Notes under the pieces: generated by a model
What the model saw: only the letters and a program-made list of their open reading frames with translations
Database searches by the model: none
Told to the model about the DNA's origin: nothing
Made by a program: the position numbers and the translations under genes
Source of the DNA: an uncultured virus (IMG/VR IMGVR_UViG_3300030202_001399)
Lineage: Duplodnaviria; Heunggongvirae; Uroviricota; Caudoviricetes
Virus record (IMG/VR): IMGVR_UViG_3300030202_001399
Length of the DNA stretch: 35,219 bases
Reading direction: 5' to 3' (one strand)
Shown here: in pieces, positions 1 through 35,219 of the stretch
Numbering within the stretch: position 1 is the first letter of the stretch
How the letters are laid out: the number at the start of each line of letters is the position of its first letter

Positions 1-1742
1 CCTCCTTGTGCAAAACCAAAGACTCCCCCAATCTTGTTACCAAGTTTCCTTATACCATCTCCTACCTTCTCTACTGCTTCAGGAGATACAGCCTCTTTCA
101 AAGCGGTCTTTATTTCTGCAAGGGTTGGTAGGTTTATGTTGTCGTAAAGGAAATCTTTGACACTAACAAATACGTCATATATCCCTCCTAAGACTTTTCC
201 TATTGCATCTGCATGTGGTATTAGTTTGTCTGCTAGGAAGATTATAGCAGCCATTGCTGCGGCGAATAGGATAGCAGGAAGACCAATGAAGAGTGCTGCT
301 ATTAGAGCGATGCCTAGTGCTATCTTTGCTACGACCTTGACTACATGTAAACCAGCAGCAACAATCGCTCCTCTAGTGGTAGCAAAATCTTCTCTAATTT
401 CCTCTAGCCTTGTATTGAAAACATTGCGAATAAACTCAACTGCTCCCATAATAACAGACCCGATAGTGGCTACCAATACCCCTGCTAGAATCTGCAAACT
501 AGCAACAAGAAGTTGTCCAACACCAGCAACCACTTCTACGATATTACCATCTTGAAAGGCAGACCAAATATTGTTCAGTGCTTCCACGAAACTATCAATG
601 CCAGTCGATATGATGCTTAGACCAACACCGAAGGTTTCCTTCATCACTTTGAATCCTTTGACGAATGCTTCTTTGTTCTCTTCAAACACATTCCTCAAGA
701 TGGTTAGCCCTAGCATTATGAGAAGTAGATATCCTGCTGCCATGAACATCGTTCTAACGATGGACATGATTCCCTTTGCTATTCTCCCTGCGAATTTTGC
801 AATATCTGTTAAGGGCTTAAACACAAACTTACCTGCTCTTCCAATAAATCTCAAAGTCCTTTTACTCCGTTTGTTACTATCCTTTTCAAGGGCTTGCAAG
901 GCTCTCAGTTGTGCTATATCCTCTTTACTACTGAACCCCTTTCTGCCGCCGCCTGTGATACGTTCTTTGCCTGATTTGTCTGTTACTATTTTCATATCCC
1001 TAGATAAACCAGCCTCGTCAAATCTTTTATCTAACTCCTTCTCACCTACACCAAACTTACTTTCAGAAATTGCTGCTGCTGCATCAGTTACCTTTGTGTA
1101 CTGTTGTCCCACGAAATCCTTTGCAAACTTTGAAGCCTCTTTCATTTTATTGCTGATTGCAACTGATGCCTTCACAGTCAACATATTAGCAATGATACCC
1201 TCTTTTCTTCTTCTCGCTCCCTTAGTTGCAGCCTTCTCCAACTTCTCTATGTCCTTTACCTGCTTGTCCATCAGTTTAGACATCTCTCTGAGAGCCTTGT
1301 TTTGGTCTTGATGTTGAAACAGCAATCCTCCGAATATCTTGGATTGCTTTCTGATTGCCTCAACTGCTGCTTCTCTTTTTGCACCAGTGGCTTTCTCAGC
1401 CTTTTCTATGTTAGCCTGTATGTCTTGTATCTCTTTGGAAGTATCTGCAATCTCCGCATAGACCTTGAGTTGCTTTACTTCCTCTAGTCTTCTTCGCTCT
1501 GTCGAACTAGCCATCTCATTGAGAAGGATGACAGTAGCCTTGATTCTATTCTGTACTCTCCAAAGCCCTGTTCCTGATATGAATCGAGAGAAAACCTCCC
1601 AATTCTTTGAACCCATTATTGCATTGGTGCGACTTAGAGTGGCTTGCATGGCTCGCATGTTCTTTGCGCCATCGATGATGGCTCGGTCAATACCCTCAAA
1701 CTCCTCACGGAGATTCTTGATATCTTCCTGCGTATCCGACAT
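1..1742 (-). CDS. Tail tape measure protein (3' end runs off the window)
   Basis: Not in the ORF track because it has no stop in the window. ATG at 1742 gives MSDTQEDIKNLREEFEGIDRAII; spot-checked in frame at ~560 (IDSFVEALNNIWSAFQDG) and at the edge (KIGGVFGFAQGG, a typical TMP FAxGG motif). Lies right after the tail chaperone pair. Confidence 0.85.
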   Translation of the reverse strand, partial: MSDTQEDIKNLREEFEGIDRAIIDGAKNMRAMQATLSRTNAIMGSKNWEVFSRFISGTGLWRVQNRIKATVILLNEMASSTERRRLEEVKQLKVYAEIADTSKEIQDIQANIEKAEKATGAKREAAVEAIRKQSKIFGGLLFQHQDQNKALREMSKLMDKQVKDIEKLEKAATKGARRRKEGIIANMLTVKASVAISNKMKEASKFAKDFVGQQYTKVTDAAAAISESKFGVGEKELDKRFDEAGLSRDMKIVTDKSGKERITGGGRKGFSSKEDIAQLRALQALEKDSNKRSKRTLRFIGRAGKFVFKPLTDIAKFAGRIAKGIMSIVRTMFMAAGYLLLIMLGLTILRNVFEENKEAFVKGFKVMKETFGVGLSIISTGIDSFVEALNNIWSAFQDGNIVEVVAGVGQLLVASLQILAGVLVATIGSVIMGAVEFIRNVFNTRLEEIREDFATTRGAIVAAGLHVVKVVAKIALGIALIAALFIGLPAILFAAAMAAIIFLADKLIPHADAIGKVLGGIYDVFVSVKDFLYDNINLPTLAEIKTALKEAVSPEAVEKVGDGIRKLGNKIGGVFGFAQG

Positions 1743-1748
1743 TACCAC

Positions 1749-1964
1749 TCACTTCTTCGTACCTTCTTTCATAGCCTCCGATTCCAGTCTCTTTATCTCT
1801 CCATGTATCTCTAACATTTCCTTAATCACTGTCGCTGGTGTATCATAAGCCTCCAATGGGTTGAGCGAGAAAGTAGCACAGTATGTATAGAGCATAATCT
1901 TCATCCCTATATCTGTACTTACACTACCTCCCTTCAATGCCCTTCGGATTAGTTTTCGTTTCCC
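1749..1964 (-). CDS. Tail assembly chaperone, frameshift extension (gpGT-like C-terminal part)
   Basis: The -1 frame of the upstream chaperone is open from the slippery site GGGAAAC (1958-1964) as GKRKLIRRALKGGSVSTDIG...EGTKK to the stop at 1749. Located between chaperone and TMP. Confidence 0.75.
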   Translation of the reverse strand, partial: GKRKLIRRALKGGSVSTDIGMKIMLYTYCATFSLNPLEAYDTPATVIKEMLEIHGEIKRLESEAMKEGTKK

Positions 1965-2329
1965 GTATCATCCCCCATGACATCCATGAACGGATTAGGG
2001 AGTATGTCTTTCAGTTGCGCCCCGATGTACGGGTTGAGTCTGATTAAGTCGGTAGTAGATAGTTGAGGCTCAGTCTTCTCTACGAAGTTCTCAACCATGT
2101 ATCTATACATCTTGTTTAGATTGATACCCATAGTCTGACCCTGAGCATCCATATCCATCACAGACGATAACGCCTGTTCTACCTGTAACCAAGTTGGTTC
2201 TTTAATCCACACTTGGAGGTATTCATCAGAGTCAGAGGCTACCCTAATCTGATGGCATTCGGTTGCCGTTCTTGCGAACAGCCTAGTCTTATCACTTACA
2301 ATTTTTCTTTCTGTCATTTTTCTTTCCAC
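1949..2329 (-). CDS. Tail assembly chaperone (gpG-like)
   Basis: 126 aa, between tail tube and TMP, ends ACG GGA AAC GAA AAC TAA with a slippery heptamer. Start could be ATG 2317. Confidence 0.75.
   Translation of the reverse strand: MERKMTERKIVSDKTRLFARTATECHQIRVASDSDEYLQVWIKEPTWLQVEQALSSVMDMDAQGQTMGINLNKMYRYMVENFVEKTEPQLSTTDLIRLNPYIGAQLKDILPNPFMDVMGDDTGNEN
1958..1964 (-). promoter_or_regulatory. -1 programmed ribosomal frameshift slippery site G GGA AAC
   Basis: X XXY YYZ heptamer in the correct phase, 2 codons before the stop; a -1 shift joins the downstream ORF. Confidence 0.8.
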
Positions 2330-2340
2330 CTACAAAACAA

Positions 2341-2400
2341 ATCAACAAACAAACGTGTTGATGGAATAAAAATTGGATAGCGTTACCTATTTGGTTACGC
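2341..2400 (-). terminator. Possible terminator/attenuator after the tail tube gene
   Basis: Minus strand GCGTAACC-AAATA-GGTAACGC (7/8 bp stem), then AATTTTTATT, a second stem ATCAACA..TGTTGAT and T-rich tracts. Confidence 0.35.
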
Positions 2401-2403
2401 CTC

Positions 2404-3945
2404 CTAATTACCTGTCGCACTACCGCCAAGAGTCATGATTGCCCACTTACCTGTGTAGGTAGCAGTTGTGAGCGTTCTTGCTGTTATGGAAGCCTCTACT
2501 TCTACTGGCCCTTTGTCTTCAGGGAAAGGCACAGTAACCGCATTGATTAGATAGTCAGCAAGTTGAATGTCTATCTCCTCACCTGAGTCTTTTGTGAACT
2601 TCAATCTCAAAGCACCACTAGATTCGTTGTCGTTTCTTAACTCATCCCATAGTTTCGTGTCTGTTATCAACATGGTTAGAGTCAACTCATACGTTCTCTG
2701 ACCGGGTAGATGAGCAGATGCAATCTGCCTGTTGTAGTTACCAATGAACCTCTGTGGTAGTAGGTTGTTGTTGATGACAAGAGAGCCACCCTTTACCTTA
2801 CCCAAGGATTGACCGAACAGTGTGATGTCTCCATCAGAGAATAAGAATGGGTAGTTGTCTGTTAGCGTGGAACTGTAATTCACGATTCCCCTACCGTTTT
2901 CAGCATCGCTTAGAGCAGTCAAGGATGCGTTTCCACCAAGAGGAACATAGTTAGCAGGAGGGTCGAAAGCCCTTCTTGAAACCAAATCCAATGAACACTT
3001 TAGTTCCTGACCCTCTTCAAAGTTCAGAGTAAGAGTGTTTACCTGACATCCTGTGAAGATTCTAGAGTACATGTTCTCGTTAGGTGATAGGGAATCTAGA
3101 GCAGTGGTGTTAGAATGTCCTGCTTTTCTGTATACCACATCAAGAGCGAAGGATGGAAGAACGTCATCATCTGCTTCACTGAAAGTGTAGTTGAACATGT
3201 CTGAGCCATTGTATACCTGCAAGTTGCTGATAGCCAAGTCAGAACCACCACCATCTATCTCAGGGTAGTTGTTGTGTTCGTAAGACCTGAGTATCCTGTT
3301 TGCTGATGCATTGACAGCAATTGCATTCTCTCCATTTGATGTGCTTAGAGTAGCATGTGTTCCTGACAGGGTGTAGGATAGTTTGCCTAGTGCGTAGTAG
3401 AGCCAAGAGCCGTTGTTGAGAGAGACATCTAACGAGCCTCCGCTTACTGTCTCCGCTCCTTTGTACTGATAGTCGAAGTTCCTACCACCTGCGGCAGCAA
3501 GGTTGAGTTGCTTCATCTCTACCTCTACGTTTGGTGGTGTGAATGTGTTAACTAGTCCTAACCAACTATCAGAGTGTATTCTAGGATTAGTACCGCCATC
3601 TCTAGAAGCGTAGAGAGGTGCGCCAAACGAGAGTATTGTTGCATCCATAGTTCCCGAAGTTACCGCACTACCGTTGGAGTCAACTGGTGCGGAATCTATG
3701 ACTATGGTTGTAGCAGTGTTATCTACGATAGTTCGATATGAAGTTGCATCGTTTGAGGCCAATGCTCCAATCTTCACGGTGCAGCCGATATACAAATCAG
3801 GGACTAAATGAACTAGGGTTTGCTGACCGCTTGATAGTGTTAGAGTTGTACTGCTTGATAGAACAGCATCTTGAAAATACAAGTCCAACTCAGGACTCAT
3901 TCCTACTTGTGCATTTGCTCCTACGAATACTTCATTACTTGCCAT
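2404..3945 (-). CDS. Major tail tube protein (siphovirus-like) with inserted beta-rich domains
   Basis: 513 aa, S/T/G-rich. Tube-like motifs (FTGCQVNTLTLNFEEGQELKCSL, INNNL, GQRTYELTLTM); directly upstream of chaperones and TMP; no sheath gene nearby. Confidence 0.75.
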   Translation of the reverse strand: MASNEVFVGANAQVGMSPELDLYFQDAVLSSSTTLTLSSGQQTLVHLVPDLYIGCTVKIGALASNDATSYRTIVDNTATTIVIDSAPVDSNGSAVTSGTMDATILSFGAPLYASRDGGTNPRIHSDSWLGLVNTFTPPNVEVEMKQLNLAAAGGRNFDYQYKGAETVSGGSLDVSLNNGSWLYYALGKLSYTLSGTHATLSTSNGENAIAVNASANRILRSYEHNNYPEIDGGGSDLAISNLQVYNGSDMFNYTFSEADDDVLPSFALDVVYRKAGHSNTTALDSLSPNENMYSRIFTGCQVNTLTLNFEEGQELKCSLDLVSRRAFDPPANYVPLGGNASLTALSDAENGRGIVNYSSTLTDNYPFLFSDGDITLFGQSLGKVKGGSLVINNNLLPQRFIGNYNRQIASAHLPGQRTYELTLTMLITDTKLWDELRNDNESSGALRLKFTKDSGEEIDIQLADYLINAVTVPFPEDKGPVEVEASITARTLTTATYTGKWAIMTLGGSATGN

Positions 3946-3955
3946 TTTCTATCCC

Positions 3956-4486
3956 TCATGTCGCTCTCGCAAACCTCTTCATCTCAACTCCAATCTTGTA
4001 TCCCAATAGTCTTTTCCCTCTATCATTCGCTTCATTTCTAGATGTTAGTCGTATTAAATCAGCATCTCCTAAGACCGAACTTGTGGTATCGGCGGGTGTT
4101 GCATAGACAGTTGGCCTAAAAGCATTGTTTTCCAAGACGTATCTTACTATCTTGTATAATGCCTCTAATCTATCTCTCGAAAACGTGTTACTGGTCATAT
4201 CTCTCCTATGTAAAACCCGTAAATGTAATGTAAAACCAAAGTCTTCACTTCTAGCAGAATAATCAATAGTTGGGTAAGTTGTAGCAGCACTGTCTTCAAA
4301 GACTATTATCACCGACTCTGAATCAATATCAACTCTTCTGCCCTCTTGAGGTTCTATGGAACGAATGTCAATGAACTTTGGAGTAGCATTATGACTGGCA
4401 GTTATCGTACCAGCACTGACTAAAGCCGCCGCCGATGATGACCAGTTATCTTGTAGAAGTCTGATGATTAGAGTTACTTCATCCAT
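3956..4486 (-). CDS. Putative tail terminator/completion protein
   Basis: 176 aa, immediately before the tail tube; called mainly on synteny and alpha/beta pattern. Confidence 0.5.
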   Translation of the reverse strand: MDEVTLIIRLLQDNWSSSAAALVSAGTITASHNATPKFIDIRSIEPQEGRRVDIDSESVIIVFEDSAATTYPTIDYSARSEDFGFTLHLRVLHRRDMTSNTFSRDRLEALYKIVRYVLENNAFRPTVYATPADTTSSVLGDADLIRLTSRNEANDRGKRLLGYKIGVEMKRFARAT

Positions 4487-4668
4487 ATCTTAATCTTCTC
4501 CTTGAGTTCCTTTTCATATGCCTTCATAAATTTCTCTGTGGCATTTTTCATTACCTGTTCATCTGAGAAACTAACATCAAAACCGATGTCCTCCTCTAAC
4601 TCTTTGAGAACTTCATTTCTTTCCTTTTCTATCTTTAGAATAGCAAGGTAGTCTTTTGTCGCACTCAT
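4474..4668 (-). CDS. Hypothetical small charged protein
   Basis: Probable ATG 4668 (MSATKDY) just after the adaptor stop; E/K-rich helix; overlaps the next gene's start. Confidence 0.55.
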   Translation of the reverse strand: MSATKDYLAILKIEKERNEVLKELEEDIGFDVSFSDEQVMKNATEKFMKAYEKELKEKIKIWMK

Positions 4669-4672
4669 GATA

Positions 4673-5749
4673 TCACGCAATGAAATGTATTATGTCCTTT
4701 TTACCATTCAAGATTGCGTTTGCCTCTTCTAGCAAGATATCATGTTTGGTTTTCAGGTCTATGTTTGAGCCAGTTTCTGCAATAAGTATAGAGTTATCAT
4801 CATGTCTTATTACTTCAGCAGCAACTAATTTTGTCGTAGCATCTTGGATAGTAGCAGGAACTCTAGATTCCCCACTGACATAAGTTACTCGGATAGAGTG
4901 CGAGTGTAGATATGGATAGTTCTTCAAGAAGAATATCTTACCGTCTTTATTTATTGTCCAATAGTCTCCTAATCTTCTTTGGTCTTGGTTGTCTGTGAAT
5001 TGAGTTACTGTTCCAACTGTGGATGAGATTGTGCAAGCAGAACCATCCTCTCCCATCAAGAGCGAGGAGATTACAACTGTGTCTCCTGCTTCACTATCCG
5101 TTGTGGCATAGAAGAAATCAGATATATTGATTGAACTTGCTCCTTGGGCAGTCACAGACTTCGCAGCAGTTTCACCAGTGAACTTCGCAGTCTTGTGAGG
5201 GAAGACCTCGTTGATTGCATCTGCTATTTGACTAGCAGTTGTCTTTGGGCCATAGTTGTCGAAGAAATCAGTTCCCTTCGTTATATTGAATGTGTATGCT
5301 CCCACTCCCAACGTAATTACAAAAGAACCACTTTCAGGGCCGGAGGGAACTTTTATCTTAGCAGAGGCAGAAGCCAAATCAACATACTCTGTTCCTTGCC
5401 ATACCTCTAGACGTACTATCTTCTGAACATTGTTTCTATCTAACTGCACAAACCCAATGTAATCTTTGTGTCTGTTGACTGGATACGCACCCATTCTGAA
5501 TGCTTCAAATCCATGAAACTCATGATGATAAATAACAGGACGATAAGAATGTGCTACAATATCATCAACCCTTTCTTCTGCTCTTCTGATTAATCCTCCT
5601 ACTTCAGCAATAGATGGAGTTGTAGATGAACTAAATGCTGCTATTTGTAGCAACTGAGAAACATCAGAATGTGTAGTGTAGAACCCTCTTCCTTGAGAGT
5701 AGTTCGGATTAATGTTGGTGAAGTCACTTGGGGAGGATAGTTTCGGCAT
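4673..5749 (-). CDS. Putative head-tail adaptor/connector with inserted domain
   Basis: Probable ATG 5749 (MPKLSSP). N-terminal YTTHSDV..LIRRAEERVD and C-terminal IRVTYVSG..VPATIQDATTKLVA match adaptor (gp15/gp6-like) patterns. Confidence 0.6.
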   Translation of the reverse strand: MPKLSSPSDFTNINPNYSQGRGFYTTHSDVSQLLQIAAFSSSTTPSIAEVGGLIRRAEERVDDIVAHSYRPVIYHHEFHGFEAFRMGAYPVNRHKDYIGFVQLDRNNVQKIVRLEVWQGTEYVDLASASAKIKVPSGPESGSFVITLGVGAYTFNITKGTDFFDNYGPKTTASQIADAINEVFPHKTAKFTGETAAKSVTAQGASSINISDFFYATTDSEAGDTVVISSLLMGEDGSACTISSTVGTVTQFTDNQDQRRLGDYWTINKDGKIFFLKNYPYLHSHSIRVTYVSGESRVPATIQDATTKLVAAEVIRHDDNSILIAETGSNIDLKTKHDILLEEANAILNGKKDIIHFIA

Positions 5750-5754
5750 TATAA

Positions 5755-7122
5755 TCAACTCCTAAATCTACTGGCTTTAGCCATGAAGGTCTTAACACCC
5801 TTGAGTATATCAGATATACCCCTGACTTTATCCTTATCAGCCACAACGAACGCACCTTCTTCTGCAAGTCTTAACTCTCCTTCCTTGTTTATTACAAGTC
5901 CATATTTTAAAATCGGCAGTGCTTCTTTCTTGGTTTTCTCTTGACCATCTACTAATTTAAGAACAGCAGGATTAATAGAAACTTCAAAGGAAACTTTTCC
6001 TACATCTAAATCTAAGTAGTTCCTTGTTATTTCAGAAATACTAGGTTCATTCATAGGGTCTCTAGTTTCTTTATCTCTATCTTTCACCCTTCTTGCTTTC
6101 ATAAAATTTGAGTTTTCTAAAAGATACTTTGCGACATCATCTAAAACATCGGCTTCAAGTTTGAGTTCACCACGAATAAACTCTAATGCATCTCCTCTTC
6201 CTTCATCAGTAAAAGCATACTCTTTGATTAATTTACCACTTCTGTATATTTCATAGCCAGCGATTATATCTAACTCTGAACCTTCTGCCTTTGTCTTTGG
6301 TTGTAAAGTAAATCCTTCTGCTTCATTGCTTTTAACTGCATCAAACAGTAAATTATCACCAACAGATGTATTGATAGCACTGGATATATTCTGTTTATTA
6401 TCCATAAATCTAAGATGTGAATCATCGAAAGACTCTATCAATTTCTGTCCACTAAATGGTTTTATGTCAAACCATCCTTCACCTGCTAATAAGTTAGTTA
6501 AGTATGCTTTAACATCCCATGTATATTTACTAGCATTCGTTTTCTCTACGGGCGTTTCAAGAAACTTAGACATCTTATCTTTATCGAAAAGACTTTCATT
6601 TTTATCTATTGTATTCATCAACTTAGAGGGTTTACCTCCTTTACCTGTATATGTTTGACCTAGATAGGCAGGTAACAATAGTTGTTCAAAGTTTACGTTT
6701 TTCTTATCTAAGTTCTCTACTATACTATTTTCTTTATCAGGCCCAAACAACTCGAATACTGCTGCTCCCTTTTTTGCACTGAAATTGTTTTCCATTGCAT
6801 TGATAGTTTCAATCACTGGTAGTTTGAGTGCCTTTTCTACTAATATCTTCATGTATTTTTCATATGTTTCATATTCTTCTTTAGAATCAAAATCCTTTTC
6901 ATTCAAAGACATCAAGATTCTAAAATTCTTTTTGACAGATTTTTTATCAAACCTTCTTGTGTCTTTAATTTTTTTTTGAAACATCTTTAGAACTAGAGTT
7001 CTCAATATGACAGAAGCATCATCTGTTGGATTAACAGTTGCACTGTTTACCGATTCCTCATCTAAGTTGAATATTGTATCCTTGAGGTCGCTATCATTAC
7101 TGCTGTCGATAGTCAAACTCAT
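5755..7122 (-). CDS. Hypothetical protein (455 aa, K/E-rich)
   Basis: Long ORF in the operon orientation, GGTGG upstream; no motif recognised. Confidence 0.7.
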   Translation of the reverse strand: MSLTIDSSNDSDLKDTIFNLDEESVNSATVNPTDDASVILRTLVLKMFQKKIKDTRRFDKKSVKKNFRILMSLNEKDFDSKEEYETYEKYMKILVEKALKLPVIETINAMENNFSAKKGAAVFELFGPDKENSIVENLDKKNVNFEQLLLPAYLGQTYTGKGGKPSKLMNTIDKNESLFDKDKMSKFLETPVEKTNASKYTWDVKAYLTNLLAGEGWFDIKPFSGQKLIESFDDSHLRFMDNKQNISSAINTSVGDNLLFDAVKSNEAEGFTLQPKTKAEGSELDIIAGYEIYRSGKLIKEYAFTDEGRGDALEFIRGELKLEADVLDDVAKYLLENSNFMKARRVKDRDKETRDPMNEPSISEITRNYLDLDVGKVSFEVSINPAVLKLVDGQEKTKKEALPILKYGLVINKEGELRLAEEGAFVVADKDKVRGISDILKGVKTFMAKASRFRS

Positions 7123-7136
7123 ACATTAAATTCCAC

Positions 7137-7841
7137 CTATGCCAACCACTTTGCCCAAGCGACTCCTTTACTCAAAGCACCCGCTAACCCAAGACCACTT
7201 TGAGGTGGTGTATACGATGGTTGACCAGTAGCGGGGTCAATCCAGTATGGATTATTGAACTGGTCGTAGCCAGTAGGAGGTATAGGATATCCACTACCAT
7301 TGTTCATAGCCATTTGCTGTTGCATCATCTGTTGATTCATTCCTCCCATAGCAGGTGCGCCTTGTATGTTTGCTGGATTCATACCTTGTGGATTTCCTAC
7401 TTGTTGTTGCATTCCTCCCATCTGTGTATCTTGTGAAGGAGATGAGAATCCCTGTGATTCTAGATATTGTTGCTTCGCCATTCTCCTCTGCATGATGACT
7501 TCTGAGTTAACAGCAGTTGCAAGTAGGTTGACAATATCTAAGTCAATGTTCTCTTGAGTTATGGATGTAAAGTCACTTAACGAATCAGGATGTATTTCTA
7601 AATCTCCATTAGTGTTAGATACAAACTTCATCTTAACCAACATTTGACTAACTACTCTAGCCATTACATCTTCCATCATTTTCTCAAATGCACCAAGGAA
7701 TTGTTCTCCGTGATATTGGAAGAACTCTTCAACATGGTTTTCTTGTAGAGTTAAGAGATTATTTGTCATCTTAAATTGCGATTGTCCCATTGTATTCATT
7801 TGCGATGACAACGCAGAGTTGCTTGTTCCGAACAGACCCAT
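7137..7841 (-). CDS. Hypothetical protein, Q/M/G/P-rich low-complexity C-half, terminal amphipathic helix
   Basis: 234 aa; TGATG-coupled to the upstream gene; ends GLAGALSKGVAWAKWLA. Confidence 0.75.
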   Translation of the reverse strand: MGLFGTSNSALSSQMNTMGQSQFKMTNNLLTLQENHVEEFFQYHGEQFLGAFEKMMEDVMARVVSQMLVKMKFVSNTNGDLEIHPDSLSDFTSITQENIDLDIVNLLATAVNSEVIMQRRMAKQQYLESQGFSSPSQDTQMGGMQQQVGNPQGMNPANIQGAPAMGGMNQQMMQQQMAMNNGSGYPIPPTGYDQFNNPYWIDPATGQPSYTPPQSGLGLAGALSKGVAWAKWLA

Positions 7842-8521
7842 CAGTTCCCCTCCTCCGGTGTGGTAATCTTAACGCCTTCGGTCAATAAAGATTTAACCTT
7901 AGCAGACATTGCTGCATTCTCTATCATAAGTGCATACAACTGTTCTTCCTTTGAAGAGGCATCATTAGCGGGAGGGGTGATTCCCCAACCTAATGCAGTT
8001 AGAGAATTAATATCCTCTTGTTTTAGTTGTGTTATTGGCCCTGACTTTACAAGATTGACAGGATTAAGACTTCTAGCAGATGGAATGTATGCACTGAAAG
8101 AAAGACCATGTTCTTCTGCTAATATCTGTTGTTCTAACATTTCATACTGCATGTGTATCTGAGCATGTTTCTCACAGTAAGTCCCTCTCATTGGATATCC
8201 TTTGCGTACCTTGTGCAGTGGAAGTGGGGGTCTTCTGCTATCATTAGCAGTCCATACTTTTTGTGTACCACATATTACACATCTATCTTTTATGTTATAT
8301 TTGAAACTGTAAGGAACTTTCAACAAAGTTTTCTTTTCAGGTTTCAAAACTTTAACAATTTCTTTCAATTGTTTCTTTGGCTTCATTGATTTATACTCGT
8401 ATGGCATTATCGGTCCTGCTGCTCTTGCAGCAGTTAGCCTATCCATAAATGGATTAGGGCCAGCATTTATTGTTGCGTTCGTTGCTCCTATCAAACTAGG
8501 GGGGTTAAATTGCATAGACAT
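7841..8521 (-). CDS. Hypothetical protein with putative Zn-binding motif
   Basis: 226 aa; CVIC...YCEKH; AGGAG upstream. Confidence 0.7.
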   Translation of the reverse strand: MSMQFNPPSLIGATNATINAGPNPFMDRLTAARAAGPIMPYEYKSMKPKKQLKEIVKVLKPEKKTLLKVPYSFKYNIKDRCVICGTQKVWTANDSRRPPLPLHKVRKGYPMRGTYCEKHAQIHMQYEMLEQQILAEEHGLSFSAYIPSARSLNPVNLVKSGPITQLKQEDINSLTALGWGITPPANDASSKEEQLYALMIENAAMSAKVKSLLTEGVKITTPEEGN

Positions 8522-8542
8522 TTTCTTTTTCTCCTATCAATC

Positions 8543-8567
8543 CAAGCCTACCTTGCGGTGAGACTTG
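8543..8567 (-). promoter_or_regulatory. GNRA-tetraloop RNA hairpin between the GTPase and Zn-protein genes
   Basis: Minus strand CAAGTCT(C)ACC-GCAA-GGTAGGCTTG: 10 bp stem with one G-U pair and one bulge. Confidence 0.45.
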
Positions 8568-8581
8568 AGTAGTCTGACGTA

Positions 8582-9253
8582 TCAGTAGTCTTTTATCATT
8601 GTTAATACTCCACGATAAACCATTTCTGAATCAGACTTAGCACTCACTATGTATTTGTGACATGGAATGCCCGTTTCATTTAATTTCTGAAGTCCGGGTT
8701 TGAAGGACGCAAATATTGGATGGTCTTCTATCTTTCCAACATGTGGATATTTGTCTTTCCAAAGGTCATACTTGTTTGCCCATAAACCAACTGCCAACGG
8801 GTAGTCATGGTCTTGTTTCTTTTTCTTTCTTCCACCAATTGTATAGTATGGATTACATATTGTATCTACAAGAAACGTCCAAGATAATTGTTGTTCAATA
8901 TCATAGTGCTTGTCTAAATGTCTATCGTCAAACAAGAATACTATGTATTTGACATGTCTTTCTCTCATATCTCTAACCCATTCTTCCCAATATACTGTCT
9001 GTCCTCCTATATCAGCAGTCTTAATAGTATGGGCATCACCGTCTAACTTGACAAATTTTCTAGTTGCTCGATGTCTCCCAACTGTTCTTTTTTGTATTTC
9101 AGGGACTTCTCCTCTAGTCATCAACTGTCGATGCAGTGTTGTCTTTCCTGCTTTGCTTGCTCCATAGATACCGAAGTTGATAGCATGAAGGCGGTTATAC
9201 AGTTTATTCATTGCTTCTACAATGAGTATTGCAAACCCTGCCATTACCGACAC
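8582..9253 (-). CDS. Ras-superfamily small GTPase, Arf/Sar1-like
   Basis: G1 GASKAGKTT, G2 RTVG, G3 DIGGQ, IVFLFD strand, G4 ANKYD, G5 SAK; hydrophobic/amphipathic N-terminal helix; GAGGTGA RBS before GTG. Confidence 0.9.
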   Translation of the reverse strand: MSVMAGFAILIVEAMNKLYNRLHAINFGIYGASKAGKTTLHRQLMTRGEVPEIQKRTVGRHRATRKFVKLDGDAHTIKTADIGGQTVYWEEWVRDMRERHVKYIVFLFDDRHLDKHYDIEQQLSWTFLVDTICNPYYTIGGRKKKKQDHDYPLAVGLWANKYDLWKDKYPHVGKIEDHPIFASFKPGLQKLNETGIPCHKYIVSAKSDSEMVYRGVLTMIKDY

Positions 9254-9307
9254 ACTATCACCTCTTCAGTGAGTCGGATGTCGAAGAGCATTAAAATGGT
9301 TGAGAAT

Positions 9308-9529
9308 CTAATGCCCGCCCCAAAGTGAAGAAAGAATGTGCCATCCACCTGAAAACATATCATAGCCTAACACTGCTATTCCATGTCCAAGGAAGAAACT
9401 AGCAATAGATGAGATGATTCCCCAAAGCCAAAACCTTGCTCTCAGAAACCAAACATCAGCAGAATGCGCTCGTTGTAAATCATATGCGAGAGTGGATTCA
9501 TCCATCCCGAATAAGATTTCACTTACCAT
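9308..9529 (-). CDS. Small membrane protein
   Basis: 73 aa; TM-like FWLWGIISSIASFFLGHGIAVLGY followed by a Trp-containing amphipathic tail; GAGTGA upstream. Confidence 0.7.
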   Translation of the reverse strand: MVSEILFGMDESTLAYDLQRAHSADVWFLRARFWLWGIISSIASFFLGHGIAVLGYDMFSGGWHILSSLWGGH

Positions 9530-9534
9530 TCAAA

Positions 9535-9963
9535 TCACTCTTGGAATCCTGTCAAGAAAGTAGGACTAACTGTTTGCACTTCTTGTTGCTTTTGTATTGT
9601 AGGGAGATTTGGGTCTCCATACACTGTTTGTCCAACACCGAATTGTTGTTGGAAACCTCTGAATGATTCCCTTACTCTCTTTCGGTTTTCTTCATCTCTT
9701 GCTTTTCTGTTCCAGTATGAATTGATTTGTCTTTGAAGTAGGAAATCTTCAATGTAGTCGTTAACGAACAAATCAAACAATGCCTTTAGAATGACTATGC
9801 CACCTACGGTTAATACCCCGAATATCATAGCCACAGGATATGGCCCGTATGCATTCACAAAAGTAGAACCATATTGTGAAAAGAAGTATACGTTGATTCC
9901 GCTAACTGCTCCGACAAATAGAACAGTCATTATCAGTCTAGTATCTGTATCTATGCTTGGCAT
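9535..9963 (-). CDS. Two-TM membrane protein with charged/Q-rich C-terminal tail
   Basis: ATG 9963 after GAGGTGA; TMs LIMTVLFVGAVSGINVYFF and VAMIFGVLTVGGIVILKALF. Confidence 0.75.
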   Translation of the reverse strand: MPSIDTDTRLIMTVLFVGAVSGINVYFFSQYGSTFVNAYGPYPVAMIFGVLTVGGIVILKALFDLFVNDYIEDFLLQRQINSYWNRKARDEENRKRVRESFRGFQQQFGVGQTVYGDPNLPTIQKQQEVQTVSPTFLTGFQE

Positions 9964-9973
9964 GTTAATCACC

Positions 9974-10270
9974 TCAAGCAAAGTTCACAGAAGCAGTTCC
10001 TGTGCCAGTGATTTGAACGAATATCCCATTCGCTACAAGAACACCGTGTAGGTCTTGCTCGATAGTTTGAGCAGTACCTCCTGCATGTAATACTAGACGA
10101 GCAACCTCCTTCTTGCCCGATGTGGATGAATCGTCACTGTCCCATATCTTGACAGTCATTACAGCATTTGCTGTTGATGTAGCGTGAACACTCATTATCT
10201 TAGCGTGGTGCTTTACTGCTACTGTGCTTGTAGAAAGAACTCCTGTGCTGTTGCAGGTAGGTGATGCCAT
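9974..10270 (-). CDS. Small beta-rich putative virion protein
   Basis: Real start likely ATG 10270 (MASPTCNSTG), TGATG-coupled; S/T/V-rich, ends NGIFVQITGTGTASVNFA. Confidence 0.6.
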   Translation of the reverse strand: MASPTCNSTGVLSTSTVAVKHHAKIMSVHATSTANAVMTVKIWDSDDSSTSGKKEVARLVLHAGGTAQTIEQDLHGVLVANGIFVQITGTGTASVNFA

Positions 10271-10770
10271 CACTCTGCCTCCGACAATCTCTCTACTAGG
10301 TCTGCTTTCTTTCCTTCTGTGGAAAGACCCTTTTCTGTCAAAACAACCTTGAGTTCCTTGACGGTTAGTTCTGACCAATCCATATCCAACGGTGCTTCAC
10401 CATCTTCTACGACTTCTTCTACCACTGGCTCTTCTACCACTGGTTCTTCGACTACGGGAGTCTCCTTGATGAGATTAGGTATGAAGGACTTCTTGGCTGA
10501 TGGGAACAATGCAGCCTTAACTGCTTTAGCATCTCCCTCTAGTCCAAACTCCTTCTTGAGTAAGTTTAGATTGTACTCATTCAAACTGAGAACTTCTGTT
10601 GAATCAGTAGAATCTAGTTCTACTAGAAGCCCTTGGTCTCCTAGCATTCCTATTGCTATCCCCAAAGGAACAATAGTTTCTTCTTGCGCTGTTAATGCGT
10701 ATGTATTGCCAGCCCTTCTAAGTAGAAGAGGACCGGATACTCTATGTCTTGCTAACTTTACCTTTGCCAT
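10270..10770 (-). CDS. Protein with C-terminal SAP/HeH-like DNA-binding motif
   Basis: DWSELTVKELKVVLTEKGLSTEGKKADLVERL matches the SAP consensus; preceded by a PVVEE-repeat linker; AAGGTGA RBS. Confidence 0.75.
   Translation of the reverse strand: MAKVKLARHRVSGPLLLRRAGNTYALTAQEETIVPLGIAIGMLGDQGLLVELDSTDSTEVLSLNEYNLNLLKKEFGLEGDAKAVKAALFPSAKKSFIPNLIKETPVVEEPVVEEPVVEEVVEDGEAPLDMDWSELTVKELKVVLTEKGLSTEGKKADLVERLSEAE
10403..10458 (-). repeat. 15-bp coding tandem repeat (PVVEE x3)
   Basis: tcttctaccactgg occurs twice plus degenerate copies; protein PVVEEPVVEEPVVEEVVE. Confidence 0.7.
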
Positions 10771-10792
10771 TTTATCACCTTATTTTTTGTTG

Positions 10793-10830
10793 GTAGTAAC
10801 CCCTGCCCTGTTACGGGCAGAGGCTACTAC
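10793..10830 (-). promoter_or_regulatory. 16-bp RNA stem-loop downstream of the capsid/decoration genes
   Basis: Minus strand GTAGTAGCCTCTGCCC-GTAACA-GGGCAGGGGTTACTAC; fully paired with two G-U pairs only on the coding strand. Confidence 0.7.
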
Positions 10831-10858
10831 TTTACGTTATCACTTAATCATTGTTATT

Positions 10859-11194
10859 TCAGAGATTACCATAGACACGGACTCTTACCATGCCTTCGTC
10901 CCCTGTACCTGATTGTTGTGCAGAGCCAGTAGACAGGATAAGTTTGGCACTTGTTCCTGACTCGTATGCTCCTGCGGTGCTGATGACGGCTCTTGCACTG
11001 TGTCCAATCTCCTCTACACCCGTTACTAGAACACAGTGTAGGGAAGACAGACCCAATTCAGCAGCAGTCAGAGTTATTCCACCCTGAACGTATGCACTTA
11101 TGTTGACTATTGCATCAACCACATACTCGTCACCTGCGACCTTTGGGGCAGTTACGCCCTTATGGTCAGCAACTAGAGTAACTGCGTGTGTCAA
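10859..11194 (-). CDS. Putative capsid decoration/cement protein
   Basis: 111 aa, small-residue beta-rich, directly after the MCP; GAGGTGA RBS. Confidence 0.55.
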   Translation of the reverse strand: MTHAVTLVADHKGVTAPKVAGDEYVVDAIVNISAYVQGGITLTAAELGLSSLHCVLVTGVEEIGHSARAVISTAGAYESGTSAKLILSTGSAQQSGTGDEGMVRVRVYGNL

Positions 11195-11205
11195 CTCTAA
11201 TCACC

Positions 11206-12567
11206 TCAAGCACTCTTAATGTTGGTTATCTTACCTTGTCCCTTGAAGAACGAACATCCGGTTTCAGCCATAGTTCGGTACATACCTTGGTTTCCAAGTT
11301 TGCCAACACCGAATGGGTTTCCACTAGTGATACCATCCTCGAAATACTGAGTAGGCTTCATTACAGACAACCACATGTGGTCTGTGTCTAGAATGAGTAT
11401 GTCACTCAGAGTGTTGGTTGTGTTTGCACCAGTTGATGGCATGTCCTTTGTTGGAATGATTGGGATATCATAGTATGTTGCAACTCTGAATCCAACCTCT
11501 GCACCCTTAACTCCACGAACTCCGTTGTGGGTAGGTACGATTTCTTTCCTGTCCATGAACCTCTCTTGGCTTTGTAGTAAGTCAGCAAGGTGCTGTACTG
11601 TATCATATCCAGTTAGGATAACCTTCGGGTTTCCACCGTTCTGCCTGATTCTCCTAATCATGTCGTTAAGCATGGTTAGAGTTAGAACTCTAGCATCGCC
11701 AGCAGCATATCCTGCACCGAAGTCAACCTCTGCATCCAAGAAGGAAGCAGTTCCAGTTGCACTGTTGCTTGAAACAGACACAGTTCGGGTAGTACCGAAT
11801 AGTCTTACTACATCAGCGACTACTGCGGAGTTGTCTCCGTTGTTAGCACCAGTATCCAATAGGTTTGCGTTGTACATAGCAGCAATCTCACCAGCAGATG
11901 AAACAATCTTTAGTAGAGAAGTATAGTTTCTCTCGATTGTTGTTGCAGTACCATCATCGTATCTCTCAAGAGGCATAACTAGCATCTTGCTCTGAGTCTC
12001 TGCGTGTAGTTTACCCATGTCTTCTCTTACGATAGCACGAATGTCACCAACACCATCATCGATTGCAGCAAGTTCCATTCCAAGTTCTGAGAACTCGAAT
12101 AGATGAGCAACAGTCTTTGGACTGATGTATAGTTTCTCATACTGTGGTGCAATAGGTGGGATATCGTTTCCAGTTCCTAGAGTTGCGTTCTCACCAACAC
12201 CACCGATTTTGTCTGCTCTTGGTGTGTCTGAGCCTTCAGCACCAGTTCCTATTCCGAATGCAGAACCTGAACCACCTTCTGCTCTGCTCTTTAGAACTCT
12301 CCATCCACTAGATGTGTATGGTCTCTTTGCGAGCATAGCAAGAGGGTTAACCTCTTGGTTTAGCATTGACCATACTTTCTGTCCGTAAAGAACATTGTAT
12401 AGGTCTCCTAACCCACTAGCAGCAGAAAACGGGTTGCTTGCTGCATCGTGGGGCGTTCCGAAACCACCAACGACACCAGCCGCTTTCAACAGGGCGTTAC
12501 CTGATGCGCCAGCATAGCCGTATGTGGCTGCTTCTAAGTCTTTTACTGTGTTAATATATCCACTCAT
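11206..12567 (-). CDS. Major capsid protein (HK97 fold)
   Basis: 453 aa immediately after the protease/scaffold; G/A-rich; P-domain-like C-terminus (TYYDIPIIPTKDMP...ILILDTDH...FFKGQGKITNI); AAGGTGA RBS. Confidence 0.9.
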   Translation of the reverse strand: MSGYINTVKDLEAATYGYAGASGNALLKAAGVVGGFGTPHDAASNPFSAASGLGDLYNVLYGQKVWSMLNQEVNPLAMLAKRPYTSSGWRVLKSRAEGGSGSAFGIGTGAEGSDTPRADKIGGVGENATLGTGNDIPPIAPQYEKLYISPKTVAHLFEFSELGMELAAIDDGVGDIRAIVREDMGKLHAETQSKMLVMPLERYDDGTATTIERNYTSLLKIVSSAGEIAAMYNANLLDTGANNGDNSAVVADVVRLFGTTRTVSVSSNSATGTASFLDAEVDFGAGYAAGDARVLTLTMLNDMIRRIRQNGGNPKVILTGYDTVQHLADLLQSQERFMDRKEIVPTHNGVRGVKGAEVGFRVATYYDIPIIPTKDMPSTGANTTNTLSDILILDTDHMWLSVMKPTQYFEDGITSGNPFGVGKLGNQGMYRTMAETGCSFFKGQGKITNIKSA

Positions 12568-12568
12568 T

Positions 12569-13267
12569 TTAGTTCACCTTCCTTGCGAGGTTGTGTATGT
12601 CTCCCCATGACATCTCAGCCATTGCGTCAGCAGTGGTTGGGAATCCTTCAGGTAGAGAGAAAGCGACTTCTGTTGCTTTCCTTATCTCATCATCCTTTGC
12701 GGTAAGAGACTTGCGTAGTTCTGCAAACTCTTCTTTTAGAGCCGCTACTTCTGACGAAGCATCGTACTCTGCTCGCTCTGCGGCTGATTTCTTAACTTCG
12801 AGTTCAGCAGCAAATCTGTCAGCGAATGTCTTCGATAGGTTATCGTAAGCCATTGCTTCTAGTTTCTCTGCTTTGTAAGCCTCGTAAGCCTTCTCCACAT
12901 TCTCGGCACTTAGGTCGAGAGTAGTAAAGTCAGACCCTTCTAGACCCTTAGAGACTGATAGCGCAGCAGGAGCAGCCTTTGGCTTTCCGCCACTTACTAC
13001 TTCTTCTCCGGCCTCGTAATCTCTTGTCGAGTCCTCATCAAGAGCCTTGTCCATATCGTCCATGCTCTCAACCTCGTCTTCCTTCATTGACATTTTATCT
13101 GCCATGTCCATGCTCTCAACATCTTCTTCTTCTTTCATCGTTTCTTCTTCTTTCATTTCCATTGTCTCCAATTCATCTTCTTTTGTTATAGAGTCACCAG
13201 TGACTTCTCTGACTTGCGTTAGCAATCCATTGAGTTCTTCCAGTGCTTTCTCCAATTTTTCCGTCAT
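12569..13267 (-). CDS. Nested in-frame scaffold protein
   Basis: AGGAGGT (13274-13280) lies 6 nt before an internal ATG at 13267 (MTEKLEKALEE), right after the protease domain ends. Confidence 0.7.
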   Translation of the reverse strand: MTEKLEKALEELNGLLTQVREVTGDSITKEDELETMEMKEEETMKEEEDVESMDMADKMSMKEDEVESMDDMDKALDEDSTRDYEAGEEVVSGGKPKAAPAALSVSKGLEGSDFTTLDLSAENVEKAYEAYKAEKLEAMAYDNLSKTFADRFAAELEVKKSAAERAEYDASSEVAALKEEFAELRKSLTAKDDEIRKATEVAFSLPEGFPTTADAMAEMSWGDIHNLARKVN

Positions 13268-13807
13268 ATTTTTACCTCCTTTTTCGTGTTTTAGTATGTC
13301 GAATTTTGCTTCGGGGTTAATTCCTTTTTCACAGATAGTAACTTCATGCAACTCTAAGTTGTCAATCTCATTGTATTCTCCGTATTCCTCCGATTTTCTT
13401 TCTCTTTTTGATATCGCTTGACCGCCTATGCTGAATGACCGGAGAGTTCCTTTCCTGATACCCCTGTTGATTTCTTTTGCCTTCTCTATGTCATCTCTCA
13501 TTTTGATAACCACATAGAATCCGACACCATCTACACCTGTTTTGTGTAATACACCATTGGTATCTCGGTATTGCTCTATCACCTCTCCTACTTGCACATT
13601 GGAATGATTAGACATTACGTTTCTGTAAGATTTCTCAGTCATGAAATCTTTAACCGCTTTTTCAAGTGCTTCGAGAGTAATCAAGTCATTCTGCTTGTCT
13701 ACTATTTCGATGGATGCATAGCCTCCAATTACTAAGTTATCTGACTTTAGTATTTGAAAACCAGCAACACTTTCCTGCTTAATCAATACCTCCTGCTCTG
13801 CAAACAC
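12569..13807 (-). CDS. Prohead protease fused to scaffold domain
   Basis: HK97/assemblin-type motifs IGGYAS..VDKQND, NHS (His), RSFSIGG (Ser), LHEVTICEKGINPEA; acidic coiled-coil C-half. Confidence 0.88.
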   Translation of the reverse strand: MFAEQEVLIKQESVAGFQILKSDNLVIGGYASIEIVDKQNDLITLEALEKAVKDFMTEKSYRNVMSNHSNVQVGEVIEQYRDTNGVLHKTGVDGVGFYVVIKMRDDIEKAKEINRGIRKGTLRSFSIGGQAISKRERKSEEYGEYNEIDNLELHEVTICEKGINPEAKFDILKHEKGGKNMTEKLEKALEELNGLLTQVREVTGDSITKEDELETMEMKEEETMKEEEDVESMDMADKMSMKEDEVESMDDMDKALDEDSTRDYEAGEEVVSGGKPKAAPAALSVSKGLEGSDFTTLDLSAENVEKAYEAYKAEKLEAMAYDNLSKTFADRFAAELEVKKSAAERAEYDASSEVAALKEEFAELRKSLTAKDDEIRKATEVAFSLPEGFPTTADAMAEMSWGDIHNLARKVN

Positions 13808-13845
13808 TCACCGTACCTAATTTTCTTACTATAAGAAGTAGGTGG

Positions 13846-16410
13846 TTATTGAGGTAGTTCTAAATTACTATACTTATCCTTTGTAATGTCGATAATTCCT
13901 TCATCAGATGAGTCTTCTAACATTTCTTGTTTCTTGCCTGTAAATACTATCCAAGACTTCTTTTCATCTAAGGGAACAACACGGAAATGTATTCTAGATT
14001 GAAACTTATCTCCTTCCATTCTATATTCGTGATACCCATCTCGTTGAACACCAAAGATTAACTCTCCACTATCTAGTATCTTGTTGCTGTCTATCTTGTC
14101 TGACACCTTTGCAGGGAATTTTCCTGACTTACCAAACAAATCGAATATGTCTTCGGGCTTATCTATGTCAATTAACCAAGCCATTCTTTTGTTATCTGTC
14201 TCAATCACAAAATCGATGTTACCATCTTCTCGTTGTCTAACTTCAAACTCTCCTGCTAGTTCTTCTTCTTCGTCTTTTTCTATATTCTCAGGAGACACAT
14301 CAAATCTGTTTGGAGAAAGGAAAACAAAAGCATCTTGATTTTTCATCCAAGCCAGTAGTTCTTTTGGTTTACCTTCAAAGATTTCATCATATGCGTCTTC
14401 CTCTGTAATCCTGAGTTTTTCTTCTAGTTCGTCAAACTCTATTGCTTTTTGATTGTCCTCTATGATTTTTCTAATTGCAACTCTTAGTTTGGACTTTCTA
14501 GATTTCATTAGTTTCTCTAGTTGACCCTTCCAATCATCCATGTTGTAAAGAGCATTCTTCTGCATTAATGAATCACCATCAAAACCGTAGACAGTAAATC
14601 CATCTAGTTCATGCTTGCAGATTATCTCTGCTTCACCGTGAACGTAATCGGTAACAATATACTTCTTTATCTTCTTCTTGTTCTTTTTCTCTCTTTGCAA
14701 TTCTGCAATAACTGTTAGAGGATTTGCTAAATCAGATGGTTTGAGGAAAGGATGTCTTGGCACTAATGCTTTCTTTGTCTTAGTGGCTAGTTGTTCTAGT
14801 GTTTCTAGTTTATCTGATTCATCGACTTCAGGCAACTCTATCACTTTAGCAGAATAGAGACTGAAGCCCTTTCCTTTCTTAGTAACCTCATCAACCTTAA
14901 CACGAATGATTGTACCTATGTCAACCTCAACTTTAGTATTCAATGCCTTACCAACAGGAAGATAATTTTTATCATCAAGTTCTACTGTCTTCATCTCTCT
15001 AGTTTGTTCCGCAGTCAATGGGCCAATACCCATAGTGTAAGAATGTAGGCCACTCTTTGTCTTCTTATCCTCTAGGACTATTACATCTAAATCGACAAAC
15101 TTCTTCCACTTAATCCACTTTGGGTTTTTCTTTCTACCCATGTAATAAGTTGATTCTATATCTTTAATGACAACACCTTCTGAAGTAGGCATGTCCATAA
15201 TTTTCTCTGCGTATTCTCCAACTTCCTCCATAGAATCAGCAATTCTTGTATCCTTTTTGGAAGGGAATGCTAATGCATCAGACGAATGCTGTGAATATTG
15301 GTAAAACATAATGTTGATTCTTTCTCTCAAAGGCTCATCCATCATATCTTTACCTTCATGTTTCATTACATCAAACACATGCGCTCTTAGAGTTGTATCA
15401 GGTATCTTTTTCTTGAAAATGTGAGTGATTACATTTGCTCTGTGTAGAGCATCATCTCCTTGAAAGAGAAGAAGTTCCCCATCTAATATACAATCACCTA
15501 TACCTTTCTTTTCCATTTTCTCTACAATTTCAGGACACTTATCTGTTATATCCTTTTGATTGTATGAATAGACTTTGATGTTATTTCCTACCTTGTGAAT
15601 CTGTATTCTCATCCCGTCATATTTCTCTTGAACGACATACTCACCACTTAGTCCTTTGATATCTTTCATATCATCTAGTTCAAAGATACGATACATTGGT
15701 TTGTTCGGTATGATAAAATCAATGTCTTCTTTCTGTTCTTCTGACTTTGCAATGTCTATGTCTTTCAAGGATTCCCATTTGTCTTCTGAATAACTCTCAT
15801 CATATACTTCTTCTAATATAGAAAGTGCTTCCTTGAATTTCCCCTTGACTCTCTTTGAATCCTTGTCATCTCCATAATGCTCTATGATGTAAAGAGGAAT
15901 ATCTTTTTCTTCTAAATCTAAACCCATAAATCCTTGAGTGATTTCATCAGGTTTTAGTTCGTTCTCTTCCCATGCTTTCTTGGGTATTGGATTTGAGTGA
16001 CTTCTTAATGCATAGTGAATGAAGGCTGCAAAGGTGGCTTTATCCTCCAACAATACCTCTAATACCTTGTCTCCTAATTGTTTTGAGAATGGGTCTGACG
16101 CACCTTTTGACTCAAATCTCATTCTCTTTACATCTTCATAGATTCTTCTAGCAAGAAGACTCTCTGCTTCGTATACCTTATCATCAAAGAGTTCCTTCTC
16201 TGTAATGTGTTCCTTCAGTTCAGAAGCGAACTCTCCTAGTCCGTCATACTCTTCACGAATAGACTTGACAGTTTCCTTCCATTTATTGCCATATTCCTTT
16301 TGGTTTTCCTTTGCAGATAGATATGCATAACGTACTCTCTCAAAGAAATCTAAAACTCTTTTTGATAGAGCCTTAGTTTCCTTTTCAAAGGACACGCCTG
16401 ATGTTGTCAT
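13846..16410 (-). CDS. lig: ATP-dependent DNA ligase with N-terminal helical domain and C-terminal LigD-phosphoesterase-like domain
   Basis: Motif I QEKYDGMR, III ILDGEL, IIIa HVFDVM, IV EGVVIK, V WIKWKK/LDVIV, then an OB fold. Confidence 0.88.
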   Translation of the reverse strand: MTTSGVSFEKETKALSKRVLDFFERVRYAYLSAKENQKEYGNKWKETVKSIREEYDGLGEFASELKEHITEKELFDDKVYEAESLLARRIYEDVKRMRFESKGASDPFSKQLGDKVLEVLLEDKATFAAFIHYALRSHSNPIPKKAWEENELKPDEITQGFMGLDLEEKDIPLYIIEHYGDDKDSKRVKGKFKEALSILEEVYDESYSEDKWESLKDIDIAKSEEQKEDIDFIIPNKPMYRIFELDDMKDIKGLSGEYVVQEKYDGMRIQIHKVGNNIKVYSYNQKDITDKCPEIVEKMEKKGIGDCILDGELLLFQGDDALHRANVITHIFKKKIPDTTLRAHVFDVMKHEGKDMMDEPLRERINIMFYQYSQHSSDALAFPSKKDTRIADSMEEVGEYAEKIMDMPTSEGVVIKDIESTYYMGRKKNPKWIKWKKFVDLDVIVLEDKKTKSGLHSYTMGIGPLTAEQTREMKTVELDDKNYLPVGKALNTKVEVDIGTIIRVKVDEVTKKGKGFSLYSAKVIELPEVDESDKLETLEQLATKTKKALVPRHPFLKPSDLANPLTVIAELQREKKNKKKIKKYIVTDYVHGEAEIICKHELDGFTVYGFDGDSLMQKNALYNMDDWKGQLEKLMKSRKSKLRVAIRKIIEDNQKAIEFDELEEKLRITEEDAYDEIFEGKPKELLAWMKNQDAFVFLSPNRFDVSPENIEKDEEEELAGEFEVRQREDGNIDFVIETDNKRMAWLIDIDKPEDIFDLFGKSGKFPAKVSDKIDSNKILDSGELIFGVQRDGYHEYRMEGDKFQSRIHFRVVPLDEKKSWIVFTGKKQEMLEDSSDEGIIDITKDKYSNLELPQ

Positions 16411-16416
16411 CCACCA

Positions 16417-16905
16417 TCAAAACCTTCGTGCCATTGGTTTCTTTGCACCATCAAAAGGGTCAACGTCTTTGACTTCTTTCATTTCCCTAATCATTGCTCG
16501 CATATCCCCAACTATCTTAGTTCTCTTATCAGGAGGTGCTTGGCGGAACTTTTCTTGCAGTTCGTCAAGTAAGTCTTCTAACATATTTTTATGCCCTGAT
16601 AATGCATCAGACTGCCTTTGTTCTATACTTCCTTCAACAAACTGCTTTCTCAATTCATCACATAGGGCATCGAACTTTTTCATACTTCCATCATTGACTT
16701 TATCCTCTTTGCCTTCGATGTTGCTCAGGTCTCTCATCTTGACTTCTGATGGATTTTTCTTGGGCTTCTTGACTTTCATCTCTTCTCCCATGACCTTCTC
16801 ATCGAGTTCTAGTCTTCCAAGATGTCCTGCATCTTGTAGAATCTCTTTGGCTTTTAGTATTGCTAATTCAATTATTTTCTCTTCTTTCGTAACTCTTTCC
16901 GGCAT
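16417..16905 (-). CDS. Hypothetical K/E-rich protein
   Basis: 162 aa; GGGGTGA RBS; in operon. Confidence 0.7.
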   Translation of the reverse strand: MPERVTKEEKIIELAILKAKEILQDAGHLGRLELDEKVMGEEMKVKKPKKNPSEVKMRDLSNIEGKEDKVNDGSMKKFDALCDELRKQFVEGSIEQRQSDALSGHKNMLEDLLDELQEKFRQAPPDKRTKIVGDMRAMIREMKEVKDVDPFDGAKKPMARRF

Positions 16906-16911
16906 TTTAAT

Positions 16912-17133
16912 TCACCCCATTTTCTCCGTCATCTTGCGAATCTCATCCCAAGACATTGTTCCACCATCAGGAACTTGTGTATTGTTCATAACTGGTGTTG
17001 GAGTCTCACGAACGACAAGCCCTGCTTTCATCAGCATGTTGTCCTTGTTGTATACTGCGTCTTCCAAGGCATTCACCTTGTTGACAAGTTCTTTCATTAG
17101 TAGTAACATTTCATTTTCTTCTTTCTTGCTCAT
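16912..17133 (-). CDS. Small coiled-coil protein ending in a scaffold-like MSWDEIRKM peptide
   Basis: 73 aa; ATGA-coupled. Confidence 0.7.
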   Translation of the reverse strand: MSKKEENEMLLLMKELVNKVNALEDAVYNKDNMLMKAGLVVRETPTPVMNNTQVPDGGTMSWDEIRKMTEKMG

Positions 17134-17453
17134 CTTTCATACTTCCTTTGTTCCCCTTCTAGTTTGAATGTTAATTCACCATCTGAACCAGCAAATATTG
17201 CGGCGTAGCCTTTGTCCCCATATAGTTTCCTTGCTATCTCTTGTGCCTTTGTCCGTGTCATTTTCAAGTCAGTGAGTTTAATGGTTGCATACATTTGTTT
17301 CCTTTCACCTGCTTCTCTTATTATTGGGTCTACTTTCTCTATGAACAAATCAATATACTCAGGCAATGATAGATTGTCATTACTTCTATCATCAAACTCT
17401 GATGCTCTAGGGTTTCTTATTGGTGGTGCTTTTAGTATATCATGCCATGTCAT
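17130..17453 (-). CDS. Hypothetical protein with MTWHDILK leader
   Basis: 107 aa; shared leader motif. Confidence 0.7.
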   Translation of the reverse strand: MTWHDILKAPPIRNPRASEFDDRSNDNLSLPEYIDLFIEKVDPIIREAGERKQMYATIKLTDLKMTRTKAQEIARKLYGDKGYAAIFAGSDGELTFKLEGEQRKYER

Positions 17454-17633
17454 TTAATTTTCCCTCGCTTTCTTGTTTCTCTCACGTATCATAGCCAACA
17501 GTTCTGCTTCTTTATCCTCAGTCCTCTTGGCCGCTTCTTTATCTTGTCCGGTAGAGGCTGTCGTTGTAACTCTTGCCATCTCATCTGACTTCTCTGTGCC
17601 ACAATCTCCCTTTAGTGTTTCAAACCAACTCAT
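17454..17633 (-). CDS. Small protein with MSWFETLK leader (59 aa, not in ORF track)
   Basis: MSWFETLKGDCGTEKSDEMARVTTTAS...RERNKKAREN*; ATGA overlap upstream, TAA abuts the next ATG; GAGGTGG RBS. Confidence 0.75.
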   Translation of the reverse strand: MSWFETLKGDCGTEKSDEMARVTTTASTGQDKEAAKRTEDKEAELLAMIRERNKKAREN

Positions 17634-18196
17634 TCTTCCACCTCGTTCAATAATCCAGCACTATCGAAGACAATGTATGCTCCGGGGAATTTCCTTTCTA
17701 GGTCTGATATAGGCTCACCATTGCTTATTCCTGCTATGAAAGCAGTTAGGTCTCTATTCTCCCTGTAATCAGAATATGGGTTTTCATAATATTGGTCTTT
17801 GAAGGATTCCATCGCTTGAACCGCTTTTGCATTTTTACTTCCTTGTTGTGGAGCAGTATAACCATCATCATCATCCTCTTCCTTTGTCAATTCAGTATAG
17901 GTATCTGTGAAATAGTGATATACTGTATCGAAGTGTCTTTCTGAAACTGACTTCCTCTGATGTTCTTTAGTTATGTTTAATAGGGCATTTTTATTCTTAC
18001 CTTCCAAATTCTCATCTTTTTGTATGAAGTCAATTATCTTATCACATGTTTCCCATAACTCGTTATCGATTCTATCCATCATAGTACCGTACTCATCTTC
18101 TAAATCCTCTAACTCCTGAAGAAGGTCATATATTTCTCTAGGTAAATTATCTTCCTCATCATTATAGTCCATCTTTATTATGTTAAACCAACTCAT
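17630..18196 (-). CDS. Acidic hypothetical protein with MSWFNIIK leader
   Basis: 188 aa; ATGA-coupled. Confidence 0.75.
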   Translation of the reverse strand: MSWFNIIKMDYNDEEDNLPREIYDLLQELEDLEDEYGTMMDRIDNELWETCDKIIDFIQKDENLEGKNKNALLNITKEHQRKSVSERHFDTVYHYFTDTYTELTKEEDDDDGYTAPQQGSKNAKAVQAMESFKDQYYENPYSDYRENRDLTAFIAGISNGEPISDLERKFPGAYIVFDSAGLLNEVEE

Positions 18197-18522
18197 TTCT
18201 TCTCCTCCTTCTCTCCCTTCGGATATGCTACGCTCCTGATTTGGTCATAGAGCGTTTGATAATCTTTGCGAAGTTCAGCAGCACTTGCGAGTATGTCTAG
18301 GTTCTTCTCACGAAATGACTTCATTTTCTTGGTAAGTCGTTTGTCCGTCTTCACTAAGTCGAGGTCTTCCATCTCCTTGATGACTTCCTCTAATTTTGTC
18401 ATCTCCTGACCCATGTACTCAGTTGGCTGACTTGACTGAAGAAGTTTCTTTATCTTCTTCTTCTGCTTAGGCTCTAGTTTCTCTAGAAACTCAGAGGCTT
18501 TCAGTATCTCCTGCCATGCCAT
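18193..18522 (-). CDS. Hypothetical helical protein with MAWQEILK leader
   Basis: 109 aa; GGAGG upstream. Confidence 0.75.
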   Translation of the reverse strand: MAWQEILKASEFLEKLEPKQKKKIKKLLQSSQPTEYMGQEMTKLEEVIKEMEDLDLVKTDKRLTKKMKSFREKNLDILASAAELRKDYQTLYDQIRSVAYPKGEKEEKK

Positions 18523-18543
18523 GTGTTTGCCTCCTGTGTATGC

Positions 18544-20154
18544 TCAGTTAATGTTAATTGCCCTTGTCTTACCATCTTCTAGTTTAAATTTGAAACTTCC
18601 TACTGTAACTTTAATCAATTGTTTCATCTTTTTATGTGCCTTATCTAACTTCTTCATTGCACTGTCTGTTACCGCATTGTTTCTTAGATTCAAAACCATT
18701 TCTAGAATCTCTTCAATCTTGTCTATTAATACAGGAATCTCTACCACTATGTTGCGATAAGTATCAAACATCTCAGGACTTGCTTGAAAACCTAAGAAGT
18801 CTTTAACAGGTTCTTTTAGTGGTTCATTTCCTTCAGCCTCTCTTGCTGCAACTTCTCCTTCCCATTCCCAATTCAGGTCTTTTGCATCAATGGTAGTTTG
18901 TGGCTGTTTTACTTCTTCAGACTCCTTAATTTTATACTTCTGCTCTAAGGTTATTTGTGCGTCTCTTATCTGTTTTTCAGTTGCTCGTATCTTACTCTTT
19001 ATCTTAGTTCGCTCACGCAATTCCTTTTCACTCATTTTTTTACCACTAATACGTGTTTGGCTTAACTTTTGTTTTAGTTCTTCAAGTAATGACTCACCTG
19101 AATTGATTCTATCCTTCAACTCCTGTATGTTTTTCCCTCTACCTTCTCTAACCTTCTGAGTTTGTCTTTGAGCAGCACTACTTAGATTCTCAAATACTCT
19201 TTTTGCTGCTGCTCTGCTTTCAGGTGTACTAGGTGGGAATTTACCAGTGACAAAATCTAATCTAAGTTTCTTACTCAGTTCTTCTCTAGCCTTTTCCCTT
19301 TCATCATCATCCTCGATATCTTTAGTTTGTTTATCTACTTCTTCTTTGATTCTTCTGTTTACCCAATCAGGGATGCGTATATTGCCTTTGCCGGAGTCTG
19401 CTGATTTGTTAAGTGTTGACTCTTGTACTTCCTTTATTCTATCTAAGGTAAGAACCAACTCTCTGAGTTTTACTAATAATACATCAGGGTCTTCAGGGAG
19501 ACTATCAATGTCTATTCTTTCCGTTTCTGCTAACAGACGATTAATTTGCAGCAATTGCTTTTTATTCATTCTTTTACCACTAAGCAAGCCTCTTGGCATA
19601 TCAGCAGACTCATCAAGGAAATCTCTCAGAACTGCAAGAGACTCTTTACCGTTGTATTTTCTTTCTACCTGAGTATCGAAAGCAGTAGTGTCTCCTGAAA
19701 TTTTTATTCCTAATTCCTCAGCATCTTGATAGAACACTTCCAATAGATTTCTTGGTGCAGTTTTCTGTACGATGCTCTGATAAAAATTATCTATTTTCGT
19801 TTTACTTGTAGTTCTAGGTATAAGATATGACTTGTTAAATTCCTTCATTGTTGTCTGCATACTTGGATTAGTAATATCACCAGTTTTACTGAATTTTTCT
19901 AGAATCTCTTTCCACATTGTAACAGTTCTTGCAGTTTCCAGTTTCTGTTTTTTATCTGCTTCTGCTAGTGCTTCATACTTCTTGCCTTCTTTTTCTTTCT
20001 TTCTTCTATCATCTGCAAGCAGTTGTGTTCCTGTTTTGCCTTCTTTTTCTGAAGGGTCTATTCTTCTACCATCTACTTCTTCGGCTGCTTCTGTGACAGC
20101 ACCCTCATCATCTTCCTTCTTAATACGCAAGATATCCATAAAATCCTGCGCCAT
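18544..20154 (-). CDS. Large coiled-coil K/E-rich protein
   Basis: Probable ATG 20154 (MAQDFMDILRIKK, a variant of the leader); the ORF track starts it at 20169. Confidence 0.75.
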   Translation of the reverse strand: MAQDFMDILRIKKEDDEGAVTEAAEEVDGRRIDPSEKEGKTGTQLLADDRRKKEKEGKKYEALAEADKKQKLETARTVTMWKEILEKFSKTGDITNPSMQTTMKEFNKSYLIPRTTSKTKIDNFYQSIVQKTAPRNLLEVFYQDAEELGIKISGDTTAFDTQVERKYNGKESLAVLRDFLDESADMPRGLLSGKRMNKKQLLQINRLLAETERIDIDSLPEDPDVLLVKLRELVLTLDRIKEVQESTLNKSADSGKGNIRIPDWVNRRIKEEVDKQTKDIEDDDEREKAREELSKKLRLDFVTGKFPPSTPESRAAAKRVFENLSSAAQRQTQKVREGRGKNIQELKDRINSGESLLEELKQKLSQTRISGKKMSEKELRERTKIKSKIRATEKQIRDAQITLEQKYKIKESEEVKQPQTTIDAKDLNWEWEGEVAAREAEGNEPLKEPVKDFLGFQASPEMFDTYRNIVVEIPVLIDKIEEILEMVLNLRNNAVTDSAMKKLDKAHKKMKQLIKVTVGSFKFKLEDGKTRAININ

Positions 20155-20159
20155 CTGAA

Positions 20160-20390
20160 TCATCCCCAAGGGTTGTTTGGTGTTCTTGACCTCTTCTTTT
20201 TAGGCAGTAAAATAGCATCGGGAACATCTCTTGTATCAGGAGATTTCTTTTCCACAGCATTAGGGTCAATACCACCAACAGAATAATCTCTGTTCTTAGT
20301 GGCATTCCTACTGTGGTGAGCATATTGCTCTGCTCTTGCATTCGCTAGTTCCCTTTCTAATTCTTTTACTCCTTTCTTTTCTTCTGTCAT
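20160..20390 (-). CDS. Hypothetical small protein
   Basis: 76 aa; AGGAGG RBS. Confidence 0.65.
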   Translation of the reverse strand: MTEEKKGVKELERELANARAEQYAHHSRNATKNRDYSVGGIDPNAVEKKSPDTRDVPDAILLPKKKRSRTPNNPWG

Positions 20391-20403
20391 TTCTTTTTCC
20401 TCC

Positions 20404-20916
20404 TTAATTTAAATATCCTGAACTTGAATGGTGTTTTAGTTTTTTCAATGCTGCAACTTTTTGTTTGAGTTCTCCTGTAATACGAGTGAACTCTCCCTCA
20501 TCTTTTGCATTTTTTAATTCTTCAGCCAACTCAGAAATATCAACATGTAAATTATGAACATCTTTTATCCTAACGTTAATTTTACGGTCTGGATTCATGT
20601 GGGCAGTAAAATTACTTCCCCGTCCTTGTCCTGCTTTTGTTTTCCCATAAGGATTATCAGGATGAAGGGGGTCATCTAAAATGTAATTCGGAACACCTTC
20701 AGCCTTAACTAAATTATCTATTGCTAATAGAAACTCATCCATAGTTTTCTTCATAGCACCATCTCTTAATGCCTTGAAATCTTTAGCATCGATGTCTCCA
20801 TCCTTGTCTTTGTCGAGTCCTTTCTGTCCTCCAACAAGGGCTTTATCCATCTCTTCTTGTTCAGCCGGGTCAACCATCTTAGGGTCATTCTGTTTAATTA
20901 AATTCCACCAGTTCAT
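20404..20916 (-). CDS. Protein with MNWWNLIK leader and EF-hand-like loop
   Basis: ATG 20916 after GGTGA; DKDKDGDIDAKDF loop. Confidence 0.7.
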   Translation of the reverse strand: MNWWNLIKQNDPKMVDPAEQEEMDKALVGGQKGLDKDKDGDIDAKDFKALRDGAMKKTMDEFLLAIDNLVKAEGVPNYILDDPLHPDNPYGKTKAGQGRGSNFTAHMNPDRKINVRIKDVHNLHVDISELAEELKNAKDEGEFTRITGELKQKVAALKKLKHHSSSGYLN

Positions 20917-20921
20917 CTCTC

Positions 20922-21209
20922 TCACCACAGTTTTTTACATGCTAGGCACTTAGGGGTAGTAATTCTACCTTTACATTGGTCACAGTTATGCCTTGCTCTG
21001 AAATTCTTTCTCCTAGCAGGGTCTTTGTGTGTTCCACCACCACGATTCTTACCCTTTCTCTTGTAATTACCGTAGCCTTTAGCACCAGCATGAATCTTCT
21101 TTCCTTCATGAGTTAGCATCATTATCTTCTTACCATCTCTGTCAGAAGGATAAACAGTGCCAACTCTCATGTCTTTCTTATCTTTCTTAACTACTGTAAA
21201 CCAACTCAT
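20922..21209 (-). CDS. Basic small protein with MSWFTVVK leader, Cys/His-rich
   Basis: 95 aa; KIHAGAKGY...HKDPARRKNFRARHNC...KKLW resembles a widespread viral domain of unknown function. Confidence 0.7.
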   Translation of the reverse strand: MSWFTVVKKDKKDMRVGTVYPSDRDGKKIMMLTHEGKKIHAGAKGYGNYKRKGKNRGGGTHKDPARRKNFRARHNCDQCKGRITTPKCLACKKLW

Positions 21210-21853
21210 TGCGGGCCACCTCTTGTTGTAGGTATTCTTCTCCGTCTAACCTGTCTCTCCTCTCTAGGTTTCAAGAGACTTGCAGGTTGGAATGGTTCTA
21301 GTTTTGCCTTTGGTTGATTCTTTTCATTCGCTTGTTCAATATCATCCTTAAGCCTACTATATGTACCAAGCATGTTTCCATTTACAAATATCTCAGCGTT
21401 GTCAGGAATCTTTTCATTGATGGAAAGTAATTTTTGATAACTAAGTGCATATGGAATACTTCTAGTTCTCAACTTTTCACTATCATCAGGTGCAATGTAT
21501 TTTGGCTGATATCCCTCTCTAAATCTACTCCTTGGGCTTGACATGGGCCTACGAGGATTATATTGTCCACCCTCATACCCTTTCACTTTAGTAACCAATC
21601 TCCTACTCTTCATTGATTTTTCAGGTCTTACAATTCTATTGTTTACCTTTACTCTACCATAGTTGCTTAGTTCTGCATCTTCAACATTAAAGAAAGTCGT
21701 ATTTCTACGAAATTGTGTGAGATATTTCTTGTCAAATTTTTCTCCATTTAATTCATTAGGACTATCAATAAAAATAATTGGATTCTCTATTGTTCCTCCC
21801 TTTGAGTCAACAGGGTCAACAAAAGGCATTTTCAAAATATTAAACCAACTCAT
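21206..21853 (-). CDS. Basic hypothetical protein with MSWFNILK leader
   Basis: 215 aa; coupled to both neighbours. Confidence 0.72.
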   Translation of the reverse strand: MSWFNILKMPFVDPVDSKGGTIENPIIFIDSPNELNGEKFDKKYLTQFRRNTTFFNVEDAELSNYGRVKVNNRIVRPEKSMKSRRLVTKVKGYEGGQYNPRRPMSSPRSRFREGYQPKYIAPDDSEKLRTRSIPYALSYQKLLSINEKIPDNAEIFVNGNMLGTYSRLKDDIEQANEKNQPKAKLEPFQPASLLKPREERQVRRRRIPTTRGGPQ

Positions 21854-22822
21854 CTAACCCCTCCTCTTGAACCAGCCATGAAGACCTTCATCTTTTTCTC
21901 GGCTAAACGTTCCAGCCTTTCTTCTCTTCGGCTTCCCGCCTCTTCTTTTGTAATCCTTACAAGCAGAACAGGTCGGGCGACATCTTCTCTTTGTTCCTTT
22001 TGATGCATCTTTTCTACCACAAGGTTCTGTTCCGGGTTTATCATCATCACAAGAAGCACAACTGACCCAATCTTTCACTAGCATGTCTTCCCAAGATTTT
22101 TTGACATCCCTATCTAAATACGCATCAGCAATTAGAAGCCCTGCTTCCTTTCCAATTTCGATGTCGCTTGGATAATGGTTGCCCATTTTAACTCTTGATA
22201 GTGATATCTTTCCGGCAAGTTTCATCAACTCCTTCTCTTTGTCAGGATACTCCTTACCTAGAATCTTGGCTAATGCATAGGCTTCCATCGCATGACCGCT
22301 TGGAAACGATGGACTATCATCTGTATCCGTTGTAGATTCTATCTTGTCTGAAATTTCATATGGTCTTGGTCTTCCGTATTTTACTTTGAGTTTGATTGTA
22401 TGAATATCAATATCTTCAATCAAATCCTCTCTATCCTCTTTACTCTCACCAACAACCTTCAACATCATCTCGTTGTTATTTTGGTCTAGGTCTTCCATTT
22501 CATCCTCATCAATCTTGTTAGCGTTCATCATAGCGAGAACTTTAGGGAGTTCTTTCTCATTTTCAGGATGCTCATAGTCAGGGAAGTCTACATCGAATGA
22601 AGGCTCAGACTCAAACAGTCTTCTCTTTTCTTCTGATAGATTCTTAGGAGTGTATTTTGATTCTGCTTTTTTGACTGAGTTACCCCAATTAGCAGCACCG
22701 ACTTTTCTACACTGCACTAATGCTCCTGAAGCATAAGCGGAAGGCCACTTTTTGTATCTGCTTCTGACCTTACGATAACAAGCATCTTTCTCTTTCTTTA
22801 ATTCCTCAAACCAAAGAGTCAT
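21854..22822 (-). CDS. PAP2/vanadium-haloperoxidase-family phosphatase flanked by Cys-rich basic mini-domains
   Basis: Three PAP2 motifs KVKYGRPRP, SFPSGH, SRVKMGNHYPSD; leader MTLWFEELKK. Confidence 0.85.
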   Translation of the reverse strand: MTLWFEELKKEKDACYRKVRSRYKKWPSAYASGALVQCRKVGAANWGNSVKKAESKYTPKNLSEEKRRLFESEPSFDVDFPDYEHPENEKELPKVLAMMNANKIDEDEMEDLDQNNNEMMLKVVGESKEDREDLIEDIDIHTIKLKVKYGRPRPYEISDKIESTTDTDDSPSFPSGHAMEAYALAKILGKEYPDKEKELMKLAGKISLSRVKMGNHYPSDIEIGKEAGLLIADAYLDRDVKKSWEDMLVKDWVSCASCDDDKPGTEPCGRKDASKGTKRRCRPTCSACKDYKRRGGKPKRRKAGTFSREKDEGLHGWFKRRG

Positions 22823-22923
22823 GCTTTTTCCTCCAAATATTTTTTTATTCTTTCATCTGTTTCTGCATTGAGTCTGTCTATCTCTTCTTTCCATTTCCTG
22901 ACAAACTCAAGTATGTCGCTCAA
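22819..22923 (-). CDS. 34-aa helical microprotein (not in ORF track)
   Basis: TTG start overlaps the portal stop (TTGA); MSDILEFVRKWKEEIDRLNAETDERIKKYLEEKA*; its stop overlaps the next ATG (ATGA). Fills the gap exactly. Confidence 0.6.
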   Translation of the reverse strand: MSDILEFVRKWKEEIDRLNAETDERIKKYLEEKA

Positions 22924-24548
22924 CCTACTCTCCTCTCAGTCCTTGAATCAACATTCTGATTACCCGCTTCTTGCGGTAATCCTGTGAATCTCTTATCAGG
23001 GCCAGTCTCCATAGATGGTTTGTTTCTAGTTTCACCACCGCCCTGACCTCCCATCAACTGCTGTTCTTGTAACTGACCTAATTGACTTGCATCGATATCT
23101 GTTCCTGCGTATGGGTCAGTTTCCACTTTTTCTTCTCCTCCTTCTTGCTGTGGTGCTTCAGGTTTAGGCTCAGGTTTCTTGAAGGTGAATCTTCCCTCGT
23201 CATCCATGTCAACTTCAAACCCTAGATTTTTAATTGACGCTGCTACGTTAACTTCAATCTCCCTCTTTCGTAATTTAGCAATTTCATCCTCTTCTTCTGA
23301 TGGAGGCAGTTTCAATTCCCAATCGGTAATTCCAAACTCCTTAGTCATAAACGGGAACACATAATTATTCCAAATTGTCTGTGCCATCTCGACTGCTCTG
23401 TTGGTTACAAGTATCTGCATACCCTCGTTATTGAGACCACCGCTTGCAGAGTTGTCTGCCATGAAGATTTTACTTACTCCATAGAAAGCAGCGATTCTAT
23501 CTCTCAAGTCTTCTTTGACTTGTATGTAGTCCATTTCCTTTAGGCTATCCATGAACTTAATCCATTCGATTCCACCTTTACCCTCTCCTTCTATTCCCAT
23601 CACAGGAATGAAGTGTGGGTCTTGTTCCATCTTCTCTTTGACACCACGCCAAAAGGACTTCATGGATTCCATGTTTCTAGTTTGAACAGCAAGTAGTCCT
23701 CTAGGCATTCTTGCCTTGGTGTAAGATGAGTTGACATAGTTCTCCATTGCAATCAGAGTTGTGATATGATTCCAAAGAGTCATGATAGGTGATTGTCCAT
23801 ACAATCTCGAAGGAGCATACTTACTGAAATGAAGCACTTCTCCTTCGATGAATGCTTGTTCTTTCCCATTGGCTCTATTTACATAATGCACTGGATGTAG
23901 TTCAGAACCACATATCTCACAAGAATCACTCATATTTTTACTGATATGTCCTCTATGAGTCAAACAGGTATATCCTTCATTTCCTCTTTCACCATTCTCA
24001 TCAGCATAAATATGCATACTAACAGGGTCTCCTCGATAGACTTCCTTTATTCGATGCATTCTGATATCACCGTTTCCATCTAAGAAGTATTCCTTTACCA
24101 TTACCATGTAGGCATCATCCATGATATTCAAGTCGTCCTCCATTTCTTTGAGAACATCGATGAACATCTGTTCACCTTTGTTTACATGCCCATCTAGTAA
24201 CTTGTGGATGTATTTCAGTTGTTCTCTATCAGGTTTGATTAGATTTGTACTGCCACAATCAACACATTCTGTTACAGCCTGTTTATGTTCTCTCCCACAA
24301 TCACCGCAACGTGCAGTAAACTTTTCTTCCCAAATATATCCTCTTCTGAATATTTCATTCTTCAGTTGTGTAATACAAGTTCTAGCAATCACGGACTGAT
24401 AAGTAACGTGATAAATTATTGGAGCAGTAATCAGATAGGAAGTATCTTTCTCTTGTATGCCCGGATTGTATATCGTTCGGTCTTGTGGCTTCGGTGTTGT
24501 TCTGCGTGTCAAACGCTGAAACAACGAGGGTCTGTTTTCTTCTACCAT
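22920..24548 (-). CDS. Portal protein with Zn-ribbon insertions
   Basis: EVLHF..YGQSPI, MPRGLL, MDYIQVKE..RDRIAAFYGVSKIF are HK97-like portal motifs; near TerL; probable ATG 24548. Confidence 0.88.
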   Translation of the reverse strand: MVEENRPSLFQRLTRRTTPKPQDRTIYNPGIQEKDTSYLITAPIIYHVTYQSVIARTCITQLKNEIFRRGYIWEEKFTARCGDCGREHKQAVTECVDCGSTNLIKPDREQLKYIHKLLDGHVNKGEQMFIDVLKEMEDDLNIMDDAYMVMVKEYFLDGNGDIRMHRIKEVYRGDPVSMHIYADENGERGNEGYTCLTHRGHISKNMSDSCEICGSELHPVHYVNRANGKEQAFIEGEVLHFSKYAPSRLYGQSPIMTLWNHITTLIAMENYVNSSYTKARMPRGLLAVQTRNMESMKSFWRGVKEKMEQDPHFIPVMGIEGEGKGGIEWIKFMDSLKEMDYIQVKEDLRDRIAAFYGVSKIFMADNSASGGLNNEGMQILVTNRAVEMAQTIWNNYVFPFMTKEFGITDWELKLPPSEEEDEIAKLRKREIEVNVAASIKNLGFEVDMDDEGRFTFKKPEPKPEAPQQEGGEEKVETDPYAGTDIDASQLGQLQEQQLMGGQGGGETRNKPSMETGPDKRFTGLPQEAGNQNVDSRTERRVG

Positions 24549-24549
24549 T

Positions 24550-25902
24550 TTATTCATCCTCGTTCTTTACTATTGCTTCGAGTTTATCCATCTCCGACAT
24601 CTTATCATTGTCGTAATATTTTACAACGCTGTCTATGTCGATTTCATACTTTGCGAAATCATAGTTCTTATCATCCTTGTGATTTTCATATTTCATGAGT
24701 TTGAACAGTTCTACCTTTCTAGCATTGTACCAACCTGCTTTCTTATGGCTCTTTTTCATACGAAGTAGTTCTACTAATATCTCAGCATTTTTCTTCTTCA
24801 ATTTGAAATATGGCATACACTTGCTTAGTATTTCACCGACATCTTTCCTAGAGTAGAAATTTAGTCTATTAATTGGTTTAGTATCTTGTGGAGATTTTTG
24901 GTCTAGATGTAGTCTGCCACACCCTAGAGACTTGTGCATCTCTAGCATGAAGGCTTTTCCTCTATCTCCTGTTGCTACCAACCCGACTCTAGGATTGTGG
25001 TTCTTATCCATTGTAATGTAGCCATCAGAGTCAATAAACGCAGCAGTGTAAGCATAGATGTCTTTCTTTATCTCATCACTCATTTTATACAATGCACCAT
25101 CTACAACAGTTACATTCGCAGTACGTGCCATTTTTGAAATCATAGCAGGAGAAGATTTCTTGAATAGATTTTGTGGCAATCTCTCATGTACTTGTCTTGC
25201 TGATATTCCCTGCTCTTCACTGACTAGTTTTACTATGTGTCTTTTGATAAGTTCCTTTGGCCCGATATTTACGATATACTTTCTGATACGACTGTTGACT
25301 GCTCTTTTACTGTTAGTCATCTCTTTTGTTAACTTAGCGTATTCCTCTCCATACGCCATACCATCTCTGTCTAATCGAGATTCCCAATATTTGCAAAGGG
25401 TATCTACTATTTCTCTACGGGTAGACTCGTCATGAATTAAAGATAGTTTGATAATATTCTCTTCTGATAATGTCATATCCTTCAATGCAGATTTGTATTT
25501 CTTAATCCAATATATCTTGTTGATACTTTCATCTAAGTGTGAGGAGTATGCGTCAATTAGATTTTCTATTGATTTGGTTACTGCAATTTTTGGTTCTCCC
25601 TTCAATGTTCTTCGATACATCTTAAGTTCCTTGACCATCATTGGGATATCCTTACCCTCTATCTCATACTTTCTCAAATCATTTCTTATTGCTTTTCTAG
25701 CATCTGAAAGACCAACATTATAATGCTCTGCAAATCTCTTCTCTAATTCAAAATGACTACTCAAGGGTTGTTCCTCTAACCATTGATACTTTGATACATC
25801 AGCCTCAAGTTCAGCAGTGAGAGTTTTCTGTCTCTCTCGGAGTTCTTCTTCTTGGTCAGCGAGTTCTGCCTTTTCCCTGAATTTATCTCCCCTTTCACTC
25901 AT
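24550..25902 (-). CDS. Helical N-domain + winged-HTH + single-motif LAGLIDADG endonuclease-like domain
   Basis: YAYTAAFIDSDGYI (25021-25056) followed by LGCGRL and MPYFKLKKKNAE, I-CreI-like; GISARQVHERL HTH; GAGGTGA RBS. Confidence 0.78.
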   Translation of the reverse strand: MSERGDKFREKAELADQEEELRERQKTLTAELEADVSKYQWLEEQPLSSHFELEKRFAEHYNVGLSDARKAIRNDLRKYEIEGKDIPMMVKELKMYRRTLKGEPKIAVTKSIENLIDAYSSHLDESINKIYWIKKYKSALKDMTLSEENIIKLSLIHDESTRREIVDTLCKYWESRLDRDGMAYGEEYAKLTKEMTNSKRAVNSRIRKYIVNIGPKELIKRHIVKLVSEEQGISARQVHERLPQNLFKKSSPAMISKMARTANVTVVDGALYKMSDEIKKDIYAYTAAFIDSDGYITMDKNHNPRVGLVATGDRGKAFMLEMHKSLGCGRLHLDQKSPQDTKPINRLNFYSRKDVGEILSKCMPYFKLKKKNAEILVELLRMKKSHKKAGWYNARKVELFKLMKYENHKDDKNYDFAKYEIDIDSVVKYYDNDKMSEMDKLEAIVKNEDE

Positions 25903-25911
25903 ACTCTCACC

Positions 25912-27348
25912 TCAAAAATTCATACCCAATACTCCGGGTACACTACGCCGAGTGGTAGTAGGTTCATCAAAGATGTCCAAGTCATCCAGTAAAATAAATT
26001 GATTTCCTGTTCCTTGTGAAGCCGCATTAGCCAATGCCAAACTCATAACTAAATCGTCATGTGCGCCGACTCCCTCGAACTTTCCATTAGCAGTAATTGA
26101 GAACATTGACAGTTCTTCCACCAAAGCACCAGTAAGTCTTCTACTTGCGTTATCACCATACGGCATAATTATCTTCTGATTCTCAATGTTCATCTGAAGA
26201 TTTAGGATTATCTCTTGTTTATTTTTTCTCGTTGTATTGAAGTCTCTGATATTCAAATCGGTCATGCTTTTCAACTCTTGAGTGAAAGCCTTTGCGAAAG
26301 TGTTAGTCTCAAACAGAATCTCTTCAGGCTCAAAGACCTTACCAATCAAACGTATCTTCTCTATGTTTTCCCTGAACTCTATGTTCTTCGCTCTGTCTAC
26401 GTGAACAATTGCTTTGTTCTGCTCATCATCAACTTCTAGAACTGTAATAACATTGTAGTCACCATCAGTAGAAATAGCAGGGTCAACACCAACATAGTAT
26501 CTGTAACCCTTGTCTTTTCTGTTTCCAAGTTTCAGAACATATTCTTTGTTCTTGCACTTCTCTATGAACTCAGGATTGAATAACGCAGTTCCAGTGGAAA
26601 TAGGGACACATAGGTATTCTCTTGTAAACTTGAGAGAACCTATCTCAGCCTTTCTTTGCATTAGAGCATCATAGTCCCAACGCTCAGGCCAAAGCGGTTC
26701 GTTTAATGCATTGAGACAGGGGTATTTCGTTACAGTATATGCTGCATTTTCTTCTAACTGTGCAAAGATATCTGTGTAAGTAAATGGAGTTCCAATCATT
26801 CTGAGTTTGGAAGTGTGATGTAGAGTAGGAATCATGTCACCAAAGAACCAATCAGTAACTCGTTGAATACCTGCAAGACTAAACTCCTTCAAAGGGTCAT
26901 CAATGATAATCTCCTGTGGGTGAAGACCACGAATCTGAGAACCAACGGAACGCTCTAAAATCGCATTGCCGTTGGTAAGTTGAATGTTTCCAATTGCCCA
27001 TCCACGACTAGGCTTGAATTGTTTTAGTGCTGGCAGGTTGAAATACCTGTCAATTTCCCTCATGTGAACGAGTGTCTGTTTTTGGTTAGAAGAAATGTAA
27101 AGCATTTGATATGGTGGTTCTTGAAACACAAGATTCCACACTACCCAACTGTGCATAAACACAGATTTTCCGTGGTCTCTTGAGCAAATAATAACTGTAC
27201 GGTCAGTCTTATCCATTGAGTCTAGCCACTCTTTCATGTACTCAGGATACATCATTCCTAGAACATTCTGAAAGAAATAAGGAAAGGAGTTTTTTGACAG
27301 TTCCATATCCATGCTAGATACGAAATCTAAGTTGTTTATTTCAGGCAC
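25912..27348 (-). CDS. terL: Terminase large subunit
   Basis: Walker A CSRDHGKS, IRGLHP, Walker B IIIDDP, IGTP, nuclease GVDPA and HDDLVMSLALA; probable GTG 27348 (TAGTG overlap). Confidence 0.93.
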   Translation of the reverse strand: MPEINNLDFVSSMDMELSKNSFPYFFQNVLGMMYPEYMKEWLDSMDKTDRTVIICSRDHGKSVFMHSWVVWNLVFQEPPYQMLYISSNQKQTLVHMREIDRYFNLPALKQFKPSRGWAIGNIQLTNGNAILERSVGSQIRGLHPQEIIIDDPLKEFSLAGIQRVTDWFFGDMIPTLHHTSKLRMIGTPFTYTDIFAQLEENAAYTVTKYPCLNALNEPLWPERWDYDALMQRKAEIGSLKFTREYLCVPISTGTALFNPEFIEKCKNKEYVLKLGNRKDKGYRYYVGVDPAISTDGDYNVITVLEVDDEQNKAIVHVDRAKNIEFRENIEKIRLIGKVFEPEEILFETNTFAKAFTQELKSMTDLNIRDFNTTRKNKQEIILNLQMNIENQKIIMPYGDNASRRLTGALVEELSMFSITANGKFEGVGAHDDLVMSLALANAASQGTGNQFILLDDLDIFDEPTTTRRSVPGVLGMNF

Positions 27349-27833
27349 TAAATTAGCCCCCTCATCATTGGGAAGAACCATGAGGTGTTCTTCATTATGC
27401 CCCAATCATCACCATAGCGTTCAGTGAACTTGTCAGTCAGTTCCTTTGGAATCCCCATCATATCCTCTCGTTGATAACCTGCTCTCTCATTCATAGCAGT
27501 CCATTTTGCCTGTGGCATCTTCGTTGCACGAAACCCTGCTATCTTTGGTTTGTTGCCAAGTTTACCTTTTCTGTAAGTTAACATTGCCTTCCAGTTTCCC
27601 CCACCTTTCGGTTGGTCTTTTCCTCTAGCCTTCATACCACCAAGGATAGCATAGTCTCCCATATCTGTGTAACCAGCGATTCCAACAACTTCACCATCAT
27701 TGGTTCTAACTATCCAATTCTGTATGTCATACCATGAAGGTGCGTTTCTTGAAAATGGGTCATCAGGGTTATCCCTGTTCCACATGCGGATTGCTTCTGC
27801 TTCAGAAACTTCCTTGATTTGTATGTCTGCCAT
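27348..27833 (-). CDS. Possible GNAT-fold acetyltransferase
   Basis: ATG 27833 after AGGTGAGG; WIVRTNDGEVVGIAGY..AILGGMKARG..KGGGNWKAML..NERAGY follows the GNAT strand/motif A/motif B order. Confidence 0.45.
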   Translation of the reverse strand: MADIQIKEVSEAEAIRMWNRDNPDDPFSRNAPSWYDIQNWIVRTNDGEVVGIAGYTDMGDYAILGGMKARGKDQPKGGGNWKAMLTYRKGKLGNKPKIAGFRATKMPQAKWTAMNERAGYQREDMMGIPKELTDKFTERYGDDWGIMKNTSWFFPMMRGLI

Positions 27834-27837
27834 TTCC

Positions 27838-30750
27838 TCACCTGAAGTTCGCTTTGAGGAAATAGACCCCCTCTTGTGGAATACCATATTTAGTTCCAAG
27901 ACTACTCATTGAGTCAAAGTCCTTGACGATATTCTCTATATCCATAGCAGTCATATCAGTTTTGTATTTGACATTCATGTAGTCTATTGCTTCTGAGACT
28001 GCATTATAATTATCAACATTTGACATACCGTAGTAAATCGGTTTACCCAACATTTTTCTAATCTCATCGTGTGCTTGTAGAATCAAAGTCTCTTCATCAG
28101 ATTTGGTTATTTTCAAATCTGTTTCCGCTTGAATTATATTTTGAATAATCGAGTCTGCTCCTTTCATGTCCTTGTATGCACTACTAGTTCTGTTAGACAT
28201 CAAATGATAGAATAGTGTTTCAAACGGATACATTTTATTTTTATCATATTTTTCAGCAAGTTTATCTGTTTGAGATTTTGTACCAAGTCCAAATGGTTTT
28301 GACTCTAGGTTAGCATCTGTGAATATATTGTGTAAGAAGTGACCAAACTCAACATTTACTTGTTCTGTTAATTCGCCCTCGAATATATCATCTATCGTAT
28401 CTGCGAGGTCTGTTGTTTTCACGATAAGTTCATTCTGTTTTGACCCTACATTTAATGAAGTTAGAAGCCTCATGAAATCTCGTATGTCTTCTAACTCAGA
28501 AAGGTCTAGTGTAAAGTCCTCGCTTTCCATTCTCAACATCTGTATGAAGGGGCTGTCTGTCGCTGAAGTTTCTTTTGATATGTTTTCAATCGGGCGACTA
28601 CCAGTTTTAGTAATGAAGTCAAGCGGTTCATCTGATGGTTTGTTCCTACTTCTGCTAGGCTCTATGAAGAAGGCGACTATTGCCTTCGTTAGTTTTTCAA
28701 ACAAAGTAGCAATATTCAAATCTTTAATTTCCTTGATATGTGTCTTCCCTGCTCCCGCTCCCCCAAAGGTCGTTCTAGGAGAACGTGCTTCTCTAATTGT
28801 TCTACCTTCTTTGTCTTTCTTTGCTCCTTGACCAAGACCACTAGAAGCACCTTTAGAACTTCTTTCAAAGTCATCACCATACTCGATAAACTCATTGAAG
28901 AGTTTAATGTAGTTGGCTATTCTATCATGCACTTTCAAATCTTGGCTCTCATCTATTTCTTTCATAACAGGAAGATATGTATTATCTAAATTGCCTGATT
29001 GCATTTTTTCTAAGTCCTTGATGTATCTATCTAGGCTAGGAACTAGATAACCCATATCCACTATAACCATGCCAGTCTTCAATCTCCTTGAAATTTCTTT
29101 CAACTGTTTGGAGATAATAGCCCCTGATTTCAATTCTTCAGTTTCCCCTTTTTCCATAGCATAAGCATAAAGAGGGTCTACCTTGATTTTTGTCAGTGAG
29201 TTTATTTTATCTTTCAATGCTTCTTCCTCATCTTCAATGGCCTCTGCCTGTCGTGCAGCCTCCCTCATCTCTTGCATTATTTCTTCGGGAGTTTTCTTTT
29301 CCTTAACATCAGCATCTGTTCCCTTTGGTTTTTCGCCACCTATTGTTTTGATTCCCTTTGGTGAAGTGGTAGTCTCCCCATCTGTATTTTCTTCAGTCAC
29401 CAATAGTTTATCGTCAGGATATTTCCCTACCTCTTTAAGAAATCCTTGTAGAAGCATTATTGATTTTTGTTCAATGTTATCAATATCATCAATTGCAATT
29501 CTATCATGGCGTTGTACATAATTCAAGTCATCAACCTTAACAGCCTTGAATTTCTTGAATGTGCTTTGTAGTTCCTCGCTATACTCATCGTCTATCTTAT
29601 CCATTGCTCCTAGAAACGCATCATGTGCCTTTGTGAAATCAGAGAACTTACCTGAGATGTCAGACCAGTATTCATAGATTTGCTCTCTTCTCTTCAAGGC
29701 TTTAGTGTCTAACCTGCCAATAATCTCAGATGCTCTAGGTAGAGATACTCTATATCTTGCTTCACCTTCTTGCTTCTTAGCATCCAACTGTTTCAACATC
29801 ATCTTGAACGGATGCATAATTGGAACGAAGTATTCAGGTATGGATGTCTCTAAGATATCTATCGCTTCATCAACATCCTCGTCTGTGAATCCAAGTCTGA
29901 TGTTTCTTTTAACATAGTTCCCCCAAGATATATTTCTTCTGACAGTCTTCTTTGGTGCATAATTTCTGAAGTACAAGTCAAAAATTCTAGCATCTACCTT
30001 TTTCCCGTCTTGCTTGAACATACTAAGTATTCTAGAGATATCACTATCTGCCTTTGCTTCGGCTATAACTTCAGATGCAGACAGTCTAGTAGTAGTGGCT
30101 TCATCTCCTGTTACCGCTTTTCCATATCCCTGCCTGACAAGTTCATCAATATAGATAGTGACATCCTTGGCCTTTATCTCGTCAAATAGATTAGGAAATT
30201 TTTCTTCTAGTTCCGATTCGACATCCGCTCTGACAGTTGAAGGATTCTTCGCTGTTCCATCGGCATTTACCGAAAGCCTTCCTTGAAGAGAATCTCCTCT
30301 CATAATGGCTTCATCACTAGACTCTCTAGAGTTAGATTTGCTTTGTAGGTAAATATACAGCACATCGTCAGGAAACTCCTTCATATCCTTTATTTTGAGT
30401 TTTTCAGTAACGCCCTTACCTGAAGGTTTCTCTTGACCATAAACAGGTCTATCATCCTCCCTTGTTAGTAAGTCTATGAGAACGGTTTTCTTCGGGTTGC
30501 CTGTTATTCCAGCAAGAAGCCCTCTTTCATCTGCCAATTGTTTTACCTGATTATAAGACATATTTGAATAATCAGAAGTTTCTTTTGTCTTGGTTTCTCT
30601 TGGTGTGCCGTCTTCATTAAACTCTGCTTTGGATTTACCATTCTTCCAAAAGTGTTCAGCGTTCAAACGATTCATGTAGTCTTTCAATTCTGTTCTACCA
30701 TCTTCTATTAAGATAGCAAATGCACGATTCAAATCAACATTCGGTTTCAC
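27838..30750 (-). CDS. Large K/E/D-rich protein with N-terminal HeH/Rho-N-like motif
   Basis: 970 aa; DYSNMSYNQVKQLADERGL..KKTVLIDLL; GTGA-coupled. Confidence 0.75.
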   Translation of the reverse strand: MKPNVDLNRAFAILIEDGRTELKDYMNRLNAEHFWKNGKSKAEFNEDGTPRETKTKETSDYSNMSYNQVKQLADERGLLAGITGNPKKTVLIDLLTREDDRPVYGQEKPSGKGVTEKLKIKDMKEFPDDVLYIYLQSKSNSRESSDEAIMRGDSLQGRLSVNADGTAKNPSTVRADVESELEEKFPNLFDEIKAKDVTIYIDELVRQGYGKAVTGDEATTTRLSASEVIAEAKADSDISRILSMFKQDGKKVDARIFDLYFRNYAPKKTVRRNISWGNYVKRNIRLGFTDEDVDEAIDILETSIPEYFVPIMHPFKMMLKQLDAKKQEGEARYRVSLPRASEIIGRLDTKALKRREQIYEYWSDISGKFSDFTKAHDAFLGAMDKIDDEYSEELQSTFKKFKAVKVDDLNYVQRHDRIAIDDIDNIEQKSIMLLQGFLKEVGKYPDDKLLVTEENTDGETTTSPKGIKTIGGEKPKGTDADVKEKKTPEEIMQEMREAARQAEAIEDEEEALKDKINSLTKIKVDPLYAYAMEKGETEELKSGAIISKQLKEISRRLKTGMVIVDMGYLVPSLDRYIKDLEKMQSGNLDNTYLPVMKEIDESQDLKVHDRIANYIKLFNEFIEYGDDFERSSKGASSGLGQGAKKDKEGRTIREARSPRTTFGGAGAGKTHIKEIKDLNIATLFEKLTKAIVAFFIEPSRSRNKPSDEPLDFITKTGSRPIENISKETSATDSPFIQMLRMESEDFTLDLSELEDIRDFMRLLTSLNVGSKQNELIVKTTDLADTIDDIFEGELTEQVNVEFGHFLHNIFTDANLESKPFGLGTKSQTDKLAEKYDKNKMYPFETLFYHLMSNRTSSAYKDMKGADSIIQNIIQAETDLKITKSDEETLILQAHDEIRKMLGKPIYYGMSNVDNYNAVSEAIDYMNVKYKTDMTAMDIENIVKDFDSMSSLGTKYGIPQEGVYFLKANFR

Positions 30751-32624
30751 TCATTCACCCCCTGTGCTATCTGTATCCAAACAGCAGGTTCAACAAACCC
30801 ACCTTCAGGGCTTGGTATCTTCCTGTTGAATACCTTGCCCTCTGCACTAACGTCCTTCATTCTATCCTTAACTCCATCAAGGAACAGTTTTCTTATTTTC
30901 GGATATGACTCTATGACTATCTCCTTAAATTCTTCAGTGGTTATATTCCCTTCTTCTAAATCCTCTTCATCTATTTCAGGCCCATTGTATATTTCACTTA
31001 ATCTCTTCAAGGTAATTATTATTCTGTCTAAAGTTCCATCGGATTCTGTGTTTATAGAAGGAGTCAAATCATCGCTAATAATATCCTCAAGGATAGACCA
31101 AGCATCGACTTTCTGAGATTCAAAATACTTTAGTGTTTTCTTATCTTCCTTAGAAGTCGCAACCATTGTGTTATCACTTCTTCTCAATGTCATTTCCTTT
31201 AGGGCATCTTCTACCTTTTCTGAATCACCTAACTCTTCCTCAAGTTCCCTGAAGTTTTTGAATGAATCAGTGATTCCTAGTTTTCCTATGGCTTCAACAA
31301 AGTCATCTACTTCACCACCTTCCAGTGCATCTACTATCTCATCTCTGATTTCTTTAGTCATTTTCTGAGATTTATCTCCCTCTATCTCAGCCATGACCTC
31401 CTTGAAAGCATCGTTTGCTTCAGGGTCTCGCTTTATCTCTGCAAACATATCTCTCTTGGCTTTGTTTCCTTTTCTTGAAAGAGAATTATACTTATCTTTA
31501 GTAGATGCACTTCTATCGGGTTTACCATCCTCAGTGCGTAAACCTAACTTTTTCTCTCTGTCAACTTTCTCTTCCTCTGTTTCATTCTTAGCCCCAAAGA
31601 GTGCAATAATATCTTCCTTATACTTATCATAAATCCGAACAATAGTCGGTTCTGTTATTATTTCATCAATTATGTTTCGTAGTGCTTTATCCTCTACATT
31701 GAATCTTTTCTTATACTTAGTAGGAATTGCCGATTGGTTTAGCCCTTCATTATCCAATATGAAATCCAATGCAGGTGACATTGCCTTTGTTGCAAAAAGT
31801 AACTTAGCAATAGCATCAGTGTCGGGCATGTAAATGAAACTCACTTTCTTCTTCGGTGCAGCGATATTCATTATCTTCTTGATATAATCAATTGCGGTTT
31901 CATCAGTTATAGAAGTTCTAATTTCTACTTGAGGAACACCGCCTATTTTAAGAATCGACTTTATCCTACGCAATGCAGGATATTTTTCTTTAGTGTCAGT
32001 AAGAATAATTCTTTTCAAACTCTTATTCTCTTGAATATATCTTCTTGCTCTTTTAGCCACATCAGAAAGTGAGTCAGCATACTTGTCTTTGCCCCTTCCT
32101 TCTAACATAGCAAGAAGTTTGTCGTATTCTTTATTCTCAATAAAAGACTTAACGCTGTTTTCAAGCCCCACTCTTTTCCCTGTTGCTTTAGTTTTCTTCG
32201 GTTCTACACTATCTAGTCTTGCAACCATCTCAGTAACATTATCAAAAGGCGGGACTGAAACTTTGAAGTCTGTTCCTCTAATGTTCACAACTTCCCCTTG
32301 AAGAAGTCTCTTTGCCTTCTGAACAGATTGAACTTGAGAAGAAGTCAATTCGTCTTTCGTGTATTCTTCCCAATTCTCATCAGTAGAGGCTGCTCGCCAA
32401 ATGTTGTATGTCGGGGTGTCGGGTTTAATTGGAAACTCCTTTACTTCCTGCTTTCCAAAATCGAAGAGGTTGGCATCCTTCGTCTTAGCAGATTCTTTCT
32501 CCCTGCGAAGTTTCTCATCTCTCCTGCGATGAAACTTCTTTCTCTCTTCGTTGTAGCCCATAACTTGAGGCTTCACCTTCTTTGGTTCGATTTTCTTTTC
32601 CTTGAGAACGTCTTGCCAACTCAT
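30747..32624 (-). CDS. Large K/E-rich protein with MSWQDVLK leader
   Basis: Real start likely ATG 32624 (ATGA overlap with the upstream stop). Confidence 0.78.
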   Translation of the reverse strand: MSWQDVLKEKKIEPKKVKPQVMGYNEERKKFHRRRDEKLRREKESAKTKDANLFDFGKQEVKEFPIKPDTPTYNIWRAASTDENWEEYTKDELTSSQVQSVQKAKRLLQGEVVNIRGTDFKVSVPPFDNVTEMVARLDSVEPKKTKATGKRVGLENSVKSFIENKEYDKLLAMLEGRGKDKYADSLSDVAKRARRYIQENKSLKRIILTDTKEKYPALRRIKSILKIGGVPQVEIRTSITDETAIDYIKKIMNIAAPKKKVSFIYMPDTDAIAKLLFATKAMSPALDFILDNEGLNQSAIPTKYKKRFNVEDKALRNIIDEIITEPTIVRIYDKYKEDIIALFGAKNETEEEKVDREKKLGLRTEDGKPDRSASTKDKYNSLSRKGNKAKRDMFAEIKRDPEANDAFKEVMAEIEGDKSQKMTKEIRDEIVDALEGGEVDDFVEAIGKLGITDSFKNFRELEEELGDSEKVEDALKEMTLRRSDNTMVATSKEDKKTLKYFESQKVDAWSILEDIISDDLTPSINTESDGTLDRIIITLKRLSEIYNGPEIDEEDLEEGNITTEEFKEIVIESYPKIRKLFLDGVKDRMKDVSAEGKVFNRKIPSPEGGFVEPAVWIQIAQGVNE

Positions 32625-33283
32625 TGTAACTTCTCCTGCATCTTGTCTCTTACATCCAACCAAACTTCAGGATGATTCTGTGCTAGAACCTCCTTGATGA
32701 CCTGCATCTGATGAACGATGATAGTGTCTTGCCTCTTATGCACCAGTTTGCCCTTAAATTCCAGTAAATATTTCAGAGACTCACGCACTTCCTTCGCTAA
32801 TTTAGTCAATGAGTCGATATATTTCGGGTCTGTTGAGTCTTCAGCAAAAAGTGTATCAATTTTTTGCTCCAATCTCTGAACATTCACACTCAGAGTCTCG
32901 ATTTCGTCAACTTCTCTCGTTGCAATCAGGTTCGCAGCAGATTGTTGGACAATTGGCTGAAGATGTTTCTCCATATGTCGCATAACTTGGACATCTGAGC
33001 ATCCTACCATCTCTCCGACTGCTGAAGGAGTGACTTCTCCGGCATGAAGTTGGGCTTCTATCTCTGCTCTCATGGGGTTGGAGCAAATTCTACAACTTGG
33101 GTTTGAAGATTCGACATATCCGCCCATGTGATTCCTCTGATGTCGTGCAGATGTTCCACTTTTCCAGTTCATCTGTTGGTCGAGAGCGTCTGCGGTGTAA
33201 CTCATGGCTTCCAAATCAGCCTCAAGTTGACTCCTATCCTCATGCATACACAAAGGACAACGCTTTCTCGTAATCATACTCAC
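32621..33283 (-). CDS. Tandem CxxC-HTH-HxxxH protein with coiled-coil; candidate terminase small subunit
   Basis: CPLC..RHQRNH and CRIC..RHMEKH repeats, then oligomerisation-like helices. The TerS call is inference. Confidence 0.5.
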   Translation of the reverse strand: MSMITRKRCPLCMHEDRSQLEADLEAMSYTADALDQQMNWKSGTSARHQRNHMGGYVESSNPSCRICSNPMRAEIEAQLHAGEVTPSAVGEMVGCSDVQVMRHMEKHLQPIVQQSAANLIATREVDEIETLSVNVQRLEQKIDTLFAEDSTDPKYIDSLTKLAKEVRESLKYLLEFKGKLVHKRQDTIIVHQMQVIKEVLAQNHPEVWLDVRDKMQEKLQ

Positions 33284-33372
33284 TCAGCCCAACAATTCCT
33301 GTAACAATATGGGCAACAACTACCTATTGCCATGTTATCTACATTCACTTCCTTAATTCCTCTACACTTCAT
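33280..33372 (-). CDS. 30-aa Cys-rich microprotein (not in ORF track)
   Basis: MKCRGIKEVNVDNMAIGSCCPYCYRNCWAE*; ATG abuts the upstream TAA and the stop overlaps the next GTG. Confidence 0.4.
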   Translation of the reverse strand: MKCRGIKEVNVDNMAIGSCCPYCYRNCWAE

Positions 33373-34464
33373 TTACTGCACCATCTTTACAATTTGTCTC
33401 CAATCGGAAAAATCCTGCTTTTTTGCCGACTTTTCTAATTTAGTATTCTTGAAACCAGCGATTTCTGCCATGTTATTAATTTGCCTTACTGAAATCTTTA
33501 GATAGACTTCTTCCAAGTCAACCTTGAAGTCAGTTTGTAACCACTNNNNNNNNNNTTTCTTAGATTCATCATCCTTCAATGGGAGTTTAGTGTTTAGAAT
33601 CTCCTTCTGTAATTTCTTAGCATTGACGTTTCCTGTACGATAAATGTAAGAGGGATTTTTGATTCTACTATCAAACCAATTTTTGAAAGTAGGAAGATTC
33701 TCATAAACCCACTTTGCTGCCTCTCCTCTCATCTTTGGGTTCTTGATAGTCAAGTTGAATGGGTTGTTCCTAGTATTGTATGCTTTAGCATCTCCTGTTT
33801 CAAACGACTCTAATACCAAATTGCACATCATAAGAAGACTAGGATACTTGAAGTCGAGCAAATCTCCTTTCTCTTCAGCAAAGAGTGCTTGCCAAACAGG
33901 AACTTTGGCTTTACCTGCTCCACCTTCTCCTATTACATACCAATGTTTGGGGGCTTCCTCAACTGACCTGTCTTTATGCCTTCTTTGATATTTCACATAC
34001 TTTGGAGTTCTATAATCGCCAAACACAGGAACATCTTGTAGAACCTTACCTTTCTTGTTGTAACTACGAATGCTTTTGAATTTAATATTCTGAGGATTTA
34101 TCTTTGAATCGGGAGTATTATTTTCAACTAGATAATCCTTCAATTCCTTCACTGCTGTAAGTTGCTTTGTTGTGTAAGCGTCTTCGCTTCCAGCAGTAGA
34201 TGCCTTATCGATATACTCTTGAGTCGAACCTGTTTTGACTTCTTGAGTTTCACCTTTTGAGTTCTTTCTAGATTTAACACCCATTCCACCAATGAACTCT
34301 AAGATTGTCTGTGGCATCTTTGGAATACTCTTACCAGCCTCGGAAGTCCAACCTTCTAACATGGTTGAAAAGTTAGGAACATCTTCACCTAATTCGACTT
34401 CCAATCCGGGGGCTAACTCCATCGTGAACTTCTTTTTCTTTAGAGGTTTTTTTCTTTTTACCAC
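33373..34464 (-). CDS. Lys-rich hypothetical protein (spans an assembly gap)
   Basis: About 363 aa; start uncertain (GTG 34464 or ATG 34422); ends SDWRQIVKMVQ. Confidence 0.65.
   Translation of the reverse strand: MVKRKKPLKKKKFTMELAPGLEVELGEDVPNFSTMLEGWTSEAGKSIPKMPQTILEFIGGMGVKSRKNSKGETQEVKTGSTQEYIDKASTAGSEDAYTTKQLTAVKELKDYLVENNTPDSKINPQNIKFKSIRSYNKKGKVLQDVPVFGDYRTPKYVKYQRRHKDRSVEEAPKHWYVIGEGGAGKAKVPVWQALFAEEKGDLLDFKYPSLLMMCNLVLESFETGDAKAYNTRNNPFNLTIKNPKMRGEAAKWVYENLPTFKNWFDSRIKNPSYIYRTGNVNAKKLQKEILNTKLPLKDDESKKXXXXWLQTDFKVDLEEVYLKISVRQINNMAEIAGFKNTKLEKSAKKQDFSDWRQIVKMVQ
33546..33555. other. Assembly gap (10 N)
   Basis: Run of n characters. Confidence 0.99.
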
Positions 34465-34582
34465 GCTTCTTTCCTCCCCCGTATTTTACATTGAATAATG
34501 GTGCTGTTCCGCCGGAGGTTGTGGTAACTGCGCCAGCCATTCGCAAAATATTAAACCAAGAAGATTCGGATACTGATGACAC
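34385..34582 (-). CDS. Small basic protein with SWFNILR leader
   Basis: 65 aa; AGGAGG upstream of GTG. Confidence 0.55.
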   Translation of the reverse strand: MSSVSESSWFNILRMAGAVTTTSGGTAPLFNVKYGGGKKRGKKKKTSKEKEVHDGVSPRIGSRIR

Positions 34583-34628
34583 AACCTGAACCTCCTGAAT
34601 ACACTGTGGACAATAAACATTGTTCTAA

Positions 34629-34859
34629 TTAACTAGTTGCTTCCATATCCTTTCGCCTTTGAATTGCTTCACAGACAGAACAAATATTAGAGCCATCAGA
34701 ACGTTGTTTGACATTCAGTTTCATTCTTCCACAAACATCACACTGTTGTTTTGTAGGAGTAGTTTGTGAAGGCTCTGCTGTTGGTTTAGTTGCAAGTCTA
34801 TCTCGCATTCGCATGTTGTATTCTAAAGGGTCTATTTTTAGAACACTGAACCAACTCAT
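34629..34859 (-). CDS. Small Zn-ribbon protein with MSWFSVLK leader
   Basis: CDVC..CSVC; ATGA-coupled. Confidence 0.7.
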   Translation of the reverse strand: MSWFSVLKIDPLEYNMRMRDRLATKPTAEPSQTTPTKQQCDVCGRMKLNVKQRSDGSNICSVCEAIQRRKDMEATS

Positions 34860-35173
34860 CTCATTGCTCTCCTATAAAATTCAGAGGTATTAATATCGTC
34901 CAACAATTCCCTTGCTTCAGAAAAAACATCTTTTAATTCCTTCTCTATTTCTTCTAACTGTTTACTTAAGACAAGCATTCTTTCACCTTTTACTGCATTC
35001 TCCCTAGTTATAGGTTCATCATCTTGTAGCGCAATTCTCGCTCGTTCTTCCAAAAATCCCCTAAAGAAAGAAACATCATTTTCAACATCTCCTCCGTTTA
35101 GGATTTTTTTAGCCGTTTTAATTTGTCCAAGAGAATAGTTGCCAGTTTCTTTCAATATGTCTTCCCAACTCAT
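34856..35173 (-). CDS. Hypothetical protein with MSWEDILK leader
   Basis: ATG 35173 after AAGGTGA. Confidence 0.72.
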   Translation of the reverse strand: MSWEDILKETGNYSLGQIKTAKKILNGGDVENDVSFFRGFLEERARIALQDDEPITRENAVKGERMLVLSKQLEEIEKELKDVFSEARELLDDINTSEFYRRAMR

Positions 35174-35219
35174 CTTAATCACCTTCTTACCAAACGTTGA
35201 TACTCTCTCATATCTATTA

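What the first reader, a model, noticed from the sequence alone, without database searches (positions are those of the whole stretch)
8582..9253. Viral GTPase with Arf-family signatures and an N-terminal amphipathic helix
Seen: RTVG (cf. Arf PTIG/PTVG), DIGGQ with the catalytic Gln, a switch II Trp (TVYWEEW), ANKYD and SAK, plus a ~22-aa extension MSVMAGFAILIVEAMNKLYNRL and a basic insert GGRKKKKQ. Established: DxGGQ together with an N-terminal membrane helix typifies Arf/Sar1, regarded largely as eukaryotic/Asgard signature proteins; prokaryotic MglA-type GTPases usually pair with a roadblock protein, and I recognise none here. Relevant to the origin and spread of small GTPases.
Basis: partly seen in the sequence, partly recalled or inferred. 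Interest (0 to 1): 0.75.

Follow-up and report, generated by a model that had tools for sequence, protein, structure and literature searches.

The report
Arf-like GTPase in marine archaeal viruses
A tailed virus of marine archaea carries a conserved small GTP-switch protein that most resembles the Arf family, which bends membranes in eukaryotic cells, and it sits among small membrane-protein genes, so it may act on the host membrane late in infection.

Summary
The ORF is real: window 8582-9253, minus strand, 223 aa, GTG start. Every quoted motif is present. It is a core, single-copy gene of magrovirus-like tailed viruses (presumed host Marine Group II archaea): 511 IMG/VR contigs encode a relative, 55 of 55 capsid-seeded loci with enough sequence carry it, and dN/dS is about 0.07.

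Caveats:
- This protein is below Pfam's Arf cut-off.
- Foldseek ranks Rab/Ras first.
- The "catalytic Gln" alternates with Glu.
- The N-terminal helix is hydrophobic in residues 2-12 and clearly amphipathic only in 11-22.
- G5 is SAK.

New here: a conserved five-gene cassette (2-TM protein, 1-TM protein, GTPase, Cys/His protein, MGLFG Q-rich protein) in two deeply diverged virus branches.

Most likely it is a GTP-gated membrane-binding switch acting late in infection, possibly in egress; that role is inferred, not shown. None of the seven magrovirus papers checked mentions a GTPase.

The parts
8582..9253 (-). Small GTPase gene, 223 aa, GTG start (protein P0001). Core single-copy gene of the virus group.
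   Evidence: ORF and translation. Homologues. AF2 model pLDDT 89.4, pTM 0.86. dN/dS 0.067. Present in 55 of 55 capsid-seeded loci with enough sequence. One copy in each of 3 magrovirus records.
9188..9250 (-). N-terminal helix, residues 2-22. Residues 2-12 are uniformly hydrophobic and 11-22 amphipathic. G6, F7 and E13 are invariant in the close family.
   Evidence: DSSP helix 2-22 at pLDDT 65-77. Hydrophobic-moment statistics. Invariant columns. No 19-residue window reaches Kyte-Doolittle 1.6, so it is not a classical TM segment. It overlays the N-terminal helix of full-length Arl2 and myristoylated Arf1 (model range starts at residue 6-8).
9137..9163 (-). G1 / P-loop, GASKAGKTT (residues 31-39).
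   Evidence: Invariant G31, G36, K37, T38, T39. GxxxxGK[ST] present in 80 of 80 and 74 of 75 loci.
9077..9088 (-). G2 / switch I, RTVG (residues 56-59) with the invariant Thr57.
   Evidence: R56, T57 and G59 invariant. RT-x-[GH] in 80 of 80 and 74 of 75 loci.
8978..9013 (-). G3 / switch II, DIGGQTVYWEEW (residues 81-92). DxGG is followed by Q or E, with Trp at +8 and +11.
   Evidence: D81, G83, G84, W89 and W92 invariant. Q48/E32. W at +8 and +11 in 80 of 80, and in 65-66 of the 66 sister-branch sequences with the motif. The Arl3 alignment printed by HMMER shows DiGGQ with W at +11.
8813..8848 (-). Polybasic beta-hairpin insert (residues 136-147, YYTIGGRKKKKQ) between helix 3 and strand 5.
   Evidence: Strands 136-139 and 142-145. 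At least 5 K/R per 8 residues in 80 of 80 loci, and at least 4 in the sister branch; whole-protein net charge +9 and +14.
8765..8776 (-). G4, NKYD (residues 160-163).
   Evidence: Invariant N160, K161, D163. NKxD in 80 of 80 and 75 of 75 loci.
8636..8644 (-). G5, SAK (residues 204-206).
   Evidence: Invariant. SAK in 80 of 80; MAT in 61 and SAQ in 9 of 75 in the sister branch.
9535..9981 (-). Cassette gene 1: 148-aa protein with two predicted TM segments (15-33, 46-64) and a charged, Q-rich C-terminal tail. This is a holin-like architecture.
   Evidence: Kyte-Doolittle windows. Present upstream and co-oriented in 77 of 80 loci. An analogue of the same build (143 aa, 2 TM, basic tail) occurs in sister-branch locus L088.
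9308..9529 (-). Cassette gene 2: 73-aa protein with one predicted TM segment (35-53).
   Evidence: Present in 80 of 80 loci. Analogue of 75 aa with a TM at 35-53 in L088.
7841..8521 (-). Cassette gene 4: 226-aa Cys/His protein directly downstream. C81, G85, G108, C116 and H119 are invariant across both virus branches. Its fold is unknown.
   Evidence: Present in 80 of 80 loci. The sister-branch counterpart is present in 80 of 80 at +811 nt. blastp of w226 against b298 gives E 6.9e-4. Alignment A3. AF2 core residues 40-140 at pLDDT 80-92. No structural match.
7137..7841 (-). Cassette gene 5: 234-aa Q/M/G/N-rich protein that begins MGLFG.
   Evidence: Present in 74 of 80 loci. Of 72 downstream ORFs picked in that branch, 44 start MGLFG, with a median Q+M+G+N fraction of 0.36. 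The L088 counterpart also starts MGLFG. It is detectable in 42 of 80 sister-branch loci.
11206..12567 (-). Context: HK97-type major capsid protein, which identifies the virus as an archaeal tailed virus.
   Evidence: phrog_24667 and PF17236. All 11 of 11 tblastn records are tailed viruses of archaea.
13846..16410 (-). Context: ATP-dependent DNA ligase embedded in the structural module, a published magrovirus hallmark.
   Evidence: PF01068 at 103.7 bits. Philosof et al. 2017 (PMC5434244), passages.
2404..3945 (-). Context: tail tube protein. The cassette lies between the head genes and the tail genes.
   Evidence: PF18906 at 84 bits and phrog_290.

Best explanation
The gene encodes a virus-specific small GTPase of the extended Arf type (Arf/Arl/Sar1/SR-beta/G-alpha). 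It is a core late gene of magrovirus-like tailed viruses, whose presumed hosts are Marine Group II (Poseidoniales) archaea.

Proposed mechanism: the G domain cycles between GDP and GTP states. Gln or Glu at position 85 serves hydrolysis. In the GTP state the N-terminal hydrophobic/amphipathic helix and the polybasic hairpin attach the protein to the host cytoplasmic membrane. There it acts together with the two small membrane proteins encoded directly upstream and the two conserved soluble proteins encoded directly downstream. The most likely job of this five-gene cassette is to remodel or breach the host membrane late in infection (virion release). A role in membrane-associated assembly is the alternative.

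Shown here: the gene is real, conserved and under purifying selection; it has the small-GTPase fold and motifs; it is nearest to Arf-like proteins; the cassette is conserved.
Inferred: nucleotide-dependent membrane binding; partnership with the neighbouring genes; late timing; the egress role.

My odds: small GTPase about 0.95; Arf-like rather than Ras/Rab/MglA-like about 0.75; membrane-binding switch about 0.55; egress role about 0.25. The confidence given for this field (0.5) is for the statement up to and including the membrane-binding switch, not for the egress role.
For: Identity.
- All five G motifs are invariant.
- AF2 model: pLDDT 89.4, pTM 0.86.
- hhalign of the family against P0170 gives probability 98.9%, E 2.9e-17, 134 columns. 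P0170 has Arf as its best Pfam family (57.2 bits), and all 60 of its listed PDB matches are G-alpha or Arl2/3.
- hhalign against a bacterial Ras-family group is weaker (95.3%, E 2e-8, score 57.6). Against an MglA-like group it is near nothing (18.2%, score 29.4).
- In a partial ML tree of 56 rows, a split with support 99/92 places both viral branches plus P0167 and P0170 apart from the bacterial Ras-family and MglA-like groups.
- DxGG, GKTT and Trp at +11 match the printed Arl3 alignment.

Virus and core status.
- 11 of 11 capsid matches are archaeal tailed viruses.
- A DNA ligase sits inside the structural module, as published for magrovirus groups A and B.
- A GroEL gene occurs in a sister-branch locus.
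- 55 of 55 capsid-seeded loci carry the gene.
- There is one copy in each of 3 magrovirus records, two of them 91% and 100% complete.
- GTPase identity (76.7%) is about equal to capsid identity (78.6%).

Membrane link.
- A helix at residues 2-22 overlays the Arf/Arl N-terminal helix.
- The polybasic hairpin is conserved.
- The adjacent 2-TM and 1-TM proteins are present in 77 and 80 of 80 loci, and analogues of the same build occur in the sister branch.
- The GTPase and the Cys/His protein form a pair in 80 of 80 loci of both branches.
- A review states that the egress machinery of tailed archaeal viruses is 'completely uncharacterized', that their holins are elusive, and that holins are small TM proteins with a charged C-terminal domain (PMC10791045, passages). 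The 148-aa neighbour fits that description.
Against: - P0001 is below Pfam's Arf cut-off (17.0 against 22.3 bits), and Roc and MMR_HSR1 score slightly higher.
- Among 32 family members at E<=0.01, MMR_HSR1 matches 22, Roc 15, SRPRB 14, Ras 12 and Arf 11.
- Pfam's Arf model passes its own cut-off in 12 of 14 control prokaryote genomes that have no Arf, so weak Arf matches are not specific.
- The family profile has no significant PDB sequence match; the best are KRas at E 0.04 and Arl8 at 0.08-0.11.
- Foldseek's rows down to rank 50 are all Rab/Ypt or Ras.
- VIA's margin between Arf and Rab is only about 2 Z units.
- P0170 and P0167 are orphan sequences of unknown origin on contigs of about 1.6 kb. 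They sit on long branches, and the tree tool flags this.
- No eukaryotic, Asgard, Sar1, Rag, Roc or ArvA reference could be put into the tree.
- G5 is SAK, which I recall as the Ras/Rab form rather than the Arf form.
- The whole helix is not significantly amphipathic (8.5% of shuffles).
- Nothing shows membrane binding, GTP hydrolysis, timing of expression or any interaction with the neighbours.
- The cassette lies where head-tail connector genes usually lie, so a morphogenetic role is equally compatible with its position.
- A net charge of +9 to +14 could equally mean nucleic-acid binding.
Confidence: 0.5

Rival explanations
1. It is a generic Ras-superfamily switch (Ras/Rab/Roc-like) with no Arf-type helix mechanism. 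The N-terminal helix is a structural or protein-binding element, and the Arf resemblance is only the common G-domain fold.
For: - Foldseek's rows down to rank 50 are all Rab/Ypt or Ras.
- Pfam Roc (21.9 bits) and MMR_HSR1 (20.8) score above Arf (17.0).
- The family profile's best PDB sequence matches are KRas, at E 0.04.
- hhalign to a bacterial Ras-family group still gives 95.3% probability.
- G5 is SAK in 80 of 80 loci.
- The Arf HMM is unspecific at low scores.
Against: - VIA ranks 42 Arf/Arl entries ahead of the first Rab.
- The score against the Arf/G-alpha-like P0170 is about twice the score against the Ras-family group (111 against 57.6).
- DxGG with Trp at +11 matches Arl3.
- There is no C-terminal Cys for prenylation; the protein ends ...TMIKDY.
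- The tree separates the viral clade from the bacterial Ras-family group at 99/92 support.
Confidence: 0.2
2. It is an SR-beta-like GTPase that is permanently anchored to the membrane. The hydrophobic first 12 residues tether it constitutively, and it serves as a receptor or assembly factor for inserting or organising the adjacent viral membrane proteins.
For: - Pfam SRPRB matches 14 of 32 family members at E<=0.01.
- Residues 2-12 are uniformly hydrophobic (mean H 0.85).
- Two membrane-protein genes lie directly upstream.
Against: - No 19-residue window reaches Kyte-Doolittle 1.6, so there is no classical TM segment.
- SRPRB scores 12.5 bits against a cut-off of 25 for this protein.
- E13, N16 and K17 interrupt the hydrophobic run, and E13 is invariant.
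Confidence: 0.12
3. It is a morphogenesis factor of the virion, for example a chaperone or checkpoint GTPase for head completion or head-tail joining. The basic surface would bind DNA or capsid rather than membrane.
For: - The gene lies between the capsid and tail-tube genes, co-oriented with them.
- It is as conserved as the capsid protein.
- Net charge is +9 to +14.
- It is absent from 4 of 4 other archaeal tailed viruses searched, which manage without it, so it may serve a lineage-specific assembly step.
Against: - Two membrane proteins are its fixed upstream neighbours.
- An N-terminal hydrophobic helix is not needed for a soluble assembly factor.
- No PHROG structural family matches it.
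Confidence: 0.15
4. It is a captured host vesiculation GTPase (ArvA-like) that the virus uses to drive or block host extracellular-vesicle formation.
For: - ArvA is a small GTPase of Euryarchaeota with an N-terminal hydrophobic helix. It is annotated as MMR_HSR1, has Arf as its nearest Pfam family by HMM-HMM search, and lies in an operon with a Zn-ribbon protein (PMC10927574, passages).
- The viral family shows the same pattern: MMR_HSR1 is its commonest weak Pfam match (22 of 32) and a Cys/His protein lies downstream.
Against: - No neighbour matches DUF2073 or DUF2072 even at E<=1.
- Only 2 relatives were found in the scan of one genome for each of 185,579 species, both in one MAG that holds viral contigs.
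- The ArvA paper's main text does not mention Thermoplasmatota or Poseidoniales (0 occurrences).
- I could obtain no ArvA sequence, so direct homology was not tested.
Confidence: 0.08
5. It is an accessory defence, counter-defence or superinfection-exclusion gene.
For: P-loop NTPases are common in such systems, and membrane association would suit exclusion.
Against: - PADLOC gives no match for it or for its four neighbours at E<=0.1. The only match in that scan was a Type II restriction-enzyme model at E 0.014 for the sister-branch GTPase P0137, which I take as chance.
- It is a core single-copy gene at a fixed position, whereas accessory genes are patchy.
- Purifying selection is strong.
Confidence: 0.03

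Closest known systems
Arf/Arl family GTPases of eukaryotes and Asgard archaea (Pfam PF00025; e.g. Arf6 2a5f_A, Arl1 4dcn_A, GerdArfR1 8oum_A)
   Same: - There is an N-terminal helix ahead of strand 1 that overlays the Arf/Arl helix.
- GKTT, DxGG followed by Q, and Trp at +11 match the printed Arl3 alignment.
   Different: - It is below the Pfam cut-off.
- Q alternates with E after DxGG.
- G5 is SAK in this branch.
- A polybasic beta-hairpin is inserted between helix 3 and strand 5.
- The N-terminus is MSVMAGF, with no Gly at position 2, so by recalled rules it cannot be myristoylated.
- It is encoded by a virus of archaea and has its own fixed partner genes.
- The interswitch toggle is untested.
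Sar1
   Same: - JGI labels some family members 'GTPase SAR1 family protein'.
- The N-terminal helix is unmodified, bulky and hydrophobic, and about 22 residues long.
- Some distant members, such as P0134, have His after DxGG, as I recall for Sar1.
   Different: - There is no significant sequence match.
- No Sec12-, Sec23- or Sec24-like partner is recognisable among the neighbours.
- It carries the polybasic insert.
ArvA/OapA, the archaeal vesiculating GTPase (PMC10927574)
   Same: - Both are small GTPases of the archaeal world with an N-terminal hydrophobic helix proposed to bind membrane.
- Both have Arf as the nearest family only by sensitive comparison.
- Both sit in a conserved small operon that includes a Cys-rich protein.
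   Different: - The neighbours do not match ArvB (DUF2073) or ArvC (DUF2072).
- It is viral and essentially absent from the cellular genomes scanned.
- Homology to ArvA was not tested.
SR-beta (signal recognition particle receptor beta subunit)
   Different: There is no full transmembrane segment and no SR-alpha/SRX-like partner is recognised.
Virus-encoded small GTPases of giant viruses (mimivirus Rab, 5xc5_A)
   Different: The mimivirus protein is a Rab from a virus of eukaryotes. This one is Arf-like, from a tailed virus of archaea, and forms its own family.
Bacterial MglA-like and Ras-family small GTPases (alignments A5 and A4 made here)
   Same: They share the G-domain fold and the G1, G3 and G4 motifs.
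   Different: - hhalign gives only 18.2% probability against the MglA-like group and 95.3% (score 57.6) against the Ras-family group, compared with 98.9% (score 111) against the Arf/G-alpha-like P0170.
- They are separated in the tree at 99/92 support.
- No roadblock/MglB-like neighbour was found.

Membership tests
Ras superfamily / TRAFAC small GTPase | G1-G5 nucleotide-binding motifs on a Ras-like alpha/beta fold of about 170-220 residues | tested here: met
   [not shown]
Arf family (PF00025) | Scores above Pfam's gathering threshold for PF00025 | tested here: not met
   P0001 scores 17.0 bits against a cut-off of 22.3. 11 of 32 family members match at E<=0.01. Only P0170 (57.2 bits), P0167 (27.2) and P0080 (22.4) were seen above the cut-off. 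The model also passes its cut-off in 12 of 14 control genomes that lack Arf.
Arf family (PF00025) | N-terminal amphipathic helix (called the defining feature in 10.1101/2024.02.28.582541, passages) | tested here: inconclusive
   A helix is predicted at residues 2-22 and overlays the Arf/Arl helix. Only residues 11-22 are clearly amphipathic (muH 0.66; 1.5% of shuffles). For the whole helix muH is 0.35, reached by 8.5% of shuffles.
Arf family (PF00025) | Interswitch toggle: a two-residue register shift that expels the helix on GTP binding | not testable with these tools
   This needs GDP- and GTP-state structures or biochemistry. The single AF2 model resembles GTP-state Arf structures.
Arf family (PF00025) | Closest solved structures are Arf/Arl | tested here: met
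   VIA-align places Arf/Arl/ArfR entries in 42 of the first 43 rows, by entry title, and the wide search is topped by Arf6. Caveats: Foldseek's own order puts Rab/Ras first, and the Z margin is about 2.
Arf family (PF00025) | Switch II signature DxGGQ with Trp 11 residues after the Asp | tested here: met
   DxGG and W at +11 occur in 80 of 80 loci. The Arl3 alignment shows the same spacing. The Q is replaced by E in 32 of 80.
ArvA (archaeal vesiculating GTPase) | Operon with ArvB (DUF2073) and ArvC (DUF2072), as in about 95% and 91% of ArvA genomes | tested here: not met
   None of the four neighbours, nor their counterparts in L088, matches these DUFs at E<=1.
ArvA (archaeal vesiculating GTPase) | Sequence similarity to HVO_3014 | not tested
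   No ArvA sequence was available through the tools.
SR-beta | N-terminal transmembrane anchor, and a PF09439 match above cut-off | tested here: not met
   No 19-residue window reaches Kyte-Doolittle 1.6. SRPRB scores 12.5 bits against 25.
MglA-type GTPases | Profile similarity to MglA-like proteins, and a roadblock/MglB partner gene | tested here: not met
   hhalign against the bacterial MglA-like group A5 gives probability 18.2%. No neighbour matches a roadblock family. Labelling A5 as MglA-like rests on its motifs as I recall them and on its Pfam ATP_bind_1/Arf matches.
Roc (Roco proteins) | PF08477 above cut-off, in tandem with a COR domain | tested here: not met
   Roc scores 21.9 bits against 27. 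The protein is a stand-alone 223-aa G domain with no further domain.
Rab/Ras/Rho | C-terminal Cys motif for prenylation | tested here: not met
   The C-terminus is ...GVLTMIKDY with no Cys, and it is conserved in the family. The motif rule itself is recalled.
Magroviruses (order Magrovirales; the virus, not the protein) | Capsid protein similar only to archaeal (halo)virus capsid proteins; ATP-dependent DNA ligase and a nuclease inserted in the structural module; genome of 65-100 kb; marine | tested here: met
   11 of 11 capsid matches are archaeal tailed viruses. The ligase and an HNH-like gene lie in the module. Related contigs reach 98-118 kb. All runs that hold it are marine metagenomes. 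Published description: PMC5434244, passages. The archaeal replication module lies outside the window and was not tested.

The most novel reading that the evidence does not exclude
The five-gene cassette is the so far unidentified egress machine of tailed archaeal viruses. It comprises a holin-like 2-TM protein, a 1-TM protein, the Arf/Sar-like GTPase, a Cys/His protein and an MGLFG Q-rich protein. Under this reading it is a GTP-timed system in which the viral GTPase inserts its helix into the host membrane and, together with the two membrane proteins, deforms or perforates it to release virions. That would be a prokaryotic-virus use of the Arf/Sar membrane-remodelling principle. It would also make these very abundant viruses a possible vehicle for moving Arf-like GTPases between lineages.
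Probability: 0.2. Interest if true: 0.9.

Novelty: new variant of a known kind. Interest (0 to 1): 0.66.

Why it matters
[quoted passage not shown] Yet the word 'GTPase' does not occur in the main text or held supplements of three magrovirus papers. It also does not occur in the four papers that name Aoguangviridae or Magrovirales.

The gene is as conserved as the capsid protein and is the only protein of this region still recognisable between two deeply diverged virus branches. It is therefore probably essential.

The finding extends Arf-like G domains that carry an N-terminal membrane helix to viruses of non-Asgard archaea. That bears on how old and how mobile the Arf/Sar/G-alpha lineage is. 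It also gives a concrete, testable candidate for the membrane step of tailed archaeal virus infection, whose egress players a 2024 review calls completely uncharacterized (PMC10791045). The protein is small and soluble-sized, so nucleotide binding, GTPase activity and liposome binding can be tested even though neither the virus nor its host is cultured.

Tried and rejected
- Complex prediction of the GTPase with the downstream Cys/His protein, with GTP and Mg riding along. No verdict (ipSAE 0.35, 0.00, 0.00). This says nothing either way.
- Fold of the Cys/His protein. Foldseek found no PDB match at E<=0.001, and the best VIA Z among 48,161 chains was 4.3. Its fold stays unassigned.
- Pfam at E<=1 on the four neighbours and five L088 proteins gave nothing meaningful: no holin, ArfGAP, Sec7, roadblock, DUF2072 or DUF2073.
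- PADLOC gave nothing for the window's GTPase or its four neighbours. The only match was a Type II restriction-enzyme model at E 0.014 for the sister-branch GTPase P0137, which I take as chance.
- PHROGs has no family for the GTPase. NCBIfam gives only the generic small_GTP domain below its cut-off.
- tblastn of the GTPase against 50,697 phage records found no match.
- Expression. Two RNA libraries hold a small share of the cassette. When laid, one shows a 15.7-kb contig of a relative about 92% identical that covers 8016-9981. A contig that long may be carried-over DNA, so transcription is not shown.
- P0170, the bridging sequence. It was not found in IMG/VR and retrieves only itself from 5.8 billion proteins, so its origin is unknown.
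- Host check. The genome search cannot be centred on Poseidoniales without a genome handle, and my one scan of genome contigs was already used. Whether the host encodes relatives is therefore untested.
- Full phylogeny with Arf, Sar1, Rag, Rab, Roc, MglA, Rup, ArvA and Asgard references. This was not possible because the tools gave me no such sequences. I substituted structural ranking, profile-profile comparison and a partial tree with two bacterial groups. Two fragmentary rows (P0143, P0158) were left out of the tree.
- The search of earlier notes of this scan returned nothing.
- My first heuristic for picking upstream ORFs was noisy. The tblastn counts are the ones to trust.
Full report
1. 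THE OBSERVATION

The coordinates 8582-9253 hold an open reading frame on the minus strand, 223 aa long with a GTG start. The plus-strand reading is full of stops.

The gene is real and constrained:
- 351 proteins match at E<=1e-3 among 514 candidates. Nearly all come from marine metagenomes, and JGI labels a few 'GTPase SAR1 family protein'.
- 511 of 515 pattern-matched stretches in IMG/VR encode a relative.
- Median dN/dS is 0.067 over 60 usable pairs out of 150 sampled; dS of about 1.8 is saturated, so the figure is approximate.

In 26 aligned relatives the G1 loop (GxxxxGKTT), Thr57, D81-x-G83-G84, NKxD and SAK are invariant, and so are G6, F7 and E13 in the N-terminal extension.

2. WHAT THE WINDOW IS

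All large ORFs are on the minus strand and form the structural module of a tailed virus: large terminase, portal, prohead protease, HK97-type capsid protein, tail tube and tail assembly chaperone.

All 11 capsid-protein matches among 50,697 phage records are to tailed viruses of archaea. Eight are Haloarcula viruses, two are viruses of Methanomassiliicoccales and one is a virus of Methanofastidiosa.

An 854-aa ATP-dependent DNA ligase and an HNH-like gene sit inside the structural module. This is the oddity that Philosof et al. 2017 describe for magrovirus groups A and B. They report marine viruses of 65-100 kb, assigned to Marine Group II Euryarchaeota, whose capsid proteins resemble only those of haloviruses (PMC5434244, passages).

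Related contigs reach 98-118 kb, and every sequencing run that holds the cassette is a marine metagenome (20 rows from 8 studies). I therefore take the window to be a magrovirus-like archaeal virus. The host assignment rests on the literature, not on a test made here.

3. HOW WIDESPREAD AND HOW CORE

Starting from the capsid gene instead of the GTPase, 55 of the 80 fetched loci have at least 2.8 kb downstream, and 55 of those 55 carry the GTPase about 1.7 kb after the capsid gene. Median identities are 78.6% for the capsid protein and 76.7% for the GTPase.

A second, deeply diverged branch of about 240 aa and about 30% identity (typified by P0137) is also viral: 81 of 82 IMG/VR stretches, on contigs of up to 118 kb. 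One such locus carries a GroEL-type chaperonin, another published magrovirus feature.

The family profile finds exactly one copy in each of three magrovirus records, two of them 91% and 100% complete. It finds none in HVTV-1, HCTV-1 or two methanogen-associated viruses (0 of 4).

Cellular genomes essentially lack the family:
- A pattern scan of one genome for each of 185,579 species found 2 loci, both in a single MAG.
- In 401 genomes of that MAG's phylum, the profile matched only the MAG itself and one 25-bit stretch inside an 869-aa ORF. The MAG holds three different viral-type contigs, so viral contigs were mis-binned into it.

4. WHAT KIND OF GTPASE

By plain sequence the family is isolated:
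- Only 58 of 1.84 billion representatives match at E<=1e-3, and most of those are fragments of the same family.
- The family profile has no significant PDB match; KRas scores E 0.04 and Arl8 0.08-0.11.
- Pfam matches are all under their cut-offs: Roc 21.9, MMR_HSR1 20.8, Arf 17.0 bits.

An AlphaFold2 model built from 32 sequences is confident (pLDDT 89.4, pTM 0.86).

Structural comparison gives a split result:
- Foldseek's rows down to rank 50 are all Rab/Ypt or Ras.
- The Foldseek-independent search of 48,161 chains is led by Arf6 (18.4), SR-beta (17.6), LokiRagO (17.6), Sar1 (17.4), Gs, Arl13B and Gi. The first Rab there is the mimivirus Rab at 16.4.
- The margin is only about 2 Z units, so this is a lean, not a proof.

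Independent support comes from intermediate sequences:
- P0170, a 203-aa orphan, matches the query at E 1.7e-5 against the whole 1.84-billion library.
- It aligns to the family profile with 98.9% probability (E 2.9e-17, 134 columns). The alignment includes GKTT, the [RP]TVG motif, DVGGE with Trp at +8 and +11, the basic patch and NKxD-x-W.
- Its best Pfam family is Arf (57.2 bits against Ras 35.0). All 60 of its listed PDB matches are G-alpha or Arl2/Arl3.
- P0167 likewise has Arf as its best family (27.2 bits).

As contrasts I harvested two bacterial groups:
- A4 is a Ras-family group of 18 sequences (Pfam Ras 105 bits).
- A5 is an MglA-like group of 8 sequences.
- hhalign of the viral family gives 95.3% (score 57.6) against A4 and 18.2% (score 29.4) against A5, compared with score 111 for P0170.

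A partial maximum-likelihood tree of 56 rows (P0143 and P0158 left out as fragments) gives the following:
- A split with 99/92 support puts both viral branches plus P0167 and P0170 on one side and the two bacterial groups on the other.
- The two viral branches are joined at 99/93.
- The tool warns that P0170 and P0167 are long branches.

The ESM-Atlas look-alikes beyond the viral clusters are bacterial G-domain clusters in which 17-67% of members carry Pfam Arf, plus an Asgard cluster in which all do. I treat that as a lead only.

A caution: Pfam's Arf model passes its own cut-off in 12 of 14 control prokaryote genomes, so weak Arf matches mean little. At E<=1e-9 it matches none of the controls.

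5. CORRECTIONS TO THE MOTIF READING

- The residue after DxGG is Q in 48 and E in 32 of the 80 closest loci. In 75 sister-branch ORFs it is Q in 50, E in 12, D in 4, with no motif found in 9. Single distant members have His or Ala. A carboxylate or amide at this position is thus kept in most, but 'the catalytic Gln' is not a fixed feature.
- G5 is SAK here (80 of 80). In 75 sister-branch ORFs it is MAT in 61 and SAQ in 9. As I recall, SAK is the Ras/Rab form and CAT the Arf form, so the motifs are mixed.
- The helix at residues 2-22 has two parts. Residues 2-12 are uniformly hydrophobic (mean H 0.85, muH 0.12). Residues 11-22 are amphipathic (muH 0.66; 1.5% of shuffles). The whole helix is not significantly amphipathic (8.5% of shuffles).
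- The helix is not a classical TM segment.
- In the model it overlays the N-terminal helix of full-length Arl2-GTP and of membrane-bound myristoylated Arf1; those alignments start at model residues 6-8.
- The basic insert is a conserved polybasic beta-hairpin between helix 3 and strand 5. The whole protein is strongly basic, with a net charge of +9 here and +14 in the sister branch.

6. THE NEIGHBOURHOOD: A CONSERVED FIVE-GENE CASSETTE

In the 80 loci of this branch the order is fixed and co-oriented:
- a 148-aa protein with two TM segments and a charged Q-rich tail (77 of 80);
- a 73-aa protein with one TM segment (80 of 80);
- the GTPase (80 of 80);
- a 226-aa Cys/His protein (80 of 80);
- a 234-aa Q/M/G/N-rich protein that begins MGLFG (74 of 80).

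In the sister branch none of the window's other proteins is detectable by tblastn, not even the capsid protein within 7 kb; only the GTPase is (78 of 80). Yet locus L088 shows the same architecture:
- a 143-aa 2-TM protein with a basic tail;
- a 75-aa 1-TM protein;
- the GTPase;
- a 298-aa Cys/His protein (blastp against the window's version, E 6.9e-4);
- a 211-aa MGLFG Q-rich protein.

Within that branch the GTPase and the Cys/His protein are paired in 80 of 80 loci. The small membrane proteins evolve too fast to be counted: only 15-17 of 80 are detectable. Across both branches the partner keeps C81, G85, G108, C116 and H119. Its core folds confidently (pLDDT 80-92 over residues 40-140) but matches no solved structure.

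7. HOW IT MOST LIKELY WORKS

What is shown: a conserved, selected, Arf-like G domain with a hydrophobic/amphipathic N-terminal helix and a polybasic hairpin, fixed next to two small membrane proteins and two soluble proteins in the late (structural) gene block.

What I infer:
- GTP-dependent attachment to the host membrane through the helix and hairpin, as in Arf and Sar1 (10.1101/2024.02.28.582541, passages) and as proposed for archaeal ArvA (PMC10927574, passages).
- Action together with the neighbouring gene products.

The role I think most likely is remodelling or breaching the host membrane for virion release:
- The 2-TM neighbour has the generic holin build of small TM proteins with a charged C-terminal domain.
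- Holins of archaeal viruses are called elusive, and the egress players of tailed archaeal viruses 'completely uncharacterized' (PMC10791045, passages).

I put this role at about one in four. Rivals are a plain Ras-like switch, an SR-beta-like anchored receptor, a virion morphogenesis factor, a captured ArvA-like host gene, and a defence-related accessory gene. They are set out with their evidence in the Rival explanations section.

8. COMPARISON WITH WHAT IS KNOWN, AND NOVELTY

The protein works like, and looks most like, an Arf/Sar-type GTPase. I do not file it as a member of Pfam Arf because it fails that model's threshold, and the defining helix/interswitch switch could not be tested. It is best described as a new, virus-specific family within or beside the extended Arf group.

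Prior recognition:
- Automated pipelines have already labelled some members as SAR1-family GTPases.
- 'GTPase' has 0 occurrences in the main text of PMC5434244, PMC10160649 and PMC11706807.
- It has 0 occurrences in their held supplements of 2, 3 and 2 files, including about 8 million characters of annotation tables.
- It has 0 occurrences in the four papers that name Aoguangviridae or Magrovirales.
- Searches for small GTPases in archaeal or prokaryotic viruses turned up only a review that speculates enveloped viruses might exploit host OapA/ArvA.
- Figures are not held by the tools, so a label on a genome map could have escaped me.

9. VERDICT

It is too strong on the catalytic Gln and on amphipathicity, and too narrow in treating such proteins as signatures of eukaryotes and Asgard archaea. 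The added value found here is the archaeal-virus identity, the core-gene status and the conserved five-gene membrane cassette.

Noticed in passing
window 10270-10770 (-): A 166-aa protein has a C-terminal SAP domain (PF02037, E 3.6e-10, 39.7 bits) preceded by VEEP repeats. It sits between the capsid gene and the cassette, in 58 of 80 related loci. As I recall, SAP is mainly a eukaryotic DNA-binding motif. Its ORF overlaps the next one (9974-10378) by about 100 nt, so one of the two starts may be miscalled.
   Followed up: no
window 21854-22822 (-): A 322-aa protein has a PAP2 (acid phosphatase / lipid phosphatase) domain (PF01569, 51.3 bits) and an N-terminal stretch that matches phrog_727. 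A lipid-phosphate phosphatase in an archaeal virus could also bear on host membrane chemistry.
   Followed up: no
window 20922-21209 (-): A 95-aa protein matches DUF5754 (PF19058, 31.5 bits) and phrog_7595. Its function is unknown.
   Followed up: no
window 24550-25902 (-): A 450-aa gene between the large terminase and the portal has an HNH-endonuclease-like C-terminal part (phrog_5046, E 3.9e-6). This fits the published 'inserted nuclease' of magrovirus structural modules.
   Followed up: partly
window 25912-27405 (-): The large terminase's best matches among phage records are Bacteroides DAC/SJC phages (27.8% identity, E about 1e-36), not archaeal viruses. The capsid protein, by contrast, matches only archaeal viruses, so the module has a mosaic ancestry.
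   Followed up: no
L082, L083, L245, L247, L248 (genome handle G004): A MAG titled Maricaulis sp. holds three different contigs with magrovirus-type GTPases. Two of them also carry the capsid, protease and cassette genes. This is almost certainly viral contigs mis-binned into a bacterial MAG.
   Followed up: partly
window 7137-7841 (-) and L088 8680-9315 (+): The last cassette protein starts MGLFG in both virus branches, although the rest is low-complexity Q/M/G/N-rich sequence that no longer aligns. The conserved N-terminus suggests a processed or membrane-inserting end.
   Followed up: partly
window 8016-9981, run X19: A library recorded as a metatranscriptome contains a 15.7-kb contig (word depth 17.9) of a relative about 92% identical that spans the cassette. 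It is either carried-over viral DNA or very long late transcripts; contigs cannot tell which.
   Followed up: partly
L249-L278 (bacterial genomes G013-G397): 56 of 401 genomes of one bacterial phylum encode small GTPases that match Pfam Arf at E<=1e-9. The 30 fetched loci fall into two kinds. One is a Ras-family group of about 165 aa in which the usual DTAGQ is replaced by WDIHGEE. The other is an MglA-like group of about 190 aa with GTPGQxRFxFMW and TKQD.
   Followed up: partly
window 27838-30750 and 30747-32663 (-): Two large ORFs (970 and 638 aa) upstream of the terminase match no Pfam or PHROG family at E<=1e-3.
   Followed up: no

Follow-up and report, generated by a model that had tools for sequence, protein, structure and literature searches.

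A short N-terminal tag shared by unrelated proteins of a probable magrovirus: a candidate label for head loading and cleavage

The internal proteins of phage T4 begin with a 10-residue leader (MKTYQEFIAE), and the T4 prohead protease gp21 is a family S77 enzyme that cuts after Glu. As a rule, prohead proteases show activity only within the prohead, and the C-terminus of HK97 gp4 has a role in capsid targeting. The cargo-loading peptides of encapsulins are short and terminal and dock diverse cargo inside an HK97-fold shell. In T4, the capsid-targeting sequence (CTS) of internal proteins IPI-III and of Alt is removed by gp21 (PMC3012670; PMC9024508). In P1, the N-terminal 30 residues of DarB send a reporter into the capsid (PMC9024508), and DarA is processed by the prohead protease Pro (PMC9024508; PMC12810830).

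We analyzed a 35,219-nucleotide stretch of DNA from an uncultured virus (IMG/VR IMGVR_UViG_3300030202_001399), here called the window, whose source is most likely a marine archaeal tailed virus of the magrovirus type. The original prediction for this stretch was that 13 otherwise dissimilar proteins share an N-terminal leader, hereafter the tag, which would load them into the head. All 13 starts were found on the minus strand where predicted; 11 of these genes open with M-[STNA]-W-x-x-[IVT]-[LIV]-[KR] and two, at 22822 and 20154, with looser variants (MTLWFEELKK and MAQDFMDILR, respectively), both of which are kept in orthologs. These genes are listed here together with g4, which carries a tag-like motif at its other end.

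34856..35173, minus strand: g1, tagged, 105 aa; MSWEDILK, matrix score 22.9; acidic helical body, no family
34629..34859, minus strand: g2, tagged, 76 aa; MSWFSVLK; four Cys (CxxC...CxxC)
34385..34582, minus strand: g3, tagged, 65 aa; GTG start; SSWFNILR, residues 8-14, matrix score 21.0
33373..34464, minus strand: g4, 363 aa; N-terminus untagged, C-terminal tag-like W-R-Q-I-V-K; holds a 10-base N run at 33546-33555
30747..32624, minus strand: g6, tagged, 625 aa; MSWQDVLK; no family
21854..22822, minus strand: g12, 322 aa; variant MTLWFEELKK, matrix score 2.3
21206..21853, minus strand: g13, tagged, 215 aa; MSWFNILK, matrix score 24.2; basic (pI 10.0), no family
20922..21209, minus strand: g14, tagged, 95 aa; MSWFTVVK; DUF5754, C-terminal four-Cys cluster, pI 10.4
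20404..20916, minus strand: g15, tagged, 170 aa; MNWWNLIK; EF-hand-like loop
18544..20154, minus strand: g17, 536 aa; variant MAQDFMDILR, matrix score -0.7; long helical body
18193..18522, minus strand: g18, tagged, 109 aa; MAWQEILK
17630..18196, minus strand: g19, tagged, 188 aa; MSWFNIIK; very acidic (pI 4.25)
17454..17633, minus strand: g20, tagged, 59 aa; MSWFETLK
17130..17453, minus strand: g21, tagged, 107 aa; MTWHDILK

The tag is real, selected as a peptide, modular, restricted to the head arm of the genome, and matches conserved motifs at the borders of the prohead protease domain. The DNA pattern ATG-NNN-TGG-N6-NTN-NTN-AAR matched nine times in the window against 0.11 expected, each match being on the minus strand at a listed tagged start, and none of 100 shuffled sequences reached nine matches. 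When we scored the 11,193 positions of the window's 41 proteins with a matrix made from 89 distinct tags of other genomes, ranks 1-11 were exactly the 11 canonical N-termini (16.7-24.2) and the next best position scored 13.7; the two variants scored low. In the g17 variant Phe replaces Trp and Arg replaces Lys with spacing unchanged, and this form is kept in orthologs; in g3, a very basic protein (pI 10.8), the tag is set back seven residues and ends in Arg, a form likewise kept in relatives. A Shine-Dalgarno-like word lies 5' of 147 of the 180 unique tagged ORFs of the window and its relatives. As predicted, similarity ends at the Lys: positions 9-16 have no dominant residue, and the 13 bodies gave no BLASTP match to one another better than E = 0.4.

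The following head genes mark the positions of the tagged genes.

25912..27405, minus strand: large terminase subunit, between the two tag clusters
22920..24557, minus strand: portal protein, bounding the second tag cluster on its upstream side
12569..13807, minus strand: prohead protease (Peptidase_S78) fused to an acidic coiled-coil scaffold, 412 aa
11206..12567, minus strand: major capsid protein, 453 aa

Tags are tightly clustered between portal and protease, and the ORF list and matrix scan bore out for the window the prediction that no gene downstream of the major capsid protein is tagged. In four complete relatives (95-98 kb) the tag occurs on 42/147 head-arm ORFs and on 1/1377 ORFs elsewhere (Fisher p = 2e-44), i.e., it is not equally common on replication genes. 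Regular-expression matches across 80 related loci (1.06 Mb) numbered 180 on the capsid-gene strand and 0 on the opposite strand; one relative had a single tagged gene on the opposite strand, outside the head arm. The tag is present throughout the virus lineage, and a clade whose capsid protein is only ~60% identical has the same tags, protease borders and C-terminal pegs (see below). No such tag was found in the related halovirus HVTV-1, and no mention of it was found in the magrovirus literature searched, consistent with the original statement that it was undescribed in archaeal viruses. A search of 596 Gb of prokaryote genomes with the commonest DNA form of the tag gave 36 single, scattered matches, none in a record titled as Poseidoniales, for a rough chance estimate of ~26; in IMG/VR at least 135 stretches carry this form, often several per contig. 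The tag is thus not present in cellular genomes beyond chance level and is not a cellular feature.

This distribution bears on the idea that the tag docks to a hub other than the capsid, e.g., a chaperone, a host complex or the portal/terminase, and marks accessory late proteins that are never packaged, which we consider unlikely. In its favor, short amphipathic helices with a Trp/Ile/Leu face are a generic kind of linear binding motif, and the tagged gene of the one relative noted above belongs to the other arm. Upstream of the terminase, moreover, four tagged genes are surrounded by genes whose role is not known, so that for those four the term head module is assumed. Against such a hub stand the tight clustering between portal and protease, the tag's resemblance to the protease borders and to the first half of the scaffold peg, the lack of an evident candidate hub, and the tag's absence from cellular genomes.

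Judging from codon use, selection acts on the tag peptide, an excess of AGT at codon 2 excepted. At codons 6-8 synonymous or similar codons are freely used while residue class stays (Leu is written with six codons, Lys as AAA 120 times and AAG 55 times, and Ile/Val/Thr with ~ten codons), and there are strong residue preferences even at the free positions 2, 4 and 5, so that conservation lies in the protein rather than the DNA, as had been proposed, apart from codon 2. There, Ser is AGT in 119/123 tags, versus 24% of Ser codons elsewhere in the genome, and since TGG is the sole Trp codon, ATGAGTTGG hardly varies at the DNA level. Overlap with an upstream stop as ATGA, seen at 68/180 tagged starts, explains only 57/119 of the AGT codons, so some nucleotide-level signal remains; untagged MS- starts also favor AGT as second codon (16/30), so start context in general accounts for part of the bias. 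An RNA or DNA element, in which Shine-Dalgarno word - ATG AGT TGG acts as a translational operator, coupling signal or recombination linker and the peptide is a by-product, would fit the AGT bias, the ATGA overlaps and the exchange of bodies exactly at the tag boundary (below). It is nonetheless improbable, given the variation at codons 6-8 with residue class kept, the acceptance of Thr, Asn, Ala, Asp and Gly at position 2, C-terminal S-W copies written with TCT and TCA, and the set-back g3 form, which has no ATG beside the Trp.

The proposal of a modular leader on diverse bodies held up well. The 129 tagged ORFs of 31 relatives form 51 body families, 33 of them singletons; tagged bodies run from 36 to 795 aa, the 13 bodies of the window are unrelated by BLASTP, and bodies are exchanged at the tag boundary, as seen in the g18 family, where indels are located immediately after the tag Lys, and in g21, whose body starts right after the Lys (APPIRNP...) in all orthologs, g20-fused forms included. 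The g18 family is the sole near-core tagged one (23/31 relatives), and its predicted model consists of helices only, the tag forming a short one of its own (residues 3-8, low confidence). PAP2 / DUF5872 bodies carry differing tag versions between genomes: in g12 the variant tag is followed by a DUF5872/phrog_727-like domain and then a soluble PAP2 phosphatase domain (E 1.3e-13, passing the Pfam cut-off), relative L288 has a canonical MWQEILK immediately before a g12-type DUF5872/phrog_727-like domain, and in other relatives VSWFDAIK precedes the PAP2 body. The cargo labels originally given fared unevenly; phosphatase stands on the PAP2 match and basic on three proteins with pI 10.0-10.8, whereas the EF-hand of g15 fell below the Pfam cut-off (15.5 bits vs 25.4) and Zn-ribbon matches to g2 were below cut-off only. 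The DUF5754 match of g14 passes the Pfam cut-off (E 1.9e-7).

Such diversity makes it extremely improbable that the tagged proteins are one old paralogous family, diverged beyond recognition apart from the N-terminus. Tandem tagged genes of similar length in some relatives, e.g., several of 89 aa in L075, would suit common descent, but the range of body lengths, the lack of pairwise body similarity detectable by BLASTP, and bodies with unrelated domains (PAP2, DUF5754, DUF5872-like) that are untagged in other viruses would not, and even if true, the retention of only eight residues would still need explaining. All tagged proteins are soluble, with a maximum 19-residue hydropathy of 1.36. We regard as very improbable a membrane-targeting amphipathic helix that takes late proteins to the host membrane, e.g., for egress; although the Trp, Ile, Leu face beside a Lys is a pattern of the membrane-targeting type, known membrane-targeting sequences are longer than the tag helix of only ~6 residues, position 4 frequently holds a charged residue (E, Q or K, 115/180), the cargo runs from very acidic to very basic with no membrane features, and tags accompany head genes and not tail or lysis genes.

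Motifs resembling parts of the tag were found in the head genes themselves.

16912..17133, minus strand: g22, 73-aa helical 'mini-scaffold' ending in putative docking peg MSWDEIRKMTEKMG (16915-16956)
13745-13759, minus strand: F-Q-I-L-K, N-border of the protease domain, residues 17-21
13289-13303, minus strand: F-D-I-L-K, C-border of the protease domain, residues 169-173
12572-12613, minus strand: C-terminal peg of the protease-scaffold, MSWGDIHNLARKVN
12484-12498, minus strand: conserved capsid N-A-L-L-K, candidate maturation cut site, residues 24-28

The window protease passes the Pfam S78 cut-off (HK97-type), and the tag end, (F)-D-I-L-K, matches the motif at both borders of its protease domain. 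These borders are invariant in 40/40 unique homologs (F-x-I-L-K-S at the N-border, F-D-I-L-K at the C-border), and sequence past the C-border Lys is variable. L-L-K is found in 35/37 unique capsid proteins and Lys at that site in 37/37; in a 95-row capsid alignment reaching down to 27% identity the consensus retains this Lys, yet it is below the 90% list. Ser126 of the window protease aligns with HK97 gp4 Ser114, and F-D-I-L-K/H aligns weakly (E 0.03) with gp4 I-A-A-M-K/S. HK97 gp5 is cut after Lys103, its record reading ...TFNK/SLGS and its solved mature chains being residues 104-385. Hydrophobic-hydrophobic-Lys is not depleted in the window's tagged bodies (10 observed vs 12.7 +/- 3.5 expected), which leaves two options: the protease requires additional context, or the bodies are cut as well.

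These observations could be accommodated by a propeptide that is a prohead-protease recognition site and nothing else, its removal activating or maturing each protein, with prohead entry through other features of each protein or with some cut outside the head: the I-L-K of the tag end equals the invariant domain borders and resembles capsid L-L-K, conservation ends at the Lys, and the S78 type member (HK97) cuts after Lys. This we find doubtful, since it is not obvious what an 8-residue propeptide on >50 unrelated families would mask, and since a protease active only inside proheads would have its substrates inside anyway. The Trp at -5 and the capping box kept in tags are absent from capsid N-A-L-L-K, so the tag is more than a cut site. 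Moreover, g4 and one ORF in each of the four complete relatives (presumed g4 homologs, their bodies unaligned) carry a tag-like W-x-x-I-[VLM]-K at a distance of 3-4 residues from the C-terminus; in g4 it (33376-33405) is 3 residues before the stop and scores 5.4, rank 16 of 11,193. Such copies are senseless as cut sites, and as cutting there would free almost nothing, we counted them as a link to docking. The scaffold and g22 both end in a conserved peg whose first half equals that of the tag (M-S-W-x-D/E-I), the peg in most g22 orthologs reading M-D-W-D-D-I-H-K, the same as the scaffold-tail peg. Peg and tag are alike in the first half only (the g22 peg scores 2.4 on the tag matrix and the scaffold peg is outside the top 32 positions), and in distant lineages pegs are present and tags absent, so copying of the peg does not by itself explain the tag.

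On balance, and with confidence a little above even, we read the tag as a removable label of the T4 CTS kind for head loading and cleavage, worn by a set of proteins that can change; we infer that these proteins are docked, cut, packaged and ejected. The tag M-[S/T/N/A]-W-x-[D/E/N]-[I/V/T]-[L/I/V]-K would be a portable protein-level address, probably a short amphipathic helix with a Ser-x-x-Asp/Glu capping box and Trp, Ile and Leu on one face, which a variable linker would connect to a large number of head-arm proteins, unrelated to one another, soluble and fast-turning-over. During prohead assembly it would dock its own protein inside the shell or on the scaffold, and the S78 protease, active only within the prohead, would cut after the tag Lys, the same kind of cut being made at the I-L-K flanking its own catalytic domain and at capsid L-L-K. 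Once freed, the proteins would stay in the head alongside the DNA and may accompany it into the host.

Among known systems, encapsulins, compared by description only, differ in being non-viral, in having no protease step and in their consensus. HK97 gp4 and the window protease both have hydrophobic-hydrophobic-Lys ~ten residues after the last conserved strand, but HK97 lacks both separate cargo proteins and a shared tag, and uses the delta domain of its capsid protein as scaffold. The protease-scaffold and g22 share one conserved C-terminal helix (W-x-D/E-I-H...), which we liken to scaffold capsid-binding helices; this comparison (80alpha gp46 / SaPI1 CpmB; P22 scaffolding protein) applies to the peg and not to the N-terminal tag. 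In P1, as proposed here, an N-terminal stretch (that of DarB) directs a non-structural protein into the head and neighboring cargo is trimmed (PMC9024508; PMC12810830); the P1 signal differs in being ~30 residues long, on one protein and loaded stepwise via other Dar proteins, rather than a short consensus common to a large set of proteins. The T4 CTS and this tag have no sequence likeness, and the S78 enzyme here is predicted to cut after Lys, unlike the T4 protease; tagged genes number 11-13 per window, with at least 51 body families, versus only a handful in T4, tag-like copies are C-terminal as well, and the probable host is an archaeon. Both are nevertheless short N-terminal peptides common to diverse proteins, encoded with head genes and carried by a highly polymorphic accessory set, the CTS ending in the consensus site of its own prohead protease and the tag in the border-motif I-L-K, a putative cut site (PMC3012670; PMC9024508).

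Each tagged start named in the original prediction was recovered at its place in the window, and we found the canonical form of the N-terminal tag, M-[S/T/N/A]-W-x-x-[I/V/T]-[L/I/V]-[K/R], on eleven genes. One of the eleven (34582) has a GTG start, carries the tag seven residues in and ends it with Arg, a form that is kept in relatives; two looser variants, MTLWFEELKK at 22822 and MAQDFMDILR at 20154, are both kept in orthologues and have low tag-matrix scores. To build the tag matrix we took 89 distinct tags found in other genomes, and scored it on 11,193 positions in 41 window proteins, where the eleven canonical N-termini took the top 11 of the 11,193 places. Searched as a DNA pattern, the tag gave nine matches, all on the minus strand at starts of tagged genes (0.11 expected; nine reached in 0 of 100 shuffles). 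As predicted, neither the window gene calls nor the matrix placed a tag on any gene downstream of the capsid gene. The best non-terminal score (13.7) fell on residues 43-48 of the DNA ligase (W-K-E-T-V-K), which we rejected as a tag; because both flanks are equally conserved in 40 distinct homologues, some of them without the motif, this stretch probably belongs to a folded domain at the N-terminus. The ligase has a conserved N-terminal extension of ~210 aa, and its gene sits inside the head module. The minus strand carries all credible genes of the window, with the following layout:

35173-32624, minus strand, small-gene cluster 1, first in transcription order
between small-gene cluster 1 and the terminase, minus strand, 970-aa protein
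27405-25912, minus strand, large terminase
24550-25902, minus strand, 450-aa HNH-like protein between terminase and portal; its C-terminal part is HNH-endonuclease-like (phrog_5046, E 3.9e-6)
24557-22920, minus strand, portal
22822-16417, minus strand, small-gene cluster 2
16410-13846, minus strand, 854-aa ATP-dependent DNA ligase, between the tagged genes and the protease
13807-12569, minus strand, Peptidase_S78 prohead protease fused to an acidic coiled-coil scaffold
12567-11206, minus strand, major capsid protein
downstream of the major capsid protein, minus strand, head-completion and tail genes

An HNH gene likewise directly precedes the portal in halovirus HVTV-1. Just past the capsid and decoration-like genes, a 166-aa protein (10270-10770) carries at its C-terminus a SAP DNA-binding domain (E 3.6e-10), an uncommon feature for the head-tail joining region, and a 223-aa protein in the tail region (8582-9253) gave sub-threshold matches to small GTPases (Roc, MMR_HSR1, Arf).

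The only matches to the capsid protein in the phage collection were to haloviruses (HVTV-1 and HCTV-1/5, 25-28% identity) and methanogen viruses, with identities of 22-28% overall. According to Philosof et al. (PMC5434244) the magrovirus capsid protein is likewise nearest to haloarchaeal siphoviruses, at 33% in their text. We found at least 596 relatives in IMG/VR, the complete ones being 92-98 kb long and one having terminal repeats; a B-family DNA polymerase is present in all four complete relatives, and the ligase inside the window is also a magrovirus trait. The magrovirus traits found were thus a capsid protein nearest to haloarchaeal siphoviruses at low identity, a genome of ~65-100 kb, PolB together with ligase, and a marine metagenomic origin, from which we infer both that the window belongs to a magrovirus (the tailed viruses of Poseidoniales, or Marine Group II archaea) and its host. 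In three of the four complete relatives (G003, G004 and G005) the PolB match was in two pieces and held stop codons. One further record with a related capsid gene and tag matches, IMGVR_UViG_3300021958_000021 (loci L162 and L324), is 184.7 kb long; as genomes of this group usually have about half that length, it may have arisen by concatenation or mis-assembly.

A regular-expression search of 80 related loci (1.06 Mb) found 180 tag matches on the capsid-gene strand and none on the opposite strand, and pooling the loci with the window and four complete genomes gave a set of 180 unique tagged proteins. In this set, position 2 is Ser in 123 proteins and is followed by Trp and then by F, E, Q or K; position 5 is D, E or N in 151, and the tag closes with I/V/T, L/I/V and Lys (175). 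That similarity stops at the Lys, as originally noticed in the window, was borne out across the 180 proteins, in which positions 9-16 have no dominant residue. A Shine-Dalgarno-like word lies upstream of 147 of the 180 tagged ORFs. The whole-genome distribution of the tag was determined in the four complete relatives, taking as head arm the region from 13 kb upstream of the terminase through the capsid gene and counting ORFs of at least 60 codons: 42 of 147 head-arm ORFs were tagged as compared with 1 of 1377 elsewhere, the latter number including non-coding ORFs on both strands (Fisher p = 2e-44), and with rough gene calls instead (115-124 genes per genome) the contrast was still extreme. The single tagged gene beyond the head arm in these four genomes encodes a 235-aa protein starting MSWFSILK (genome G002, locus L081, 3003-3710, minus strand); this gene lies at the end of the genome with the tail-fibre genes and runs on the opposite strand.

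Further afield, at only ~60% identity in the capsid protein, a clade shares the tags, the motifs bordering the protease domain and the conserved C-terminal helix, or peg, on scaffold and g22 (a 73-aa helical protein), and the head module of HVTV-1 has neither tag nor peg of such form. Four scans aimed at sister lineages bearing another tag returned this same-tag clade, two tag-less peg-bearing loci (L276 and L278) and two loci with peg-like scaffold tails only (L273 and L277). We also asked whether the tag came from the host or from other cells. In 596 Gb of prokaryote genomes its commonest DNA form was matched 36 times, against a rough chance estimate of ~26; these were scattered singles across unrelated phyla, on which ground we rejected such an origin, and none was in a record titled Poseidoniales. 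The same form occurs in at least 135 stretches in IMG/VR, often several times per contig.

If the tag acted as nucleic acid, its conservation would be expected at the DNA level. The codons for positions 6-8 vary within a constant residue class (six Leu codons, Lys as AAA in 120 and AAG in 55, and about ten Ile/Val/Thr codons), roughly following genome usage, and this free codon choice argues for selection on the peptide. The exception is codon 2, where Ser is AGT in 119 of 123 tags (e.g., 35168-35170 and 21848-21850) as compared with 24% of Ser codons elsewhere. Part of this excess is a general effect of start context, as AGT is also used in 16 of 30 untagged MS- starts, and another part is the ATGA stop-start overlap, which covers 57 of the 119 AGT tags; the excess beyond both may be a trace of the tag having spread as a piece of DNA. 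Apart from this excess, conservation is not at the DNA level.

Behind the tag the proteins are highly diverse. The bodies of the 13 tagged window proteins had no mutual BLASTP match better than E = 0.4. When the 10 kb upstream of the capsid gene was taken from 31 relatives, the 129 tagged ORFs there fell into 51 body families, 33 of them singletons; the only near-core family was that of the tagged gene g18 (23 of 31). The junction with the body lies at the Lys: length variation in the g18 alignment is entirely right after it, and the body of tagged protein g21 (APPIRNP...) begins directly after it in every form. In some relatives g20 and g21, separate in the window (17130-17633), are fused (e.g., L078, 4960-5433; L005, 4948-5439), and the internal tag is swapped for an unrelated Trp-less stretch (MSKIYLDAPIRK), as if the tag were kept only at a free terminus. 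The tag versions on PAP2 and DUF5872-like bodies differ between genomes. The tagged proteins are all soluble, with pI from 4.25 to 10.8. The protein encoded at 21854-22822 is a soluble PAP2-type phosphatase with the KxxxxxxRP, PSGH and SRxxxxxHxxxD motifs all present, preceded by a Cys-containing DUF5872/phrog_727-like domain, known from within unrelated phage proteins as well, and followed by a C-terminus rich in Cys and Lys/Arg. Protein Atlas look-ups for the tagged proteins g6 and g13 gave no usable match, and 16 small proteins scanned against Pfam with relaxed settings had sub-threshold matches only. In an AlphaFold2 model of g18 (pLDDT 72) the tag forms a separate helix (residues 3-8) with pLDDT of ~54.

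The I-L-K at the end of the tag recurs in the motifs at both borders of the prohead protease domain. We identified the protease by PF04586 (Peptidase S78; residues 26-173, 33.4 bits with the cut-off at 21) and by the head maturation protease family phrog_23555 (E 6e-16); 22 homologues all keep H68, S126 and E155. The N-terminal border F-x-I-L-K-S (residues 17-22) and the C-terminal border N-P-E-A-K-F-D-I-L-K (residues 164-173) were each found in 40 of 40 unique homologues, with variable sequence before the former and after the latter, and the C-terminal motif is wholly contained in the commonest tag, W-F-D-I-L-K. The capsid protein has a comparable site, G-N-x-L-L-K-[A/S] (residues 23-29), with L-L-K in 35 and Lys in all 37 of 37 unique sequences; in a 95-row capsid alignment reaching down to 27% identity, Lys is still the consensus at this site but falls short of the 90% list. 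A weak BLASTP match of the protease to HK97 gp4 (E 0.03) paired Ser126 with Ser114, which we take to be one of the gp4 catalytic residues, and F-D-I-L-K↓H with I-A-A-M-K↓S (the arrow follows Lys). Residues 100-107 of the HK97 record read T-F-N-K↓S-L-G-S and the solved mature chains comprise 104-385, so the type enzyme of S78 cuts after Lys. The most economical reading is that the magrovirus protease would cut after hydrophobic-Leu-Lys, which would account for similarity ending at the Lys of the tag. Hydrophobic-hydrophobic-Lys was not depleted in the tagged bodies of the window (10 observed, 12.7 expected).

The scaffold ends in the peg [M/V/I]-[S/T]-W-x-[D/E]-[I/L/V]-H-x-[L/F/I/V]-x-R (27 unique tails; 12572-12613 in the window). 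An AlphaFold2 model of the protease-scaffold, with a mean pLDDT of 47 and the protease domain unfolded, has helices at 301-382 and 401-410, the latter being the peg. The protein g22 (16912-17133) ends in the same peg, which is MSWDEIRK in the window and M-D-W-D-D-I-H-K in most orthologues. Peg tails also occur on the scaffolds of two distant tag-less lineages, archaeal viruses of 30-40% GC, as K-S-W-Q-D-I-H-F-M-A-R in L278 and M-T-W-R-E-V-E-D-Y-V-A-K in L276. The peg-related coordinates in these two loci are:

L276, 7401-8162
L278, 9523-9918
L278, 6717-7157

Because of this recurrence the peg looks like an old capsid-docking element. Tag and peg are alike in their first half only (M-S-W-x-D/E-I), and with the tag matrix the g22 peg scored 2.4 and the scaffold peg fell outside the top 32 positions. 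A tag-like W-x-x-I-[V/L/M]-K lies 3-4 residues from the stop in g4, a 363-aa window protein with an untagged N-terminus, and in one ORF of each complete relative (n=4), these being presumed homologues of g4 with unaligned bodies. A cut at this C-terminal copy would free almost nothing, and it therefore looks like a docking element. We speculate that the tag is the front half of the peg joined to the predicted I-L-K cut site of the protease. Complex prediction for g18 (residues 1-40) with the capsid protein (95-row alignment) and the protease core (22-167) gave 0.00 in both runs, without controls, and is neutral on binding. The g4 sequence contains ten N in a row (33546-33555), translated as XXXX.

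The original prediction of a capsid cargo-targeting signal cleaved after Lys holds in part: the tag is conserved as a peptide, modular and specific to the head arm, and its end matches conserved border motifs of the protease. That it serves as a signal for both head loading and cleavage is the interpretation towards which these sequence patterns lean, by a modest degree. On this interpretation a tagged protein would be loaded into the prohead, the head protease would clip it free of the tag, and the freed protein might enter the host with the DNA. More tentatively, and with somewhat greater doubt than belief, we suggest that magroviruses have a plug-and-play system of effector delivery, in which any protein gaining the 8-residue tag would be loaded, clipped and injected. 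The turnover pattern of the cargo is like that of the T-even internal proteins, which are anti-restriction factors, and by this likeness the cargo may represent a collection of proteins that counter the defences of Poseidoniales, which are not known to have been studied.

Few viruses of ocean archaea are as abundant as the magroviruses, and tagged genes make up about 11-13 of roughly 26 genes in the head arm of the window and more than 50 families across relatives. If the loading and cleavage reading is true, a large share of the dark genes in an abundant archaeal virus group would gain a function, or at least a location, and the protease is predicted to follow one cut rule, after hydrophobic-Leu-Lys. 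On the more tentative delivery reading, more than 50 fast-turning-over cargo families, among them the PAP2 phosphatase, proteins that bind zinc and basic proteins of a histone-like kind, would form a first-minute arsenal against host defences. Archaeal viruses would then have their first capsid-addressing code, and foreign proteins could be packaged by means of the tag.

The main text of the magrovirus papers searched mentions no such tag, using 'motif' only for an unrelated helix-turn-helix, which agrees with the earlier statement that no description was known in archaeal viruses; a full-text literature search found no paper joining capsid targeting and archaeal viruses, and the papers listed for magroviruses and proteomes dealt only with proteome-based phylogeny. 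Among known systems the T4 capsid targeting sequence (CTS) comes closest, and with it the tag shares the trait of a short terminal peptide common to unrelated proteins encoded with head genes. No sequence relationship to the T4 CTS or to gp21-type protease was found, the protease here matching Peptidase_S78/S78_2 and HK97-like phrogs, and from these comparisons the magrovirus tag is best described as an analogue, not a member, of the T4 CTS system. The T4 prohead protease cuts after Glu, whereas the cut predicted here is probably after Lys. In phage P1, according to PMC9024508, a 30-residue N-terminal signal of DarB suffices for loading. Relative to T4 and P1, the magrovirus system has a protease of the S78 family, not that of T4, another consensus, far more tagged families, tag-like copies at C-termini as well, and a presumed archaeal host; if our reading is correct, tag-directed packaging as in T4 and P1 would also exist in archaeal viruses and alongside proteases of the HK97-type family.
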